A DNA stretch of 56,397 nucleotides, from positions 1 through 56,397 of the forward strand of contig CANFTO010000001.1 in NCBI GenBank assembly GCA_947449945.1, read 5' to 3'. This document shows positions 1 to 56,397 of the stretch, one piece after another. Positions within the stretch are counted from its first letter, which is position 1. Every line of letters starts with the position of its first letter. Below the pieces are notes generated by a model, which saw nothing but the letters and a program-made list of their open reading frames with translations, ran no database searches and was not told the origin of the DNA. Both the position numbers and the translations under genes were made by a program. The DNA comes from Actinomycetota bacterium (GTDB taxonomy: Bacteria; Actinomycetota; Actinomycetes; S36-B12).

Positions 1-350
1 AGAGCCGGCACCTCAATATTTTCTACATTTTCATGCACGATGCGCTGAGCAAGAAAAGTGAGATGCGGTGGCCTTAAATATGAAACTCGAAGCCCGTTAA
101 TAGAAGCTGGAAGATCCGCAACAAGGTTAGTCGCGGGATCAAATATTGGGGTAAGCGTTGCCCAGCGACGAATGCGCTTTGATTGACGTTCTTCCTCGCT
201 TGCCTGATCCCACAATTGAGTGAAGGATTCTGGGAATCGTGATTCGCTTACGGTAAATACGTTATAGGCGGCGTCGCTCTTGCTGTGATCACCAAGACGA
301 AGCGATCCTTGTGGAGCTGGCTTTGCTCGTCTAAATAAGCCCATAGTCAT
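1..350 (-). CDS. hypothetical protein, N-terminal part only (ORF runs off the left edge)
   Basis: My manual translation of the minus strand gives an open frame from ATG at 350 (or 344) to position 1: MTMGLFRRAKPAPQG...NVENIEVPA. It is not in the ORF track because no stop lies inside the window. I recognised no family motif. Confidence 0.35.
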   Translation of the reverse strand, partial: MTMGLFRRAKPAPQGSLRLGDHSKSDAAYNVFTVSESRFPESFTQLWDQASEEERQSKRIRRWATLTPIFDPATNLVADLPASINGLRVSYLRPPHLTFLAQRIVHENVENIEVPA

Positions 351-559
351 GAAGCGTAATGGCCGATGTAGAGCCTCTAGATTCGCGTGCCTCGATAGTG
401 GTGTGAGGCAAAGGCTGCTTTCAGGTGCCCATGGAACTATTTCAAAGCGGCACTGGCTCCCCAGCGATTCGAACTGAGAGATTCTGTGATGGCACTGAAG
501 GTAACTGTGCTTCCATCTGGCAGACTATGAGCGGCTTGTACAAGCCTAGTTCGAGGCGA

Positions 560-1621
560 ATGCCTTCTTGTGTGAGCCGCGAAGGGAAGGCCAGCGTGAG
601 TCACGCTGACGTGCGTGTCGGTCTCTTGGCTTATGGCCAAATTGGGCACGAACATAATCTTGCAGTTCAAGGCACTGATGGGCTTCAGCTCGTCGCAGTC
701 TGTGATCAAAATCCTGAACGGTTGCGCGCAGCGCAAGAACTCGCACCTGGCATTTCAGTGTTTACGGATGCACAAGAAATGCTCGACTCTGGGTTGCTAG
801 ACCTGGTCATCATTTCCACGCCACCGAATAGTCATTTTGATTGGGCAATGTCCGCGCTCAGCCGTGGGTTGCACGTTGTCGTGGAAAAGCCAATGGCACT
901 TACAGCAGGTGAGTGTGATGAGTTGATGGCTCAAGCGAATGCAGCTAATTTATTGATGGTCGTGTATCAAAACCGACGATTCGATGCTGATTACGTAACG
1001 ATGGCATCGCTCATCAGATCCGGCGCGATTGGTGAGGTTTTTCACTACGAATCATTTGTTGGCGGGTACACCGAACCATGTCGACATTGGCATACGGATG
1101 TCGAAATCTCTGGTGGAGCAATCTTTGACTGGGGCAGTCATTTTCTCGATCAGATTCTGACACTCTTCCCATCGAAGGTTGCTTTCGTTTCAGGTGTAAA
1201 TCACAAGCGTCATTGGGATTTTGTGACGAATGCTGATCATGCCCACGTCACAGTTACCTTCGCTGATGGAACTCAAGCAACGTTTATTCATTCAGATCTT
1301 GCAGCAGCGCGAAAGCCAAAGTTTTATGCACTGGGTACGCAAGGGGCAATTATCGGCGAGTGGGATCTGCGCGCGGAGCCTAAGGTCGCAGACCTACCTG
1401 CAATTCTCACCTTGCACCATCCTGACGGAACGAGCGAGCCCGTTGATTTGTTAACTGTTCCTGAATTTGCGTTCCACTCATCAATAGTTGAGTACCTTCG
1501 GAGTAATTCAGTGATGTCAGTGACTGCTCAGCAGTCGCGAGATGTCGTTGCTGTGATGGAAGCCGCTGAACAGTCAGCAAAAATAAATGGATTCCCAGTA
1601 ACCCCAGAATTACTTCGATGA
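560..1621 (+). CDS. Gfo/Idh/MocA family NAD(P)-dependent oxidoreductase
   Basis: ORF 425..1621. The N-terminal Rossmann strand VRVGLLAYGQIG, then EKP and the C-terminal alpha/beta domain, are typical of the family. I chose ATG 560, which follows GAGG. GTG 611 is an alternative, and the 425 start looks like an over-extension. Confidence 0.85.
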   Translation: MPSCVSREGKASVSHADVRVGLLAYGQIGHEHNLAVQGTDGLQLVAVCDQNPERLRAAQELAPGISVFTDAQEMLDSGLLDLVIISTPPNSHFDWAMSALSRGLHVVVEKPMALTAGECDELMAQANAANLLMVVYQNRRFDADYVTMASLIRSGAIGEVFHYESFVGGYTEPCRHWHTDVEISGGAIFDWGSHFLDQILTLFPSKVAFVSGVNHKRHWDFVTNADHAHVTVTFADGTQATFIHSDLAAARKPKFYALGTQGAIIGEWDLRAEPKVADLPAILTLHHPDGTSEPVDLLTVPEFAFHSSIVEYLRSNSVMSVTAQQSRDVVAVMEAAEQSAKINGFPVTPELLR

Positions 1622-2562
1622 CGAATGTTCGCTGGGGCTTTATTGGCGCTGGGGCGATCGCCAAGTCAGCTCTTGCCGGTGCTGTTCATCAGGCAAAGAA
1701 CGCTGACCTTTATGCGGTTGCCAGCCGTGATTGCGCGAGATCAGCAGCTCTCCAGTCGACTGCAATTTATGACTCGTATGAAGATTTGCTCAAAGATCCT
1801 CTAGTCGATTCGGTCTACATCTCGCTTGCGAATCACCAGCACTATGAGTGGGTCATTCGCAGCCTTGAAGCGGGAAAGCATGTGTTGTGCGAGAAGCCAT
1901 TGGGACTCAACCCACATGAAGTAGCCATGATGATGGCGAAAGCAAGGGAAGCTCAACTCCTGTTAGTTGAAGCAGCATGGACGCGATGGCATCCAAGGTT
2001 TCAGCGCATCGTTGATGTGGTCAATTCGGGAAGTTTGGGAGACTTAGAAAAAATCACTTCATCCTTCACGTTCGAAGGGAACATTGACGGTAATTACCGA
2101 GCAGATCCCCTGATGGGCGGTGGAGCTCTTCTTGATGTTGGTGTCTACGAAATTCATTCTTGGGTTGCGCTGGTTGGCCGCAAACAGGAATTCGAAGTTA
2201 TAGACATTGAGCGCGTGTTAGGCGACACCGGCATTGACCTGACCACAGGCGTGAGGGGTCGTTTTTCTCAAGGATCTGCCATTGACTCGTTGAGTTCCTT
2301 CATCCAACCAGAACGTCAAAAGCTCGAATTGCTTGGAAATCACGGGCATGCGTCTATGCAAGGCAATGAAGCCTTTACTTCATGGAAATCGGAAAGTTCA
2401 TTGTCTCTGAATGGGCGAGATGAAGTATTTGCATCCGTTGATGCCTACCAGCTAATGGTGGAGCACGTAAGTGCCGCGATTCGAAAAGAAGAAGCATGGG
2501 TTGTTCCGATTGAGGATTCCCTGCGTGTGTCGCAGCTCATCGAGCAAATAACTCAAAGCTAA
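1618..2562 (+). CDS. Gfo/Idh/MocA family oxidoreductase
   Basis: VRWGFIGAGAIA Rossmann motif and the CEKP motif. ATGA start/stop overlap with the upstream paralogous gene. Confidence 0.85.
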   Translation: MTNVRWGFIGAGAIAKSALAGAVHQAKNADLYAVASRDCARSAALQSTAIYDSYEDLLKDPLVDSVYISLANHQHYEWVIRSLEAGKHVLCEKPLGLNPHEVAMMMAKAREAQLLLVEAAWTRWHPRFQRIVDVVNSGSLGDLEKITSSFTFEGNIDGNYRADPLMGGGALLDVGVYEIHSWVALVGRKQEFEVIDIERVLGDTGIDLTTGVRGRFSQGSAIDSLSSFIQPERQKLELLGNHGHASMQGNEAFTSWKSESSLSLNGRDEVFASVDAYQLMVEHVSAAIRKEEAWVVPIEDSLRVSQLIEQITQS

Positions 2563-2581
2563 TAAAAGTAAATCAACGGCT

Positions 2582-3820
2582 TCACACCTGAGCTAAATCG
2601 CCATCTGATGTACGTGCAGCGGCTTTCGTCGCTACCCTTTTGAAGGTATAGAACATCGGAAGGGCAAGCGCCAGCAAGAGAGTCGCTGCTATAGGGAACA
2701 CCGCATTGAATCCAATATGCGCGGCAGCAATTCCACCCAGGGCCGGACCAAGGGAGGAAGAAAGCGACATCACACTTTGGTATAGGCCAAACATTGAACT
2801 CAGCGCCGCTGCGGAAACCAATGCAGGTAGTAACGTGACCGAGCAAGTTTGCAGCAATCCTTGGAAAAGCGACATGAGGACAACAAGCACAGCGAGTATG
2901 CCCACGCCTTTCACAAAACCCATCGGGAAGAGGAATGCAGCGACACCTAAAATCGCAACTGGCATCACGATCAAGTTGCCCACGCGCGTGATGAGGCGCC
3001 CAGCATAGATTGCTGCGATTGCACTTGAGGCAGAGATGCCGAAGAACATTAGGCCAACAGTCACGGTTGGATTGGTGCCCGCGGGAAGAAGCGTCACGAC
3101 ATAAGGTGAAAGAATTGGTTGGATCAGAGGCCCGGCGAAACTTACGCACATCACCAATCCCAGAGCGGCCCAAACAATTGGTGTTCGAAGCACGGAACCC
3201 ATGCCACGTCTTTCTTTTGAATGTGCTGGCGCCAATGCCGCGCGAGGCTCACGAATCATTATCATGACTACAGCGGCACCGGAAAACATCAACACGCCTG
3301 CGGTGATGAACGTTGTGCGGTAACCCCATAAGGCGACGAACCCAATAGAAATTAACGGGCCAATCGCGGACCCACCGAGAATCGATGCTTGAATTCGCCC
3401 AAGTGCTTTGGGTAGAACTTCAACTGGTGTGCCTGCTGCTACGAGTGCCATCGCCGCAGCAGGGGCGCCAGCCATGATTCCGATAAACAATCGAATCGCA
3501 ACCACTTGCCATGCTGTCGTCACAAACCCCAACAAGAGAAGCCCGGTTGCACCGCCTAAACAGGCGCGAACCAGCATGGGCTTGCGACCCCAACGATCAC
3601 CGGCCATTCCCCAGAACGGTCCAGAGCAAAATGCACCGATTCCTTGCAGTGCCGCTGCGATACCTGCCCACATGGCTGCATCTGCCAGGCTCATCCCATC
3701 GATTTTTGCGATGTAGAGAGGAAGAAAGGGATTCGTAAAAGCAAAGGTGATGCACAGTAAGAAGACAGCAAGAACTGCAGCAAAGTTATTGCGTTGCCAG
3801 TTGAGCGAACCTTCACTCAT
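2582..3820 (-). CDS. MFS transporter
   Basis: 412 aa and about 12 hydrophobic segments. It has the GDRWGRKP loop motif between TM2 and TM3. Confidence 0.85.
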   Translation of the reverse strand: MSEGSLNWQRNNFAAVLAVFLLCITFAFTNPFLPLYIAKIDGMSLADAAMWAGIAAALQGIGAFCSGPFWGMAGDRWGRKPMLVRACLGGATGLLLLGFVTTAWQVVAIRLFIGIMAGAPAAAMALVAAGTPVEVLPKALGRIQASILGGSAIGPLISIGFVALWGYRTTFITAGVLMFSGAAVVMIMIREPRAALAPAHSKERRGMGSVLRTPIVWAALGLVMCVSFAGPLIQPILSPYVVTLLPAGTNPTVTVGLMFFGISASSAIAAIYAGRLITRVGNLIVMPVAILGVAAFLFPMGFVKGVGILAVLVVLMSLFQGLLQTCSVTLLPALVSAAALSSMFGLYQSVMSLSSSLGPALGGIAAAHIGFNAVFPIAATLLLALALPMFYTFKRVATKAAARTSDGDLAQV

Positions 3821-3850
3821 GAATGAAACCAGTCTGCTCTCTCTTGGGAT

Positions 3851-5068
3851 TTACGCGATAATTCGTGAAGCTCGTAATTCTTGAATCCGTGTTGCGTTAA
3901 GACCAACAATGTCAGTCAGGATTTCGTCAGTGTGCTGACCAAAATCAGGGGCTGGATTTCCCGGACCGGCATCTTCGTCAAACATTACTGGTGGCATCAC
4001 CACAACTGGAGTGCCCGGTTCATTGGTAGGCACACGAACCATGCCGTTGGCTTGTGCCATTGGGTCGTGGAACATTTCTTCGGCATTTTGTACGGGAGCC
4101 CACACACCTTTGGATGGCAGCAGGATGCTCTTCCACTCATCCAATGTTTTCGTGGCGAATACTCCATCGAGTATTGCCATCAAAGCTTGGGAATTTTCAA
4201 CACGATTGGCAGTTGAGTTAAAGCGTGGATCAGTTATGAGTTCTTCCCGGTTAATGAGACGTGCGAGATCCTCAAATTCATCTTGATGGTCGCCAAGAAA
4301 TGACATGTAGATGTAGCGACTATCGCCGGTTTTGTAATTGGTGCCAGACCATTGACTGGTAGTGCGGTCAATAAATTGGCCAAGCATGCCTGCGCCAGGA
4401 GCCAACTGAGCGCCAATAATTGCTGGACCGTTGAACCATGCAGCCGTTCCCATAAGTGAGGAATCAACAACTGCAGCTTTTCCAGTGCGTTCACGCTTGA
4501 GTAGTGCTGCGCAGATACCACCAGCGAAGACGAGCCCCGACATTCCGTCACCATGGCCAACCATTCCAGGAGGGGTGTCGGTGCGTGTCACCTGCATCGC
4601 GGTTTGTGAAAGCGAACCTCGAGACCACCAGCTGGCAGCGTCATAACCACCGCGCATGTTTTCTGGGCCTAAGGGACCAGCGCCTGTGCCCTTTGCATAA
4701 ATAAGATTCGGATTAATCTTCTTGAGATCCTCGACATCAAATCCGAGTTTGCTTCGCGTCTTAGGGAGGAAACTGGTGATGAAAACATCTGACTTCTTCA
4801 CGAGTTCGTACAACATTTCGCGACCTTCATCGCTGGCGAGGTTCAAGGCGATAGAGCGCTTACCCCGGTTGTAGTGCTTGAACATCCAGGCGGCGCCGCC
4901 TGGCTCCAATGTTCCGCCCGAGAACAAGCGCATTGGATCTGGAGAGTTCGGATTCTCGATGTGAATGACATCTGCACCCCACTCAGCCAAGACTCGGGCA
5001 GCTGAGGGGCAAAAAGCCCACATGGTCAGATCGAGTACACGGATTCCTTCAAGCATGCCGTCGTTCAT
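3851..5068 (-). CDS. CaiB/BaiF family (type III) CoA-transferase
   Basis: LEGIRVLDLT...GADVIHIENP N-terminal signature. I trimmed the start to ATG 5068, which follows AGGAG. The track ORF extends to 5131. Confidence 0.85.
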   Translation of the reverse strand: MNDGMLEGIRVLDLTMWAFCPSAARVLAEWGADVIHIENPNSPDPMRLFSGGTLEPGGAAWMFKHYNRGKRSIALNLASDEGREMLYELVKKSDVFITSFLPKTRSKLGFDVEDLKKINPNLIYAKGTGAGPLGPENMRGGYDAASWWSRGSLSQTAMQVTRTDTPPGMVGHGDGMSGLVFAGGICAALLKRERTGKAAVVDSSLMGTAAWFNGPAIIGAQLAPGAGMLGQFIDRTTSQWSGTNYKTGDSRYIYMSFLGDHQDEFEDLARLINREELITDPRFNSTANRVENSQALMAILDGVFATKTLDEWKSILLPSKGVWAPVQNAEEMFHDPMAQANGMVRVPTNEPGTPVVVMPPVMFDEDAGPGNPAPDFGQHTDEILTDIVGLNATRIQELRASRIIA

Positions 5069-5293
5069 GAGCTCTCCTGTTGACGTAGCAGTTGACACGC
5101 AGCTTTGATGCTTAACATCAAATGCGCCCACTACTGAACATAGGTTCCTTGAGTGCCAGGAGCAACCGGAATTGGCATATTGGTCGTTTCTCCTACCGGG
5201 TAATTGGACCGTAGACGGCGACTTGCGTCGCTGTTCACGATTGTCAGGATTCTGCGCAGCTAAACTTCGAGTCGATCAGGGGAAGGCTCATCA

Positions 5294-6520
5294 ATGACCA
5301 CGCTGTCACAAGGTGACGTCATGTTGGCAATTGTGCTTGTCTTTGGAATTGCAACGGTGTGCCAAGTTATCGCACCGAAGTTGCGAATTCCCGCACTGAT
5401 CTTACTTTTGCCTGCTGGGTTTATTTTTGGACTTATTGCTCCGCAATTCCATATGGATCAGGTTCTTGGTCCCGCGTTTCCCGTGGTTGTTGATCTCATG
5501 GTTGCGGTCATTCTTTTTCAAGGTGGAATGAATTTGGGTTCGATCAAACTCGATGCGCTTGATCGTGGAGTCGTAAGGCGACTGATTTGGATCGGTAGTC
5601 CGATCACTTGCATCGGAGGTACTCTCGCAGCGCATTACTTCATAGGAATGCCGTGGCCTCTCGCTTTTCTCTTAGGTGCCATTTTGATTGTCTCCGGACC
5701 AACAGTTGTGACTCCAATTCTTGATTTTTCACATCCGAAAGCACGCGTTCGGCGCATTTTGCTTTGGGAGGGAACGACACTGGACCCTCTCGGGGCGATC
5801 TTCGCTGTTGTGGTGTTTCAAATAGTGCGCGTCAGCGATTTCAGTCAGCCGCTGAGAGCAGTTGGAGAATTTCTGGGAAGCATTTTCATCGCTGTTCTTG
5901 CAGCTATCGGCGGAGTGTTTGTCGCAGTGCTTGGAAGCAAGCTGGTGCATGGCAATAATCTTCTGGGCACGCAGGTGCTCATTGGTTCGGTCCTCGTTGC
6001 TACAGGAGTTTCGAATTACTTCGCGAATGGCAGCGGATTACTAGCAGCATTGCTAATTGGAATAGTGGCTCAACCTTTGTCTCATCGCATGAATACGACG
6101 CTTGATCCGGTCATGCCTTTCTTTAACACCATCACGTCTATTGGGATAGGTGTGCTTTTCGTGAGTATTACTGCTCTCGTGCCCTCACCGGAATTTGGGG
6201 TGGTTGTCGTTTCAGCCATTGCGGTATCGCTCGTGCTTATCGCTGTTGTGCGACCTGTGGTTGCATTGCTTCTGACACGTAAAGCAGGTCTGGCTTTCGG
6301 CGAGCGGGCCTTCATTGGATGGATGGATCCACGGGGAATCGTTGCAGCTGCAACTGCTTCAAGTGTGGGTGCGTCGCTTGTTGCAGCGAAAGTCCCCGGC
6401 GCTCAAGCGCTGCTGCCGTCAGCCTTTGTGATTATTGCGGTGACAGTGTTTGTGTATGGCCTAACTGCGGTTCCGGTGGCCAAGGCATTGCGGGTGCGCG
6501 ACGAGGTCTCTGCGGATTAG
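5294..6520 (+). CDS. cation:proton antiporter (Na+/H+ exchanger family)
   Basis: 408 aa polytopic membrane protein with an N-terminus and TM pattern typical of the CPA1 family. GGGGAAGG lies upstream of the ATG. Confidence 0.75.
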   Translation: MTTLSQGDVMLAIVLVFGIATVCQVIAPKLRIPALILLLPAGFIFGLIAPQFHMDQVLGPAFPVVVDLMVAVILFQGGMNLGSIKLDALDRGVVRRLIWIGSPITCIGGTLAAHYFIGMPWPLAFLLGAILIVSGPTVVTPILDFSHPKARVRRILLWEGTTLDPLGAIFAVVVFQIVRVSDFSQPLRAVGEFLGSIFIAVLAAIGGVFVAVLGSKLVHGNNLLGTQVLIGSVLVATGVSNYFANGSGLLAALLIGIVAQPLSHRMNTTLDPVMPFFNTITSIGIGVLFVSITALVPSPEFGVVVVSAIAVSLVLIAVVRPVVALLLTRKAGLAFGERAFIGWMDPRGIVAAATASSVGASLVAAKVPGAQALLPSAFVIIAVTVFVYGLTAVPVAKALRVRDEVSAD

Positions 6521-7275
6521 CTTTTCGCGTTGCTGAGGGCGATCTGATCAGTGAGTTTCAGAATTCGATTCCATACATCCGCGCACACGTCGTGCCATTC
6601 GTCAAAGGCGCGGTCAAAAAAGGAGTGCGGCGCCCCGTCGTAGACGACAGTTTCCACTTCTGCCCCACCAAGTCGCATTTCTTCAGCGAGGGCGAGTTGA
6701 TCTTCGACGGGAGTGAAATCGGCACCGGCAATAAACATGATGGTGTGTTTCTTTGAGTGCTTAGCGGCTCGCCCAACCGTGTCAGGTCGTCCATAGAAAC
6801 CAACAACAGCTGACAGATCAAGATCGCTTGAGGCCTGACGCCATACCTGACCGCCGCCAAAGCAGAAACCCACGGTAATGATCGGAAGTTGAGTCCCGTG
6901 CTGCTGACGTAAGTACTCCATCGCCGATTGAGTCTCGGCATTTACTTGAGTGGAAGTCGCGTCTTTGATGTGGGTTTCCCAATCGAAATCTTCTGGGCGC
7001 CAGCCACTTTCAGTCATCCCAGCAGTGCGTGCAAAGTAATCAATTGCAACAGCAGCAAGCCCTGCTTCTGCAAAGCGCTCAGCTAGAGCTCCATAAAACG
7101 GATGCAAACCGCGTACATCCGGAAGAATGACGACTCCAACCTTTGGGTCCCCAGAAGTGGCATAGAAGGCCGAGAAGTTTGTTCCATCTGCGCTCTTCAG
7201 TGTGAGTCCTCGGCGCTCCTTTACGGGAGTTGAGCGCGGCGGTGCTGGTGGCCGGCTGGCATCGTCATGGCACAT
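6517..7275 (-). CDS. dienelactone hydrolase family protein
   Basis: GVVILPDVRGLHPFY and GFCFGG nucleophile-elbow-like motifs. The stop overlaps the convergent antiporter stop by 4 nt. Confidence 0.8.
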   Translation of the reverse strand: MCHDDASRPPAPPRSTPVKERRGLTLKSADGTNFSAFYATSGDPKVGVVILPDVRGLHPFYGALAERFAEAGLAAVAIDYFARTAGMTESGWRPEDFDWETHIKDATSTQVNAETQSAMEYLRQQHGTQLPIITVGFCFGGGQVWRQASSDLDLSAVVGFYGRPDTVGRAAKHSKKHTIMFIAGADFTPVEDQLALAEEMRLGGAEVETVVYDGAPHSFFDRAFDEWHDVCADVWNRILKLTDQIALSNAKS

Positions 7276-7308
7276 ATTTGTGATGTTACTTGCAACTCTT
7301 GTGTCAGT

Positions 7309-7863
7309 CTATTGAATTTCCGCAATTCGCTCGGCTGCTATATCTCGCAGCAGTTTCTTATCGACTTTCCAATCAACGGGAACCTTGAAAGTTTTCTTCA
7401 GAACTTCGTAGTCCTCTAGTCGAGCCTTGAACAGGTTAAGGACAGTAGGGTTTGTTGGCGCGAGAAGGATGTGCTTGGTATGCACCGAGAGCCCGAACAC
7501 ATATTGATCACCAAGTTTGAGCATTGGCTGATTCCAGGCAATGACGAGTTCAAGTTTTGGATATTTGGACGTGATTGCATCAAAGATATTTCGCACAGTG
7601 GCGCATTTGGTTTCGTCAAATGGCTTGAGGTAGTCATCAAGGGTATTGAAACGTTTTGTTGTTCTCGATCCACGGCTATACATCACGAGTGCATTGGCAT
7701 GAGCCTGGCTGAACCCGTGTTCCTCTTTGAGGAAGTCGATCTGCTCAGGGTATTTCCATTGGGAACGCTCTGCCATTTGGTCAAACCAGTAGGTCATCGG
7801 TTGACCGTACTTCTTCTCAATTGCAGGGAAGTGAGACTCCCTATCTGAACTCTTCGCAACCAT
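7309..7863 (-). CDS. DUF4287 / DUF1801 (YdhG-like) two-domain protein
   Basis: HFPAIEKKYGQP...EHGFSQAHANALV is the DUF4287 signature, and the C-terminal half looks YdhG-like. I trimmed the start to ATG 7863; the track gives 7911. Confidence 0.6.
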   Translation of the reverse strand: MVAKSSDRESHFPAIEKKYGQPMTYWFDQMAERSQWKYPEQIDFLKEEHGFSQAHANALVMYSRGSRTTKRFNTLDDYLKPFDETKCATVRNIFDAITSKYPKLELVIAWNQPMLKLGDQYVFGLSVHTKHILLAPTNPTVLNLFKARLEDYEVLKKTFKVPVDWKVDKKLLRDIAAERIAEIQ

Positions 7864-7913
7864 GGCGGAAATTCTAATTCCTAGGCCTGCGTCTACTGAT
7901 ACGTTCATCAATC

Positions 7914-8714
7914 ATGACGACCCAAGCACTGTTCACTCGTGACGGGGAGTGGTTTAACCCCACTGCATTCACCACTGGGCCTTGGCGGCCCGATGCCATG
8001 CATGGAGGCCCCCCTTCTGCGCTGCTTGGTCTGGCAATTCACGATGCGCTAGGTGAGGGTTATCGCGTAGCTCGCATCAATATTGACCTCGAAAAGCCTG
8101 TGCCGCTTGTTCCGTTGCGAACGTCCGTGACCGTTCGTCAGGTATCGCGCCGGGTTACGCATCTCTTTCTGGAACTGCTCACCGACACGAACGTCGTCGC
8201 GACTGCACGCGCGTTGGTTCTTCAGGAAGACGATCCGGTATCTACAGTCGAACGGGATCTGCCTACCGCTCCACCACGTACCGGACCAGACGGTGCCTCA
8301 CGTGGCGGCGATGCACCGCATGATTCAGCTCTCATTTTTCATCGCGATGCGATCGAGGCTCGATTTACCAAAGGCGATTGGGCAATCCCTGGATCGGCTG
8401 ATGCCTGGATGCGGTTGACCGTGCCGTTGGTGCCGGGCGAAGAAACCCCAGCACTCTGTGAACTCTTGGCAGTGGCTGACTTTGGTTCGCCCCTTGGCCA
8501 GGCTGTTGCACCGGATGCTGGAATTGCGATGATCAACGTTGATGTGAACGTGACCCTGTCAGGTACGCCCGTCGGGCCGTGGTTCCACCTCACGACACAA
8601 GGAACGATTAGCAAGCACGGCATTGGTCTTGCAGTCACAAATCTTGCCGACGAACAGGGTTACCTGGGCGTCATCACACAAAGTCAACTCACACAGAAAT
8701 ATGGGCGCAACTGA
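7914..8714 (+). CDS. thioesterase family protein (TesB-like double hot-dog)
   Basis: FTTGPWRPDAMHGGPPSALLG motif and about 266 aa, typical of acyl-CoA-thioesterase-like proteins. Confidence 0.6.
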   Translation: MTTQALFTRDGEWFNPTAFTTGPWRPDAMHGGPPSALLGLAIHDALGEGYRVARINIDLEKPVPLVPLRTSVTVRQVSRRVTHLFLELLTDTNVVATARALVLQEDDPVSTVERDLPTAPPRTGPDGASRGGDAPHDSALIFHRDAIEARFTKGDWAIPGSADAWMRLTVPLVPGEETPALCELLAVADFGSPLGQAVAPDAGIAMINVDVNVTLSGTPVGPWFHLTTQGTISKHGIGLAVTNLADEQGYLGVITQSQLTQKYGRN

Positions 8715-9541
8715 TGGCTGACACCTTGCTGAGCAATTACGACGATCTTGTTGCCACTGTGCGCAGTGAGTATTCGAATTTCCGCGATCTTGGCGGTGTG
8801 GCAGCACGTGATAACCGAACCTTCGCACAAGGTGTCGTGTTTCGAACCCAGGCTCTCGTAGACCCGGCACCAGCGGTACTTGATGCGTTGCTTGAGCTGG
8901 ACCTCTGTGCAGTTGTCGATTTGCGCATGGATCACGAACGTGAAGAGTTGCAGATCGATCTACCAGCTTCAATTGAAGTTGTGGTTGCAAATGTCGCAGG
9001 AGACATGGCTAGGAAGAATGTCGTGACCCAAGCAGGCGCCGCTGCCGCTCCTCGCCGCTTAGACAAAAATGCCTATGTTCCATCCGCTAATCTTTCCGGC
9101 GGCTACAACATGATGATGGAGATGTATCGCAATTTAGTGAATATGGATTCCGCGAAACGTGGCTATTCACAGATGCTGCGTTCCCTGATTAATGCGGAAG
9201 GTGCAGTCGCCGTGTTTTGCGCGGCCGGTAAGGATCGAACAGGGTGGGGTGCGGCGCTCATCCAAAGTTTCGCCGGCGTTTCGGAGGATGTCATCACTTC
9301 CTCATATCTTGAAACGAACCAAAATCTCATTGATCGGTATGCAAGTGCGATTGAAGACGTAAAGAACTCTGGCGGAGATGTTGAAGCATTTATGGCAGTG
9401 GTGAGTTCGAACTCTGACTACCTTGCCGAAGCATTCGCAACAGTTCAATCTACGTATGGCGGTATTGATGCGTATTTCATTCAGGGATTGGGTTTGAATG
9501 AAAACGAACTTGCTCTACTGGAAAGTCGTTTGCTTTCCTAG
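8714..9541 (+). CDS. tyrosine-protein phosphatase (Y_phosphatase3-like)
   Basis: CX5R P-loop CAAGKDRTG. The start overlaps the upstream stop (TGATG). Confidence 0.8.
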   Translation: MADTLLSNYDDLVATVRSEYSNFRDLGGVAARDNRTFAQGVVFRTQALVDPAPAVLDALLELDLCAVVDLRMDHEREELQIDLPASIEVVVANVAGDMARKNVVTQAGAAAAPRRLDKNAYVPSANLSGGYNMMMEMYRNLVNMDSAKRGYSQMLRSLINAEGAVAVFCAAGKDRTGWGAALIQSFAGVSEDVITSSYLETNQNLIDRYASAIEDVKNSGGDVEAFMAVVSSNSDYLAEAFATVQSTYGGIDAYFIQGLGLNENELALLESRLLS

Positions 9542-9553
9542 ATAATGCAGGCT

Positions 9554-10444
9554 TTACTCGTGAGGATCACCGGCAAGAATCTTGCGCGACTGCGTTGGCG
9601 TGGCGACAGGGCGACCAACCTCATTGGCCAGTGCTACTGCCGCTTCAACAGTTTCAACATTCGTTGCATCAGTAACGCTGGCGATGTCTTCAATGCCAAC
9701 TCGTAAGTGTCCACCCTTTTCAAGGGCGTAACGCGCCACTGATGAATCGAGTAATGAGTCACCGAAAAGGCCGACATTCCATTGGAGGGATGAGCCCTCC
9801 ATCATTGCGAGATACATATCTAGGGCTTGTGGTGTTGGTGGGAGTCCAAAATTCAGCGCGGGTTCGCCGATCTTGTAGATGCTGTAGTTGCCACCGAAGT
9901 ACAGCTTCACCATTGAACCCTTGGGGAGTTTGCCGTTTGCTTCGCAAGCAAGTGCCCACCTCAGTTGTAGGGGTTCATAAACACCTATAGAAAGCGGAAT
10001 GTTTCGATCCATCATGGATATCGCGACCTTGCGTGATGTGCTGAAGGAGTTCCAGACGTAACCATGACCTTGTGGGAAGCCATCTTCACCCATGTCGTAA
10101 GGAAGAGGAGCGCCTGGATCAACGGGAGCCATGCCAAGAGTTCCTGTCTCTGACAGAGGAATGAGATGAGACATGTGTTCTTCACCAGTGCGTCCACCCA
10201 TGATGCCCGGATACATAATCACGTCGGCATCCGCTTCCATCATGAGCGTGCTGGCGTATACCCAACTCTCAATTGCTTCTTCGAGGTTCATTCGAGTGTC
10301 GTGATGATGATGAATAATTGAAGCGCCAGCTTCTACACACGCCTTGCCATCAAGCCCCGTGGTGTTCACGTCAAGAACCGGTGCATCCGGCCGAAATGGT
10401 GAGACAGCCGCTTCAATGATGAGCGGTTGTTCGCGCTTTTTCAT
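9554..10444 (-). CDS. 3-keto-5-aminohexanoate cleavage enzyme family protein (BKACE / DUF849)
   Basis: PLIIEAAVSPFR ... IIHHHHD ... GGHLRVGIED pattern typical of DUF849 TIM-barrel enzymes. I trimmed the start to ATG 10444, which follows AGGAG; the track gives 10615. Confidence 0.8.
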   Translation of the reverse strand: MKKREQPLIIEAAVSPFRPDAPVLDVNTTGLDGKACVEAGASIIHHHHDTRMNLEEAIESWVYASTLMMEADADVIMYPGIMGGRTGEEHMSHLIPLSETGTLGMAPVDPGAPLPYDMGEDGFPQGHGYVWNSFSTSRKVAISMMDRNIPLSIGVYEPLQLRWALACEANGKLPKGSMVKLYFGGNYSIYKIGEPALNFGLPPTPQALDMYLAMMEGSSLQWNVGLFGDSLLDSSVARYALEKGGHLRVGIEDIASVTDATNVETVEAAVALANEVGRPVATPTQSRKILAGDPHE

Positions 10445-10478
10445 GATGGCTCCTGCCTGTGCGTTGATGATGGAAGTG

Positions 10479-11330
10479 TTAGTTGTTCCAGAATTCTTTG
10501 ACGCGTTCGGCATCGCGCAATCCCTGAGCGAGTCCAAGTTCGGCTGCTTCGAAAGCGATGGAAGCGTCCATGAGATTTTCTCCCCAAGCGGCACGCACAT
10601 CAGGATCGACATCAATGATCAAATGAGGTGTTCCACTGGCAACCAGTGCATCAATTTCATGTTGAGGAGCTTCGGCAACGAGAAGCACCAAGGTTTTATC
10701 GTAGCCAATCCCAAGGTCCACGCTTGTTGGTGAAAGGCAGCCGCCATCTACGTAGAAGTGTTCCCCAACTTGAATCGGTGGATAGACGCCAGGTACTGCG
10801 CAGCCAGCAGCAACGCCATGTTGAAGTGAGCCGCCGAGTTCGTGGCCTATAGCTTCAAATTCATTCGTATCAATATTGACGCAAGCGGCGCGATACGACG
10901 GTGGCCACGGTTCGTTCGCCAAATATTTGAAGGTTTTCAAGAAAGCCTCAAGTTCGATTGTTGGTACTGCGGTCCGTGCCGCTTCACTTATTTCCTTGCG
11001 CACAGCAATATCGCCATTTCGGCCGGAAGCTTGCCCGCGTTCAAAAAGTTTGCGAAAACTGGTGGTGTCGTCGGTGTCAATGTTGAGCACGGCGGTGGTG
11101 CCTCCGGCGGCAGCGCGCTTCCCTGCTGCGCGGTAGCGCTCAACTTGAGCCGTCATGTCGTGGCCGCAAGCAACCTGCACTCCAACACCTGCGCCAGCTG
11201 ATGTTCCAAGAATCAGATCGGCATCGTTGAGCCAAAGGCCTTGTTGCTGAAGACCGGCGAACCAGCCCGTTTCCCAGGCAGTTCCCACAGATCCGCCACC
11301 ACCACAAATGAGGGCTCGCGTCATGACCAT
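10479..11330 (-). CDS. patatin-like phospholipase family protein
   Basis: GGGGSVG oxyanion motif, GTSAG nucleophile elbow (GxSxG) and a later DGG motif. Confidence 0.8.
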   Translation of the reverse strand: MVMTRALICGGGGSVGTAWETGWFAGLQQQGLWLNDADLILGTSAGAGVGVQVACGHDMTAQVERYRAAGKRAAAGGTTAVLNIDTDDTTSFRKLFERGQASGRNGDIAVRKEISEAARTAVPTIELEAFLKTFKYLANEPWPPSYRAACVNIDTNEFEAIGHELGGSLQHGVAAGCAVPGVYPPIQVGEHFYVDGGCLSPTSVDLGIGYDKTLVLLVAEAPQHEIDALVASGTPHLIIDVDPDVRAAWGENLMDASIAFEAAELGLAQGLRDAERVKEFWNN

Positions 11331-11403
11331 GCTCCTTTAATCGACTTCATCGAACGCTAGTGCGGGTACCGGTGCCATGAAGGGGTTTTGAGAATTATCA
11401 AAT

Positions 11404-12279
11404 CTATTCGGACGGTGGCCACGGTGCACCGACTGCACTACGCACTGGAAAGAGCCCTGCTTCAATGATGTGAGCACTTAATTTGTAGGTGCAGCTTCGC
11501 ACGGATTCAAGTTCAGCTTCACTCAATTGGTTCCATGCGTTCATGCATGCGTGGTCAGTGCGAAGTTCGATATCCTCCCGTAAACCAATGCCCGCTGCAC
11601 TGATCGAAGCGTCAGGATTGAGAAGACCGCGTTCCTGAAGTTGAGTTTGAGCAACTTCCCAGCGTGAATCGTCAAGCCCACGTGTTGCGCGCAATAAATC
11701 AACGTCGTACTTTGCCGCGCCCCAAGTAGCGGAGAGCACCTGCGCTTCATCGACGGTGAGATTGTTGGCAACCAACGTAGCCACGTGCGCATCGCCTCGA
11801 TATTCGCGAAGAGTATTCCAAGCTCGCCATAACTTTGCCCAAGGTTCATCTGGTGAGGTCACGGCCTTATTGCCGGCTGCCAAAGGTCGACCAGAAACGT
11901 CAAGGTTGGAAACAAGCGTCGCTAGGAGTTCACCAACCTGAGCGATTTCTTGAAGATTTTGGGAGTCGGCGAATACCCGTTGCGCCATGACGGAAATAGC
12001 TGCATGTGTTGATTCGATCACTGTTGCAGGTGAAGTGACTTCCCATGCCGACGTAAGCCCATCTTGCAATCGCTCGAGCGCGAAACCATGGAAGGCGGCG
12101 GCAAAAATTGCAGTATTCGCTGCACCCATAGGTGCGCCCCGCACAGCGAAGAACGCTGCACCTTTTGGAATACCGAGTTCGGTAATTGAGATAAGGCTTT
12201 CTTTACAGATCAACCCAGTAGCAACAAAAGGTTCCGATGTAGACCACATCTTTCGGGCAACCGTGCTCGGATAGGTCAT
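11404..12279 (-). CDS. conserved hypothetical protein (SCO6745-family-like)
   Basis: 291 aa. The N-terminal ARKMW..EPF pattern and the REYRGDAH motif recall the actinobacterial SCO6745 family. This is from memory only. Confidence 0.45.
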   Translation of the reverse strand: MTYPSTVARKMWSTSEPFVATGLICKESLISITELGIPKGAAFFAVRGAPMGAANTAIFAAAFHGFALERLQDGLTSAWEVTSPATVIESTHAAISVMAQRVFADSQNLQEIAQVGELLATLVSNLDVSGRPLAAGNKAVTSPDEPWAKLWRAWNTLREYRGDAHVATLVANNLTVDEAQVLSATWGAAKYDVDLLRATRGLDDSRWEVAQTQLQERGLLNPDASISAAGIGLREDIELRTDHACMNAWNQLSEAELESVRSCTYKLSAHIIEAGLFPVRSAVGAPWPPSE

Positions 12280-12373
12280 GTCCTACTCCTTCTTTTTATA
12301 AATCTGAGGTTTCGCTGAAGAATCGAACCCTTGGGTGGATTCACGAGAGATTCCGTGTTCTACTTATCAAACT

Positions 12374-12478
12374 ATGTTGCTTGGAGCCATTGAATCAGTT
12401 GCCGTAATCGGTCTCGTCATTTTCGGTGTGATCATGTTTGTGCGCTGGGCGATCAATGAAGGCGGCAAGCGTTCCTAA
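12374..12478 (+). CDS. possible 34-aa single-TM peptide
   Basis: Manual translation: MLLGAIESVAVIGLVIFGVIMFVRWAINEGGKRS. It is too short for the ORF track and has no clear SD. Its stop overlaps the convergent SDR stop. Confidence 0.2.
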   Translation: MLLGAIESVAVIGLVIFGVIMFVRWAINEGGKRS

Positions 12479-13323
12479 AAGAGCGTTGCTTCACCTGATG
12501 CTCGAACAGTGATGTCGCTGATGAGCACCCCCCACGGCTGATCAATCACATAAAGGATTGCATCAGAAATGTATTCGGGCGCAAGTGAGAAGTAGCCGAC
12601 TGATTCTGGGCTTGCAAGTTCCTCAGGTAGCGTGCCACTCATCATCATCTTCATTTTTTCTTGTGATGCGTCGTTGTGGTGACCGAGCATGCCAATCACC
12701 GCTTTGAAGTTAACGATTGATTTCACAAGCCCTGTCGCAGCAACTCCCGTTGGGCGAACAACCGAAACCTTGATCTTTCCTTGGGTTTCCATGCGCAAGG
12801 AATCAGAAATCATGTTTACGGCGCTCTTTGTTGCGCCGTACACAGCTGAACCTTCAGTTGGTGAATTTCCGTAGGTAGATGAAACGTTTATGACGTGACC
12901 ACGACCTTGTTTGATCATCTGCTCGTACACAGCTGCGATGCCATGCACGACGCCTTTGATGTTGATGTCAATAGCCCGATCCCAAGCACCCGCGGCCTTC
13001 TCATGATCGGAGAAGAATGCCAAAGGCATAATCCCCGCGTTATTGATCATGACATCGATACGACCAAATTTCTCAACTGCCAGCGCAGCTCCGGCCTGCA
13101 TGTCTTCAAGTTTGGAAACATCGGCCTTCTGCCATGCCACTTTGTAGCCTTGGGCAGCCAGGGGAGCGAACGTTTCCTCAAGGCTTTCTTCGTTGATGTC
13201 TAAGCCCACCACAGATGCACCACGCGCAGCTGCTTGCTCGGCGACTAATTTGCCAAAGCCATTTGCCGCGCCAGTGAGGACGATGACTCGATCGGCAATT
13301 CGATCTGCTGTTTGGTTACTCAC
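12475..13323 (-). CDS. SDR family oxidoreductase
   Basis: TGAANGFG cofactor motif, NNAG, and a YGATK catalytic Yxx(x)K. Confidence 0.9.
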   Translation of the reverse strand: MSNQTADRIADRVIVLTGAANGFGKLVAEQAAARGASVVGLDINEESLEETFAPLAAQGYKVAWQKADVSKLEDMQAGAALAVEKFGRIDVMINNAGIMPLAFFSDHEKAAGAWDRAIDINIKGVVHGIAAVYEQMIKQGRGHVINVSSTYGNSPTEGSAVYGATKSAVNMISDSLRMETQGKIKVSVVRPTGVAATGLVKSIVNFKAVIGMLGHHNDASQEKMKMMMSGTLPEELASPESVGYFSLAPEYISDAILYVIDQPWGVLISDITVRASGEATLF

Positions 13324-14798
13324 TTCTTCACTCCTGGGCGTGGACCGGCGATAATGACGGACTTAGGTCGGATGAATTCTTCAATGCCTGGCTTGCCACC
13401 TTCGCGACCAAAGCCACTCTCGCCTAATCCACCAAATGGGGTGTTTGGTACGACTGGGTAGGCACCATTGACATAAACCGATCCCGCACGAAGTTCCTCA
13501 GACACTCGGTGGACTAAATTGAGATCGTTGCTGTGAATGTAAGCAGCCAAACCAAACTGAGTGGCGTTAGCGATAGCGATTGCTTCTTCTTCGGTCTTGA
13601 ACTTAATCACTGCACAGACCGGGCCGAAGACTTCATTCATGGCAAGGGATGAGTTCGGATCGACATCGACAAACAGTGTTGGCGCGATGAAGTTTCCGCC
13701 TGCTAACTCACCACCCAATTTTGTTCCACCAGTGAGCAACGTTCCATCGCCATTGGCTTTTGCCTCGTCAATGAGTCCGAGAATTCGTTGGGTCGCTGCC
13801 GCATTCACGACTGGACCCATCACATTGCCTCGTACTGTTGGGTCGCCGATAGCTAATGCTTCTGCGCCGGCTTTGAGTCGTGGAATAACTTCGTCGTAAA
13901 TATCTTCATGCAATAAAACGCGCGAACCCATGATGCAGGCCTGTCCGCTTAGATTTGCCAGCCCACCGGTCACAACCTCGTGAACAGCAACGTCGAGATT
14001 TGCATCTGGAAAAATAATGTTCGCACTCTTACCGCCGAGTTCCATCACTGAAGGTTTCAAGTGCTGTGCGCATGACGCCATGATGATGCGAGCGGTTGCT
14101 GGGCCACCCGTGAAGCTAACTTTTTGTGTGAGTGGGTGGGCGACGAGAGCGGCTCCTGCTTCTGCAGTTCCGGGCACCATGTTGATCACGCCTGAGGGGA
14201 TTCCCGCTTCATCTGCGAGACGAGCAAAAATTTCGGGTGTGAACGGTGTCATTTCAGATGGCTTAATTACCACAGTGTTGCCAGCAGCAAGTGCTGGTCC
14301 GATCTTCATCGCAACCGAGAGCAATGGAACGTTCCAAGTGGTGATGACTGCAATGACGCCATAAGGCTCTGGCAATGTGTAGGTGAAATCGCCACCGTGA
14401 ATCATTGAATTGCTGACAGTTCCTTCAAGTTTGTCTGCCCAACCGGCGTAGTAAGAAATCCACTGACGAGTGAGCCACACCTGGGTCGTGGCTAATCCAA
14501 TCGCGACTCCATTTTCTAGGGCAGCAGCTGCTGCGATCTCCTTTCTCGCTTGGCCCATCAGCTCTGCCAACTTCAGGAGTGCATCGCGGCGCACCGCAGG
14601 TGGCGTACGCCGCCAGATCTGGAATGCAGCCTGGGCTGCTTCGCAGGCAGCTCCCACTTCTGCGGGGCCAGCTAGTGGAACCTCTGCTTGAACCTGGCCA
14701 GTGGATGGATTCACATGCTGATGCACGCCGCCCGAACCAGTGGTGAGGTGCTGGTCACCAATACGCAGGTGGACCTGTGGCAGGGCGGGATTGGTCAT
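13320..14798 (-). CDS. NAD(P)-dependent aldehyde dehydrogenase
   Basis: 492 aa with ELGGKS, GQACI (catalytic Cys) and EEFGP-like motifs. 4-nt overlap with the downstream SDR. Confidence 0.9.
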   Translation of the reverse strand: MTNPALPQVHLRIGDQHLTTGSGGVHQHVNPSTGQVQAEVPLAGPAEVGAACEAAQAAFQIWRRTPPAVRRDALLKLAELMGQARKEIAAAAALENGVAIGLATTQVWLTRQWISYYAGWADKLEGTVSNSMIHGGDFTYTLPEPYGVIAVITTWNVPLLSVAMKIGPALAAGNTVVIKPSEMTPFTPEIFARLADEAGIPSGVINMVPGTAEAGAALVAHPLTQKVSFTGGPATARIIMASCAQHLKPSVMELGGKSANIIFPDANLDVAVHEVVTGGLANLSGQACIMGSRVLLHEDIYDEVIPRLKAGAEALAIGDPTVRGNVMGPVVNAAATQRILGLIDEAKANGDGTLLTGGTKLGGELAGGNFIAPTLFVDVDPNSSLAMNEVFGPVCAVIKFKTEEEAIAIANATQFGLAAYIHSNDLNLVHRVSEELRAGSVYVNGAYPVVPNTPFGGLGESGFGREGGKPGIEEFIRPKSVIIAGPRPGVKK

Positions 14799-14882
14799 GA
14801 TTGATCCTCTTTGAGCGGCAAAAGTCGATTTTCCAATCAGGAATATGCCACATCTTTGGGGAGGTGTGAAGGGGGGATTTGA

Positions 14883-15521
14883 TCACTCTGGCAGGTTCAC
14901 GCGTAGCCATTCCACCCAAGGGCTGGCTGCCTTCCAGGCAGTGGTGATGTGTATAAGGCATTCGGGGGTAAAAAGCCATGGCTGCGGCGCCCAATGCTGG
15001 AAAAGCGCCAAGCTCTTCAGACGCAGAAGATCGATATTTGGATGATCTTTATCAAATCCTCGCGGTGCCGATTTCAATGCGCTCTCGGCGTTCAACTCAA
15101 ACCCTGATTTTTGTACTGTGGCAAGTACCTTGCGAATTTCCTTCGCGCCAATATCGCTATCCGCAATTTTACGAAAAATAGTGAGTTGATTCTTAGTTGG
15201 TTGAAAGGTTCCGCTACCCAACAACATTCCATCGGCGTCTAATCGCAGGTAGTACGCAGCGTTGCCAACATTATTTGCGATCAGCGATGCATGTTCATTG
15301 AGTGGCGGAAGGTCTGGCCAAAACCGGACGTTCCGATACGGACGAAATACTTTGACAGGAAAGTATTTCGCCTCAAGTTCGCTTGCTAAGGCTTTCAAGG
15401 GAAAGGCAACGTTTGTGTCGTATATACCGCGATTTGCATGGAACCATTCGCGGTTGTTGTTTTCTTCAAGGGCCAAGTAGTACTTCACCGTATCGTGGCC
15501 GAAGCCGTTGAATCCAATCAT
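14883..15521 (-). CDS. DUF2461 domain-containing protein
   Basis: FGHDTVKYYLALEENNNREWFHANRGIYD is the characteristic DUF2461 (TIGR02453-like) N-terminus. I trimmed the start to ATG 15521. Confidence 0.7.
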   Translation of the reverse strand: MIGFNGFGHDTVKYYLALEENNNREWFHANRGIYDTNVAFPLKALASELEAKYFPVKVFRPYRNVRFWPDLPPLNEHASLIANNVGNAAYYLRLDADGMLLGSGTFQPTKNQLTIFRKIADSDIGAKEIRKVLATVQKSGFELNAESALKSAPRGFDKDHPNIDLLRLKSLALFQHWAPQPWLFTPECLIHITTAWKAASPWVEWLRVNLPE

Positions 15522-15531
15522 GTGCTTTGCC

Positions 15532-16206
15532 TTAGACGAGTAACTGTTCGAAGAAGCTGCCGATGTTGTGTTGCGGACTGACCAGGTGCACTTCCAGAAT
15601 CCAGTTCCAAGAATTACCTGCACCGTCCATGCGCTGGAGTGGCAATGTGTTGTCAGCGGTGAGGTACGACGTCACTTTGTCATCCTCAATTCGTTCATGC
15701 GGAAATTCTCCTATGAGGTGACCAACATGGCGTTGCTCACCTAGTACATATCCCGAGTCGCATGCTTCCTTGCTGACGAATGCATAGAGTTCATGTGCCT
15801 TTATGTTTGGGTTTGCTATCGCAAAACCTCTTCCGAGATTCCAAATACGTTCGGCATCATTGCGTAACCGCAGTTTGATCGGGTCATTTCCGATGACATA
15901 TGTGCGACCAAAGTCAGCTTCCCAGTTTGAGAAGACTGGGCCAAAGTCGAGAAAGAGAATGTCATCGTCAGTGAATGTACGAACTTCAGGATTCACGCGA
16001 TATGGGTGAACGGTGTTTGGACCGGATCGAACGATGCGCTTATGCCAAAACTTTTCAACACCGAAATTCTCAAACGCGAGATCCTTAATGCCATCACTTG
16101 CGAAAAGTTCGGTCTTGCCCGCGGAAAGCAGCCCTTCGTCAATTGCCATTTGGAACAGTTGAGCGGCCATATGTTCAGCCTCACGCAGCTTGTGAACTCG
16201 AGACAT
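15532..16206 (-). CDS. M24 family metallopeptidase (catalytic pita-bread domain only)
   Basis: A DFGP...DFGRT metal-ligand aspartate pair, then a later H and E..E. It lacks the creatinase-type N-domain. I trimmed the start to ATG 16206. Confidence 0.65.
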   Translation of the reverse strand: MSRVHKLREAEHMAAQLFQMAIDEGLLSAGKTELFASDGIKDLAFENFGVEKFWHKRIVRSGPNTVHPYRVNPEVRTFTDDDILFLDFGPVFSNWEADFGRTYVIGNDPIKLRLRNDAERIWNLGRGFAIANPNIKAHELYAFVSKEACDSGYVLGEQRHVGHLIGEFPHERIEDDKVTSYLTADNTLPLQRMDGAGNSWNWILEVHLVSPQHNIGSFFEQLLV

Positions 16207-16273
16207 GAATTTCACGCTACACCGTTTAGTGTCTGTGGTTAGGTCAGGCATAAGCGTGCGGCATGATCAGTCC

Positions 16274-17329
16274 ATGAGCCAAGCCCGTCCGCGTATCGAG
16301 TGGATGGATGTCATCAAGGCAACCGCTGTTGTTGTCATTGTGCTGTCGCACGCGGTAGATCTCACTGCACCAGTTGCAAGTGGGGGTGTTGCTCAGACGG
16401 TCTGGCAGATCCTCATGACAATCCTTGAGCCGATGCGCATGCCGCTCTTCTTCATGATCTCGGGCATGTTGGCCGTATCTGCGCTGAAGCGACCTTGGAA
16501 CAAGATTCGACGCCGAACCTGGGGAATGGCCTATCTCTATGTGGTGTGGAGTGTGATTTTCTTCGCAGTTGTTGCTTGGTACGAACGTGCTCCATGGATC
16601 AACCACATTCTCGAATATTTGCGTCTCATGCTGATTGCCGGAGATGGCTATTGGTATCTCTACGCAATGGTGCTGTACTTCTGCATCGTTAAATTAACCA
16701 ATCGATGGCCGATTTGGATTCTCTTTGCCGTTGCCATCGCTTTGAATCTTGCCAAAGAACCGTTACTTAATTTCAATCGAGATCATTTGTTAGGCCCGGG
16801 CTCTGGATCAATGTTCATCAAGATCTTGATCAACTTTGTTTTCTATTTAATTGGCGTGCACTTTAAGAGCATCATTGAACGCATCGCCACCTATGCGACC
16901 TGGCCACGCATGCTTGGCATTGTTGTCGCGCTATCGGCTATTGGAATTTGGCGATTCAACACTCCGTGGACATGGGAGCAGTCACTTCTTCCAGCAAATC
17001 TGTTGTACATCGTGTTGGCTGTGATGCTCGCGTCCACTTTGGTGGTTTATCCCAAGGTGCGCGCGTATGGCACACGCATCGGCCGCCAAACATTGCCGAT
17101 ATTTGTGGTGCAGTTTCCCTTTATGTTGATTCTGCAGCAGTGGTTCAAGAATGAGTCAATGCTGTACCAGAACCAATGGTTTATTGCACTCTTCCCCTTA
17201 GCTTTCTTGGCTTTTGATATTGCGTTTGCACTCACGTTGCACAGCCTGACAAAGAACAATGTAGGTCGTTATTTGTTTGAAGTACCTCACTGGGTTGCTC
17301 GTGACGAGCGATCACATACTTCTATTTAA
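16274..17329 (+). CDS. acyltransferase family protein (AT3 / Acyl_transf_3, membrane O-acyltransferase)
   Basis: RPRIEWMDVIKA...VLSH N-terminus and about 10 TM segments. I took the start at ATG 16274 by alignment with the paralog at 25859. Confidence 0.8.
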   Translation: MSQARPRIEWMDVIKATAVVVIVLSHAVDLTAPVASGGVAQTVWQILMTILEPMRMPLFFMISGMLAVSALKRPWNKIRRRTWGMAYLYVVWSVIFFAVVAWYERAPWINHILEYLRLMLIAGDGYWYLYAMVLYFCIVKLTNRWPIWILFAVAIALNLAKEPLLNFNRDHLLGPGSGSMFIKILINFVFYLIGVHFKSIIERIATYATWPRMLGIVVALSAIGIWRFNTPWTWEQSLLPANLLYIVLAVMLASTLVVYPKVRAYGTRIGRQTLPIFVVQFPFMLILQQWFKNESMLYQNQWFIALFPLAFLAFDIAFALTLHSLTKNNVGRYLFEVPHWVARDERSHTSI

Positions 17330-17629
17330 TTACGTGAAGTCGGGGAGAGTGAAGCGCACGTGCACTTGAGCGCCTTCACTAATTTTTTCTTTGCTACGGA
17401 TTTCCTTCTTTAACGGAAGTATGTACGAGCCAGATTTGGTGTCGCGAAAAAGCGAGGTACTCCAAGTTGATTTGCCGATGGTTACATTCACGCGAACAGA
17501 TCCGAATCCACGACGTGTGCCAGCTGTTCTCGCTTGAATTTCATCAGCTAAATCAACAGGCATGGTGGTGAAGTACCAGGTACCTTCACTTGAATAGATC
17601 CACACCACGCTCGTGAATGTGAACTCCAT
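17330..17629 (-). CDS. DUF1905 domain-containing protein
   Basis: MEFTFTSVVWIYSSEGTWYFTTMPVDLADEI is typical of DUF1905. I trimmed the start to ATG 17629, which lies 7 nt after the acr3 stop. Confidence 0.7.
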   Translation of the reverse strand: MEFTFTSVVWIYSSEGTWYFTTMPVDLADEIQARTAGTRRGFGSVRVNVTIGKSTWSTSLFRDTKSGSYILPLKKEIRSKEKISEGAQVHVRFTLPDFT

Positions 17630-17636
17630 AAGCAAA

Positions 17637-18710
17637 TTATGTGCTTCTGGCCTGCATCTTGCGTCGCAACCACAAAGACACGTACACCAATGCCACGAGC
17701 GCGGGAACTTCAATGAGGGGCCCAACAACTCCGGCTAACGCCTGGCCACTGGTGATTCCCCATACGCCAATGCTCACTGCTATCGCTAGTTCAAAATTAT
17801 TGCCAGCAGCGGTGAATGCCAATGTGGCAGTTTTTGGATAGCCAAGGCGGCTCTTAACGCCAAGGGCAAAGGCAATACTCCACATGATTGCGAAATACAC
17901 CAAAAGTGGAATCGCAATACGCAGGACTGATCCGAAGTTAGACACCACAGCTTCGCCTTGGAGGGTAAACATCACCACGATCGTGAAGAGCAATCCATAC
18001 AGTGCAAATGGACCAATGCGTGGTGCAAAAACTGTGTCGTACCAAACCTTGCCCTTGACTTTTATGCCTATCTTGCGAGTGAGAAATCCAAGTGCGAGTG
18101 GAATTCCTAAGAAAATCAGTACTGCTTTGCTGATTTCCCATGTGGAGAACACAACATCTTGAGTACTCAAACCCAACCATCCGGGCAGGATTGCAAGATA
18201 GAACCAGCCGAGAAGTGCGTATGCCAATATCTGAAATACGGAGTTAATGGCAACCAGGAGTGCACCAGCCTCCGGATCACCGCACGCAAGGTCATTCCAG
18301 ATCAGCACCATGGCAATGCATCGCGCAAGACCGATAACGATGAGCCCAGTTCGAAATGCCGGCTGATCAGGCAAGAAGATCCAAGCAAGCGCAAACATGA
18401 GCAGCGGGCCAATAAGCCAGTTGAGTACCAAGCTCAAACTCAGAAGTCTGCGGTCACCTGTGACATGACCCATGTCTTCGTAGTGCACTTTTGCCAGTAC
18501 TGGATACATCATGAGTAGCAAGCCAAAGGCAATTGGTAGTGATGTCTGTCCGATCTTTACGGCATCGAGCCAAGTTTGCGCATCGGGAATGAATTTTCCG
18601 ATAGCTAAACCACCCACCATTGCGGCAATGATCCAGATGGGAAGAAAGCGATCAAGAAATGAAAGCTTCTCAATGACGTGATCAGCGGCAACCGCTTTGT
18701 CTTGCGTCAT
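17637..18710 (-). CDS. acr3: ACR3 family arsenite efflux transporter
   Basis: 357 aa, 10-TM pattern, and the conserved LARCIAMV Cys-containing motif of ACR3. It sits in an ars operon. Confidence 0.9.
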   Translation of the reverse strand: MTQDKAVAADHVIEKLSFLDRFLPIWIIAAMVGGLAIGKFIPDAQTWLDAVKIGQTSLPIAFGLLLMMYPVLAKVHYEDMGHVTGDRRLLSLSLVLNWLIGPLLMFALAWIFLPDQPAFRTGLIVIGLARCIAMVLIWNDLACGDPEAGALLVAINSVFQILAYALLGWFYLAILPGWLGLSTQDVVFSTWEISKAVLIFLGIPLALGFLTRKIGIKVKGKVWYDTVFAPRIGPFALYGLLFTIVVMFTLQGEAVVSNFGSVLRIAIPLLVYFAIMWSIAFALGVKSRLGYPKTATLAFTAAGNNFELAIAVSIGVWGITSGQALAGVVGPLIEVPALVALVYVSLWLRRKMQARST

Positions 18711-19114
18711 GAAATTGGTAGCAATTCAGTTATGAGTTGCTCAATTCGTCCGCGAATTTCATCGCGAATTGGGCGTACAGAATCAGGGCCTTGACCGGCT
18801 GGATCTTCGAGTTTCCAGTCTTCATAGCGTTTGCCCGGGAAAATTGGGCAGGCGTCACCGCAACCCATCGTGATTACGACATCGGATGCCTGTACAGCTT
18901 CAACGGTAAGCACCTTTGGAACTTCAGCAGCGATATCGATGCCGTCTTCCTTGAGGACTTCAACAACGGCAGGGTTGACGGAATTAGCCGGTGCGGATCC
19001 AGCGGAGCGCACTTCAATTGCTCCGTTGGATAAAGCTGTGAGGTATGCAGCGGCCATTTGCGATCGACCGGCGTTATGCACGCAGACAAAAAGAACTGAA
19101 GGCTTCGTCGACAT
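18707..19114 (-). CDS. arsC: arsenate reductase, LMW-PTP type
   Basis: CVHNAGRSQMA P-loop (CX5R) and a GCGDACP segment. 4-nt overlap with acr3. Confidence 0.9.
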   Translation of the reverse strand: MSTKPSVLFVCVHNAGRSQMAAAYLTALSNGAIEVRSAGSAPANSVNPAVVEVLKEDGIDIAAEVPKVLTVEAVQASDVVITMGCGDACPIFPGKRYEDWKLEDPAGQGPDSVRPIRDEIRGRIEQLITELLPIS

Positions 19115-19588
19115 TTAGTTGCACACTTCCCCAGGCGCGCAGCATGCGCCCGTTGCGGTTTCCGCAAGTGACAACATCTGCAATCCTGCGGGGTTGTCAT
19201 CCTTGATTGAGTAAAACTCCCATGGAGTTCCCGATGGGTCGTGCGCCCAAAATTTGTCTTGCAGGGCGAAGCAGCAGGTGGTGTTCATTTCATCAGCGAG
19301 TTCGAAACCGTCGTTGCGCAGGCGTTCGCCGTGGGTGCTGACAGCCGCAAGGTCCATGAGTTCGACACCAAGGTGGTTCAGAGCGCCCTGTGGGCCGGTA
19401 CCGCGGGCTGACTCGGTGGTTTCCATCAACACCAACTTCAGGGGCGGATTAGCGATTTCGAAATTCGCATAACCAGGGCGCAATTTATGCGGAGTTGTAT
19501 TGAAGAGCCTTGAATAAAAGTCGATTGAAGCTTCAAGATCGGCCACATTCAGGGCAAGCTGCACGCGGGAATCGGTTTCTGTGGACAC
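19115..19588 (-). CDS. ArsI/CadI family metalloenzyme (VOC/glyoxalase fold; candidate C-As lyase)
   Basis: VOC-fold pattern, a vicinal Cys pair TCCFALQDKFW, and a Cys-rich tail CCAPGEVCN. GTG start preceded by AGGAG. Its stop abuts the arsC start. Confidence 0.75.
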   Translation of the reverse strand: MSTETDSRVQLALNVADLEASIDFYSRLFNTTPHKLRPGYANFEIANPPLKLVLMETTESARGTGPQGALNHLGVELMDLAAVSTHGERLRNDGFELADEMNTTCCFALQDKFWAHDPSGTPWEFYSIKDDNPAGLQMLSLAETATGACCAPGEVCN

Positions 19589-19597
19589 GTGAACTCC

Positions 19598-19635
19598 TAT
19601 ATCGATGACTATCTATATTGACGAATGTCGATATA
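19598..19635. promoter_or_regulatory. candidate ArsR operator: perfect 8-bp inverted repeat TATATCGA-N22-TCGATATA
   Basis: I read it directly in the 114-bp divergent arsR / ars operon intergenic region. Confidence 0.4.
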
Positions 19636-19702
19636 CAATCAGACTGGGGAGAGAGAATCAACCTGTTAGGCCACCTGCAACGTGAAGATTGGATGAACAC
19701 CG

Positions 19703-20050
19703 ATGAGTGGCAGTTCAACGATGCTCGTCCTTGAGGACATCAGTGCCTGCGGGCCAAATGCAACAGGAGCGCCCCTCGATCGAACCTCAGCAGAGTCCAT
19801 GGCTGTCCTTCTTAAGGCAGTGGCTGACCCAGCACGCTTACAGTTGTTGTCCATATTGAAGCAAGCATCGAATCAGCAGGCGTGCGTATGCGACCTCACC
19901 GCTCCGCTTGGTTTAAGTCAACCAACAGTGAGTCATCACCTCAAGGTATTGGCCGATGCAGGACTCGTCACGCGCGAACGCCGAGGCTCGTGGGCATGGT
20001 TCACGTTGGTGCCAGCACAGTTGGAACATCTCAAAGGGTTCTTCGAATAG
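19703..20050 (+). CDS. arsR: ArsR/SmtB family metalloregulator
   Basis: LKAVADPARLQLLSIL wHTH region, a CVCDL metal(loid)-binding motif, and SHHLKVL. Confidence 0.85.
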   Translation: MSGSSTMLVLEDISACGPNATGAPLDRTSAESMAVLLKAVADPARLQLLSILKQASNQQACVCDLTAPLGLSQPTVSHHLKVLADAGLVTRERRGSWAWFTLVPAQLEHLKGFFE

Positions 20051-20077
20051 AAGCCGAGAAGTCAATAGAGTGAGCAC

Positions 20078-20518
20078 ATGCCACTTCAAGGTGAATATGA
20101 ACCAAGTCCTGTTGCATTCGTTCGCGATCAAGTTGCATTGATTGAATCCTCCGGTGGGCTTGAAGGAATTCTTGATCCAGAAGGCCGCGGAGTCATCGTG
20201 CTCACCACCCTTGGCGCTAAGTCAGGAAAGATTCGCAAATCTGCTCTCATGCGCGTTGAACATGAAGGTGCCTATGCTGTTGTGGCATCTCAAGGTGGAT
20301 CACGCAAGAACCCAGTGTGGTATTTCAATGTGCAAGCAAACCCACTTGTCGAATTACAAGATGGGCCCGAGCGACATGACTATTTGGCACGGGAGCTCGC
20401 AGGTGAAGAGCGTGAGCAATGGTGGGAGCGTGCAGTTAAGGACTTTCCTCCATATGGTGAATACCAAAAGCGCACTGAACGGGTCATTCCCGTTTTCATT
20501 TTGGAACGCGCGAACTAA
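20078..20518 (+). CDS. nitroreductase-family deazaflavin (F420)-dependent oxidoreductase (DUF385/Ddn-like)
   Basis: [17 protein letters not shown]...[17 protein letters not shown] signature of the DUF385 split-barrel family. It starts 27 nt downstream of arsR. Confidence 0.8.
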
Positions 20519-20568
20519 TTTATTCTTGAACAATCGTTGTTGTATCGCAACCGCAAACTGAGAGGCTC

Positions 20569-20997
20569 ATGTCAATGACCGAAAATGCTGGAGCAACACC
20601 AGAGACCACAGAACGTCTTCGCCGTCTGGGCCTGATGATGGTTGGCTCACTTCTCATTGAATTTATTGGTGGCATTGCCGTCACTTTCTGGGTTGAAACA
20701 CCGGAGTCTGGTTCGGGCTGGAGTGGATCATCACCGATGTGGCTAGTCATGGCACACGTCATCTGGGGCACGCTGATCTTGTTACTCGGCCTTTGGATAT
20801 TGATAGTCGCTCGAAAGGGCAAGTCACGTACCTGGTTAAACATGGGTGCATTCGGTTTCGTTGGCATCATCATCGCGTTTGCCGGTGGTAACTCATTTAT
20901 GAGTGATGTCAGCAGTGATGCCGCCTCGTTCATCATGGCGCTGGGCTTTGCCATAGCACTGTTCTTTTATGCATTCGCCCTTTTTAAGAAGGCGTAA
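20569..20997 (+). CDS. hypothetical 4-TM membrane protein
   Basis: 142 aa with four hydrophobic segments. I recognised no family. Confidence 0.5.
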   Translation: MSMTENAGATPETTERLRRLGLMMVGSLLIEFIGGIAVTFWVETPESGSGWSGSSPMWLVMAHVIWGTLILLLGLWILIVARKGKSRTWLNMGAFGFVGIIIAFAGGNSFMSDVSSDAASFIMALGFAIALFFYAFALFKKA

Positions 20998-20999
20998 CG

Positions 21000-21239
21000 A
21001 TGAGCGAATACAACGTCGAGAACCTAGACCGGTCTTGGACTACTACAAAGATTGTTGCCATCATCGTGGCGATTCTCACGGCTGGATACATGCTTCCGTG
21101 GGCGATCGCTGCAGTTCGAGATGTGCGCCACTGGTCAGTCTTTTGGGTAAACTTGCTGCTCGGCTGGACCGTTGTTGGCTGGATCATTGCCTTGGTCATG
21201 GCGCTACGTTCACAGCGACAAGTAGTCGTTATCAACTGA
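21000..21239 (+). CDS. superinfection-immunity-like small membrane protein (Imm_superinfect family)
   Basis: YMLPWAIAAVR...VNLLLGWTVVGWIIALVMAL matches the two-TM family pattern. It starts 2 nt after the upstream stop. Confidence 0.6.
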   Translation: MSEYNVENLDRSWTTTKIVAIIVAILTAGYMLPWAIAAVRDVRHWSVFWVNLLLGWTVVGWIIALVMALRSQRQVVVIN

Positions 21240-21332
21240 CCATGATTGTTGCCAGCTATGGAATATCTCGTGCCCGGGAAGTGTTAGCAACCACGAGTTT
21301 TACAACCGCCCAATCAATATGAATGAGGACCT

Positions 21333-21872
21333 ATGAGCAATGTCTATGACTTTTCGGTAGCAGCTGCCGACGGAAGCACCGTTGGCCTTGATGCTTACCA
21401 AGGAAAAGCACTCCTGATTGTGAATGTGGCGAGCAAGTGTGGATTAACCCCACAGTACGAAGGTCTGGAAGCACTGAATCAAACCCACGCGGACCGTGGC
21501 CTGCAGATTCTGGGTTTCCCATGCAACCAATTTGGTGGCCAAGAGCCAGGAACAGCGGAAGAGATTGCGGATTTCTGTTCATTGACCTATAACGTCACCT
21601 TCCCAATTCTGGCCAAGATTGATGTCAACGGCGAAGAAGCCGATCCACTGTTCACATACTTGCGTGCACAAGACCCAGGTGATTTCGGTCCACACAGTGG
21701 CCGTATCTTCGAGCACATCAGCAATACCCGACCAGAAGCAATTGGCACAGATGAGGTGAAGTGGAACTTCACTAAATTCCTCATCGGTCGCGATGGCAAT
21801 GTCATCCGCCGTTACGAGCCAGGTGTTACACCTGAAGAAATCGCGGCAGACTTAGACGCGGTGCTTGCTTAG
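21333..21872 (+). CDS. glutathione peroxidase
   Basis: LIVNVASKCGLT (active-site Cys), FPCNQFGGQEP and WNFTKFLI motifs. Confidence 0.9.
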   Translation: MSNVYDFSVAAADGSTVGLDAYQGKALLIVNVASKCGLTPQYEGLEALNQTHADRGLQILGFPCNQFGGQEPGTAEEIADFCSLTYNVTFPILAKIDVNGEEADPLFTYLRAQDPGDFGPHSGRIFEHISNTRPEAIGTDEVKWNFTKFLIGRDGNVIRRYEPGVTPEEIAADLDAVLA

Positions 21873-21886
21873 CTCGAGAACATAGA

Positions 21887-21924
21887 AACGAAGGGTTCCT
21901 CAAAGATTTGAGGAACCCTTCGTT
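21887..21924. terminator. bidirectional intrinsic terminator (perfect 16-bp stem, 6-nt loop)
   Basis: AACGAAGGGTTCCTCA-aagatt-TGAGGAACCCTTCGTT followed by TTAT. It sits between convergent genes. Confidence 0.6.
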
Positions 21925-21940
21925 TTATGCGATCAGTGAA

Positions 21941-22363
21941 TTAACTTTTCGTTGCCTTAGCGTTTTCGGCATGTTCGCCCTTTGCGTGAGGCGCCCAGTT
22001 GGGATTAATTGCCTGCATAGCAGCCAATTGAGTAGCGCGAGCAGACTCAACTGCAGCCTTACGGGCTGCTTTAGCGGCAGCCTTTGCCTCATCTGTTGGA
22101 TTAGTAGCGAGAACCGACTGGTAATCAGCCTTGGCTTTCTCTACTGAGGCCTTGAAGGTCGCATGAATGGCCTGGCGAGCGGTGGAGTTAGCCTCATGGA
22201 GTGCCTTCTTTGCTGGGTCGGCCGTGTGGCTTGCCGACGGTTTTGGCGTTGCTGACGCGCTTGGGCTAGGCACGGCTTCCGCTGCAAAGGCACTCCCTGA
22301 TGCGCCGATGAGCAGAAGTGAACCTAGGCCGGCAGCGGCGAAAGCTGTGAGCTTCTTGTTCAT
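21941..22363 (-). CDS. secreted Ala/Lys-rich hypothetical protein
   Basis: Signal peptide MNKKLTAFAAAGLGSLLLIGASGSAFA, followed by a low-complexity helical A/K-rich region. Confidence 0.5.
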   Translation of the reverse strand: MNKKLTAFAAAGLGSLLLIGASGSAFAAEAVPSPSASATPKPSASHTADPAKKALHEANSTARQAIHATFKASVEKAKADYQSVLATNPTDEAKAAAKAARKAAVESARATQLAAMQAINPNWAPHAKGEHAENAKATKS

Positions 22364-22462
22364 TTCTATTCTCCTTAGATCGTTCCCTTGTGGGGCTTGA
22401 ATTAAGGATCAGCAGCAATCTTGTGAGGATTCTGTGAAACTTCGGAGCCTGTCTTGTGAATT

Positions 22463-22504
22463 CGTTAGCCCTGTAACTCAAAGAATCGAGTTACAGGGCT
22501 AACG
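22463..22504 (-). terminator. stem-loop (17-bp perfect stem) downstream of the 22526..23713 gene
   Basis: CGTTAGCCCTGTAACTC-N8-GAGTTACAGGGCTAACG. No U-tract on either strand. Confidence 0.4.
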
Positions 22505-22525
22505 GTTGAACGTGCTCGTGAATCT

Positions 22526-23713
22526 TTAGTGCGCAGCGAGGTTTCCACTGATGATGTGTGGCGTGAAAGTCCACAATCCTGGCTTAGCTGGGTCTACACC
22601 TAATTCAACCCAGTGGTTGAAGCCTGAACCGAATGTCTGCACGCGCGTGAAGTTTGCAACGAGTGCACCCTTGTCCTTTTGCACGAGCTTTCCAGCAGTT
22701 TCGTTCATTGGCATGTCGAGTTGGTACCAGTGCTCGTCACCATTTTGAAGGAGTACCGGCTTAATAAAGCTCAATGCATTGGTTAGGAGTGCTTGCTTGT
22801 CAGCGTTGTATGCACTCGTGCATTCCTTGTCTGGCATTGCAAGGCCTGCGAGGTAGCCTTCCCAGTCCATGTTTGCCTGAACAACAACGATCACGCCGTT
22901 TGCATTATCGGCCTTTGCCTTTTCGAAGCCCTTATTGATCCAAGCGACGTTTGCAGCATCACGAGCAGCGTATTCAGCTGTATCGCCATCCTTGGCTAGG
23001 TCGTTGTAGGTCTTGCACGTCACGCCATCTGTTGGCATGTTGTTGGCTGAGCCTGGAATATTAGGGATGATCACGGTGATGCCGTTGTAGGTAAACATCT
23101 GCATCTCGGGGTAGTTCGGATCGTGATCGATCTTCACAGGGGTGGTTGAACCAGGAGAGGTAAGTGCCTTCTGTCCAAGCTTTGCGTAATTAGCAGCGCT
23201 TCCAAAGAAGTTCTGGCGAACAAGTGCTAAACGTGAATTTGGATCGTAGGCACCCTTGACCGGGCGATCGCAGTCAACCCATTCGTTGTCGCCAACGCTG
23301 TAGAAGATCTGATTCTTAAACTTGTCGAAGAAGTTGGTCTTGAGTGCCGGGTACGCCTCGTCAAGACACTTGTCTCCCTTGCCGGACATCGTGTCACCAT
23401 CGAACAAGGTGAACGCAACATTGCTGCCGTTAATCGCATTGATCACATTAGGCACTTGCTGAACACCGAGGGCGTCGTAAGGCATATCGCCAATCAGCGC
23501 AATGGAAAATGCGCCGGGTGCGCTTGCAGGTAAGGGTGTTGCTGTTGGCTTCGCGGCCGTTTTAGTGGTTGCGGAAGCAGTTGGTTGAGGGGTGGCAGGT
23601 ACGGCGTTTGACTGTGAAGCTACGAGCACGCCTGCGCCCGCAACCAATGTCAATGAAACGGCTACCTGAATGACTTTTGAAATAGGAGATTTGTTCACGC
23701 GCGCAGAATTCAC
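22526..23713 (-). CDS. secreted metallophosphoesterase-like protein
   Basis: Signal peptide plus a P/T/A-rich linker, then IGDMPYD, DGDTMSG and VGDNEW motifs resembling calcineurin-like phosphoesterase motifs. GTG start. Confidence 0.55.
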   Translation of the reverse strand: MNSARVNKSPISKVIQVAVSLTLVAGAGVLVASQSNAVPATPQPTASATTKTAAKPTATPLPASAPGAFSIALIGDMPYDALGVQQVPNVINAINGSNVAFTLFDGDTMSGKGDKCLDEAYPALKTNFFDKFKNQIFYSVGDNEWVDCDRPVKGAYDPNSRLALVRQNFFGSAANYAKLGQKALTSPGSTTPVKIDHDPNYPEMQMFTYNGITVIIPNIPGSANNMPTDGVTCKTYNDLAKDGDTAEYAARDAANVAWINKGFEKAKADNANGVIVVVQANMDWEGYLAGLAMPDKECTSAYNADKQALLTNALSFIKPVLLQNGDEHWYQLDMPMNETAGKLVQKDKGALVANFTRVQTFGSGFNHWVELGVDPAKPGLWTFTPHIISGNLAAH

Positions 23714-23779
23714 CTACGAGGTGTACAGAATCCTTTGGTTGTGTGACTGAGGGGTTAACGAAATGCGAAAGGTTCATGA

Positions 23780-24895
23780 TTAGGCAATGACGGAATCCAG
23801 AGGCTGAGCCGGCATATTGAATGCCTCGGCAACCGCTGGATACACCACTTGTCCATCGTGAACGTTCAGGCCGAGTGCCAGCGCGCGGTCATCGACCATA
23901 GCTCGTCGCCAGCCTTTGTCTGCGAGTTCAATCGCGTAGGGAAGCGTGACATTCGTGAGCGCAAAGGTTGAAGTATGAGGAACTGCTGCTGGCATGTTGG
24001 CAACGCAATAGAAAAGCGACTCATGCACCGTGAACGTTGGATCAGCGTGCGTCGTTGCTCGTGAATCGGCGAAACATCCACCCTGGTCAATCGCTATATC
24101 GACAAGCACCGAGCCGGGTTTCATTTGGGCAACGAGTTCGTTACTTATGAGTTTTGGTGCCTTTGCGCCATGAATAAGCACTGCGCCTATCACGAGATCA
24201 GCGTCGCGAACTGCACGTTCGACTTCAAAGTTATTCGAGGAAATAGTTTGCATATGACCTTGGTAAATCGCATCGACCTCGCGCAAACGCGCAACGTTGC
24301 GATCAAGTAACAGAACTTCAGCCTGCATGCCAAGCGCGATAGCCGCAGCATTCATGCCGGCGACGCCCGCACCAAGCACAACGACTTTGGCTGCATAGGT
24401 TCCCGAAACTCCGCCAAGGAGAACACCGCGACCACCGTTGACTGCCATCAAGGCTTGCGCGCCTACCTGAGGAGCCAGGCGCCCAGCAACTTCTGACATA
24501 GGTGCTAACAAGGGCAGAGTTTGGTTGGGGAGTTCAACGGTTTCATAAGCAACAGCAGTGGTGCCGGAGTTGATGAGCGCATCTGTGCACTCGCGAGATG
24601 CGGCAAGGTGAAGGTAGGTGAAAAGGATTTGATCCTTGCGCATGTACTGATATTCCGAGGGGATCGGCTCTTTAACCTTCATCAGGAGTTCGGCTTGTTC
24701 CCACACATCGCTTGAGTTTTGAACGATAGTTGCACCAGCTGCAACATATTCGTGATCAGGAATCGACGATCCATCGCCGGCACCGCTTTCAATCACCACT
24801 GAGTGACCGTGGCGAATGAATTCGTTGACGCCGGCTGGAGTAATGGCTACACGTGATTCCTGGCTCTTAATTTCCCGTGGAACACCGATCTTCAC
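23780..24895 (-). CDS. ald: alanine dehydrogenase
   Basis: MKIGVPREIK..E.RVA N-terminus, VVVLGAGVAGMNAA NAD motif, 371 aa. GTG start preceded by GGGAGG. Confidence 0.9.
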   Translation of the reverse strand: MKIGVPREIKSQESRVAITPAGVNEFIRHGHSVVIESGAGDGSSIPDHEYVAAGATIVQNSSDVWEQAELLMKVKEPIPSEYQYMRKDQILFTYLHLAASRECTDALINSGTTAVAYETVELPNQTLPLLAPMSEVAGRLAPQVGAQALMAVNGGRGVLLGGVSGTYAAKVVVLGAGVAGMNAAAIALGMQAEVLLLDRNVARLREVDAIYQGHMQTISSNNFEVERAVRDADLVIGAVLIHGAKAPKLISNELVAQMKPGSVLVDIAIDQGGCFADSRATTHADPTFTVHESLFYCVANMPAAVPHTSTFALTNVTLPYAIELADKGWRRAMVDDRALALGLNVHDGQVVYPAVAEAFNMPAQPLDSVIA

Positions 24896-24958
24896 AATTG
24901 CCTCCCATGCGCCCGATCATCTCATCGTAAGTGCAAGTGAAGGCAATTGCGTTACTGC

Positions 24959-25504
24959 CTAATACTGATAGGTGTCGTTATAGGTAGGTCCAGTTGGTGA
25001 GAGCTGATTTGGTGTTGTTATCGAACTTGAGGGGGCATTCGAAGTGATGGCTGTTCCTTTTGTATTCACAATCCACCACAATCCTCCCGAGGCATCGAGA
25101 CCTTGACCGGAAGTCACTCCAGGCGAGGTGTCGCCGACAAAGGTATATACGGGATGTTGATTGACCGTGAGTTGTAGAGCCCCGTCACTTCGATGAGTGA
25201 CTCCAAGTTTTGCAGTGACCCCCGCTGGTCGAGTGAGTGATCCCTTTTTCACCACTACCGGCAGCCAATTCTGTGCGCAGGCGCCCGAACAATTCGATTT
25301 CCCTGGTGAATCTTCAGTGAAGACGTACAGAGTCTTATGGTTGCTTGAATTCAAAATCTTGCCGAACGTGCTTGATGCCGTCGAGATAGTTGGCGCAGCG
25401 GGTTGCGCAAATGTGGGAGCAATCGCGCCCGCAGTCAACAGTGTGAATCCTGCGGTGATGAAACCTAGTTTTAGAACAATCGGTGCTTGCACGGGAACCT
25501 CCAA
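24959..25504 (-). CDS. secreted COG4315 / Lipoprotein_15 repeat protein
   Basis: Signal peptide. Two repeats of the type TLYVFTEDSPGKSNCSGACAQNWLPV and HPVYTFVGDTSPG. Confidence 0.7.
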   Translation of the reverse strand: MEVPVQAPIVLKLGFITAGFTLLTAGAIAPTFAQPAAPTISTASSTFGKILNSSNHKTLYVFTEDSPGKSNCSGACAQNWLPVVVKKGSLTRPAGVTAKLGVTHRSDGALQLTVNQHPVYTFVGDTSPGVTSGQGLDASGGLWWIVNTKGTAITSNAPSSSITTPNQLSPTGPTYNDTYQY

Positions 25505-25678
25505 TGAAGTACGAGGAGAAATCCGGTGAACTGCCCTTCGCCGGGGTGAATATTTGTCAGGTTAAGCGCAAAATTCGCGATTGCCCCCATCCCATCCGGT
25601 CATTGACCAGACTTCACAGAGGGCGACTCTCGCCTGACCGCCGCATCGGTTGAAGGGCAGGGATGCGAGACTGTTCCC

Positions 25679-25849
25679 ATGGCCGACGAACAGCTCGATG
25701 CGCAACGTGAAAAATTCAAAGCAGCATTAGAAGCGAAGAAGAACAAGAGCCAACAAGGTAGCCAGGCTAAAGGTGGCGCCACGAATGCCGGTAAAGACTC
25801 ATCAAAGGGTGCTGTTGCAAAGCGGGAGCATCGCCGCAAGAGCGGTTGA
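25679..25849 (+). CDS. DUF5302 domain-containing small protein (56 aa)
   Basis: Manual translation: MADEQLDAQREKFKAALEAKKNKSQQGSQAKGGATNAGKDSSKGAVAKREHRRKSG. The KF(K/R)xALExK start and RRKSG end are typical of DUF5302. It is below the track length cutoff. Confidence 0.65.
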   Translation: MADEQLDAQREKFKAALEAKKNKSQQGSQAKGGATNAGKDSSKGAVAKREHRRKSG

Positions 25850-25858
25850 TCCTTCGAA

Positions 25859-26950
25859 GTGAGTCAGATTCAACGCCCACGAATTGAGTGGATGGATCTT
25901 GTTAAAGGAACATCTGTCTTAATCGTCGTGCTCTTCCACGCTGAAATACACATGTACAAAGTGGTGCCCGACGGGTTTGCGTCCAATGTGTGGCACACGA
26001 CAATGATGGTGATCGAACCATTGCGCATGCCGATTTTCTTCATGGTCTCGGGAATGTTGGCTACAGGTGCATTAGCGCGCCCTTGGAATAAGTCACGACG
26101 CCGAACCTACGGGATGACATATCTCTACGTTTTGTGGAGCGCGATCTTTTTTACCATCGTGGCCTTGTACATTAAAGAAACTCCAGTCGAAGCTCTTCTA
26201 GAATTTCCTCGACGCCTCATCGTAGGTAGCAGTGGTTATTGGTACCTCTATGCATTGCTGCTGTACTTCCTTATTGCCAAAGCTTGCCGTCGTTGGCCCT
26301 TGTGGACCATTTTGGGAATTGCGATCGTTTTGAATTTGCTCCGTGCACCAGTGGCACAGTGGAATCGCGATTACGCATTTACCATCGATGAAGGTTCCGC
26401 GATGACCTTGATAGCTGTAAACCTTGTGTTCTACTTACTTGGCGCCTATTGCAAGGAAATCATTACCTGGATTTCCGAGCGCGCTTCATGGCGATGGGTC
26501 ATTGGAATCGTTGTGGTGGTTTGTGCATATGGACTCTGGCGGGCGAATGCTCCAGAATATGTTGAGATTACCTACCTCCCAATTTCACTTGGGTGGATTG
26601 TGGCTGGTGTGATGGCAGCGGAGTTGCTGGTCAAGCGCAGCGGGCCTCGCAAGTTTGGAACTTTCTTTGGCGCACGCACGCTACCGATTTTTGTGGTGCA
26701 GTTCCCATTGCTGATGGTGTTGTCTTCCTACCTCAGGAACAATCGTCCGGAATATCTGCAAAACGAAGTGGTGCAAATCTTCTTCCCAATCATTGCGACA
26801 GTAGTCATGACTGTCATTGCCTTGGTGCTCTATCGCATCACGCAAAATAATCGCGGACGATTCTTGTTCGAAGCTCCTCGATGGGTAGTTCGGGAGCCTC
26901 GTGCAACTCCGCCCCCAAGCAACGAAAAGCCGGTATCGTCAACGGTATGA
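25859..26950 (+). CDS. acyltransferase family protein (AT3), paralog of 16274..17329
   Basis: MSQIQRPRIEWMDLVKG..., EPLRMPIFFMVSGML, and TLPIFVVQFP are all shared with the paralog. Confidence 0.8.
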   Translation: MSQIQRPRIEWMDLVKGTSVLIVVLFHAEIHMYKVVPDGFASNVWHTTMMVIEPLRMPIFFMVSGMLATGALARPWNKSRRRTYGMTYLYVLWSAIFFTIVALYIKETPVEALLEFPRRLIVGSSGYWYLYALLLYFLIAKACRRWPLWTILGIAIVLNLLRAPVAQWNRDYAFTIDEGSAMTLIAVNLVFYLLGAYCKEIITWISERASWRWVIGIVVVVCAYGLWRANAPEYVEITYLPISLGWIVAGVMAAELLVKRSGPRKFGTFFGARTLPIFVVQFPLLMVLSSYLRNNRPEYLQNEVVQIFFPIIATVVMTVIALVLYRITQNNRGRFLFEAPRWVVREPRATPPPSNEKPVSSTV

Positions 26951-27897
26951 GAGCTGTAGGCGTAACTGAGTTTGGCGGACCGGAAAAACTTCACGTTGTG
27001 GAAGTGCCAACACCAGAGCCAGCCGCTGGGCAAGTACGAATCAAGGTGCACGCCGTCGCTGTAAATCCCACCGACACGTTGTTTCGGGAGGGTGCCATGG
27101 CGGCGCGAGCACAGATTCAAGAACCCCCATTTATTCCCGGTATGGATGCGGCTGGAGTGATTGACGCTGTTGGTCCAGAAAATGATGAACGCTTGAAAGT
27201 CGGCGATCGGGTTGTTGCGATGGTGTTGCCAAGCAGTGAATTCGGTGGTGCATATGCAGAACAAATTGTGCTGCCAGCAACTTCAGTTGTGCATTCTCCA
27301 AAGTCTGCTGATCTTGAAGCAGCTTCAACTCTCATTATGAACGCGATGACCGCGCGGTTGGCGCTTGATGCACTCGCGTTGACTCCTGGAAGCACTCTTG
27401 CAGTCACAGGAGCAGCCGGTGCGTACGGAGCATATGTTGTGCAGCTTGCACTTGCCGAAGGCTTGAAGGTGATTGCGGACGCGGCACCGTCAGATATCGA
27501 GTTCGTGCGCTCACTTGGAGACGTGCAGGTTGTTCCACGCGGAGATGATGTGGCTGCCCATATCCTCGAGAGGTACCCAGATGGAGTCGACGGTTTTGCG
27601 GATGGATCAATCCAAGATGATTTAGTTGTTCCTGCGATCAAAGATGGAGGAGCATTAGCAGTTGTCCGCGGATGGAATGGCGATCCTGGCCGCGGAATTA
27701 CTGTGCATCGCATTGCCGTTCCCAAAGCTGCACACGACACTGCCGGTATGCAACGCGTGGTGGATCAGGTGGATCAAGGCGTTCTCACGTTGCGAGTCGC
27801 AGATGTGTTGCCAGCCGATCAGGCACAAATCGCACATATTCGCTTGCAGGCAGGTGGAGTGCGCGGACGCATTGTTCTGGATTTCATAAATTTTTAG
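26947..27897 (+). CDS. NADPH:quinone oxidoreductase-like MDR family protein
   Basis: MRAVGVTEFGGPEKL...VRIKVHAVAVNPTD and GAAGAYGAYVVQLA motifs. ATGA overlap with the upstream gene. I trimmed the start from 26881. Confidence 0.85.
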   Translation: MRAVGVTEFGGPEKLHVVEVPTPEPAAGQVRIKVHAVAVNPTDTLFREGAMAARAQIQEPPFIPGMDAAGVIDAVGPENDERLKVGDRVVAMVLPSSEFGGAYAEQIVLPATSVVHSPKSADLEAASTLIMNAMTARLALDALALTPGSTLAVTGAAGAYGAYVVQLALAEGLKVIADAAPSDIEFVRSLGDVQVVPRGDDVAAHILERYPDGVDGFADGSIQDDLVVPAIKDGGALAVVRGWNGDPGRGITVHRIAVPKAAHDTAGMQRVVDQVDQGVLTLRVADVLPADQAQIAHIRLQAGGVRGRIVLDFINF

Positions 27898-27927
27898 GCA
27901 AGTCACTTTCGTTTGATTGGGTTGAGT

Positions 27928-28641
27928 ATGGGTCGAGTTGAGGGAAAAGTTGCCATCGTTACTGGTGGGGCGATGGGTATCGGTGCTGCGCACTGCCGTG
28001 AGTTGGCAACACAGGGCGCTCAGGTAGTGGTGTGCGATATTGCAGACGACCAGGGAGCAGCACTTGCGGCCGAAATTGGAGCGTCATATCGACACCTAGA
28101 TGTATCGAACGAAAATGAATGGGCGACGGTCGTCGCTGACACGGTGCAGACACTTGGAAACATCGACATTCTTATTAACAACGCGGGGGTGGCTGCACTC
28201 ACGCCAATCGCCACCGCGAACACCTCTGATTGGGATCGTGTTATTGCCGTGAATCTCACTGGCACCTTCTTCGGTATGCGTGCAGTGGCTGCATCAATGA
28301 AAGAAGCCGGTGGCGGTGTCATCGTGAACACTTCGTCAGTTGCCGGCTTGGTTGGAACCCCAGGAATTAGCGCCTATGTTGCAAGTAAATGGGGAGTGCG
28401 AGGCATGACCAAATCCGCAGCCATGGATCTTGGCCCCGACAACATTCGCGTATTCTCAATTCATCCCGGGGCAATTGACACTCCAATGAGCCCAGCTGGA
28501 GATCGCAAGCCTGGAGGGCAGATCATTCCTCGCTGGGGTCATGCAGATGAAGTGGCAAAGATGATGCTGTTTCTTGTCACCGACGCGACGTTTTCAACTG
28601 GCACAGAATTCGTCATTGATGGTGGGTTTACCGCACGTTAA
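27928..28641 (+). CDS. SDR family oxidoreductase (classical; 3alpha/20beta-HSD-like)
   Basis: GKVAIVTGGAMGIG, NNAG and YVASK motifs. Confidence 0.9.
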   Translation: MGRVEGKVAIVTGGAMGIGAAHCRELATQGAQVVVCDIADDQGAALAAEIGASYRHLDVSNENEWATVVADTVQTLGNIDILINNAGVAALTPIATANTSDWDRVIAVNLTGTFFGMRAVAASMKEAGGGVIVNTSSVAGLVGTPGISAYVASKWGVRGMTKSAAMDLGPDNIRVFSIHPGAIDTPMSPAGDRKPGGQIIPRWGHADEVAKMMLFLVTDATFSTGTEFVIDGGFTAR

Positions 28642-28688
28642 GAGTGTCGGTCACGCTTGAAAGAGCGCTAGGTTCATAGTGTGAAGGC

Positions 28689-30308
28689 ATGTCGATTCGC
28701 ATGCCATCTCGCCCAATTGTCGCTGCAGCAGCTTTAGCTATTTCTCTAGCAGGCCTGGCTGTTCCAAGTTTCGCCGCAACGGGCGATGACACTTCTTTCG
28801 CACTCGCTGCTGGATCGTCACCTTTTGGGTCAGTGTTGGCGCCAGATAACAACATATGGGTCACAACCGGCGCTGCGAACTCAATCGCCAAGATTGACGC
28901 CAAAGGCGTGGTGACCAACTACCCAGTGCCTACTGCTGCATCCAACCCGCGCTTCATTACCGTGGGTTCGGACCGCAATCTTTGGTTTACCGAGCAGGCG
29001 GGTAACAAGATTGGCCGCATCACCACGGCAGGCGTGATTACTGAATTTGCAGTGCCGACTGCGGCTTCGGAACCAGTAGTCATCGCTCCCGGTCCAGATG
29101 GAAATCTTTGGTTCACTGAGCAGGCGGGTAACAAGATTGGCCGCATCACCACGGCAGGTGTCGTAACTGAATTTGTCATTCCTACAGCAGCGTCGGCGCC
29201 ATATGCGATTGTCGCTGGCCCAACAGGCAGCAATGACATGTATTTCACGGAATCTGCTGGCGACAAGATCGGCAAGATCTCATCTTCAGGAGCGATTACC
29301 GAAATCCCGTTAGCGACTGGCTCCAAGCCGGCAGGCATCACAACTGTTGCATCGACGCTATGGATTGCGGAGTTCGGTACGAACAAGGTTGCTCAGCTTC
29401 AAGGCAACACCGTGTTGGAAATCAGCATGGCTGCAGGCACCACGCCAATCTGGGTTACTCAGGGCCCGGGACCAACGATGTGGGTATCGCTTTTTGGAAC
29501 GTCACAAATTGCAGTGCTGTCAGCAGCGGGGGCACTTCAAGCAACCTATGCGTTGGAAACTGGCGCGAAGCCTGCTGTTTCAGCACAGGGCTCTGACGGA
29601 AACATGTGGGTTGCCGAAAATGGAACAGGAAAGGTTGGTCGCGTTCTTTCTGGGCAAACGCCAATCGTTGCCACACCTCCAGCCGTTACCCCGACTACGG
29701 CCACCGTTGGAGCAACGCTTACGGCTTCATCAGGTGTGTGGGCGTACGAACCGACCGCATATGTGTACTCATGGCAGAGCTGCACAACTAATGCGACAAC
29801 GAACTGCACTGCCATTGCCAATGCCATTTCAGCCACCTATGTAGTCGCCGGGACTGACTCAGGCAAGTTCATCGGAGCCAAGGTTGCCGCCACAAACCTG
29901 AATGGAACTGTTGCAGCGGTGGCAACCAACCTCGTGCAGATCGGTGGAAGTGCAACCCCATCACCTACACCAACACCAACGCCAACCTCGACATCAGCAG
30001 CAAAGCCGGTTGCAACCTTCATAACGGTGAATGCAGCTCCAAAGGTCAGCCGCGGTAAGACAACTGTGATCACGCTTTCGCTGAGCCCAAATACGGCTGC
30101 AGGCTTGGTCAACATCACTTACAAGAGCGGTTCAACGAAGGCTGTAGTGAAGGCACTCAAGCCAAATAATGGTTTGCTCACAACAACGTGGACACCACCT
30201 GCAAACTGGCCGCTGGGCAAAACCCGAGTAACTGCAAGGTTCTTCCCGACAATACCAACTGCAAACTTGCGTGGTAGTGGATACGACATCATCAAGGTGC
30301 GTAAGTAG
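28689..30308 (+). CDS. secreted Vgb-like (streptogramin-lyase-like, COG4257) beta-propeller protein with PT linker and C-terminal Ig-like region
   Basis: Signal peptide. Repeated about 42-aa blades of the form NLWFTEQAGNKIGRITTAGV.TEF..PTAAS. TPSPTPTPTPTSTS linker. Confidence 0.65.
   Translation: MSIRMPSRPIVAAAALAISLAGLAVPSFAATGDDTSFALAAGSSPFGSVLAPDNNIWVTTGAANSIAKIDAKGVVTNYPVPTAASNPRFITVGSDRNLWFTEQAGNKIGRITTAGVITEFAVPTAASEPVVIAPGPDGNLWFTEQAGNKIGRITTAGVVTEFVIPTAASAPYAIVAGPTGSNDMYFTESAGDKIGKISSSGAITEIPLATGSKPAGITTVASTLWIAEFGTNKVAQLQGNTVLEISMAAGTTPIWVTQGPGPTMWVSLFGTSQIAVLSAAGALQATYALETGAKPAVSAQGSDGNMWVAENGTGKVGRVLSGQTPIVATPPAVTPTTATVGATLTASSGVWAYEPTAYVYSWQSCTTNATTNCTAIANAISATYVVAGTDSGKFIGAKVAATNLNGTVAAVATNLVQIGGSATPSPTPTPTPTSTSAAKPVATFITVNAAPKVSRGKTTVITLSLSPNTAAGLVNITYKSGSTKAVVKALKPNNGLLTTTWTPPANWPLGKTRVTARFFPTIPTANLRGSGYDIIKVRK
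28977..29175 (+). repeat. intragenic tandem duplication, 126-bp period
   Basis: A 41-nt exact match (28992..29032 = 29118..29158), with flanking near-identity, encodes two adjacent propeller blades. Confidence 0.8.
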
Positions 30309-30355
30309 TTCGTACGTTTGTGGTGTTTTTAAATGTCGCTGACGTGCTTGGTGAG

Positions 30356-31024
30356 TTACGAGTACGTCAGCAATTCAACAGGAACACGTGAGCGTAGTTC
30401 GTCCACGCTCATTGAAAATGTTTCGCGCACGTACACCGCATCATTTTCAAGAATGAATGTTGCAACGTCGGTATAAATACGACTTACACAACCAAGCCCC
30501 GTGAGTGGGTACGTGCATTCTGTCACGAGCTTTGATGAGCCATCCTTTGCGAATAAGGTCATCATTGTGTAGACATCCTTGGCGCCAACTGCCAAATCCA
30601 TCGCTCCACCGACCGCGGGAATGGAATCATCTCCACCCGTGCTCCAGTTTGCTAGGTCGCCTTGAGCTGACACCTGGAAAGCGCCCATAACGCATACATC
30701 GAGATGTCCGCCGCGCATCATCGCGAATGAATCCGCATGGTGAAAATATGCAGTGCCTGGAAGCTCGGTTACTGGAATCTTTCCAGCATTTATCAAGTCA
30801 AGATCAATGGCATCGCCAACGGCTTGAGGGCCCATGCCAAGCATGCCGTTTTCTGTGTGCAAAATAACGCCGCGTTCAGGAGTGAGGTAATCAGACACCT
30901 TCGTTGGTTGCCCAATTCCCAAGTTCACAAATGAATTTGCCGGGATGTCCTCGGCGACCAACTTTGCCATTGCATCGCGATTAAGAGGTGCGGCATCAAG
31001 ATGTTCAACTGTATGGAAACTCAT
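30356..31024 (-). CDS. 3-oxoacid (3-oxoadipate/acetoacetate) CoA-transferase subunit B
   Basis: 222 aa with a SENG-like TENGMLGMGP active-site glutamate motif. 4-nt overlap with subunit A. Confidence 0.85.
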   Translation of the reverse strand: MSFHTVEHLDAAPLNRDAMAKLVAEDIPANSFVNLGIGQPTKVSDYLTPERGVILHTENGMLGMGPQAVGDAIDLDLINAGKIPVTELPGTAYFHHADSFAMMRGGHLDVCVMGAFQVSAQGDLANWSTGGDDSIPAVGGAMDLAVGAKDVYTMMTLFAKDGSSKLVTECTYPLTGLGCVSRIYTDVATFILENDAVYVRETFSMSVDELRSRVPVELLTYS

Positions 31025-31710
31025 GCTTTTGCCTTTCCGTGAGTTGCATCTGCATCGACCTGCACGACAGTGTCAACATAAATACAAGGAGTCACGATGA
31101 TCTCTGGGTCAAGTGCTCCGGTGTCAACAATTTCGGATACTTGCACGATCGAAGCGTTGGCTGCCGCCGCCATGATCGGGCCGAAGTTACGAGCAGTCTT
31201 TCGATATACAAGGTTGCCCATGCCATCGGAGATGTGTGCTTTCACTAGTGCAAAATCACCGCGGATAGGGAGTTCAAGTACATACTCCTTGCCGTCAAAC
31301 ATGCGCGATTCCTTGCCAATAGCCAGTGGAGTTCCAGCTGAAGTGCGTGTGTAGAAACCAGCAATGCCAGCGCCGCCAGCGCGGATTCTTTCTGCCAGGG
31401 TTCCCTGTGGGACAACTTCCAATTCAATCTTCCCGGAACGGTAGAGATCATCAAAGATGTAACTGTCTACCTGGCGAGGGAAGGAGCAGATGATGCGTGA
31501 GACCAGGCCCGCACCCAAGAGTGCTGCGAGACCAACATCGCCGTTGCCCGCATTGTTATTGACCACAGTGAGATTGCCGGCACCATGACGACGCAGCGCG
31601 TCAATCAATTCAATAGGTTGACCGGCTGTGCCAAAGCCACCAATGAGTACCGTTGAGCCTTCAGTAATTGCAGAGACAGCCGCGTCAGCGCTCTGAGCAA
31701 TCTTCAACAT
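31021..31710 (-). CDS. 3-oxoacid CoA-transferase subunit A
   Basis: 229 aa with GSTVLIGGFG..G.P and GTLAERIRAGGAGI motifs. Confidence 0.85.
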   Translation of the reverse strand: MLKIAQSADAAVSAITEGSTVLIGGFGTAGQPIELIDALRRHGAGNLTVVNNNAGNGDVGLAALLGAGLVSRIICSFPRQVDSYIFDDLYRSGKIELEVVPQGTLAERIRAGGAGIAGFYTRTSAGTPLAIGKESRMFDGKEYVLELPIRGDFALVKAHISDGMGNLVYRKTARNFGPIMAAAANASIVQVSEIVDTGALDPEIIVTPCIYVDTVVQVDADATHGKAKA

Positions 31711-31727
31711 GTGATTCCTTCAGTGCG

Positions 31728-32912
31728 CTAGAGGGTAGTGTTTTCAAGTACGACAGCAAGGCCTTGGCCTACGCCGATACAAATAGCTGCGACTCCCCAT
31801 CGGTGGCCGCCAGCCCGCATGCTCTTAGCAAGAGTGCCAAGAATGCGTCCGCCGGAAGCGCCAAGCGGATGACCAAGTGCAATTGCACCACCGTGTTGGT
31901 TAACGATTGCTGGATCAATGCCCCACGCATCAAGACAGACAAGTGATTGCACTGCAAAGGCTTCATTAAGTTCAACGCTGCCAACATCTGACCAACTAAT
32001 ACCGGCGCGCTTCAGTGCTTTATTCGCAGCTTCAACTGGTGCGTAGCCAAAGCGCTGTGGAACAAGTGCTTCAACACCGCGACCAGCAATACGCGCAATA
32101 GGCTGCCTACCAATAGTGGCTGCTGCGGCTTCTGATCCAAGAAGTACGGCGGAAGCGCCGTCACTCAGTGGAGAAGCATTGCCGGCAGTAATTGTTCCAG
32201 GTGTGCGAAACGATGGCTTCAATTTTGCAAGGGATTCCACTGTTGTTGATGGCCGAATACTTTCATCACGTGCAAGGTCGGTTCCGTCAACTGATACGAC
32301 GAGGTCGTCATAGAATCCTGCATCCCACGCTGCATTTGCGCGTTGATGTGACAAAGCAGCAAATTCATCTTGACGTTCGCGGCTCACCCCGAATTCTTCT
32401 TGGAGCTGCTCGTTGCATTCGCCCAAGGATGCTGTCCATTCAGCTGGCATCTTTGAATTTACTAAGCGCCAGCCAAGCGTGGTGGAGTGCAAGGTTGCAT
32501 TTCCGGCAGGAAAGGTTGCTTCTGGTTTTTGCATGACCCACGGTGCGCGACTCATGGATTCAACGCCACCAGTAACGAGAATTTCGGCATCTCCAGTTTC
32601 AATTTGTCGCGATGCCATAAGTGCAGCATCAAGGCTTGAACCGCAGAGTCGATTCACCGTCGTACCTGCAACTGACATCGGCAATCCCGCAAGCAAGGCT
32701 GCCATGCGACCGACGTTGCGATTTTCTTCACCAGCGCCATTGGCATTACCAAAGACCACTTCTTGAATCTGTGCTGGATCAAGTTCTGGAGCGCGCGCTG
32801 CAATCGAAGCCACAACGGTGGCAGCGAGATCATCGGGGCGAACACTGGCTAAGGCACCACCAAAGCGGCCGAATGGCGTGCGCACTGCGTCGTAGATAAA
32901 AGCGGAGGTCAT
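31728..32912 (-). CDS. acetyl-CoA C-acyltransferase (PcaF/PaaJ-like 3-oxoadipyl-CoA thiolase)
   Basis: IYDAVRTPFGRFGG, NRLCGSSLDA (active Cys) and the C-terminal GGGQG-like CIGVGQG. I trimmed the start to ATG 32912. Confidence 0.9.
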   Translation of the reverse strand: MTSAFIYDAVRTPFGRFGGALASVRPDDLAATVVASIAARAPELDPAQIQEVVFGNANGAGEENRNVGRMAALLAGLPMSVAGTTVNRLCGSSLDAALMASRQIETGDAEILVTGGVESMSRAPWVMQKPEATFPAGNATLHSTTLGWRLVNSKMPAEWTASLGECNEQLQEEFGVSRERQDEFAALSHQRANAAWDAGFYDDLVVSVDGTDLARDESIRPSTTVESLAKLKPSFRTPGTITAGNASPLSDGASAVLLGSEAAAATIGRQPIARIAGRGVEALVPQRFGYAPVEAANKALKRAGISWSDVGSVELNEAFAVQSLVCLDAWGIDPAIVNQHGGAIALGHPLGASGGRILGTLAKSMRAGGHRWGVAAICIGVGQGLAVVLENTTL

Positions 32913-32967
32913 AGTGGTGAAGTCTCGTCTCGCAGCTGGAATTATTCGGTCAGGGGTCAATTACTTC

Positions 32968-32983
32968 GAGAATATTTATTCTC
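32968..32983. promoter_or_regulatory. candidate operator palindrome GAGAATA-TT-TATTCTC
   Basis: I read it in the 222-bp divergent region between the thiolase operon and the GntR gene. Confidence 0.35.
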
Positions 32984-33134
32984 CATTTAAATATCAATCT
33001 CGCGGGAGTCTTGTATTTTCTTGGCCCAGATGAAGGGGTGGGCGATTTTTTGAAGATTTCCCATTCGTTTGGAATCCTTTGCTAAAGTCGATTCTCGAGC
33101 AGGAATTCTAATTTTTCAGAATCAGGGGTACGCA

Positions 33135-33857
33135 GTGTCAAAACGTGGTGAATCGAAATCCCTATCGGCTGACGTGTATTCCAGAATTCGCGAAGAAATC
33201 TACAACGGCACCTTGGCGCCGGGCTCCCGTCTCCAACCTTCGGTCTTGGGCGAGCGCTACAACGCGAGCACCACAGTCATTCGTGAGGCGCTGGCCCTTC
33301 TGGCTGGTGAGCGGTTGGTGCAATCGCGTACTGGTCAGGGTTTCTTTATTCCAATGATTAATAAGGACGAGCTCGTCGATCTCACCACGGTGTTATGCCA
33401 TGTGGAGGGTTTGGCCCTACGGATGTCGATGGAGCGCGGTGGCTTGGAGTGGGAGTCTTCTCTGATTGCAGCGCATCACCGATTGGCCCGCACCCCGCGT
33501 CGCACGGAAAAGAACCCAGATCGCTATTCCCAGGATTGGTCGAATGCACATAAGGAATTCCACGCCACCTTGCTGGGCGCGTGTGATGTGCCGCTCCTAC
33601 TAGATATGTGTCAGCAACTCATGCTCGCGACTGAGCTGTACCGCGTATGGGTCAGCCCGCTGGTCACTCATAACAAGCGTGATTACGCCGGAGAACATGC
33701 GGCACTACTCGAGGCGGTCCTCGCCGGCGAAGCCGACAGGGCAGTTTCCCTCTTAAATGAACACGCGCGCACCACGGCAAATATGATTATTGAGAACTGG
33801 CCAGAAGATACGGAAGCCATGATCGCTGACGGCATTGCGAAGTACGGCGTCGAGTAA
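33135..33857 (+). CDS. GntR family transcriptional regulator (FadR/FCD subfamily)
   Basis: N-terminal wHTH (VYSRIREEIYNGTLAPGSRL...ERYNASTTVIREAL) plus an all-helical FCD-type C-domain. I chose GTG 33135, which follows AGGGG; the track start is 33069. Confidence 0.8.
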   Translation: MSKRGESKSLSADVYSRIREEIYNGTLAPGSRLQPSVLGERYNASTTVIREALALLAGERLVQSRTGQGFFIPMINKDELVDLTTVLCHVEGLALRMSMERGGLEWESSLIAAHHRLARTPRRTEKNPDRYSQDWSNAHKEFHATLLGACDVPLLLDMCQQLMLATELYRVWVSPLVTHNKRDYAGEHAALLEAVLAGEADRAVSLLNEHARTTANMIIENWPEDTEAMIADGIAKYGVE

Positions 33858-33984
33858 TTCCTACACCAGTTGCCCGTAAGTATTTTTTCGCAGCAAAATC
33901 GATATTTCCTTTGACAAGTAGAAACTCGATCCGACAAACTACTCACATAGGACGCGAGATCGCAGGAAATTCTGCGCTGGCACC

Positions 33985-34584
33985 ATGTCATTCATCCTTA
34001 GCCGAAAGGTCCTCATGGAAGACGCCTCTGCTGCATTAAAAGCCGAGCTTGAACCCTTCTTGAATAAGCCGGGAGCTCGTCAATTTACTGCGATTGAAAT
34101 TGAAAAGCAGTTCGTCTGGGATTACTGCTCGGCAGTTGAAGATGGCAATCCGGTGTATTGGGATGAAGAGGTTGCCAAGAAGTCGCGCTTTGGTCGACTC
34201 ATTGCTCCACCCAACACCTTGATGACCTTGAACCGGCCGGCGCATTGGTTGCCAAAGGACCAACAGGACAAGGCTGAGGAAGTAGCAGCAGCGCTACCTC
34301 CATCACCTCAAGCACAGGCCCGCGAGATTTTGGCAAATCATGGGTTCACAACGGTCACAGTGGTGAATCGCGAAGAGGAATATTTCGAGCCCTTTGGCCC
34401 AGGTGATGGTCGTCTAGCAATGGAAGATCGCTTCGTTGCTGTGAGTGACATCAAGACCACCAAGGTTGGTCCTGGCGTGTTTTTTACTTACGAAATTGAT
34501 TACTACACCGAGCGCGACAATCGACTTGTCGGTCGCGCACGTAACGTCACTTTGATTTACAACGGCAGCGGAGCAACAAAATGA
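33985..34584 (+). CDS. MaoC-like hydratase, N-terminal-type hot-dog subunit (FAS1-DH-like)
   Basis: I assigned this from the hot-dog-length protein, the GNPVYWDEE motif, and the 4-nt overlap with the downstream MaoC subunit. The alternative start ATG 34015 has a better SD. Confidence 0.65.
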   Translation: MSFILSRKVLMEDASAALKAELEPFLNKPGARQFTAIEIEKQFVWDYCSAVEDGNPVYWDEEVAKKSRFGRLIAPPNTLMTLNRPAHWLPKDQQDKAEEVAAALPPSPQAQAREILANHGFTTVTVVNREEEYFEPFGPGDGRLAMEDRFVAVSDIKTTKVGPGVFFTYEIDYYTERDNRLVGRARNVTLIYNGSGATK

Positions 34585-35012
34585 CCCACCATGCATCCAT
34601 TGACTTTGCATCAATCAACGAAGGCGACGCGCTCCCAAATCTCACCTTCGAGGTGAGTTACACGACCCTTGCTCAAGATGTTTCTGGAACGCGTGATTAC
34701 TACCCAATTCATCATGACCCAGAGTTTGCAAAAGCTGGTAACGCACGCAATATCTTCCTGAACACGATGTGGTACCAGGGCATGGTGAACCGATTCGTCT
34801 CGGAGTGGGCAGGGTATGAATCCTTCTTACGCAAACTCAGTGTTGACATGAAGTCACATGGTTGCCCGGGTGACACACTCACCGTTCGTGGAACCGTTTT
34901 GGCGACACGCACCGATGATCAGGGTCGCAAGCTCGTTGATCTTGATGTACGCATGGATAACCAGCTTCAGCCGGATGTGCTGTTGTCAAAGGTCACTGTA
35001 GAAATCCCGTAA
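34581..35012 (+). CDS. MaoC family dehydratase (C-terminal-type hot-dog subunit)
   Basis: DYYPIHHDPEFAK hydratase motif, 143 aa. Confidence 0.75.
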   Translation: MTHHASIDFASINEGDALPNLTFEVSYTTLAQDVSGTRDYYPIHHDPEFAKAGNARNIFLNTMWYQGMVNRFVSEWAGYESFLRKLSVDMKSHGCPGDTLTVRGTVLATRTDDQGRKLVDLDVRMDNQLQPDVLLSKVTVEIP

Positions 35013-35033
35013 GACAATTTGAATGGTGAAGTG

Positions 35034-36209
35034 ATGTCGAAGACTGGTCCAGCTCGTACTATTTTCGATCCAGAGCATGATGAATTTCGTGCGTTTGTTC
35101 GTGAGTTCCTTGAGCGCGAAGTAGCACCTCACCACGAGCGTTGGGAAGAGCAAGGCCGCGTCGATAAAGAGTTCTATGCGGTGGCTGCTGAAAAGGGCAT
35201 CGTCGGTTTCTGGGTTCCTCAAGAGTTCGGCGGCTTGGGCATTGAGGATTTCCGTTACAACGTGGTGATCCAAGAAGAACTGGGCAAGATGGCTTTCAGC
35301 GCTCCATCTATTCGTTTGTATAACGACATCATTGCTCCCTATCTCTTGAATCTCACCAATGACGAGCAAAAGCAGCGATGGTTGCCAGGCCAAGCAAAGG
35401 GCACTTTCACATTTTCACTGGGTCTATCTGAACCAGGTGCAGGAAGTGACCTTGCCGGTGCGCGTACGAGTGCAGTGCGAGATGGTGACGGCTGGATTGT
35501 TAACGGCTCAAAGATTTTCATCACCAATGGTTTGAACTCTGATGCAACTATCGTGTTTTGCAAGACCAATCCTGATGCGGGGCATCGAGGTTTCAGTCTG
35601 CTTGTTGTTGAAGATGGCATGGAAGGGTTCAAACGCGGCCGCAAATTGAAGAAGATCGGCATGGCAGGTCAAGACACTGCTGAACTCTTCTTCGAAGATG
35701 TGCGCGTTCCGGAAGCGAACCTGCTCGGCGAAGAAGGCCAAGGGTTCTACTACCTAATGATGAATTTGGGTGTTGAGCGATTAGCCATTGCACTTGCTGC
35801 CCTGTCACAAGCACGTCAGGTCTTTGACGACACCTTGGATTACGTAAAAACTCGTGAGGCCTTTAAGCAACCAATTGGAACCTTCCAAGCCAATAAGCAT
35901 GTGATGGCAACTTTTTCCACTGAGCTCGACATTGCTCAGGTGTATGTCGATTCATTGATCACCAAGGTGCTTGACGGGACACTGAGCGATATTGAAGCGT
36001 CAAAGGCGAAGTGGTGGGTGACTGAACTTGGTAAGCGTGTGATCGACGGCTGCCTACAACTTCATGGCGGTTACGGGTACATGCTCGAGTACCCAGTTGC
36101 TAAGGCGTACATCGATTATCGCTACATGACTATTGGTGGAGGTAGCACCGAGATCATGAAGGAAATGATCGGTAACGATCTTGGACTTGCGTGGCGTAAC
36201 CGTGGCTAA
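35034..36209 (+). CDS. acyl-CoA dehydrogenase
   Basis: LSEPGAGSDLA, FITNG and the C-terminal GGGSTEIMKEMI motifs. Confidence 0.9.
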   Translation: MSKTGPARTIFDPEHDEFRAFVREFLEREVAPHHERWEEQGRVDKEFYAVAAEKGIVGFWVPQEFGGLGIEDFRYNVVIQEELGKMAFSAPSIRLYNDIIAPYLLNLTNDEQKQRWLPGQAKGTFTFSLGLSEPGAGSDLAGARTSAVRDGDGWIVNGSKIFITNGLNSDATIVFCKTNPDAGHRGFSLLVVEDGMEGFKRGRKLKKIGMAGQDTAELFFEDVRVPEANLLGEEGQGFYYLMMNLGVERLAIALAALSQARQVFDDTLDYVKTREAFKQPIGTFQANKHVMATFSTELDIAQVYVDSLITKVLDGTLSDIEASKAKWWVTELGKRVIDGCLQLHGGYGYMLEYPVAKAYIDYRYMTIGGGSTEIMKEMIGNDLGLAWRNRG

Positions 36210-36645
36210 CTTCTCCGAGGTCATCACTGTTGAAGATCGTTTGGCGATTCTGGACATGTTTGCTCGTCAATCCCATTGCATCGATAGTGGGGATGCCGCT
36301 GGTTGGGCGGCCACGTATGCACTCGATGGATCGTTCCATTCGCCGACCTACAAGCTCACCGCCACTGGTCGACCAGCGCTCACTGAGTTCGCTGAGAATT
36401 CAAATTCAGGGGCACGATCACGAGGCGAGCAATTTCGACACCATGTTTCGGCAGTAATGCTCACCCCGAAAACCCCAACCGAAGTCACGTCGGTGAGTTA
36501 TCTCATGATTTTGGCAACCACACTGGATGGCACTCGGGTTGATCGAAGTGTGAGAATGTTCGACGAACTTAGAAAAGTCGAAGGGGAGTGGCTCGTGGCA
36601 TCGCGCACCGTGCTTCGCGACGATTCCGAACTGCAACCTAAGTAA
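36202..36645 (+). CDS. NTF2-like (SnoaL_4-type) protein
   Basis: VEDRLAILDMFARQSHCIDSGD is typical of SnoaL-like NTF2 proteins. I chose GTG 36202, which overlaps the ACAD stop; the track TTG start is at 36181. Confidence 0.6.
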   Translation: MANFSEVITVEDRLAILDMFARQSHCIDSGDAAGWAATYALDGSFHSPTYKLTATGRPALTEFAENSNSGARSRGEQFRHHVSAVMLTPKTPTEVTSVSYLMILATTLDGTRVDRSVRMFDELRKVEGEWLVASRTVLRDDSELQPK

Positions 36646-36671
36646 AATCTGACGTAAAGGGTGAGGCTGTA

Positions 36672-37508
36672 ATGAAATTTGTGACCTTTAAGGCCGATGG
36701 CCAGACTCGTATTGGTGCTTTCGATGGCGTCAGTGTCACTGAACTCAGCAGCCTGCCTGCAGGCGTGACCGATCTACGCGGGCTTCTCACTGCGGTGCCA
36801 CCAGCGGACCTTCCCAAGGTGGAGGCTCATGGAAAGACATGGGATCTCGCGGATGTTGAATTACTTCCAGTCATCCCAAACCCCAACAAGATCATCTGCG
36901 TTGGCGTGAATTACCGATCGCATCGCGAAGAAACTGGCCAAGATCCAAACCTGAAGCCAACAATCTTCACGCGCTTTGCCGACACCCAAATTGCGCACGG
37001 TGCTGTAGTTACGCACCCTTCAGCAACTGACAGCTTTGACTATGAAGGCGAACTTGCAGTCATCATTGGCCGGGATGCTAAGGATGTTGCTGCAGCTGAT
37101 GCGTGGAGCGTTGTTGCGGGATTTGCTCCCTACAACGACCTCACCGCTCGCGATTGGCAGAAGCATTCAACACAGTGGATTCCTGGAAAGAATTTCCCAG
37201 AGACCGGCGCATTTGGCCCGGCAATGGTGACCTTGGATGAAATTGCTGATGTTCCTTCAGTTGAACTCACCACTCGCGTCAATGGTGACGTACGACAGAA
37301 CGCAACCCTTGCCGACATGATCTTCGATATTCCTGCACTCATTGAATACATCACCGGATTCACCCCACTTGCTCCAGGCGATGTGATTGTTTCTGGAACA
37401 CCTGGTGGTGTTGGCAAGTTCATGACTCCACCGACCTACCTCAAGGCAGGCGACGTCGTGGAAATTGAGCTGAGCGGTGTTGGTCTGTTGGTGAACACGA
37501 TCGGCTAG
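36672..37508 (+). CDS. fumarylacetoacetate hydrolase (FAH) family protein
   Basis: MKFVTF...RIGAF N-domain, then NKIICVGVNYRSH, DYEGELAVIIG and GTPGGVG motifs. Confidence 0.85.
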   Translation: MKFVTFKADGQTRIGAFDGVSVTELSSLPAGVTDLRGLLTAVPPADLPKVEAHGKTWDLADVELLPVIPNPNKIICVGVNYRSHREETGQDPNLKPTIFTRFADTQIAHGAVVTHPSATDSFDYEGELAVIIGRDAKDVAAADAWSVVAGFAPYNDLTARDWQKHSTQWIPGKNFPETGAFGPAMVTLDEIADVPSVELTTRVNGDVRQNATLADMIFDIPALIEYITGFTPLAPGDVIVSGTPGGVGKFMTPPTYLKAGDVVEIELSGVGLLVNTIG

Positions 37509-37520
37509 TACGTACTACAC

Positions 37521-37558
37521 GAAGAAGGGCCCTGCAGATATCTGCTGGGCCCTTCTTC
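37521..37558. terminator. bidirectional stem-loop terminator
   Basis: GAAGAAGGGCCC-tGCAGATATCTGCt-GGGCCCTTCTTC, between convergent genes. Confidence 0.55.
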
Positions 37559-37571
37559 TATGCCTGTTGAA

Positions 37572-37979
37572 TTAGCGCACCTTGCGGAAGTACGGCAGGA
37601 ACTTTGTGCCGTCTCCTACTGGAAGCATTTCTGCCTGCACACGATCGCCGATTGCAAGATCGGCAGCGTCAGCTTCATCAACGAGACGCGAGAGCAAACG
37701 GATTCCTTCATCGAGACGAACATCGATGAAGGCGTATGGAGCCTCATCTACAAATGATGGATTTTCCGGACGACGCACGATTGAGAAGGTGTAAATCTCA
37801 CCAGCGCCGGAGAGGTGCTCGTAGATAAAGTTTTCACTCATGCACGTTGGGCACACTGGCTTTGGGTAGTACCAAAGGCGATTGCAATCTTGGCAACGTT
37901 GCGCGCTAAGGATTCCCTTTTCACCATTTGCCCAGTAGTCGCGATCCCAAGGAACGGTCTTTGGTGTTGGCCTAGTCAT
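37572..37979 (-). CDS. Zn-ribbon OB-fold protein (DUF35)
   Basis: CQDCNRLWYYPKPVCPTC zinc ribbon followed by an OB-fold. 8-nt overlap with the upstream thiolase-like gene. I trimmed the start from 37997. Confidence 0.8.
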   Translation of the reverse strand: MTRPTPKTVPWDRDYWANGEKGILSAQRCQDCNRLWYYPKPVCPTCMSENFIYEHLSGAGEIYTFSIVRRPENPSFVDEAPYAFIDVRLDEGIRLLSRLVDEADAADLAIGDRVQAEMLPVGDGTKFLPYFRKVR

Positions 37980-39141
37980 TGAAAGGCTCCTTTCCAAGCA
38001 TCATGCCGCAGGTAATAACAAGGTTGGTTTGGTAGGACATCAAGCCGATACCGCTGACGAAACCGATCTTTGCGTCCTTGATCTGACGAGGACCTGCTTC
38101 ACCGCGAAGCTGGCGAATTGATTCGATCACTGGGATGTAACCACCGCCGAGGCGTGGTTGTCCGATCGAAAGAATGCCACCGCTGGTGTTAATGGGCAGT
38201 GGGCCTTCGAGTGAGAAGTCGTTGTCTTCAACCCACTTGCCACCTTGACCGAGTTCGCAGAACCCAAGATCTTCGATCTGCTTGATGATTGCCATTGGGT
38301 AATCGTCATATAGCTGCATGAAGTCGAGATCTTCGCGCTTGGTCTTCTCGAACAGTTGATCGCGAATGTCAATGAAGCCCGTGAGCAAACGATCTGGTTC
38401 TTGATCCTGTGCACCAGCACTGTGCTTTTCTGCATACGTGCCGATGTAGATAGGAGGCTTGGCCAACTTCTTGGCGTACTCCTCGCTGGTCACGATTACT
38501 GCAATGGCACCAGCACAACGCATTACGCAGTCGAGCTTGCGAATTGGGTCTGCAATCAGTGGTGAATTGATGTAGTCATCAATAGTCATTGGATCGCGAA
38601 GCAATGCGTTGTCATTGAGTGCTGCATGCTTACGGAAGGTAACTGAAACCTTGCCAAGTTGTTCAAGGGTGGTTCCGTAGGTTTCCATGTGCAAGCGCTG
38701 AACCATGCCAAATTGGCTGTTCGGTCCGCCGTAGCCGTAAGGCAGGATGAAACTGCGGTGTGCGTAGTCAATTGGAGGCGAGACTGCATCGTGATGTAGA
38801 TCAGTGAAGTCGGCGCGGTTACCGCCACCAACACACACCACGACATCCGCGCGGCCAGCTTCAATAGCTTCGACAGCACGAGCGATGCTCATCACCGATG
38901 AGGCGCCGCCGTAGTCAGCCTTCATCGTCCAATTCACTGCAAGACCAAGATGCTCTGCCATGTATGAGGAGTCGTCCGGCAAAACGTTCGCACAAAAGAC
39001 GATGCCGTTGATATCGGACTTGGGAATTCCGGTGTCGGCCATGGCCAGGCGAATTGCCTCGGCCATGAACTGAAGGTCAGCCTTCTCTGATTTACGAGAG
39101 AAGGTGGTTTCAGCTGCACCAGCGATCACTGCTCTGGTCAT
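37972..39141 (-). CDS. SCPx-type thiolase-like / lipid-transfer protein (Ltp/IpfD-like)
   Basis: 389 aa. Thiolase fold with an N-terminal AVIAGAAETTF motif and a C-terminal INTSGG motif. It is coupled to DUF35, as in known Ltp-DUF35 systems. Confidence 0.85.
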   Translation of the reverse strand: MTRAVIAGAAETTFSRKSEKADLQFMAEAIRLAMADTGIPKSDINGIVFCANVLPDDSSYMAEHLGLAVNWTMKADYGGASSVMSIARAVEAIEAGRADVVVCVGGGNRADFTDLHHDAVSPPIDYAHRSFILPYGYGGPNSQFGMVQRLHMETYGTTLEQLGKVSVTFRKHAALNDNALLRDPMTIDDYINSPLIADPIRKLDCVMRCAGAIAVIVTSEEYAKKLAKPPIYIGTYAEKHSAGAQDQEPDRLLTGFIDIRDQLFEKTKREDLDFMQLYDDYPMAIIKQIEDLGFCELGQGGKWVEDNDFSLEGPLPINTSGGILSIGQPRLGGGYIPVIESIRQLRGEAGPRQIKDAKIGFVSGIGLMSYQTNLVITCGMMLGKEPFND

Positions 39142-39302
39142 GAATGCTCACCTCGATGGATACGGTTCTGTGCGGTCAACACGGTTGACTCCTTTTATTG
39201 GGCGAAACTGCTGCACACTCAAGTCGCATCACCTGCAACTCGTGCGTAGGGTGGATCTTGGTCGATCGCCTCGTGAGGGGTGCGACCGGTAGCAATATTA
39301 CC

Positions 39303-39344
39303 AGAATAGATTTCTTTGTTCAGAGTATGGAAAAATCTATTTCT
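39303..39344. promoter_or_regulatory. imperfect inverted repeat AGAATAGATTTC-N15-GAAAAATCTATTTCT
   Basis: I read it in the AT-rich part of the 310-bp divergent intergenic region. Confidence 0.3.
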
Positions 39345-39451
39345 GACATTCTGAGTCTACTTTTCAATAAAATCTTGCAGAAAACATCGCCCTATGAAAT
39401 TGTTGAGCTCTGGGGCCTTGGCTCTGGGATTTCGCAACTTTGGAGGCCATC

Positions 39452-40885
39452 ATGACCATCGCTGACTCAACTCGTGCTGACAGCCCAATCCAGCACATTC
39501 GTGCCACCGTGCCGCTAGCGATTGAAGACCTCGAGCGAATTCCCACCAAGCGCTACTACGACCCTGAATTCTTCGAGTGGGAAAAGAATCACCTGTGGAC
39601 CCGCACTTGGCAGATGGCCTGCCGTCTAGAAGAAATCCCCAATGTTGGCGACTTCATGGAATACACCATCATCGATAAGTCGGTGATCGTGGTGCGCGAA
39701 AGCGAGACTGAAGTCAAGGCCTTCCAAAACGTCTGCCCGCACCGCGGTAACACGTTGGTTCGCGGCACGGGAAACGCAAAGAGTGGTTTTGTGTGTGGTT
39801 TCCATGGCTGGTGCTGGAACACCAAAGGTGAAAACACCTTCGTGTACCAGCCGCACCTGTTCAGCGAAGCGCTCATGGACCCTAACAACATTCGCCTTCG
39901 TGAAGTGAAGTCGGAAATCTGGGGCGGCAACGTTTTCATTAACTTTGATCTCAATGCAGCTTCGTTGAAAGAGCGCCTCGACCCGTTCTACACAAACGTT
40001 GGCGAATACAACATTGAACATCAGCGCACCGTGTGGTGGTACGCCGTTGAGGTTCCGGCGAACTGGAAGGTTGGTGTTGAAGCCTTCATGGAGGGGTACC
40101 ACGTTCTCCAAACCCACCCCCAGCTCATGCCAAAGAATTCGCGTCCGGCAACGCAGCAATTCGCAGCAACTCAAGGTGGCGGCAGTTCGCTTGCAGCTCG
40201 CCTTGCCGGTGCAGGTCCAGAAGAAATAGCTAAGGCCACCAATGACTTTTTGACAGTCCTTGGTCATGGTATGGATTCCTGGATTCTTGAGAAAGACCTC
40301 ACCATTGCGGCAGGCATGCGGGCCAATCTTCCTGACAATGTTGAAGAAGCAATTCCGGAATATCGGCGTCAACTCAACGACGCAATTGTTGAATGGAACC
40401 GTTCGCTTGGTATGCCAATTGCAGATCTGAATGCTCTTGAGGCAGCCGGCAATCGCCCAACCGTGAACCCTTCATTCCCGAATTACTTCACCCTGCCTTA
40501 CTTCGGTAACTCAACTTCCTACCGTTTCCGCCCATTGACACCAGACACCATGATTTTCGAAATGCGTTCCATGACGCTTTTCCCAGAGGGTGAAGCACCT
40601 GAGTGTCCAAAGGAACCAACGTGGGTGTCGCTCGATGATCCACGTTGGCCAGCGATTCCAGTTCAAGACTTTGGCAATATTCCGAACATTCAAATTGGTT
40701 TGAAGGCGCCAGGTATGGAATACACAAGCATCTCTCATCAAATTGAAGGTCGCATCAGCCGATTCCATCAATTAATTGATGGGTATCTCGCAGGTGTTGA
40801 TGAAGAAACGTTGACGCGTGCGCACCGTTACACATCGGGACCAATTGACGTGCCAATCGTTGATATTTGGGCTGACGAAAGCTAA
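39452..40885 (+). CDS. Rieske [2Fe-2S] aromatic-ring-hydroxylating oxygenase, alpha subunit
   Basis: CPHRGNTLV...CGFHGW Rieske motif and an NWK..EAFMEGYHV..TH mononuclear-iron region. I chose ATG 39452, which follows TGGAGG; the track TTG start is at 39440. Confidence 0.85.
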   Translation: MTIADSTRADSPIQHIRATVPLAIEDLERIPTKRYYDPEFFEWEKNHLWTRTWQMACRLEEIPNVGDFMEYTIIDKSVIVVRESETEVKAFQNVCPHRGNTLVRGTGNAKSGFVCGFHGWCWNTKGENTFVYQPHLFSEALMDPNNIRLREVKSEIWGGNVFINFDLNAASLKERLDPFYTNVGEYNIEHQRTVWWYAVEVPANWKVGVEAFMEGYHVLQTHPQLMPKNSRPATQQFAATQGGGSSLAARLAGAGPEEIAKATNDFLTVLGHGMDSWILEKDLTIAAGMRANLPDNVEEAIPEYRRQLNDAIVEWNRSLGMPIADLNALEAAGNRPTVNPSFPNYFTLPYFGNSTSYRFRPLTPDTMIFEMRSMTLFPEGEAPECPKEPTWVSLDDPRWPAIPVQDFGNIPNIQIGLKAPGMEYTSISHQIEGRISRFHQLIDGYLAGVDEETLTRAHRYTSGPIDVPIVDIWADES

Positions 40886-40907
40886 GTCGTTTCATAATTT
40901 TGTTCGT

Positions 40908-40928
40908 TACCTTGCAAAAAGCAAGGTA
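40908..40928 (+). other. intercistronic stem-loop TACCTTGC-aaaaa-GCAAGGTA
   Basis: Perfect 8-bp stem between the Rieske gene and the E1-alpha gene, with no U-tract. A strong SD (GGAGGAAG) follows. Confidence 0.3.
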
Positions 40929-40957
40929 CAAGCCGCAAGGCGTGTAGGAGGAAGTGA

Positions 40958-41932
40958 ATGTCGCTGAGTACTCAGCAGTTGGAAGAGGCGTATGCAGAAA
41001 TGTTGCGCATCCGTGGGTTCGAAGAACGTGCCCAAGAGCTCTATGCAAAATTGCATTTCAAAGGTTCAACACACCTTGGCATCGGCCAGGAAGCCGTTGC
41101 TGTGGGCACACGTCTTGGTTTGCAGGACGGTGACCTTGTCGCTCCTACGTACCGTGGGCACGCCTACGCACTTGCTTGGGGAATGACCTCATTCAGCCTG
41201 TTCGCTGAGCTTCTCGGGCGCGAGGCCGGAAGTAATCACGGTCGTGGCGGATCAAAGCACATGGGTAGTGCTGAACTCGGTGTGATTCCAGGAAACGCAA
41301 TCGTTGCTGCGAACCTTCCTATTGCTTGCGGTACCGCGTTGCGCGCCAAGATGGATGGCGATGACGAAGTAACCGTTGTGGTGTTCGGCGATGGTGCAAC
41401 CAACCAAGCTGCCTTCCATGAAGCGATGAACCTCGCCGCGGTGTGGGATCTTCCAGTGATTTTCCTTTGCGAAAACAACCTGTACTCAGAAATGACACCG
41501 ATCAAGGATGCGGTGAAGGTTGATGAGCTGAGCATTCGTGCCTCGGCGTACGGCATGCCAGGTGTGCGCGTTGATGGAATGTCGGTAGGCGCGGTTGCTG
41601 ATGTAGTTTCACAAGCTGCTGCCCGCGCACGCTCAGGTCAAGGTCCAACGTTCATAGAAGCCATGACCTACCGTTACTGCGGTCACATGCCAGGTGACTT
41701 GTGTGATTACCGCACGCGCGAAGAAGAAGCTGAGTGGAAGTCCCGTGACGCAATTGAGGCATGCGAGACACTCCTCATTGCTGCAGGGAAGACACCAGCG
41801 GAAACTGCAGCAATTCGCGCACAAGTTGAGGCAGACCTCAATACCGCAGAAGCTGAAGCACTTGCTTCACCACTACCTGACCCTTCGACGATTAACCGCG
41901 GCGCTGCTGCATGGATGGAGACCTCACGATGA
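40958..41932 (+). CDS. TPP-dependent 2-oxoacid (pyruvate/acetoin/BCKA-type) dehydrogenase E1 alpha subunit
   Basis: MLRIRGFEER, GQEAVAVG, and FGDGATNQAAFHEAMNLAAVWDLPVIFLCENN (TPP motif). Confidence 0.9.
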   Translation: MSLSTQQLEEAYAEMLRIRGFEERAQELYAKLHFKGSTHLGIGQEAVAVGTRLGLQDGDLVAPTYRGHAYALAWGMTSFSLFAELLGREAGSNHGRGGSKHMGSAELGVIPGNAIVAANLPIACGTALRAKMDGDDEVTVVVFGDGATNQAAFHEAMNLAAVWDLPVIFLCENNLYSEMTPIKDAVKVDELSIRASAYGMPGVRVDGMSVGAVADVVSQAAARARSGQGPTFIEAMTYRYCGHMPGDLCDYRTREEEAEWKSRDAIEACETLLIAAGKTPAETAAIRAQVEADLNTAEAEALASPLPDPSTINRGAAAWMETSR

Positions 41933-42915
41933 GCGCGCGCGAACTTCCGTACCGCGAGGCAATCCGCGAAGCAATTCAAATTGAAATGCAACGCGATCCA
42001 GATGTATTCATCATGGGTGAAGACATTGGAAGCTACGGCGGCATCTACAAGGTGACCAAGGGGCTCTACGAAGAATTCGGCCCTGAGCGAGTGATGGATA
42101 CGCCGATTTCTGAGGCTGGCTTTGTCGGTGCTGCGATTGGTGCAGCAATGGTAGGCAAGCGTCCGATTGTTGAGTTGATGTTCATGGACTTCTCACTCGT
42201 AGCTGCTGATCAGATTCTTAACCAAGCTGGCAAGCAGCGCTTCATGAGTGGTGACGACTTCCGTGTCCCAATGACCATCCGTACCCAGCAGGGTGCAGGT
42301 GGCGGTGTAGGTGCACAACACGGTCAGTCACTCGAGGCATTGTTTATGCACATTCCTGGATTCGCGATCGCACTTCCTTCAACTGCCGCTGACGCAAAGG
42401 GCTTGATGGCGACTGCTATTCGCATGGACGATCCAACGATGTTTATTGAGCACAAGACGCTCTACGCAGAAAAGGATCCCGTACCAGAAGGTGAGTACCT
42501 GATTCCATTTGGTAAGGCTGCAATCCGTACAGAAGGATCAGACATCACGTTGATTTCTTACAGCGCTTCAATGCTGCCAACACTTAAGGCAGCTGAACTG
42601 TTAAAGACAAACCATGGGATCAACGCTGAGGTCATCGACCTTCGCACGATCGTTCCTGTTGATTGGGCAACCTTGACTGCATCGGTGATGAAGACTGGTC
42701 ACGGCATCGTGATCCACGAAGCTCACCGCCGTGGCGGTGTTGGCGCAGAAATTGCAGCAGAACTCACCCAGCGCACATGGGGCACTTTGGCTGCACCAAT
42801 CGCTCGTATCGGTGGCTTGGATATTCCAATCCCGTTCTCCCCTTCACTGGAAGCGGTTTGGCACATTCAGCCAGAAGACATCGTGAACACTGCTCTTCGT
42901 ACGTTGAAGAAGTAA
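41929..42915 (+). CDS. 2-oxoacid dehydrogenase E1 beta subunit
   Basis: YREAIREAI..EM.RD..VFIMGEDIG..GG and DTPISEAGFVG motifs. ATGA overlap with alpha. Confidence 0.9.
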   Translation: MSARELPYREAIREAIQIEMQRDPDVFIMGEDIGSYGGIYKVTKGLYEEFGPERVMDTPISEAGFVGAAIGAAMVGKRPIVELMFMDFSLVAADQILNQAGKQRFMSGDDFRVPMTIRTQQGAGGGVGAQHGQSLEALFMHIPGFAIALPSTAADAKGLMATAIRMDDPTMFIEHKTLYAEKDPVPEGEYLIPFGKAAIRTEGSDITLISYSASMLPTLKAAELLKTNHGINAEVIDLRTIVPVDWATLTASVMKTGHGIVIHEAHRRGGVGAEIAAELTQRTWGTLAAPIARIGGLDIPIPFSPSLEAVWHIQPEDIVNTALRTLKK

Positions 42916-42942
42916 TTCCTCACCTTTTCGAGAACAAGAGAC

Positions 42943-44571
42943 ATGTCAAATATCAGCAACGGTTGGGCTACTGGCACCCGCGATTGCGTCACGGATGCAT
43001 TTGCGCGTTCTGTTGCAACAGTTCCTGATTCAGTGTTCCTTGATTTCTCTGGTGAGAGCTACACCTATGCGCACTTTGATCGCCTGAGCTCACACCTAGC
43101 TTCATCTTTCTTGAAGCTAGGTGTGCAGCCGGGCGATCGAGTCGCTTCAATGCTCGATAACAGTGTGCAAGCGGTCGCCACATGGATTGCTGCAAACAAA
43201 ATCGGCGCGATCTGGGTGCCTATTAATACGGCAAATAAAGGTGAGTTTCTTCGTCACCCACTGGCTGACTGTGGAGCAAAGCTCGTCGTTGTTGATGCTC
43301 AATATTTTGAGCGCATAGCGATGGTTGCCGATGGGGTTCCAGCAATCGAACTTGTGTTGGTGAATGGCGAGCAGTCGGCAGCCGTCACAACGCCATTCGC
43401 AGTGCAAGCGCTGAGAGTTCACTGGGGCGAATCGGCGACCGTTGAGGTCGTGGCAAATTCTCCGTCGGATATCGGCGCCTTGATGTACACCTCGGGCACC
43501 ACTGGACCATCTAAAGCCTGCATGATGAGTCACAACTACTTGTGCAATATTGCGCGGGCTGGTTCAAATTTGGTCGCTCTTGAACCACATGACATTGTGT
43601 GGACACCACTTCCGTTGTTTCACACCAGCGGTTTGCAAGCAATTCTTGGCGCAATCATTGTTGGCGGAAAAGTATCGATTTCGCTGAAGTTCTCAGCCTC
43701 TAACTTCTGGTCAGAAATTGAAACATCTGGTGCGACAGTTGCCAAAATCATGGCTTCGATGGTGCCAATCCTTATCTCTGCACCAGATGACGATGCTATG
43801 AAGCGCACATTTGGCCAGGTCCGAGCTGTTGTTGGGAATCCATTCACTCCGGCACAAAAACAAGCCTTTTACGACCGCTTTGGGGTGAAATACATCGCGA
43901 ATAATCAGTACGGATCAACAGAGGTGTACTGCGGAACAAGCGTGCCTTACTTATCTGAGACCCCACAAGGATCAGCTGGTAAGCGCAATGATGATTTCGA
44001 TGTGATTGTGCTTGATGACAACGATTGTGAAGTCCCGTACGGAACGCCTGGTGAACTTTGCTTCCGTCCAAGTAAGCCTGATGTGATGTTCTCCGGATAC
44101 TGGCAGCAGCCTGAAAAGTCAGCAGAAGTGTGGCGCAACTTGTGGATGCACACCGGTGACATGGTGAGAATGGATGAAGCGGGATATATCTATTTCACCG
44201 ATCGCAAGAAGGATTACATGCGCAAGGGCGGAGAGAACATCTCTGGCTTCGAAATGGAAAAAACTTTCATGGTGCATGAAGCCATTGGCGAGGTTTCTGT
44301 ACATGCACTCCCAAGTGAACTTGGCGAAGATGACATCAAGGTTGTTGTCGTTCTGACTGAAGGTACTTCATTGACACCAGAAGAACTTTGGCATTGGAGC
44401 CGTGAGCGGGTGCCTTCCTTCGCGACTCCTCGCTACATCGAGTTCCGCAAAGAACTTCCCAAGAATGGCGTTGGCCGTGTACTGAAGTACCAGTTGCGCG
44501 ATGAAGGAGTGACTCCAGCAACGTGGGATGTTCAAACAACAGATTTAGTCAAGAAGCGAGTGAGTAAGTAG
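42943..44571 (+). CDS. AMP-binding acyl-CoA synthetase / ligase
   Basis: YTSGTTGPSK AMP-binding motif, GE and TGD motifs, and a C-terminal PKNGVGRVLK. Confidence 0.9.
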   Translation: MSNISNGWATGTRDCVTDAFARSVATVPDSVFLDFSGESYTYAHFDRLSSHLASSFLKLGVQPGDRVASMLDNSVQAVATWIAANKIGAIWVPINTANKGEFLRHPLADCGAKLVVVDAQYFERIAMVADGVPAIELVLVNGEQSAAVTTPFAVQALRVHWGESATVEVVANSPSDIGALMYTSGTTGPSKACMMSHNYLCNIARAGSNLVALEPHDIVWTPLPLFHTSGLQAILGAIIVGGKVSISLKFSASNFWSEIETSGATVAKIMASMVPILISAPDDDAMKRTFGQVRAVVGNPFTPAQKQAFYDRFGVKYIANNQYGSTEVYCGTSVPYLSETPQGSAGKRNDDFDVIVLDDNDCEVPYGTPGELCFRPSKPDVMFSGYWQQPEKSAEVWRNLWMHTGDMVRMDEAGYIYFTDRKKDYMRKGGENISGFEMEKTFMVHEAIGEVSVHALPSELGEDDIKVVVVLTEGTSLTPEELWHWSRERVPSFATPRYIEFRKELPKNGVGRVLKYQLRDEGVTPATWDVQTTDLVKKRVSK

Positions 44572-44603
44572 TACGTAATCCAACCTTGAAAGGGATGTGC
44601 GAG

Positions 44604-44939
44604 ATGAGCAAGAGCATGTTGTTAGTTCTGACGAATCCAGTTCCTGGCAAGGAAGCAGCGTTTGAGGCGTGGTACGAGCAGCAGCATGTACCGGAAGTGC
44701 TGGATATCCCAGGTTATGTCGCTGCGTCGCGATGGAAGAAGAGCCACTTGGTTTGGCCTAGCGGCCGCCCATCAGTTGATCAGTCGCGAGCAGCGCTCTA
44801 CACCGTGGAGGGAGACCTAGAAACTGCCATCAATGCGCTGACGAGTCGGGTAGCTGATGGCACCATCGTGCTTCCGGATTGCATTGATATTGAATCCATT
44901 GGAATTACCCCTTATGAATTCATCAGTGAGACTGACTAA
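44604..44939 (+). CDS. small dimeric alpha/beta-barrel-like protein (DUF4286/EthD-like)
   Basis: AFEAWYEQQHVPEVLDIPGYVAASRW pattern. This is from memory only. Confidence 0.4.
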   Translation: MSKSMLLVLTNPVPGKEAAFEAWYEQQHVPEVLDIPGYVAASRWKKSHLVWPSGRPSVDQSRAALYTVEGDLETAINALTSRVADGTIVLPDCIDIESIGITPYEFISETD

Positions 44940-45022
44940 TTGCTGAATCGCGCGCTGATCTGTGAAGCGTGCTGGTAGAAATAGTCACTGCTGACGACTG
45001 GGTCAGGTAAATGAGGGAAGTT

Positions 45023-46432
45023 ATGTCGCACGAAGAAGATGTAATCGACGTATTGGTCGTTGGTTCTGGCCTTGCTGGATTAACCGCGGCAATTACCGCT
45101 CGCCAATCAGGGGCAGAGCAGGTGCTCATTGCGGAATCCCAGGATGTTGTCGGCGGATCCACGCGTCTTTGTGATGGCATGATCCTTGGCGCGAACACTC
45201 GTTTGCAGCGTAAGCACGGCATTGAAGACTCAGCAAAGAACTTCTTCAACGAATACATGGCGTGGACCCAATGGGAACTTCCGGGTGGCTTAATCAAGGC
45301 GTTCACGGAGGAGTCGGGGCCAGCAATTGATTGGCTCGAAGAGCAAGGTGTCGAGTTCCATGATCTTGTGATTTACGGCGGAAGTGAGAACATCCCTCGC
45401 GGAGTTGTGGCCAAAGAAAAGGGCCAGGGAATCGTCAATGTGTTGGCTGCGAAAGCCAAGTCACTGGGCATCGACATTGCCATCGGGCAGCCAGTGATGT
45501 CCCTCATTATTCGCGATGGCGCAGTTGTTGGCGCGATGGTAGGCGAGGATGAAGTCTTTGCGCGTTCAGTGATTCTTGCGTCCGGTGGCTACGGGGCTAA
45601 TCCGGAAAAGGTTGCAAAGTGGTGGCCGAATGCAACATCAGCTGGCGACTGGCTCTGGTACATGGGTGCCGACGGTGCCCAAGGTGACGCGCTTGATTTT
45701 GCTGAACAGGCTCATGCGCGCATCAGTGGGTTCGATCGTGGACTTCGTTTGCCACATCCCAATTTCGTGAATGCTCAAGAGCCGTATATTCCAGCCTGGC
45801 AGATCATGGTGAATTCACAGGGCTCACGATTTGTTGATGAGTCATCTCCATACGGTGCAGTTGACCGAGCCTTTTCCTTGAATGACAACCGCGGATTCAT
45901 TATTTTCGATGATCAGGCGCTGCATGTTGATCCGGACAATGAGATGCCTGCGTACAAGCAGGTAGTTCCTGCCTTTGGCAAGCGCCGCAGTGCAAGCTGG
46001 AACGTACCAATGATGGAAGAAATGATTGAGAAGGGTGCGATCACTAAAGCTAACTCAATTGCTGAATTGGCAACAGCACTTGATCTGCCAGATGAGCAAC
46101 TTGAGCACACCATCGCGCAATACAACACGGGTGCTGCTGACGGTGTTGACGCATTCGGCAAAGAAGCAAAATTCTTGCGTCCGATTGTGCAAGCACCGTT
46201 CTATGGCAAGGAAATCCGTCCGGCGACGATTGCTGCTACTGGTACAGGCCCAATGATTGATGCCAAGGCTCGCGTGGTCGATCACAATGGTGATCCAATT
46301 CCTGGATTGTTTGCCGCAGGTGAAGCAACAGGTGGATTCTTGGGTTACGTCTATGCAGGAAGTGGCAATTCGCTCGCTGGCTGTGCCAGCTTTGGACGCA
46401 TCGCTGGAAAGAGTGCTGCCTCAGCCCTTTAG
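45023..46432 (+). CDS. FAD-dependent oxidoreductase (FrdA / KstD / TcuA-like flavoprotein)
   Basis: DVLVVGSGLAGLTAA dinucleotide motif and a C-terminal GLFAAGEATGG...GRIAG motif. Confidence 0.8.
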   Translation: MSHEEDVIDVLVVGSGLAGLTAAITARQSGAEQVLIAESQDVVGGSTRLCDGMILGANTRLQRKHGIEDSAKNFFNEYMAWTQWELPGGLIKAFTEESGPAIDWLEEQGVEFHDLVIYGGSENIPRGVVAKEKGQGIVNVLAAKAKSLGIDIAIGQPVMSLIIRDGAVVGAMVGEDEVFARSVILASGGYGANPEKVAKWWPNATSAGDWLWYMGADGAQGDALDFAEQAHARISGFDRGLRLPHPNFVNAQEPYIPAWQIMVNSQGSRFVDESSPYGAVDRAFSLNDNRGFIIFDDQALHVDPDNEMPAYKQVVPAFGKRRSASWNVPMMEEMIEKGAITKANSIAELATALDLPDEQLEHTIAQYNTGAADGVDAFGKEAKFLRPIVQAPFYGKEIRPATIAATGTGPMIDAKARVVDHNGDPIPGLFAAGEATGGFLGYVYAGSGNSLAGCASFGRIAGKSAASAL

Positions 46433-47659
46433 CGGTTCAGTACCAATCACGTTCTTGACGAGCAAATCCGCATAATCGGATTCACTTACGCCAAGTTCAC
46501 CGCGCAAGATTTCTTCATTGTGTTGGCCAAGCATGGGTGCTGGCCGGCTATGAATCGAGCGGGAAGTTTCATATGAGAAATGCATTGGGAAAGTTGGGAA
46601 TAAGCGCGGGCCCGAGAGAGGGTGATCCAATTCCTGGTAGTACTCACGCTCAACAAGTTGCGGTTCAATGTTGTAATCCACAGGCTTAAGCAAGCGCGAA
46701 GCCGGAATGCCCGCGGCCTGCAACTGAGCGAGCATTTCGTCAGCAGTGTGCGCAAGCGTCCATTGCGCAACGGCATCATCAATTGCGTCGTGGTGCTTAT
46801 GGCGACCTTCAAGCCCAAGTGACGTTAGTGAAGCAAGTACTGGTGAACCTGTGATGGCAATGAGCGCTATCCATTCTTGATCATCACGAATAGATAGTGC
46901 AATGTATGTTTTCTCGGCATCTCCGGTTCGGTACACGCCTTGTGGGGCAAATCCTGGAGCGCGGTTACCAGGGCGCATTGGGGGATAACCGAACTGATCG
47001 GCAATCAAAATCGCGCCAGCCATCGCCATCCCGACTTCACTTTGTGGCACCTCAATGAGTTGACCATCACCAGTGCGATCGCGATATTCCAATGCCGCAA
47101 TGATTGCGGTCGTTAAATGCATCGCCACGATGGGATCCATGTAGCCACCAGGAGTTTGTGGGCGACTATCTGGGTAACCGGTCACTGTTGCAAAGCCAGA
47201 GACCTGCTCGAAAACATCGCCCCAACCCACGTAACTCTTCCAAGGGCCTTCATTGCCAAAGCTGGGTGCCCGAACCATGATGATGCCTGGGTTAATTGCT
47301 CTGAGGTCCTCGTAAGAGAGCCCTTGTTTTTCAACCACATGTGAGGCGTAGTTCTCAATGAAGATGTCAGCACTTGCGCACAACTGCTTGAGTAGGGCAC
47401 GGCCTTCATTGCTTGCGGCATCAAGAGTGATGTCGCGCTTATCGAGGTTTGTGGCTTGCCAGAGCAATCCGCGATCCATCCAGCGGTCACCAAGAATTGG
47501 TGCAGTGTGGTTTGCGCGCCACACGTCTGGGCGCTGCACACTTTCAACCTTGACTACGTCGGCACCTTGCGAAGCAAGGAACATGGTTCCGTAGGGAACA
47601 GACCAGAAATGGGCGAATTCAATTACGCGAATGCCAGCAAATGGCAATGGCTGGCTCAT
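46421..47659 (-). CDS. type III (CaiB/BaiF) CoA-transferase
   Basis: FAGIRVIEFAHFWSVPYGTMFLASQGADVVKVE. ATGA overlap with the upstream paralog. I trimmed the start from 47710. Confidence 0.85.
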   Translation of the reverse strand: MSQPLPFAGIRVIEFAHFWSVPYGTMFLASQGADVVKVESVQRPDVWRANHTAPILGDRWMDRGLLWQATNLDKRDITLDAASNEGRALLKQLCASADIFIENYASHVVEKQGLSYEDLRAINPGIIMVRAPSFGNEGPWKSYVGWGDVFEQVSGFATVTGYPDSRPQTPGGYMDPIVAMHLTTAIIAALEYRDRTGDGQLIEVPQSEVGMAMAGAILIADQFGYPPMRPGNRAPGFAPQGVYRTGDAEKTYIALSIRDDQEWIALIAITGSPVLASLTSLGLEGRHKHHDAIDDAVAQWTLAHTADEMLAQLQAAGIPASRLLKPVDYNIEPQLVEREYYQELDHPLSGPRLFPTFPMHFSYETSRSIHSRPAPMLGQHNEEILRGELGVSESDYADLLVKNVIGTEPLKG

Positions 47660-48744
47660 CGCTGACCTGCCGATGCGCTTTGACGTGCTGGTGTTACTGA
47701 TAAGCGCCACGGTGGTCCGGGAACTTGGTACTTCTGGTTGTTACCGTCGATCTCATAAAAGAATGGACGTTCTTGCCATTGTTCAAGAGCAAACATTTCC
47801 TTGCCCTGCGTCACCGGGATTGTTGGTACGCGCATGCTCTGGCCAAGCGTCACGAGCTCATTCACCGTTTTGTCCGCAAGAAATGTATCTACTTTGGCGC
47901 TGAACTCATCAAGTGGGCCTTCTCCGCGATTCATTTCTTGCATGAATCCGTAGTAATCCTCAAGGCCGGTCATTCGGCAGGCGTCTTCCCATTGAGCTTG
48001 TGTCAATGTGTTAATGCCGACCCAACCATCCGCGCAACGACGAATGCCAAAGGGAGAAATCAAAATGCGATCACGTGGCACGCCAAGTTCACCGCGAGCG
48101 TCATAACGCAGGCGGTCGTAACACAGCATTGAGTGGGTAGCTTCAAACTCAGAGAAATCAACGGTGATGGGTCGTTGCTGTTGGTGTGCGGCGCGATGCG
48201 CAGTGAGTGCACTCACTGAAATGTATGCACCTGTTGCCCATTCATGCATTTGCCCGCCAACTTGAACAGGTTCCATCACTACTTCTTTGCGACTTGTCAC
48301 CCATCCAGCTGCAGCTTGCACAATCAGCGAGGTTGCTGGGCGATCGCGGTATGGGCCTGTTGATCCCCATGGAGTCACATGCACCAGAGCGAGTGGTTTG
48401 TTGTTGTGAAGAGTGAGATTGAGCGCAGCGAACTCATCTGGCTGCAGAGTGGTCAAAATGATCTGAGCACTGGCGACCAGAGCGGCAAATTCAGTGTTAC
48501 CCGGAGTTGAGTAATCAATGGCGACACTGCGTTTGCCGGTATTGAGAAAGTCGAAAACTGCGTTGTGGACTGCAGTATCGGGCGGAAGAGCGGGGTGGCC
48601 GGCGCGCAGCGGATGCCCGTGCTGGTCTTCGACCAAAATCACATCAGCACCGAGATCTGCAAGCAAGAGTCCGGCATAGGGCACGGCAAAATCCGCTGCT
48701 CCGCCTACTTCAAGTACGCGAATTCCCTCAAGCGCCTTCGACAT
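47656..48744 (-). CDS. type III (CaiB/BaiF) CoA-transferase
   Basis: LEGIRVLEVGGAADFAVPYAGLLLADLGADVILVED. I chose ATG 48744; ATG 48753 is an alternative and the track gives 48843. Confidence 0.85.
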   Translation of the reverse strand: MSKALEGIRVLEVGGAADFAVPYAGLLLADLGADVILVEDQHGHPLRAGHPALPPDTAVHNAVFDFLNTGKRSVAIDYSTPGNTEFAALVASAQIILTTLQPDEFAALNLTLHNNKPLALVHVTPWGSTGPYRDRPATSLIVQAAAGWVTSRKEVVMEPVQVGGQMHEWATGAYISVSALTAHRAAHQQQRPITVDFSEFEATHSMLCYDRLRYDARGELGVPRDRILISPFGIRRCADGWVGINTLTQAQWEDACRMTGLEDYYGFMQEMNRGEGPLDEFSAKVDTFLADKTVNELVTLGQSMRVPTIPVTQGKEMFALEQWQERPFFYEIDGNNQKYQVPGPPWRLSVTPARQSASAGQR

Positions 48745-48830
48745 CGCGCCCATCCTTTCGACATGGCTTAGTCTAAAGGGACGATATCCCAAAAGTATTT
48801 TCTCTGGTCTTTTATCGAAAATGAGGATAG

Positions 48831-49520
48831 ATGTATTTCCCAAATGACCAAGCTAAAGCCGTCGGCCAAATAGTGGCATCGCGTCATAGCTGCCGCGCAT
48901 TCCTTCCTGCGCAAGTACCAGCCGCGCAGATTCGTGACATCTTCACCTTGGCCCAGCAAACTCCCTCGTGGTGCAACACCCAGCCGTGGCAGGTCAATTT
49001 CCTGTCCGGTTCGGCTACTGCGGAATTCTCACGCCTGTTGAAGGTTCATACGGAACGCGACCCGGCAGGCAACCCAGATCTGAATTTCCCTGCGCATTAC
49101 CCAGGTGAATTCGGAAAACGTCGCAAGGCATCTGGCAAGGCACTCTTTGAAGCTGTTGGTTTAGCGCGCGACGACCTTGATGGGCGAACTCGGCAATCTG
49201 CATTGAATTATGAATTCTTCGGTGCGCCGCACGTGGCAATAATTTCGGTCCCTAAGACCCTCAACGATTACGCACTCGTTGACGCTGGTGGTTACGTGTC
49301 AACACTTATGTTGATTGCCACGAGTTTTGGTTTAGGAACAATCGCGCAAGCTTCTATCGCGAGATATTCGCCAGTTGTGCGCAACTACTTCACACTTGAT
49401 GAGGAGCAGCGCATCGTGTGCGCGGTTTCATTTGGATATGCAGATGAAAGCAATTCTGCTAATAGCTTTCGCACCGAACGCAGTTCGATCGATGATGTTG
49501 CGATCGGCCTTCCTCAATAA
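48831..49520 (+). CDS. nitroreductase family protein
   Basis: SRHSCRAFLP...PSWCNTQPW N-terminal nitroreductase signature, 229 aa. Confidence 0.8.
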   Translation: MYFPNDQAKAVGQIVASRHSCRAFLPAQVPAAQIRDIFTLAQQTPSWCNTQPWQVNFLSGSATAEFSRLLKVHTERDPAGNPDLNFPAHYPGEFGKRRKASGKALFEAVGLARDDLDGRTRQSALNYEFFGAPHVAIISVPKTLNDYALVDAGGYVSTLMLIATSFGLGTIAQASIARYSPVVRNYFTLDEEQRIVCAVSFGYADESNSANSFRTERSSIDDVAIGLPQ

Positions 49521-50600
49521 CTACTTCCAGCTCTTCACTACTTCAGCAAGAGTGGACTTGGTGCCGCTTCGTTGTTCATCGAAGTCAATCGGATGCGATG
49601 AAAGTCGCGGAGCTGGAGCAGCCTTTAGCTCACCGTTGCGTCGCGTAATCGTGTTGCGCGCCTTCATGTGTGGATGATCCGGCGCTTCAAGGTGCGTAAG
49701 CACTGGAGTGACGCAGGCGTCAATGCCATCAAAACGCGCCGTCCAACTATCGCGATCATCAGTCTTAAAGATCGCATCAAATTGTTCTCGGAGGGCAGGC
49801 CAGTTCGCCTTGTCATCTCTATCTAGCAACGTGGCTTCATCGAGTCCTATGACCTTGATGAAAGCCGCATAGAACTGAGGCTCCATCGCACCGACGGCCA
49901 TGAACTTGCCATCACGACATTCATAGACGCGGTAGTACGGCGCACCACCATCAAGTGAGTTTGATTCACGCTCCGTTGAAAATGCGCCACCATTCGACAT
50001 TTCTAAGAATGGCTGCATCAGCACACTTGCGCCGTCGACCACCGCTGCATCGATGACTTGACCTATACCGGTGGTGGTTCGCTCAAAGAGTGCGGTCAAG
50101 ATGCCGACAATCAGAAAGAGGGAACCGCCGCCGTAATCACCAATGAAACTCATCGGAGGAACCGGTGCTTCCTTAGGCCCGATGGAATGCAGCACACCAG
50201 TCAAGCTGATGTAGTTAATGTCATGGCCAGCCATCTTGGCCATAGGGCCTTCTTGGCCCCAACCTGTCATTCGTCCGTAAATCAGACGTGAATTTCGATC
50301 AAGGCACACATCGGGACCAAGGCCCAAGCGTTCAGTAACTCCAGGTCGCATGCCTTCCAGAAATACGTCTGCTGATTCAACAAGGTCTAGGACCATTGCC
50401 ACATCATCAGCATTCTTCAGATCCGCATATACCTCGGTGCCCAGAAATGGCGACCATCCAGTGAGAGCTGCAGGATTTGAAGGCGGACGAGAGATGCGCA
50501 CTACTTCAGCACCCATATTGGCCAGCATGTTGACTGCGAAAGGCACGGGACCAAGGCCAGCAAGTTCAACAATTCGAATTCCAGCGAGCGGACCAGGCAT
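49521..50600 (-). CDS. type III CoA-transferase, alpha-methylacyl-CoA racemase-like
   Basis: PLAGIRIVELAGLGPVPFAVNMLANMGAEVVRISRP. The length (359 aa) and motifs resemble the Mcr/Amacr subgroup. Confidence 0.8.
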   Translation of the reverse strand: MPGPLAGIRIVELAGLGPVPFAVNMLANMGAEVVRISRPPSNPAALTGWSPFLGTEVYADLKNADDVAMVLDLVESADVFLEGMRPGVTERLGLGPDVCLDRNSRLIYGRMTGWGQEGPMAKMAGHDINYISLTGVLHSIGPKEAPVPPMSFIGDYGGGSLFLIVGILTALFERTTTGIGQVIDAAVVDGASVLMQPFLEMSNGGAFSTERESNSLDGGAPYYRVYECRDGKFMAVGAMEPQFYAAFIKVIGLDEATLLDRDDKANWPALREQFDAIFKTDDRDSWTARFDGIDACVTPVLTHLEAPDHPHMKARNTITRRNGELKAAPAPRLSSHPIDFDEQRSGTKSTLAEVVKSWK

Positions 50601-50680
50601 GTGTACTCCAAGACGTTGTGAAGAAGTGTGAGCATATTCGGCGCAGGATCAAAGATGCGCAATGAGTGACGAGATAGATT

Positions 50681-51373
50681 GTGACGGTGAGTGTTCCTTC
50701 GGTGAGTCAGCAGGCCCATCGACCTTCTGGGCGAATGTCTGCTCAGGTATATGAACTCTTGAAATCCCGGCTGGTAAGCGGCGAATTTGCACCGCAATCG
50801 TGGATTCGAGTGGAAACCCTCAAAGTTGAATACGGCGTGAGTAAGCAGCCGATCATGGATGCGCTACGAATGCTGAATGCCGATGGCCTGGTAGAGATTA
50901 TTCCTCAGGTCGGCTGTCAGGTTGCAAGCTACACAGCCCTGGAAATCGCTGACTTCTTCAGCATGTTTGGTGGAATTGAAGGCTCGATTGCCGCTGCGGC
51001 TGCGATTCGGGCAACGCCTGATCAACTGAATGAACTGCGGCGCATCTCGAGTGAAATAGCTCAATTGCGCGCGCTCACTGACAGCGCACAACGTTCGCAG
51101 GCTTACTTGCATCTGAATCGTCAATTCCACGCAACGATCTATGCCATGGCCAATTCTCGAATCATGACTGAATTGTCACAGCGCATGCATGATCTCTCAG
51201 ATTTTTTGATCAACACTTCTGGTCTTCCAGGGGCCTTGAGTGGGGCGCTCAACGATCGACATGACGACCATGAACACATCATTGACGCATTAGCCGCCGG
51301 CGATGCGGACCTTGCGCGATCTTTGACACACGAGCACATCGCGACAACGGCCCACATCACTCACCGCGAGTAA
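50681..51373 (+). CDS. GntR family transcriptional regulator (FCD subfamily)
   Basis: wHTH (VYELLKSRLVSGEF...YGVSKQPIMDALRML) plus an FCD domain. The track start is GTG; ATG 50735 is an alternative. Confidence 0.8.
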   Translation: MTVSVPSVSQQAHRPSGRMSAQVYELLKSRLVSGEFAPQSWIRVETLKVEYGVSKQPIMDALRMLNADGLVEIIPQVGCQVASYTALEIADFFSMFGGIEGSIAAAAAIRATPDQLNELRRISSEIAQLRALTDSAQRSQAYLHLNRQFHATIYAMANSRIMTELSQRMHDLSDFLINTSGLPGALSGALNDRHDDHEHIIDALAAGDADLARSLTHEHIATTAHITHRE

Positions 51374-51401
51374 CTGCAGGCCGTTGCGTGACGTATGTGC
51401 G

Positions 51402-53186
51402 CTAATTACTGAGAACGGCCTTTAATGCGGCATTGAGTTGTTGCGTTGCCTCGGCTTGATCGCTGACATCGTTGAGTTGACGCCAAGCAATGAAGCCATC
51501 AGGACGCACAAGCAATGCTCCCGCTTCATCGATCTCTCGAATGCGAGCCCAGTCACCATAAAGGTCGCGTGCGTTAGGCGAATCGATGACCACGGCTTGC
51601 AGGAATGGCAGGTCCAATGCGTTCACTGCGTCTGCCCACGCCTTGCCCGCAAGTCCGGTAACGAGTGAAAGTTTTCCCTTGCCAACAACATCCATCGTTG
51701 AGACTCGAAGGCCGGCTTTATCAACGAGCCAAGCATGCGGAATCTTTGCGCCTGGGCGAGTGGATGCTTGGTAATACAGCTCGCGATCTTGTTCCCAGGT
51801 TTCAACGGTGCCATCAGACACCACGGCGTTTGACTCGTAACGATGATTGACTTCAACGCCAAGAGCGTTGAATTCGTAGTTGCGCAATTCAACAGCATCG
51901 CGAAGTGCCGCGCGAGCTTGTGCACCTTCGAGTGTTGGATCGGCCAATTTGTCCAAGCCACCTTGAATGCGATCGGCAGCTTCAGGTGCTGCAAAGGCTT
52001 CGCGAAGGGGAGCGTAGGTGTGACGTGATTTATTTGCACGTGTCACGATTTGTTCGCCAACGGGAACGCGTTCTTGGCTATAGGAATCAAGGAGTTCTGG
52101 TCCGGCATAGCCGTTAATGACATATGCCAGTTTCCAAGCCACATTAAACCCATCGCTAATGCAGGTGTTCGAACCAAGCCCGCCTGATGGTGGATGACGG
52201 TGCACTGCGTCTCCTCCGCAGAGCACGCGGCCTTTTTGGAAGTGCGTAGCATGCGATTGATTGACAAACCATGTTGACGACCACTTCACATCGATCTCTA
52301 GATCAGGATCCCCGACAAGCGCACGGATCTTGCGGGTGACTGTCTCAACATCTGCATCAGGTGCAGTGAATTGCACAGGTCCGCTGTGGAGATTATTTGC
52401 TTCCTTGACTTCTTCGACCTTGTTCATGTCAAAGCCCCAGCCAGCGATCCACTCGTTCCATGGGCGAACAGTGCGTAGGAGCCCCATACCAATCTCACCG
52501 AAGTCAGCCTCTGGCGTCATCACCCAATACAAAATGCTTGGACGGTGTTCTACGTATTTCGAAAGATCGGCATGGAACAGTGTGTACAGAGTTCCCGCGC
52601 GCGCAAGGTGCCCTTCGAACGGTAGATCAAGATCTTCAACGATTTTGGACTGTGCACCGTCAGCGCCGACGAGGTACTTGGATCGAATTTCGTATTCGCG
52701 TCCGGTCAGACGATCACGAAGCGTGGTCGTGACGCCATCGGCGTCTTGGACATGTGACACATATTCAGTGTTCATGCTGATCTGGGCCCCGCGCTTAGCT
52801 GCGTTATTCATCAAGATCGGTTCGACGATGTCTTGAGGCACATCGAGCAGGGTGCATGGGCTGGCCTGGAGATAGTTAGTTGCACGATCAGGTCCGGTGC
52901 CCCAGGTGCGCAGTCGGGCTACTTCTTCTCCGGCCAGGCTGGTGGTAAACAAGGTGTCACCCATGAGTTCCCAAGGCACGGCATATTTGGTTACTTCACC
53001 TTCAACACCTAGATCGCGCAACACTTCTGCTGCACGCTGGTTTGTGATGTGAGCGCGTGGTGTATTCGCAAGCCAGTTCCACTTTGAGACCACATGCACC
53101 TTGACGCCATAGGTAGCCAACGCAAGTGCAGTTGTCATACCGGTTGGGCCGGAACCCACAACGAGTACGTCCGTTTCGAAAGTCAT
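51402..53186 (-). CDS. PheA/TfdB-family FAD-dependent aromatic (phenol-type) monooxygenase
   Basis: DVLVVGSGPTGMT, GGDAVHRHPPSGGLGSNTCISDGFNVAWKL, and a thioredoxin-like C-terminal extension (594 aa). Confidence 0.85.
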   Translation of the reverse strand: MTFETDVLVVGSGPTGMTTALALATYGVKVHVVSKWNWLANTPRAHITNQRAAEVLRDLGVEGEVTKYAVPWELMGDTLFTTSLAGEEVARLRTWGTGPDRATNYLQASPCTLLDVPQDIVEPILMNNAAKRGAQISMNTEYVSHVQDADGVTTTLRDRLTGREYEIRSKYLVGADGAQSKIVEDLDLPFEGHLARAGTLYTLFHADLSKYVEHRPSILYWVMTPEADFGEIGMGLLRTVRPWNEWIAGWGFDMNKVEEVKEANNLHSGPVQFTAPDADVETVTRKIRALVGDPDLEIDVKWSSTWFVNQSHATHFQKGRVLCGGDAVHRHPPSGGLGSNTCISDGFNVAWKLAYVINGYAGPELLDSYSQERVPVGEQIVTRANKSRHTYAPLREAFAAPEAADRIQGGLDKLADPTLEGAQARAALRDAVELRNYEFNALGVEVNHRYESNAVVSDGTVETWEQDRELYYQASTRPGAKIPHAWLVDKAGLRVSTMDVVGKGKLSLVTGLAGKAWADAVNALDLPFLQAVVIDSPNARDLYGDWARIREIDEAGALLVRPDGFIAWRQLNDVSDQAEATQQLNAALKAVLSN

Positions 53187-53210
53187 GTCTATTCCTTGGG
53201 TTGTGAGTAG

Positions 53211-54149
53211 TTAGGCCTGTTGAGCAAAGGCGATGCCGAAGCCGGCGACCCATTCATCAATTGCTCGGTAATAGGAAAGTGAAGTGTTGTATTTACCTGC
53301 GACACCGAGGGCTGCATACGCCGCGATCCAGCAGCGCACTTCGTGACCTGAGTGACCGCCTTGTTCGGTCATCCATTCAGTAGTCCAATTGTGAATCGGT
53401 GAAAGATCCCCTGACGTCAAAATGTTCATGAGGTCGGTATCCCACTTTGGGTTCAGCGGCATGATGTTTGCGCGACCAGCAGCAAATTCAATTCCTGTGG
53501 CAATCACTCGTGCTTCGTGTGCAGCCTGTGCATCGGCTGGGCGATTACGGCCAGCAATGAGGCGTTCTTGAACTTCAGGTGGAACTTCCGAAAAGCGTGG
53601 CACAGGTGGGTCATGTGAAAGGCCACCTGATGCGATGAGCAGGACTTTCTTATCAAGGTTTGCAATGACTCGACCAACTGCTTCACCGAGCACGATGGAG
53701 CGAAGAGGCGGCCCCATCGGTTCTGCGACTGAGTTAATGATGATGGGAACGATCGGCTTGGCATCGAGTGATCCAAGTAGGAGTTCTAGTGATTGGGCGA
53801 CGCCATGATCAACGAGCAAGCGCTCGCTATAAGCAATATCTACGTCTGACGCGAAGAGCTCTTGAACAATTGCTTCACCCAATTCACGGTCAACATTGAG
53901 CGGGCCGGAGAGTGTGCCGTAGTCACCAAACGAACGGGCCTGAAAGCCAACACAAAACGGCGGCATCATGTCGTAAAGTAATCCGTTGTAATGATCCGGC
54001 GCGAACATCACTATGACATCCGGATCAAACGCAGCGATCTTCGCTCGAGCATCTGCAAAGACCGCTTCAACTTCAGCCCGGACCCCAGGTCCAGGTTCGT
54101 TGAAGTTCATTAATGGGGTGTGGGCCATTGCGCAGATTGCCAGCGGCAT
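53211..54149 (-). CDS. mhpB: class III (LigB-type) extradiol dioxygenase, MhpB-like (2,3-dihydroxyphenylpropionate 1,2-dioxygenase family)
   Basis: Blocks IAAFDPDVIVMFAPDHYNG..YDMMPPFC, VDHGVAQSLELLLG, SGGLSHDPPVP, PLNPKWD and YYRAIDEWVAGFG closely follow E. coli MhpB as I recall it. Confidence 0.75.
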   Translation of the reverse strand: MPLAICAMAHTPLMNFNEPGPGVRAEVEAVFADARAKIAAFDPDVIVMFAPDHYNGLLYDMMPPFCVGFQARSFGDYGTLSGPLNVDRELGEAIVQELFASDVDIAYSERLLVDHGVAQSLELLLGSLDAKPIVPIIINSVAEPMGPPLRSIVLGEAVGRVIANLDKKVLLIASGGLSHDPPVPRFSEVPPEVQERLIAGRNRPADAQAAHEARVIATGIEFAAGRANIMPLNPKWDTDLMNILTSGDLSPIHNWTTEWMTEQGGHSGHEVRCWIAAYAALGVAGKYNTSLSYYRAIDEWVAGFGIAFAQQA

Positions 54150-54162
54150 AGGAGACCTCTTT

Positions 54163-54255
54163 ATCTCGTCGAGATCTTCAACCTACTAGCATGCTAGTGA
54201 CTGGTCAAGGGGGAAATTTGGCATTCCGACCCCACCATGGGTCGTCACTGACGAC
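54163..54255. promoter_or_regulatory. three perfect palindromes in a divergent promoter region
   Basis: ATCTCGtCGAGAT (54163..54175), ACTAGCATGCTAGT (54185..54198) and GTCGTCAcTGACGAC (54241..54255). Confidence 0.35.
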
Positions 54256-54295
54256 ACTTGGCTCCTGAAAACGCCCCGCAGCTAAGGAGTCCGAA

Positions 54296-55705
54296 ATGTC
54301 CCTTCCGGCTAACTACATCAATGGCCAATTTGCCGTGGGTACGGGTGCCTCGGTTCTTGCCATGGTCAGTTCCATTGATGGGGCATCAATGGATGAAGTG
54401 CAGGCAGGGTCAACGGGTGATGTAGACCACGCGGTGCGGGCAGCGTCGGCAGCATTCGTATCGTGGAGTGCAACCGCAACCTCTGATCGCACGGCATTTT
54501 TGCGGGCAATTGCTGACGGCATCGAAGCGCGAACGGATGAATTTGCCGAACTTGCGGTCAAAGAAGTGGGCACCACGATTGGCATCGCTAAGGCGGTCCA
54601 GGTGGGATTGGCTTTGGATGTATTGCGATCAACAGCAGATGCAATGGATGAACTGGTTCTTGAAGAACGCAGTGAAAACTTCCTCGCGGTGAAAGAACCC
54701 ATCGGTGTAGTCGGAGCCATCACTCCGTGGAACTTTCCGTTGCATCAGGTAGTAGCAAAGCTTGCTCCAGCATTAGCCACGGGATGCACGATTGTTGTGA
54801 AACCTGCAGAGCTCACAACGCTTTCATCAATCGCGCTCTTCGAAGTGATTCATCAAGTTGGGCTGCCTGCTGGCGTTGCAAATTTAGTGTGCGGCGTCGG
54901 TGCTGATGTTGGAGAAGCGCTTGCTTCACATCCACTAGTTGACATGGTGAGTTTTACCGGTTCTACCGCTGCTGGCATCCGCGTTTCAATGCTGGCAGCC
55001 AACGACGTGAAGAAAGTTGCGCTTGAACTTGGCGGAAAGTCAGCATCTGTCATCTTGGCTGACGCAGATCTTGGTCGAGCAGTGTCAAGCACGCTGGGCG
55101 GGTGCTACTTGAACTCAGGGCAAGTGTGTTCGGCTCTGACTCGGTTGATTGTTCTCAAATCACAACAACAAGAGATCGAAGCACTTCTGGAAACAGCAGT
55201 TGCGAAGTTTGCGATGGGTGACCCTTTTGATGCAGGAACGCGCGTAGGACCTGTGGCGTCAGAAGTGCAACAGCGTCGTGTTTTGCAGTACATCCAAGAC
55301 GGCATCTCAGAAGGTGCTCGCCTGCTCGCTGGAAGTGCTGTTGCGCCCGATCGTGAAGGTTTCTACGTAGCTCCAACGATTTTCACCGATGTGAAATCAG
55401 AAATGAAGATTGCACAAGAAGAAATTTTTGGGCCTGTACTCGTCGTCATTCCAGTTGACGATGAAGATGAAGCCCTTCGAGTGGCTAATGACACTGTGTA
55501 TGGACTTTCTGGAGCAGTCTGGACGAGCGACGAAGCGCGTGGCGTGAACTTTGCTCGGAAAATGCGCACTGGTCAGGTGCAGATTAATAATGGAGCCTTC
55601 AACGCGCACGCACCATTTGGGGGATACAAGAAATCGGGAATCGGCCGTGAACTTGGGAAGTACGGACTTGAGGAATATCTTGAGTACAAGGCAATTCGAT
55701 TCTGA
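54296..55705 (+). CDS. NAD(P)-dependent aldehyde dehydrogenase
   Basis: ELGGKS, GQVCSA (catalytic Cys) and EEIFGPV motifs. AAGGAG SD. Confidence 0.9.
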   Translation: MSLPANYINGQFAVGTGASVLAMVSSIDGASMDEVQAGSTGDVDHAVRAASAAFVSWSATATSDRTAFLRAIADGIEARTDEFAELAVKEVGTTIGIAKAVQVGLALDVLRSTADAMDELVLEERSENFLAVKEPIGVVGAITPWNFPLHQVVAKLAPALATGCTIVVKPAELTTLSSIALFEVIHQVGLPAGVANLVCGVGADVGEALASHPLVDMVSFTGSTAAGIRVSMLAANDVKKVALELGGKSASVILADADLGRAVSSTLGGCYLNSGQVCSALTRLIVLKSQQQEIEALLETAVAKFAMGDPFDAGTRVGPVASEVQQRRVLQYIQDGISEGARLLAGSAVAPDREGFYVAPTIFTDVKSEMKIAQEEIFGPVLVVIPVDDEDEALRVANDTVYGLSGAVWTSDEARGVNFARKMRTGQVQINNGAFNAHAPFGGYKKSGIGRELGKYGLEEYLEYKAIRF

Positions 55706-55716
55706 CAGGAAATGCG

Positions 55717-56397
55717 ATGACTTCAAGCGTGCACGTAACCCGAGATAACGGCGTAACACTCATCTCAATGCAACATGGCAAGGTCAATGCTCTTGATCTT
55801 GAACTCTTGACGCAAATACATGAGGTCTTCGCAGGTTTATCGCCAGATGAAGTAGTCGTGCTCACGGGCAATGGTCGTGCTTTTTCTGCAGGTTTGGACA
55901 TGCGCCGCCTTCTTGATGAAGACGCCCAATATTCGAATGCGTTACTGCAGGCTCTTACTGACGCGACGCTTGCAATCTTTAGGCATCCAGCTCCCGTCGT
56001 AGCCGCAGTTGAGGGCGCTGCAATCGCGGGTGGGGCTCTGCTGGCATTTGCGGCTGACTACCGCATGATGGCTGGCGGCGTTATTGGGTTGCCAGAACTC
56101 AGTGTTGGGGTTGCATTCCCACCAGCCCTTCTCGAAGTAGCGCGTTATGTCATGGGCAATGGCTTGCGGATGCATCTTCTGGGTGCGCGTGCGGTGAAAA
56201 TTGATGAAGCCTTAGCCGCCGGCTTCGTTGACGAAGTCGTGGCGCCGGAATCACTTCTTGAATTGGCGCTTTCGAATGCGCGAGAGTTGAAGAACATTCC
56301 AGCAGTGAGTTTTGCTTTGGTGAAGTCAGTCCTTCATGGCCCAACTGAGCAATGCATCGCCACCACTGACGTGAGCGTGGCAGCCCAAGTTGCCAAG
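55717..56397 (+). CDS. enoyl-CoA hydratase/isomerase (crotonase) family protein, 3' end off window
   Basis: Manual translation: MTSSVHVTRDNGVTLISMQHGKVNALD...GNGRAFSAGLDM...AAVEGAAIAGGALLAFAADYR. The frame is open to the window end. Confidence 0.8.
   Translation, partial: MTSSVHVTRDNGVTLISMQHGKVNALDLELLTQIHEVFAGLSPDEVVVLTGNGRAFSAGLDMRRLLDEDAQYSNALLQALTDATLAIFRHPAPVVAAVEGAAIAGGALLAFAADYRMMAGGVIGLPELSVGVAFPPALLEVARYVMGNGLRMHLLGARAVKIDEALAAGFVDEVVAPESLLELALSNARELKNIPAVSFALVKSVLHGPTEQCIATTDVSVAAQVAK

Follow-up and report, generated by a model that had tools for sequence, protein, structure and literature searches.

Twenty-six consecutive catabolic genes, occupying ~26 kb (positions 30356–56397) of the 56,397-nucleotide stretch of DNA analyzed here (the window), appear to join known enzyme families in a previously undescribed combination and to encode one real pathway for a ring-containing organic acid. 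We called gene families from the list of open reading frames with Pfam and NCBIfam profile searches, and from these sequence data we estimate a probability of roughly 0.5 that the genes form one modular island, controlled by two GntR-FCD repressors, that would degrade a six-membered-ring carboxylic acid, most likely a hydroxyphenyl- or oxo/hydroxy-cyclohexyl-alkanoate. A first-pass annotation of this DNA had described a run of about 27 such genes; the run stands, with a count of 26, and the enzyme families listed there were all present by Pfam and NCBIfam. The core of its proposal, that an aromatic or alicyclic carboxylate is broken down as CoA thioesters by a composite and uncharacterized pathway, still seems probable. 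The genes do not form one indivisible unit, as the Rieske/E1 module also occurs in Mycobacterium without the aromatic module.

The host is an abundant, uncultured freshwater actinobacterial population of the 'Candidatus Nanopelagicales' type from a lake habitat, and the contig has a GC content of 52%. The final island gene, g26, is cut off at the contig end. A 99.9% identical contig from the same population (L088) is collinear with the island and reaches 4.4 kb past this end, where the next genes after g26 encode a solute-binding protein (Peripla_BP_6) and an acyl-CoA thioesterase. A sister-species scaffold (L005) is collinear at 84–92% nucleotide identity, except that g3 is absent. Because gene order is collinear in both L088 and L005, the arrangement is not an assembly artefact. 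At least eight transcription units make up the island, which has two regulators; a search for an operator motif common to these units found none. A BKACE gene lies upstream of the island.

Genes g4–g9 lie on the plus strand and begin with a CsiR-like GntR-FCD regulator (g4, 33069–33857; Pfam GntR and FCD). They include a non-catalytic, ChsH2-N-like hot-dog hydratase partner (g5, 33985–34584; PF13452), whose hydratase motif, DGNPVY, has no His, and a catalytic, ChsH1-like MaoC hydratase subunit (g6, 34581–35012; PF01575). The top PDB match of g6 was chain B of the M. tuberculosis ChsH1–ChsH2 hydratase, with an Asp/His motif alignment of TRDYYPIHHD versus TRDFQDVHHD. The acyl-CoA dehydrogenase (ACAD) g7 (35019–36209) is of the single-gene type with three ACAD domains and reached no NCBIfam equivalog cutoff. 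The SnoaL_4/NTF2-like protein g8 (36181–36645, true start probably near 36202; PF13577) has only about 20 detectable homologues among 5.8 billion proteins, and its AF2 model (pLDDT 89) shows an NTF2 fold with Rv3472 and ActVI-ORFA as closest matches. The fumarylacetoacetate-hydrolase (FAH)-family enzyme g9 (36672–37508; PF01557) is HpaG/acylpyruvase-like, and its PDB matches were FAH-family hydrolases, decarboxylases, and hydratases. C–C hydrolysis of 1,3-diketo acids is an established activity of FAH-family enzymes (acylpyruvase, PMC3196145).

On the minus strand, g10 (37572–37997; PF12172 and PF01796) encodes a free-standing DUF35 protein, a zinc ribbon with two CxxC pairs plus an OB fold, and g11 (37972–39141) a thiolase-fold protein whose top PDB matches were CtSal (9MYR, 175 bits) and TcLtp2 (6OK1, 157 bits). 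The position of the nucleophilic Cys in g11 reads GGASS, the same as in CtSal and TcLtp2, and YDDY stands where the thiolase HDCF motif is expected. With neither the nucleophilic Cys nor HDCF, we rejected g11 as a true thiolase of the SCPx type, the earlier assignment; g11/g10 are predicted to be a cysteine-less retro-aldolase of the Sal/Ltp2 type and its separate DUF35 partner.

Near the other end of the island, g23 (51402–53186, minus strand; FAD_binding_3) encodes a flavin phenol ortho-hydroxylase of the HbpA/TfdB type, with full-length alignments to 2-hydroxybiphenyl 3-monooxygenase (HbpA; 507 bits) and 2,4-dichlorophenol 6-monooxygenase (448 bits). The first-pass call of a phenol-type hydroxylase thus holds with this more exact type, and MhpA was rejected, as its models gave at most 144 bits and fell under their cutoffs. 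The call of an MhpB-type extradiol dioxygenase was borne out: g24 (53211–54149, minus strand), a LigB-superfamily 3-carboxyethylcatechol 2,3-dioxygenase, scored 426.5 bits against equivalog model NF009910 (cutoff 291) and is 60% identical to annotated MhpB of Rhodococcus jostii and R. opacus. The plus-strand genes g25 (54296–55705) and g26 (55717–56397) encode an NAD(P)-dependent aldehyde dehydrogenase (ALDH; PF00171, 522 bits), which reached no NCBIfam equivalog cutoff, and a truncated crotonase-family protein (PF00378) that is 248 aa when complete in L088.

The island opens, on the minus strand, with subunits B and A of a 3-oxoacid CoA-transferase and a thiolase. Subunit B (g1, 30356–31024; PcaJ/ScoB type) scored 250.5 bits against TIGR02428 (cutoff 243.6) and has LHTENG as its catalytic-Glu motif, and subunit A (g2, 31021–31710; PcaI/ScoA type) scored 331.6 bits against TIGR02429 (cutoff 128.5). 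The top models of the degradative thiolase g3 (31728–32960) were 3-oxoadipyl-CoA thiolases (PcaF); it scored 450 and 443 bits against two of these, under their cutoffs of 605 and 597, and 421 bits against the generic thiolase model TIGR01930 (cutoff 240). As its absence from L005 indicates, the sister species can do without g3.

The plus-strand run g12–g17 contains a Rieske non-haem-iron oxygenase (g12, 39440–40885, true start probably 39452; Pfam Rieske and Ring_hydroxyl_A) whose CPH-X17-CGFH motif and iron ligands His221/His226 are invariant in 19 homologues and whose next-closest relative outside its own lineage is 52% identical. It is followed by a thiamine-diphosphate (TPP)-dependent dehydrogenase E1 alpha (g13, 40958–41932; PF00676), which carries the GDG...NN cofactor motif and matched PDH and BCKDH E1 alpha in the PDB, and by E1 beta (g14, 41911–42915; NF006667, 366 bits, cutoff 321). 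The AMP-forming acyl-CoA ligase g15 (42943–44571; PF00501 and PF13193) had PRK06155 as its top model (457 bits, under the cutoff of 722). The small protein g16 (44586–44939; 111 aa counted from 44604) had zero matches in Pfam and NCBIfam; its L005 counterpart is 98% conserved, and weak homologues lie near Rieske genes in two loci (L011 and L022) and in a cultured Microbacterium (L172). The last gene, g17 (45011–46432), encodes a soluble FAD_binding_2 flavoprotein of the fumarate-reductase/urocanate-reductase/KstD superfamily, with homologues at 34–40% identity in L090, L091, and L172. Three family III CoA-transferases (CT3; PF02515) are encoded on the minus strand by g18 (46421–47710), g19 (47656–48843), and g21 (49521–50600); g19 is the probable partner of g18. 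Between and beyond them, on the plus strand, lie g20 (48831–49520; PF00881), a nitroreductase-family flavoprotein whose homologues adjoin E1 alpha/beta genes in two Sphingopyxis loci (L038, L040), and g22 (50681–51373; Pfam GntR and FCD), the second GntR-FCD regulator. A fourth CT3 and further acyl-CoA genes lie dispersed in other parts of the window.

Judged by sequence identity, orthologues from different blocks are found close together in other bacteria and not only in one genome; our gene-neighborhood search found blocks recurring together in L090, L172, L089, L087, and L091. In L090, a distant metagenome contig whose Rieske protein is 50–52% identical to g12, a 21-kb stretch contains this g12 orthologue together with those of g4 (62%), g5 (59%), g6 (62%), g7 (66%), g8 (55%), g18 (58%), g19 (51%), g21 (49%), and g23 (40%), the g19 orthologue supplying the N-terminal half of a protein of 809 aa in which it is fused to that of g18. 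L090 additionally carries FAD_binding_2 genes, an ABC transporter of the Peripla_BP_6 type, and, truncated where the locus ends, an FAH-family gene; its readable stretch lacks E1 alpha/beta, the ligase, g10/g11, g1–g3, and MhpB. An operon in the Microbacterium L172 comprises an SDR gene, two FAD_binding_2 genes, an extradiol dioxygenase, an FAH gene lying between dioxygenase and hydroxylase (62% identical to g9), the hydroxylase (60%), and SnoaL_4 (60%). A second L172 run consists of a hydroxylase, FAH, and CoA_trans A/B (56% and 51% identical to g2 and g1), thus placing an FAH enzyme directly upstream of the 3-oxoacid CoA-transferase. L089 carries MhpB (66%), hydroxylase (64%), SDR, FAH, and SnoaL genes, so that g23 orthologues at 60–64% identity adjoin extradiol dioxygenases in both L089 and L172. 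Orthologues of g8, 55–60% identical, adjoin the hydroxylase and FAH genes in L172 and ACAD and FAH genes in L090. A Rieske, E1 alpha/beta, and FAD_binding_2 module, accompanied by ligase, CT3, ECH, or SDR genes, recurs in Mycobacterium, other Actinomycetota, Acidimicrobiales, Sphingopyxis, and on a Streptomyces plasmid, where a 2Fe-2S ferredoxin and a lipoyl protein are added. Because the Mycobacterium module lacks ring-cleavage genes and the L090 stretch lacks several blocks, the island is modular rather than one indivisible unit, and its modules can work apart.

As the first-pass annotation had noted, hallmark partners are absent: among the scanned window ORFs (about 110 aa or longer) and the genes called in the 4.4 kb past the contig end in L088, we found none of MhpC/D/E/F, HsaA–D, and PcaGH/CatA, no E2/E3 to serve g13/g14, and, for the Rieske system, neither a beta subunit nor a ferredoxin or reductase. 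The window encodes no electron-transfer partner for g12. The argument built on the absent beta subunit, which was correctly reported, is weakened, as g12-family Rieske genes had no beta-subunit gene beside them in any locus neighborhood read. A gene for an MhpC-type hydrolase might lie in another part of the genome, and FAH together with PcaIJF could plausibly replace MhpCDEF. Several missing-partner arguments are weakened because the g12 family had no neighboring beta gene in those loci, g11 is a predicted aldolase, and this substitution is possible.

In the pathway that we propose, the substrate would be taken up by means of the ABC solute-binding protein encoded just beyond the contig end and activated with CoA by ligase g15 or transferases g18/g19/g21. 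Its side chain would be shortened without a thiolase, through ACAD g7, hydratase g5/g6, and retro-aldol cleavage by g11–g10, yielding acetyl- or propionyl-CoA and an aldehyde or ketone; ALDH g25 would oxidize an aldehyde. Rieske monooxygenase g12 and flavoprotein g17 would functionalize the ring, and g13/g14 might catalyze TPP-dependent decarboxylation or alpha-ketol C–C cleavage, with E2/E3 or a lipoyl carrier supplied from elsewhere. The resulting phenol would be ortho-hydroxylated by g23 and the catechol opened by g24. Without MhpCDEF, the NTF2-like g8 may tautomerize the ring-fission product and g9 may hydrolyze it to a beta-keto acid (3-oxoadipate or acetoacetate) and a small acid; g1/g2 would activate the beta-keto acid and g3 would cleave it to succinyl-/acetyl-CoA. 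The textbook product of MhpB is a 1,5-dicarbonyl, whereas FAH enzymes prefer a 1,3-diketone, and thus the FAH step would need an extra ring hydroxyl or another cleavage product.

It is possible, if less probable, that the island is a catabolic 'parking lot' of independent short pathways without a common substrate: a hydroxyphenylpropionate hydroxylase/MhpB pair, acetoacetate or 3-oxoadipate use by ScoAB and thiolase, a branched/alicyclic acyl-CoA module with the aldolase, and a Rieske/E1 module. The two distinct GntR regulators and numerous divergent promoters fit such a collection, as do the Rieske/E1/FAD module standing alone in Mycobacterium and Sphingopyxis, the variable presence of g3 between sister species, ACAD (g7) relatives at 50–59% identity in unrelated gene contexts, and the dispersal of the fourth CT3 and other acyl-CoA genes in the window. 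However, in L172 and L089, g8/g9 from the 'acyl-CoA' operon accompany dioxygenase genes and genes of the g23 type; g4–g9 occur with CT3 genes, g23, and g12 in L090; FAH adjoins PcaIJ-like genes in L172; and at least three of the four non-self contexts read for the rare g8 tie it to the island's enzyme set.

A small-scale version of a steroid, bile-acid, or terpenoid pathway, acting on a polycyclic alicyclic acid, would combine igr-like side-chain removal (ACAD, ChsH-like hydratase, Ltp2/Sal-like aldolase) with KstD-/KshA-like ring opening and aromatization and with phenol hydroxylation and meta-cleavage like that of HsaAB/HsaC. The closest structural relatives of g11 and g6 are indeed steroid enzymes (CtSal/TcLtp2 and ChsH1), g17 shares its FAD_binding_2 superfamily with KstD, long KstD/ChcC1-like flavoprotein genes directly follow the Rieske gene in L008 and L090 with one more in the L172 operon, and Rieske homologues were found in MAGs from taxa that degrade steroids. 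We nonetheless consider this improbable: no KshA, KstD, or HsaA–D equivalog was reached and KshA was absent among the g12 PDB matches, the ACAD is a single gene rather than the alpha2-beta2 steroid type, the known substrate of MhpB, of which g24 is an equivalog, is a monocyclic catechol, and the island is far too small for a 9,10-seco pathway. A quaternary-amine pathway of the carnitine, gamma-butyrobetaine, or glycine-betaine type, built from a CntA/GbcA-like Rieske protein, Cai-like ligase, CaiB-type transferases, CaiA-like ACAD, and CaiD-like crotonase, is very unlikely and already disfavored. JGI labels on close homologues ('glycine betaine catabolism A', 'carnitine-CoA ligase'), CntA as top PDB match of g12, CaiB/C/D models among weak NCBIfam matches, and the upstream BKACE gene point toward it, but all scores are far under family cutoffs, the alignment to CntA (residues 35–229) does not extend past the Rieske domain and the first part of the catalytic domain, and the HbpA-type hydroxylase, MhpB equivalog, FAH, and retro-aldolase have no role in betaine catabolism.

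We found no characterized cluster matching the island at high identity and synteny, in agreement with the first-pass annotation, and a literature search found no described cluster of such composition. The best characterized relatives were MhpB (60%), HbpA (507 bits), and CtSal/Ltp2 (157–175 bits), the remainder falling under NCBIfam equivalog cutoffs. The MaoC pair g5/g6 resembles ChsH1/ChsH2, suggesting a heteromeric hydratase, and the published Scd/Shy/Sal/Sad scheme (PMC12329534) comprises the same four enzyme types as are found in the island.

The catabolic island comprises 26 genes (g1–g26) between positions 30356 and 56397 in the window ORF listing, and GC content is ~52% along the whole window. 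Pfam and NCBIfam searches recovered all of the protein families listed in the first-pass annotation. The genes encode a PcaJ/PcaI-type CoA-transferase that exceeded both subfamily cutoffs (g1/g2), a thiolase whose top models were PcaF at scores below their cutoffs (g3), GntR-FCD regulators (g4, g22), a split MaoC hydratase (g5/g6), an acyl-CoA dehydrogenase (ACAD, g7), a SnoaL_4 protein (g8), an FAH-family protein (g9), a DUF35 protein (g10), a thiolase-fold protein (g11), a Rieske alpha subunit (g12), an E1 alpha/beta pair (g13/g14), a ligase (g15), a small protein without a family match (g16), an FAD_binding_2 flavoprotein (g17), family III CoA-transferases (g18, g19, g21), a nitroreductase (g20), an FAD_binding_3 hydroxylase (g23), an MhpB equivalog (g24), an aldehyde dehydrogenase (ALDH, g25), and a crotonase truncated at the contig end (g26). 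The partner genes that had been reported missing were also absent from our scans. Rieske beta subunit, ferredoxin, and reductase, E2 and E3, and intradiol (PcaGH/CatA) or PcaB/C/D domains were not found among the window ORFs scanned, and MhpC/D/E/F were found neither in the island genes, nor in the upstream ORFs scanned, nor in 4.4 kb of sequence past the contig end.

The 30 kb upstream of the island holds an unrelated mixture of ars genes, an F420H2-dependent quinone reductase, alanine dehydrogenase, transporters, an extra family III CoA-transferase, and a BKACE gene; scanning of its ORFs revealed no ferredoxin/reductase, E2/E3, or MhpC–F. The arsenic-resistance-type set, which is unrelated to the island, consists of ACR3/SBF at 17637–18710, ArsR at 19703–20050, and small ORFs between, and is adjoined by the quinone reductase at 20078–20518. 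Also outside the island are a fourth family III CoA-transferase (3851–5131) beside an MFS transporter (together 2582–5131) and a BKACE-family ORF (9554–10615) that overlaps a patatin-like ORF (10479–11330); the transferase and BKACE are additional acyl-CoA/beta-keto-acid genes. A 539-residue beta-propeller protein of the Vgb-lyase family (28689–30308) adjoins the island and occupies the same position in a sister-species scaffold (L005), where the gene upstream of it is a crotonase rather than the SDR found in the window. Downstream, a 99.9%-identical contig from the same population (L088) extends 4.4 kb beyond the window end and, after the crotonase, encodes a Peripla_BP_6 solute-binding protein, an acyl-CoA thioesterase, and a PhnB-like protein, followed by unrelated genes. 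This gene order places the end of the island ~3 kb past the window, with MhpC–F still missing.

The sister-species scaffold is 84–92% identical at the nucleotide level and collinear from g1 to g22 save for g3. The window is itself one complete contig of 56,397 bp, and proteins identical or nearly so to its own are encoded on over 70 public contigs of up to 1.11 Mb, labeled 'Candidatus Nanopelagicales bacterium', 'Actinomycetota bacterium', or 'freshwater metagenome'. The g3 gene (31721–32964) is precisely missing from the scaffold at 3486–3510, where 24 bp between collinear flanks correspond to 1244 bp of the window. A search of the divergent promoter regions gave no convincing motif for a common GntR operator, promoter and terminator scans gave results at or below chance, and the window contains no Rfam families or tRNAs. 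A hairpin with a perfect 12-bp stem, GAAGAAGGGCCC-N14-GGGCCCTTCTTC, lies at 37521–37558, where g9 and g10 converge, and is probably a bidirectional terminator.

The first-pass annotation had called g11 an SCPx-type thiolase, a label that does not hold, as the nucleophilic cysteine is missing. At that position g11 reads GGASS (in the context DYGGASS), as do its top solved relatives, the steroid aldolases CtSal (PDB 9MYR) and TcLtp2 (6OK1). The HDCF motif of SCP2-thiolases, replaced by YDCY in CtSal and YDHF in TcLtp2 (PMC12329534), is YDDY in g11, with a third residue unlike that of either aldolase. The overlapping gene g10 encodes a free-standing, unfused zinc-ribbon/OB protein with PF12172 and PF01796 domains and four cysteines arranged as two CxxC pairs. 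Together, g10 and g11 carry the sequence features of a Sal/Ltp2-type retro-aldolase with its DUF35 protein, which is their candidate activity. The combination of YDDY with a free-standing DUF35 protein represents a new sequence variant in this recently defined aldolase group. In the MaoC pair, g6 keeps the Asp/His pair (D-x4-H), with the ChsH1 chain (chain B) of Mycobacterium tuberculosis ChsH1–ChsH2 as its top PDB match (46 bits), and a Tyr replaces the catalytic His in g5; the pair thus resembles a heteromeric hydratase of the ChsH1/ChsH2 kind with a single catalytic subunit. Taken together, g5/g6, g7, g10/g11, and g25 appear to follow the same enzymatic scheme as the Scd–Shy–Sal–Sad and igr systems, which cleave side chains aldolytically. 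An ACAD-anchored metagenome scan yielded only paralogs that were 50–59% identical and lacked g5, g6, g8, and g9; beyond a generic association of ACAD, family III CoA-transferase, and thiolase, it was uninformative.

The end-to-end alignment of g23 with characterized phenol hydroxylases and its poor scores on MhpA models argue that it is an ortho-hydroxylase of substituted phenols of the HbpA/TfdB type. Residues 3–593 of g23 aligned with residues 5–584 of 2-hydroxybiphenyl 3-monooxygenase (HbpA) at 507 bits, and alignment with 2,4-dichlorophenol 6-monooxygenase (TfdB) was also end to end (448 bits), whereas MhpA models gave at most 144 bits against cutoffs of 390–1135. The protein contains PF01494 and the thioredoxin-like C-terminal domain PF21274. 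The assignment of g24 as an MhpB-type extradiol dioxygenase was borne out: it scored 426.5 bits on the equivalog model NF009910 (cutoff 291) and shares 60% identity with MhpB of Rhodococcus.

For the 3-oxoacid CoA-transferase, g2 scored 331.6 bits on pcaI_scoA (cutoff 128.5) and g1, which keeps the ENG Glu motif, scored 250.5 bits on pcaJ_scoB (cutoff 243.6), although these models cannot tell PcaIJ from ScoAB. The top models for g3 were both PcaF, at 450 and 443 bits, under their respective cutoffs of 605 and 597. The SnoaL_4 protein g8 is predicted to adopt an NTF2 fold (pLDDT 89), with Rv3472 and ActVI-ORFA/Aln2 as its nearest structures and Rieske beta subunits and BaiE ranked lower. It has only 20 detectable homologs, of which the remotest (43% identical) sits in an unrelated context. 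The possibility that g8 supplies the absent Rieske beta subunit was rejected on present evidence: the Ring_hydroxyl_B model gave only 26 bits, and the top Foldseek matches were NTF2 enzymes.

In the Rieske protein g12, the cluster ligands (C99, H101, C119, and H122) and the iron site (H221 and H226 plus conserved Asp residues) are invariant among 19 homologs. Its top PDB match, CntA, covered the N-terminal half only, and it has no close characterized relative; the Sphingobium Chol11 Rieske protein Nov2c228, a lead from the literature, could not be linked to it by sequence. We found no beta-subunit gene beside g12 or beside its homologs in a Mycobacterium (L008), a Streptomyces plasmid (L087), a distant metagenome contig (L090), and one further locus (L091); ferredoxin/reductase genes are present in some of the clusters with g12 homologs. 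The E1 pair g13/g14 contains PF00676, PF02779, and PF02780, exceeds the E1 beta subfamily cutoff, and retains the GDG...NN TPP motif in g13. The set of Rieske, E1 alpha, E1 beta, and FAD_binding_2 genes recurs in Mycobacterium spp., other Actinomycetota, Acidimicrobiales, and Sphingopyxis among the matches listed in a GTDB scan and in a tblastn matrix, often accompanied in the listed GTDB matches by a ligase, family III CoA-transferase, ACAD, or nitroreductase. The Mycobacterium operon encodes SDR, E1 alpha, E1 beta, crotonase-family, ligase, Rieske, and FAD_binding_2 proteins and has no ring-cleavage gene. This arrangement led us to down-weight direct decarboxylation of the MhpB product by E1 alpha/beta, a possibility suggested by the 4,5-seco route for estrogens. 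The Streptomyces sp. NBC_00564 plasmid (11992–17783) encodes Rieske, 2Fe-2S ferredoxin, FAD, E1 alpha, E1 beta, and lipoyl proteins, as well as a ligase, an MhpA-like hydroxylase, a CoA-transferase, and a crotonase-family protein. The lipoyl protein, a stand-alone 78-residue polypeptide encoded after E1 beta, is found in this copy of the module only and, with the ferredoxin, hints at how the orphan E1 and Rieske proteins are serviced in other hosts. Within the island, g16 (44604–44939) encodes a conserved 111-residue protein that matched no Pfam or NCBIfam model, and weak homologs lie near Rieske genes in two other loci (L011 and L022) and in a Microbacterium (L172). Visual inspection suggests a likeness to EthD-like alpha/beta-barrel proteins; a single-sequence structure model was unusable (pLDDT 50).

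Relatives of the island outside its lineage place many of the same genes together. In the closest, the distant metagenome contig L090, whose Rieske protein is 50–52% identical, orthologs of g4 (62%), g5 (59%), g6 (62%), g7 (66%), g8 (55%), g18 (58%), g19 (51%), g21 (49%), and g23 (40%) lie within 21 kb that also contain the g12 homolog, two FAD_binding_2 genes, NMO, a Peripla_BP_6 ABC transporter, and an FAH-family gene truncated where the locus ends. At 3021–5450 of this contig, the g19 and g18 orthologs are fused into one 809-residue family III CoA-transferase, which suggests that g18 and g19 may form a heteromer. An MhpB-anchored locus (L089) encodes MhpB (66%), the hydroxylase (64%), SDR, FAH, and SnoaL proteins, and a short citrate-synthase-like gene is found there too. 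The cultured Microbacterium (GCA_000746195.1, contig JQKT01000009.1, 2536–19575) has orthologs of g8, g9, g23, g1, and g2. Its operon encodes an SDR, an FAD_binding_2 protein (473 residues), a KstD/ChcC1-like FAD_binding_2 protein (570 residues), an extradiol dioxygenase, FAH (62%), hydroxylase (60%), and SnoaL_4 (60%) proteins, and an MFS transporter; ~5 kb further on are hydroxylase and FAH genes and CoA-transferase A/B genes whose products are 56% and 51% identical to g2 and g1. A citryl-CoA-lyase-like protein is also encoded in this locus, as is the g16-like small protein.

A bolder interpretation, to which we assign a probability of roughly 0.2, is that the island combines two linked chemistries that are undescribed, a hybrid lower pathway and a Rieske/E1 alpha/beta/flavoprotein module distributed across several phyla. 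In the hybrid pathway, an NTF2-like isomerase and an FAH-family C–C hydrolase would replace the MhpC-type serine hydrolase in acting on the extradiol product and would feed 3-oxoadipate or acetoacetate to PcaIJ/thiolase, joining meta-cleavage to beta-ketoadipate end steps. The multi-phylum module would carry out hydroxylation followed by TPP-dependent C–C cleavage or decarboxylation of alicyclic or branched acyl-CoA or acid substrates. In the route that we consider most likely, the substrate would be taken up by the ABC system and activated with CoA by g15 or the family III CoA-transferases; a side chain with a thiolase-refractory beta-carbon would be shortened aldolytically by g7, g5/g6, g11–g10, and g25; and g12 and g17 would functionalize the ring for decarboxylation or alpha-ketol cleavage by the TPP-dependent g13/g14, relying on lipoyl/E2 functions encoded elsewhere. 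The resulting phenol would be ortho-hydroxylated by g23 and cleaved by g24, after which g8 may tautomerize the product and g9 hydrolyze a C–C bond to release a beta-keto acid on which g1/g2 and g3 would act. On paper, for example, a 2,3,5-trihydroxyphenylpropionate-type substrate would be cleaved to 2,4,6-trioxononanedioate, from which acylpyruvase-type hydrolysis would release pyruvate and 3-oxoadipate. The FAH step would explain both the presence of PcaIJF-like genes without an intradiol pathway and the missing MhpCDEF, and it is supported by the adjacency of FAH and CoA-transferase genes in Microbacterium. A weak point of the FAH route is that MhpB canonically yields a product other than a 1,3-diketone, and the route as a whole is also weakened by the lack of a g12 redox partner, of E2/E3 in view, and of a common operator.

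An alternative with a substantial, if minority, share of the probability is that the island is an accretion of independent small pathways. Its organization is modular, as the Rieske/E1 module can occur alone. Nevertheless, co-localization is not peculiar to this genome, because genes from different operons of the window adjoin each other elsewhere. A miniature steroid- or terpenoid-type pathway, to which the aldolase and hydratase resemblances could be assigned, seems improbable to us: KshA was not among the PDB matches of g12, g17 scored at most 178 bits on KstD models with cutoffs of 788–793, and no HsaA–D domains of the 9,10-seco pathway were found. The automatic names of some genes prompted a betaine/carnitine reading, which we consider very improbable and rejected, as the scores behind those names were under cutoff and the aromatic enzymes would have no role in such a pathway.

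Interest in the island rests on host abundance, two unexplained conserved gene associations, and a cultured organism with orthologs. Actinobacteria of the Nanopelagicales type rank among the most abundant bacteria of fresh water, and a 26-kb island for ring acids that is conserved in them would pinpoint a particular class of dissolved organic carbon on which they feed; if the two-chemistry interpretation is true, a very abundant freshwater actinobacterium would have a pathway devoted to aromatic or alicyclic dissolved organic matter of terrestrial origin. The associations, FAH and SnoaL_4 genes beside the hydroxylase/dioxygenase and Rieske with E1 alpha/beta and flavoprotein, have no published function. 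The orthologs in cultured Microbacterium make these hypotheses directly testable.

No characterized cluster of this composition was found in the literature searched, and comparison with known systems reveals partial likenesses. As in the mhp/hpp/ohp pathways (Escherichia coli MhpABCDEF, Rhodococcus globerulus HppABC, and Rhodococcus sp. V49 OhpBCD), into which the coumarin route feeds, a flavin hydroxylase would supply a 3-substituted catechol to an MhpB-type dioxygenase of the LigB superfamily, but the island hydroxylase is HbpA/TfdB-like rather than MhpA, an MhpC-type hydrolase and MhpD/E/F are lacking, and FAH and SnoaL_4 genes adjoin the hydroxylase/dioxygenase in orthologous loci. The succession of an HbpA-type hydroxylase (g23) and an extradiol dioxygenase recalls HbpA–HbpC–HbpD of Pseudomonas HBP1, which acts on 2-hydroxybiphenyl/2-alkylphenol, although the island dioxygenase is of the LigB/MhpB family and not type I, and HbpD hydrolase is absent. 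With igr (ChsE1E2–ChsH1H2–Ltp2) and Scd–Shy–Sal–Sad the island shares an ACAD, a MaoC hydratase in which a single subunit is catalytic, a Cys-less aldolase with DUF35, and an ALDH; it differs in that DUF35 has its own gene instead of being joined to the hydratase, the aldolase motif is YDDY rather than YDCY/YDHF, the ACAD is a single gene, steroid-nucleus genes are absent, and similarity is low (46–175 bits). The CoA-transferase pair and the thiolase closest to PcaF match the end steps of the beta-ketoadipate pathway, and the FAH-family gene, a counterpart of which immediately precedes the transferase genes in Microbacterium, recalls the final steps of homogentisate degradation (FAH to acetoacetate, SCOT, thiolase); in contrast to both, an extradiol enzyme opens the ring, and there is no intradiol dioxygenase, PcaBCD, or homogentisate dioxygenase. 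The E1 pair is of the heterotetramer type of acetoin and 2-oxoacid dehydrogenases (AcoAB–C–L, PDH, BCKDH) with an intact TPP motif, yet it lacks E2/E3 and sits with a Rieske oxygenase, flavoprotein, and CoA ligase here and in five other lineages. The ipf ibuprofen cluster (IpfF, IpfAB, IpfD/IpfE) can be likened by composition alone, through its CoA ligase, Rieske oxygenase, and thiolase-fold/DUF35 pair, but IpfAB is a two-subunit dioxygenase acting on the CoA ester, and the absence of a Rieske beta subunit disfavors membership. The chc pathway aromatizes cyclohexanecarboxylate by means of the ChcB dehydrogenase and the KstD-like desaturases ChcC1/ChcC2. Like the present loci, it places hydroxylase, SDR, and FAD_binding_2 desaturases ahead of phenol hydroxylation, and the long Microbacterium flavoprotein scored 401 bits on the ChcC1 model; all scores, including 99–104 bits for g17 on the ChcC1/ChcC2 models, are nevertheless well under the equivalog cutoffs of 900–1000, and the window holds the short flavoprotein type (g17) alone. 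Judged by sequence, the island thus appears to share single modules with the mhp/hpp/ohp, Hbp, igr/Shy–Sal, Pca, homogentisate, acetoin-dehydrogenase, and chc systems and to match none in full; no new kind of mechanism is demonstrated, the enzyme families are all known, and what appears to be new is their combination.

Follow-up and report, generated by a model that had tools for sequence, protein, structure and literature searches.

Is the cluster at 37572-44571, in which genes for an SCP2-type thiolase-fold protein and a DUF35 protein diverge from those for a Rieske oxygenase alpha subunit and a CoA ligase, one functional unit? The earlier note read it as such, as a CoA-dependent relative of the ipf system in an actinobacterium. 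Pfam annotation of all ORFs of at least 130 aa across the window, by which we mean the whole 56,397-nucleotide (56-kb) stretch of DNA analysed, recovered every protein type that it had named (Table 1). The genes, the CoA-dependent context and the host all stand, but the four proteins do not hold together as a single unit. Instead, we propose, with a probability of roughly 55%, that the region is a junction of two independently conserved catabolic modules, A and B, whose functions, as read from sequence, would be those set out below. That the host, which is uncultured, is an actinobacterium is supported by the window's alanine dehydrogenase, whose closest named relatives all belong to Actinomycetota (Ca. 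Nanopelagicales at 83%). The window also carries a gene for an F420H2-dependent Ddn-type reductase.

Table 1. Genes and intergenic features of the two modules and their surroundings.
Feature	Position	Strand	Domain evidence or remark
MaoC-type (R)-enoyl-CoA hydratase, heteromeric, large subunit (FAS1_DH_region hot-dog fold)	33985-34584	+	PF13452 1.7e-11
Small MaoC hydratase subunit, ChsH1-like	34581-35012	+	PF01575
Acyl-CoA dehydrogenase (ACAD)	35019-36209	+	all three ACAD domains
SnoaL_4 / NTF2-like protein	36181-36645	+	PF13577 1.2e-16
Fumarylacetoacetate-hydrolase (FAH)-family protein	36672-37508	+	PF01557 3.2e-64; Rv2993c-like N domain
DUF35 protein	37572-37997 as called; likely true start the ATG at 37979	-	zf-ChsH2, OB_ChsH2_C
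SCP2-type thiolase-fold protein	37972-39141	-	Thiolase_C_1 8.8e-32
Divergent spacer between the predicted aldolase/DUF35 operon and the Rieske operon	39142-39451		310 bp
Rieske alpha subunit	39452-40885	+	Rieske, Ring_hydroxyl_A
E1 alpha (ThDP-dependent dehydrogenase)	40958-41932	+	PF00676 8e-75
E1 beta	41929-42915	+	Transket_pyr, Transketolase_C
AMP-forming acyl-CoA ligase	42943-44571	+	PF00501, PF13193
Small conserved protein	44604-44939	+	111 aa
FAD_binding_2 flavoprotein	45023-46432	+	PF00890 1.6e-56
Family III CoA-transferases (CT3), three genes	46421-47710, 47656-48843, 49521-50600	- (all)	PF02515
Nitroreductase-family protein, amid the CoA-transferases	48831-49520	+	PF00881

Were the four proteins to act together, as an alpha-only version of IpfABDEF, the ligase would form an arylalkanoyl-CoA, the Rieske enzyme would oxygenate the ring where the side chain is attached, or beside that point, to give a beta-hydroxy compound, and the SCP2-fold/DUF35 pair would remove the acyl-CoA side chain. 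The four protein types are indeed adjacent and have a divergent promoter region in common, in the window and in its lineage (loci L001 and L091), and a gene for aromatic ring cleavage lies nearby (53211-54149, 426 bits against an NCBIfam equivalog cutoff of 291 for MhpB). The linkage to which the earlier note had looked is nevertheless missing in both directions. Among 80 species-representative loci anchored on the Rieske protein, with neighbours counted within 10 kb, a homologue of the SCP2-fold protein occurs in eight and DUF35 in five, and those homologues are paralogues only 25-34% identical. Conversely, of 43 loci anchored on the SCP2-fold protein, the only one with a Rieske homologue comes from the window's own lineage. 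In locus L087, whose SCP2-fold protein is 74% identical, the remaining cluster is kept and the Rieske gene is absent from exactly its slot. No oxygenase beta subunit is encoded in the window, and the neighbouring ACAD and MaoC hydratase already offer a route to a beta-hydroxyacyl-CoA. On this evidence we consider a single ipf-type unit unlikely.

The two modules may still cooperate. L087 joins the SCP2-fold gene directly to the E1 pair and the ligase, which, together with the common divergent promoter region of L001 and L091, suggests that in this lineage module A may act in one pathway with at least the E1 pair and ligase of module B. The divergent spacer holds one perfect palindrome (GTCAAC-N3-GTTGAC, 39175-39189), other copies of which are no more frequent than chance, and no Rfam elements.

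Module B is a separate, widespread unit. Rieske homologues number more than 3000 at about 45% identity, and the sampled loci show at least eight gene orders across Mycobacterium, other Actinomycetota, Acidimicrobiia, and Alpha- and Gammaproteobacteria. Within 10 kb of the Rieske gene we find E1 beta in 33 of the 80 loci, the ligase in 32, E1 alpha in 30, CT3 in 23 and the FAD_binding_2 flavoprotein in 20, with an E2 almost never alongside the E1 pair. By a rough estimate an E1 pair would fall in a random 20-kb window about 1% of the time, although the 80 loci are phylogenetically non-independent, some ten being closely related Mycobacterium. The E1 pair, which the earlier note had remarked on as sitting between oxygenase and ligase, is no intruder there but the most specific conserved neighbour of the Rieske family. 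The linked pairs share 40-50% identity with the window's pair, roughly what any PDH E1 would show, and their orthology is judged by position alone. In Mycobacterium sp. E183 a tight operon (E1 alpha, E1 beta, crotonase, ligase, Rieske, flavoprotein) is flanked by unrelated genes.

E1 alpha carries the GDG-X26-NN ThDP motif and scores 316 bits against TIGR03182, under the cutoff of 394; E1 beta, whose start codon overlaps the stop codon of E1 alpha (ATGA), exceeds its NF006667 cutoff (366 against 321 bits) and has the E1 beta subunits of PDH and BCKDH as solved relatives (~1e-84). The ligase is best matched by PRK06155, 'ATP-dependent acyl-CoA ligase' (457 bits, cutoff 722). The small protein has no match in Pfam or NCBIfam searches; it is kept in L001 and L091, and L013 has a homologue with 29% identity immediately 5' of E1 alpha. 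In Mycobacterium and other Actinomycetota the flavoprotein gene comes straight after the Rieske gene. By sequence its product is related to the soluble reductases of fumarate (flavocytochrome c fumarate reductase, 9e-46) and urocanate (urocanate reductase, 2e-33), with KstD more distant (ketosteroid dehydrogenases 2e-26 to 1e-17). NCBIfam matches of the CoA-transferases are weak and of the succinate-glutarate, formyl-CoA and mesaconate transferase types.

The Rieske protein (477 aa) has as invariant residues C95, H97, C115 and H118 of the Rieske centre and E214-x2-H217-x4-H222. A PDB sequence search finds CntA at 1e-28, covering the N-terminal half only, and CntA is also the top Foldseek match of its AF2 model (pLDDT 86.7), at 18% identity. 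Could it then be a divergent group V enzyme that demethylates, or cleaves the C-N bond of, a quaternary-ammonium or N-methylated carboxylate or its CoA ester, with the ligase, CoA-transferases, dehydrogenase and hydratase in cai-like roles? CntA also ranks first by profile (6e-41), and GbcA is the best NCBIfam match. The family motif F-M-E-G-Y-H-x4-H-P fits CntA Y203-M-E205-C-Y-H208-x4-H213-P and shares with it the bridging Glu and, at -2, the aromatic residue that binds the ammonium group in group Va. The ligase scores 253 bits against the CaiC model, the ACAD matches the CaiA model, and the CT3 family is that of CaiB. However, these cai-model matches are all far under their cutoffs, as is GbcA (102 bits against 670), and aromatic dioxygenases are nearly as close as CntA (BphA 1e-38). 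Moreover, the Cys-x-x-Cys pair of group V is missing, the C-terminal domain exceeds that of CntA by about 100 residues and does not align with it in sequence, a CntB/GbcB-type reductase is not adjacent, and the recurrent neighbours (SDR, P450, amidohydrolase_2, a KstD-sized flavoprotein) resemble those of lipid or alicyclic rather than betaine catabolism. We consider a group V function very unlikely. The protein does not lie inside the betaine/carnitine clade, a placement that the earlier note had weighed against its own reading; it belongs to an orphan clade to which the group V (CntA-type) enzymes are nearest.

For module A, the central question is what the SCP2-fold protein does. The earlier note's 'SCPx thiolase' is right as to fold and wrong as to chemistry, because both catalytic cysteines are missing. 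Its nearest solved relatives are the retro-aldolases CtSal (9myr_A, 1.9e-50) and TcLtp2 (6ok1_A, 7e-45), each solved together with its DUF35 partner, and 4u4e (1e-48); true thiolases (BbsB, SCP2 thiolases) match at 3e-28 or weaker. In the alignment, Gly79 takes the position of CtSal Gly89, the site of the thiolase nucleophile, and Gly occupies it in 25 of 25 family members. In CtSal the same replacement of the nucleophilic Cys makes thiolysis impossible (PMC12329534). Y278-D-D280-Y aligns with CtSal Y302-D-C304-Y and TcLtp2 YDHF, and Q328 with CtSal Q352; the YDDYP motif is present in all 25 aligned members but IpfD. We therefore predict from sequence that the protein is a beta-hydroxyacyl-CoA retro-aldolase of a YDDYP clade. 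The acid of CtSal is Cys304, whereas this clade has Asp there, as a putative acid. Because the CtSal mutants C304A, C304S and C304H are all inactive (PMC12329534), the acid/base chemistry of the clade, or the reaction that it catalyses, may be different. That the pair is instead a working 3-ketoacyl-CoA thiolase of ordinary beta-oxidation, akin to BbsAB (in which DUF35 partners a true thiolase) or the archaeal thiolase/DUF35 complexes, is highly implausible despite its Pfam thiolase domains and its NCBIfam subfamily matches ('acetyl-CoA acetyltransferase', 'lipid-transfer protein'), given that those matches are well under their cutoffs, Asp stands in place of the second catalytic Cys (that of the HDCF motif in SCP2 thiolases), a separate gene (31728-32960) encodes a canonical thiolase complete with both thiolase domains, and the cluster (33069-50600) lacks a 3-hydroxyacyl-CoA dehydrogenase gene.

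The DUF35 partner (135 aa from its likely ATG) combines a C4 zinc ribbon, C35-x2-C38-x10-C49-x2-C52, with an OB fold (PF12172, PF01796), and among solved structures it is matched best by the DUF35 chains of both aldolase complexes (9myr_B, 3e-15; 6ok1_B, 7e-13). Its ATG, preceded by a GGAAAGGAG Shine-Dalgarno sequence, and the stop of the predicted aldolase gene overlap by 8 nt, and it lies immediately downstream in 41 of 43 loci. A 38-nt near-perfect hairpin read from the sequence at 37521-37558 (gaagaagggccctgcagat / atctgctgggcccttcttc), between the convergent FAH and DUF35 genes, is likely a bidirectional terminator dividing two transcription units.

L087 retains the MaoC pair, ACAD, SnoaL, FAH, aldolase and DUF35 at 55-74% identity, with the large MaoC subunit, whose stop overlaps the next gene's start, at 60%. 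The small subunit has M. tuberculosis ChsH1 as its best solved relative (4w78_B/4wnb_B, 2e-10) and HadB next. Across the aldolase family, ACAD genes occur in 32 of 43 loci, mostly two together immediately upstream of the aldolase gene, and 21 of 42 loci have a crotonase. The FAH-family gene, of a type that includes C-C hydrolases, isomerases and decarboxylases, is retained in L087 and L089. The SnoaL_4 gene accompanies the aldolase in L087, L088 and L089; we rejected its product as an oxygenase beta subunit, since its Ring_hydroxyl_B match is below threshold (26 bits, cutoff 27), it has no similarity to IpfB, and it is linked to the Rieske family in none of the 80 loci outside the window's own lineage.

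We propose that module A, comprising the minus-strand operon (37572-39141) and the convergent plus-strand operon (33985-37508), shortens acyl-CoA side chains in the manner of ChsE/ChsH/Ltp2 or Scd/Shy/Sal. The dehydrogenase would generate a 2-enoyl-CoA, to which the hydratase would add water, and the resulting 3-hydroxyacyl-CoA, which this pair can supply without an oxygenase, would be cut between C-alpha and C-beta by the SCP2-fold protein, held by its zinc-ribbon/OB partner, with Tyr278 as the base and, probably, Asp280 as the acid. The cleavage would release acetyl- or propionyl-CoA and a carbonyl compound. The latter is probably an aldehyde, as is suggested by the aldehyde dehydrogenase gene directly 3' of DUF35 in two 66%-identical loci (L088 and L093).

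Module B is a six-gene plus-strand operon (39452-46432, from the Rieske gene to the flavoprotein in the order of Table 1), followed by the CoA-transferases. Here, an alpha-only Rieske monooxygenase may hydroxylate a carboxylic acid, either free or as its CoA ester, at an unactivated carbon, the flavoprotein may desaturate or saturate a C-C bond beside a carboxyl or carbonyl group, and the E2-less E1 pair may cleave the resulting 2-oxo or alpha-hydroxyketone function, a role (acyloin or 2-oxo cleavage) that we infer on chemical grounds only. Electrons for the Rieske centre would come from a reductase encoded elsewhere: the absence of beta subunit, ferredoxin and reductase remarked on in the earlier note extends over the whole 56 kb, with no ferredoxin, ferredoxin reductase or E2 among ORFs of at least 130 aa (Pfam), and the sole real Fe-S signature in a motif scan of all frames is the Rieske CxH...CxxH itself (39734-39805, within the oxygenase gene). 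Genes for a phenol-hydroxylase-type flavoprotein and an aldehyde dehydrogenase also lie in the surroundings. Together with the FAH-family protein and the MhpB equivalog, they suggest that the substrate is likely to be a phenolic or alicyclic acid that bears an alkanoate side chain.

How, then, does the locus compare with ipf itself? Against the Ipf proteins of pIBU218, likeness to IpfA, IpfE and IpfF, to which the earlier note had likened this cluster, stays at superfamily level: 27% identity to IpfA over the N-terminal 210 residues only, 37% to IpfE over 62 residues and 24% for the ligase to IpfF. The bridging residue of the window's Rieske protein is a group-V-type Glu, whereas that of IpfA is Asp. 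The ipf design principle is nonetheless real, as true ipf-like sets (ligase, alpha-plus-beta Rieske dioxygenase, thiolase-like protein, OB-fold protein) recur on Rhodococcus pDK3 and a Sulfitobacter plasmid; these have two-subunit dioxygenases with ferredoxin or reductase genes nearby, both lacking in the window. It is in IpfD that the two systems meet. IpfD is 30% identical to the window's predicted aldolase over its full length and likewise cysteine-less, although it has YDAF in place of YDDYP, and the deacylation chemistry is probably of the same kind. The earlier idea that the SCP2-fold/DUF35 pair removes an acyl-CoA fragment is sound. Since IpfD, too, is without the thiolase nucleophile, the ipf 'thiolase' probably belongs to the same broad class of aldolases.

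The protein with the SCP2-thiolase fold that adjoins the DUF35 gene had been read in the earlier note as an SCPx thiolase, a reading its active site does not bear out. Its closest PDB match is CtSal (9myr_A, 1.9e-50), the Comamonas bile-acid side-chain retro-aldolase, followed by an uncharacterised 'thiolase' (4u4e, 1e-48) and the actinobacterial steroid aldolase TcLtp2 (6ok1_A, 7e-45); true thiolases match more weakly (BbsB, 7pxp_C, 3e-28; SCP2 thiolase, 6hsj, 1.6e-25). The DUF35 protein, a C4 zinc ribbon translationally coupled to the aldolase gene, has as its two top matches the DUF35 chains of the CtSal and TcLtp2 complexes (9myr_B, 3e-15; 6ok1_B). Residues were mapped by HMMER alignment in the numbering of the CtSal paper (PMC12329534). 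Gly79 falls on CtSal Gly89, the thiolase-nucleophile position, where a glycine excludes thiolysis (PMC12329534), and Tyr278 falls on the catalytic base, Tyr302 in CtSal and Y294 in TcLtp2. Both hallmarks of a thiolase are missing, the nucleophilic Cys (Gly79) as well as the acid/base Cys of the HDCF motif (Y278-D-D280-Y). Based on this alignment, we propose that the two proteins are DUF35-dependent aldolase partners, as in Sal and Ltp2.

Three features of the Sal/Ltp2 group are found here, namely a fold closest to the aldolases, a Tyr base in a YDxx motif and an adjoining DUF35 gene. The known acids of both enzymes are absent: Asp280 takes the place of the essential acid Cys304 of CtSal, and Gln328, aligned to CtSal Gln352, takes that of Tyr344 of Ltp2. 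Because the C304A, C304S and C304H mutants of CtSal are inactive (PMC12329534) and Asp280 is only a putative acid, we regard the YDDYP protein as carrying a predicted new version of the aldolase active site and not as a confirmed member of the group. Gly occupies the nucleophile position in all 25 aligned sequences (IpfD and 24 homologues sharing 46-78% identity), Y278 is invariant and YDDYP is present in all but IpfD. With its Tyr/Asp pair, the YDDYP clade is probably a third way of building the active site of a DUF35-dependent aldolase, next to Tyr/Cys in Sal and Tyr/Tyr in Ltp2 (which has His at the acid position and a remote Tyr), and thiolysis is predicted to lie beyond its reach. The point matters for annotation, as thousands of family proteins carry the name 'acetyl-CoA acetyltransferase', 'thiolase' or 'lipid-transfer protein'.

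Comparison with the ibuprofen system IpfABDEF, whose genes we read from plasmid pIBU218 (locus L083; NZ_CP059320; PMC9195938), gave a divided result when the window was searched by BLASTP. The expected likeness of the pair to IpfD and IpfE was borne out: the aldolase-like protein matches IpfD over its full length (30%, 1e-42) and the DUF35 protein matches IpfE (37% over 62 residues, 6e-9), yet the pair stands at least as near to Sal or Ltp2 as to IpfDE. The likeness did not extend to the other proteins. The Rieske protein aligns with IpfA, at 27% identity, in its N-terminal 210 residues and nowhere else, the ligase is 24% identical to IpfF, and the SnoaL_4 protein has no significant similarity to IpfB by BLASTP; with no beta subunit present, an oxygenase of the IpfAB type is not what the window encodes. 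IpfD is itself called a thiolase in the literature. Its sequence (L083:13639-14826) has no nucleophilic Cys (…MDSEGSTAV…) and reads YDAF where SCP2 thiolases carry HDCF, which suggests that IpfD is probably a retro-aldolase-type enzyme akin to Ltp2 and Sal. Placing it in this broad aldolase-like group would alter how the corresponding step of the ibuprofen pathway is described. The ipso-hydroxyl that IpfAB sets on ibuprofen-CoA would lie beta to the thioester, and we infer that propionyl-CoA release would then be a retro-aldol reaction, as in Ltp2, making the analogy with ipf chemically reasonable for the SCP2-fold/DUF35 pair. Clusters resembling ipf also occur on Rhodococcus sp. DK180 pDK3 (L085:1-3580) and on a Sulfitobacter sp. 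THAF37 plasmid (L086:1-5202), each with a CoA ligase, Rieske alpha and beta subunits, a thiolase-family protein, an OB-fold protein and a reductase close by. Logic of the ipf type thus appears to be spread more widely than ibuprofen degraders. A literature search for Rieske/DUF35/thiolase-like CoA systems beyond the ipf and steroid systems found no relevant description.

Features of the cluster and its flanks
Feature	Position	Strand	Remarks
MaoC pair	33985-35012	plus	in convergent operon
Acyl-CoA dehydrogenase (ACAD)	35019-36209	plus	in convergent operon
Convergent operon		plus	upstream of DUF35; GntR/FCD regulator, two-subunit MaoC-type hydratase, ACAD, SnoaL_4, fumarylacetoacetate-hydrolase-family (FAH) protein
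Hairpin, 38 nt	37521-37558		divides DUF35 gene from convergent operon
DUF35 protein	37572-37979	minus	ATG overlaps upstream stop codon by 8 nt; GGAAAGGAG ribosome-binding site before ATG
SCP2-thiolase-fold protein	37972-39141	minus	first gene of two-gene operon
Rieske oxygenase alpha subunit	39452-40885	plus	first of six closely packed genes
E1 alpha	40958-41932	plus	
E1 beta	41929-42915	plus	ATGA overlap with E1 alpha
AMP-forming CoA ligase	42943-44571	plus	
111-aa protein	44604-44939	plus	between ligase and flavoprotein; no Pfam or NCBIfam family
FAD_binding_2 flavoprotein	45023-46432	plus	last of six-gene run
Three family III CoA-transferase genes, nitroreductase-family gene, second GntR regulator			3' of six-gene run, in front of ring-cleavage set
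Ring-cleavage set	51402-55705		phenol-hydroxylase-type FAD monooxygenase (594 aa), LigB-type dioxygenase, aldehyde dehydrogenase

All four protein types named in the earlier note, CoA ligase, Rieske protein, SCP2-fold protein and DUF35 protein, are present by Pfam. Its statement that beta subunit, ferredoxin and reductase are lacking holds over the whole 56 kb: no ferredoxin, ferredoxin reductase, oxygenase beta subunit or E2 is encoded there, small and unannotated ORFs included. The actinobacterial host, an uncultured organism, is likewise upheld, by an alanine dehydrogenase closest to those of Ca. Nanopelagicales (83%) and other Actinomycetota MAGs, and by an F420H2-dependent quinone reductase of the Ddn family (20078-20518), a sign that cofactor F420 is in use. 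The G+C content is about 52%, and near-identical copies of the cluster occur in two metagenome assemblies (L001 and L091).

A spacer of 310 bp separates the minus-strand pair from the six-gene run. It contains a perfect palindrome, GTCAAC-ACG-GTTGAC (39175-39189), which lies 34 bp upstream of the aldolase start, occurs once in the window and could be a putative operator. A role as shared operator of the divergent operons is not favoured, since allowing up to two mismatches gives 4 matches where 3.0 are expected by chance. A scan for promoter and terminator consensus was uninformative (0 promoter-like sites against 6.9 expected), and an Rfam search for riboswitches or other RNAs found no match in the spacer or elsewhere. 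The LigB-type dioxygenase scores 426 bits against the NCBIfam equivalog cutoff of 291 for MhpB (3-carboxyethylcatechol 2,3-dioxygenase), and the genes at 51402-55705 together form a phenylpropionate-type ring-cleavage set beside the cluster. Four family III CoA-transferase genes lie within the 56 kb (46421-50600 and 3851-5131), three of them grouped around the nitroreductase-family gene, and all score far under every curated NCBIfam cutoff. The 111-aa protein is conserved, with a 29%-identical homologue directly upstream of E1 alpha in another locus (L013). Further off, the gene at 28689-30308 encodes 539 aa and matches the virginiamycin-B-lyase family (beta-propeller) twice; genes for CoA-transferase A/B subunits and for a canonical thiolase adjoin it at 30356-32960, and L001, otherwise identical, lacks this thiolase gene.

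The Rieske protein retains all of its Rieske and mononuclear-iron ligands and belongs to a family of more than 3000 homologues, common in Mycobacterium, Acidimicrobiia and sphingomonads, that bear generic names only; the family is without a characterised member. Rankings by PDB sequence, profile and predicted fold (AF2 model, pLDDT 86.7, pTM 0.86) all put CntA and Stc2, quaternary-ammonium monooxygenases of the alpha3 type, nearest to it among solved structures. The margin is narrow, with profile values of 6e-41 for CntA and 1e-38 for BphA, Foldseek TM-scores of 0.5-0.7 and 18% identity to CntA; the GbcA model gives 102 bits against a cutoff of 670, and while CntA is the top match, aromatic dioxygenases score nearly as well. 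F212-M-E214-G-Y-H217 aligns to Y203-M-E205-C-Y-H208 of CntA, so that both the bridging Glu and, at -2, an aromatic residue are kept; the bridge of IpfA is Asp. Like CntA, GbcA/BmoA and Stc2 of group V, the protein is alpha-only with the iron motif F/Y-M-E-x-Y-H-x4-H-P. It departs from them in having no adjacent reductase and in a genomic context of acyl-CoA metabolism rather than betaine metabolism. The Cys-x-x-Cys pair of some group V members, including CntA and Stc2, is replaced by Gly215 and Val218, and the catalytic C-terminal domain is about 100 residues longer than that of CntA and unalignable to it by sequence. Ranked in this way, the protein is not placed within any characterised clade; it may or may not belong with the betaine or carnitine demethylases, membership of which the earlier note had named as refuting its reading. 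A KshA-like steroid hydroxylase is not indicated, as no KshA structure appears among its PDB sequence matches. Nor does SnoaL_4 qualify as a hidden beta subunit: its Ring_hydroxyl_B match is below threshold, it does not resemble IpfB and it accompanies none of 80 Rieske loci. Elsewhere in the family, two paralogues on a Sphingobium yanoikuyae plasmid (L171:9571-13392) flank a TauD/TfdA dioxygenase beside a sterol-desaturase-family gene, and no beta subunit or ferredoxin is found at that locus.

The conserved linkage of oxygenase with thiolase and DUF35 on which the ipf-like reading depended was not found from either side. We collected 80 loci around Rieske homologues (one genome per species, 28-51% identity, 10 kb each side) and counted neighbours by tblastn with every cluster protein (hits inside the 10-kb flanks with E <=1e-5 and a query coverage of 50% or more), the loci not being phylogenetically independent. 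An aldolase-like gene occurs in 8/80, in every case a 25-34% identical paralogue, and DUF35 in 5/80; MaoC is found in 1-2/80. The frequent neighbours are E1 beta (33/80) and E1 alpha (30/80), where orthology of the pairs rests on position, together with ACAD (33/80), CoA ligase (32/80), family III CoA-transferase (23/80) and FAD_binding_2 (20/80). Unbiased ORF clustering adds SDRs, crotonases, amidohydrolase_2 proteins, P450s and cyclases, and no ferredoxin or reductase family is among these recurrent neighbours. In Mycobacterium sp. E183 (L003:5275-13032) the genes form a compact operon with stop/start overlaps, E1 alpha-E1 beta-crotonase-ligase-Rieske-FAD_binding_2 (567 aa), from which a family III CoA-transferase gene diverges and whose flanks are unrelated (WS/DGAT, EspB); similar operons occur in L005, L007-L009, L012, L018 and L033, and we found no description of this Mycobacterium operon in the literature. 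Other Actinomycetota have the order Rieske-FAD_binding_2-CoA-transferase-ACAD-ACAD followed at a distance by E1 alpha-E1 beta, Acidimicrobiia carry E1 alpha-E1 beta-ACAD about 6 kb upstream of Rieske, and Rieske-E1 loci are also found among alpha- and gammaproteobacteria. In a neighbor-joining tree drawn without support values, the window Rieske branches deeply and alone, and E1-linked members lie to either side of it, so the Rieske-E1 association is phylogenetically dispersed.

Seen from the aldolase, the picture is a different one. Scanning metagenomes with the alignment of the aldolase family yielded 80 loci; these and four further loci (L087-L090) include 43 of at least 8 kb. DUF35 lies directly downstream of the aldolase in 41/43, ACAD is nearby in 32/43 (mostly as a pair directly upstream) and crotonase in 21/42. 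E1 alpha/beta occurs in 3/43 and Rieske in 1/43, the latter being L091 from the window's own lineage. Metagenomic contig L087 (JGI 3300075614, 17.7 kb; aldolase 74% and E1 alpha 78% identical) keeps most of the arrangement: FAD_binding_2, then ligase-E1 beta-E1 alpha divergent from aldolase-DUF35, then FAH, SnoaL_4, ACAD and the MaoC pair, the kept genes being 55-78% identical and the flavoprotein divergent. It has no Rieske gene; a 153-bp spacer stands where the window has one, and aldolase-DUF35 directly faces E1 alpha-E1 beta-ligase. What survives of the ipf-like reading is deacylation, now as aldolase chemistry, CoA dependence and the host; a functional coupling of Rieske to the SCP2-fold/DUF35 pair is not supported. 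The case carries a point of method: the right four domains may be found together merely because two modules have come to adjoin in one lineage, and a pathway analogy should be accepted only once neighbourhood statistics have been gathered from both sides.

From the homology, motifs and linkage observed we infer catalytic roles and a substrate class for these two modules. In the first, made up of the aldolase-DUF35 operon and the convergent operon, an acyl-CoA side chain is predicted to undergo dehydrogenation, hydration and retro-aldol cleavage, with the putative aldolase-DUF35 complex releasing acetyl- or propionyl-CoA. The second aldolase product is probably an aldehyde, because an aldehyde dehydrogenase gene follows DUF35 in 66%-identical loci. 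The second module, the six-gene run, is separate and widespread and would carry out CoA activation, Rieske hydroxylation, C-C desaturation or saturation by the flavoprotein, and ThDP-dependent C-C cleavage by the E2-less E1. The two are joined with a phenylpropionate-type ring-cleavage set (MhpB) in the window lineage, and partly in L087; so joined, they probably work in a single pathway whose substrate is a phenolic or alicyclic acid bearing an alkanoate side chain. Two matters of interest remain, the uncharacterised YDDYP aldolase variant that is widely mis-annotated as a thiolase and the widespread Rieske/E1/ligase/flavoprotein module. The latter, in which a Rieske protein and an orphan E1 stand with a CoA ligase and a fumarate-reductase-like flavoprotein, is a testable, unstudied catabolic module of abundant soil and freshwater bacteria.

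A tighter arrangement, which we consider unlikely, would couple the E2-less E1 to the reductase-less alpha-only Rieske protein in a new route for cleavage of ketones or acyl chains. Here the Rieske enzyme would hydroxylate the carbon beside a carbonyl, of the retro-aldol product or of an oxo-acyl-CoA, to give an acyloin or 2-oxo compound that the ThDP-dependent E1 would cleave oxidatively. The two electrons may return to the Rieske centre directly or via the co-conserved flavoprotein, in which case neither E2 nor a separate NADH-dependent reductase would be needed. In three loci with aldolase homologues (L088, 66%; L089, 64%; L090, 54%), a Baeyer-Villiger-type (FMO-like) monooxygenase gene lies directly upstream of aldolase-DUF35, in the slot of the window's Rieske/E1 operon, and aldehyde dehydrogenases, an extradiol dioxygenase, a phenol hydroxylase, FAH and SnoaL_4 surround the pair. 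The two layouts hint at alternative ways to process the carbonyl product; were the coupling true, Rieske and ThDP enzymes would substitute for the Baeyer-Villiger monooxygenase and esterase genes beside the aldolase in these loci.

Our preferred account, two modules joined in one lineage, can be set against several known systems. The E1 pair has both domains intact with a GDG-X26-NN ThDP motif, E1 beta scoring 366 bits against NF006667 (cutoff 321) and matching PDH E1 beta structures at about 1e-84, and it shares these domains and this motif with the E1 of AcoAB, PDH and BCKDH. Unlike them, it is embedded in a Rieske/ligase/flavoprotein operon. Neither E2 nor E3 is encoded alongside it, whether in the window or in about 34/36 related loci (an E2-like ORF adjoins E1 in 2 of about 36), although an E2 may lie elsewhere in the genome. 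The bile-salt cluster of Sphingobium sp. Chol11 offers a precedent, by analogy only, for a Rieske monooxygenase that has no reductase of its own and lies among CoA-ligase and ACAD genes for side-chain degradation; it includes the SclA ligase, the Scd4AB ACADs and the Rieske protein Nov2c228, described as a KshA homologue and proposed to hydroxylate during breakdown of the side chain (bioRxiv 10.1101/2021.06.24.449856). As KshA is absent from the PDB matches of the window protein, the two probably belong to different Rieske families, set apart here by description. With ipf, the window shares the same four protein types and a proposed acyl-CoA release from a beta-hydroxylated carbon. IpfAB is, however, a two-subunit alpha/beta dioxygenase with an Asp bridge, whereas the window Rieske protein is alpha-only with a Glu bridge; the window also carries an ACAD and a hydratase, needless in ipf, and its Rieske/aldolase pairing is not conserved in other genomes.

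The nearest solved relative of both proteins of the pair is CtSal-CtShy(DUF35) of Comamonas testosteroni, which acts on a C5 bile-acid side chain (9MYR; PMC12329534). The two systems have in common the SCP2-thiolase fold, Gly at the nucleophile position, the Tyr base, Gln352/Q328 and a DUF35 partner, often with an aldehyde dehydrogenase close by. They differ in YDCY against YDDY, in CtSal Gln347, which is Ile in the window, and in DUF35, free-standing with a canonical C4 ribbon here and the C3H1 C-terminal domain of a hydratase in Comamonas; a bile acid is an unlikely substrate. Steroid catabolism as a whole is not indicated, as ring-degradation genes (Hsa, Ipd, KshB) are absent from the window. 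Similarity to the system for the cholesterol C3 side chain, ChsE1-E2/ChsH1-ChsH2/Ltp2 (6OK1), is low (aldolase 7e-45, hydratase 2e-10): Ltp2 has YDHF where the window has YDDY, its second catalytic residue Tyr344 is Gln in the window, and the window DUF35 is not fused to a hydratase, unlike ChsH2. The ACAD gene of the window is single, whereas most loci of the family have paired ACAD genes upstream of the aldolase, as in ChsE1-E2. The small hydratase subunit nevertheless has ChsH1 as its nearest solved relative (2e-10), the same gene types lie side by side, and the predicted order of steps is that of Chs/Ltp2, from ACAD through a heteromeric MaoC hydratase to a DUF35-bound, Cys-less aldolase.
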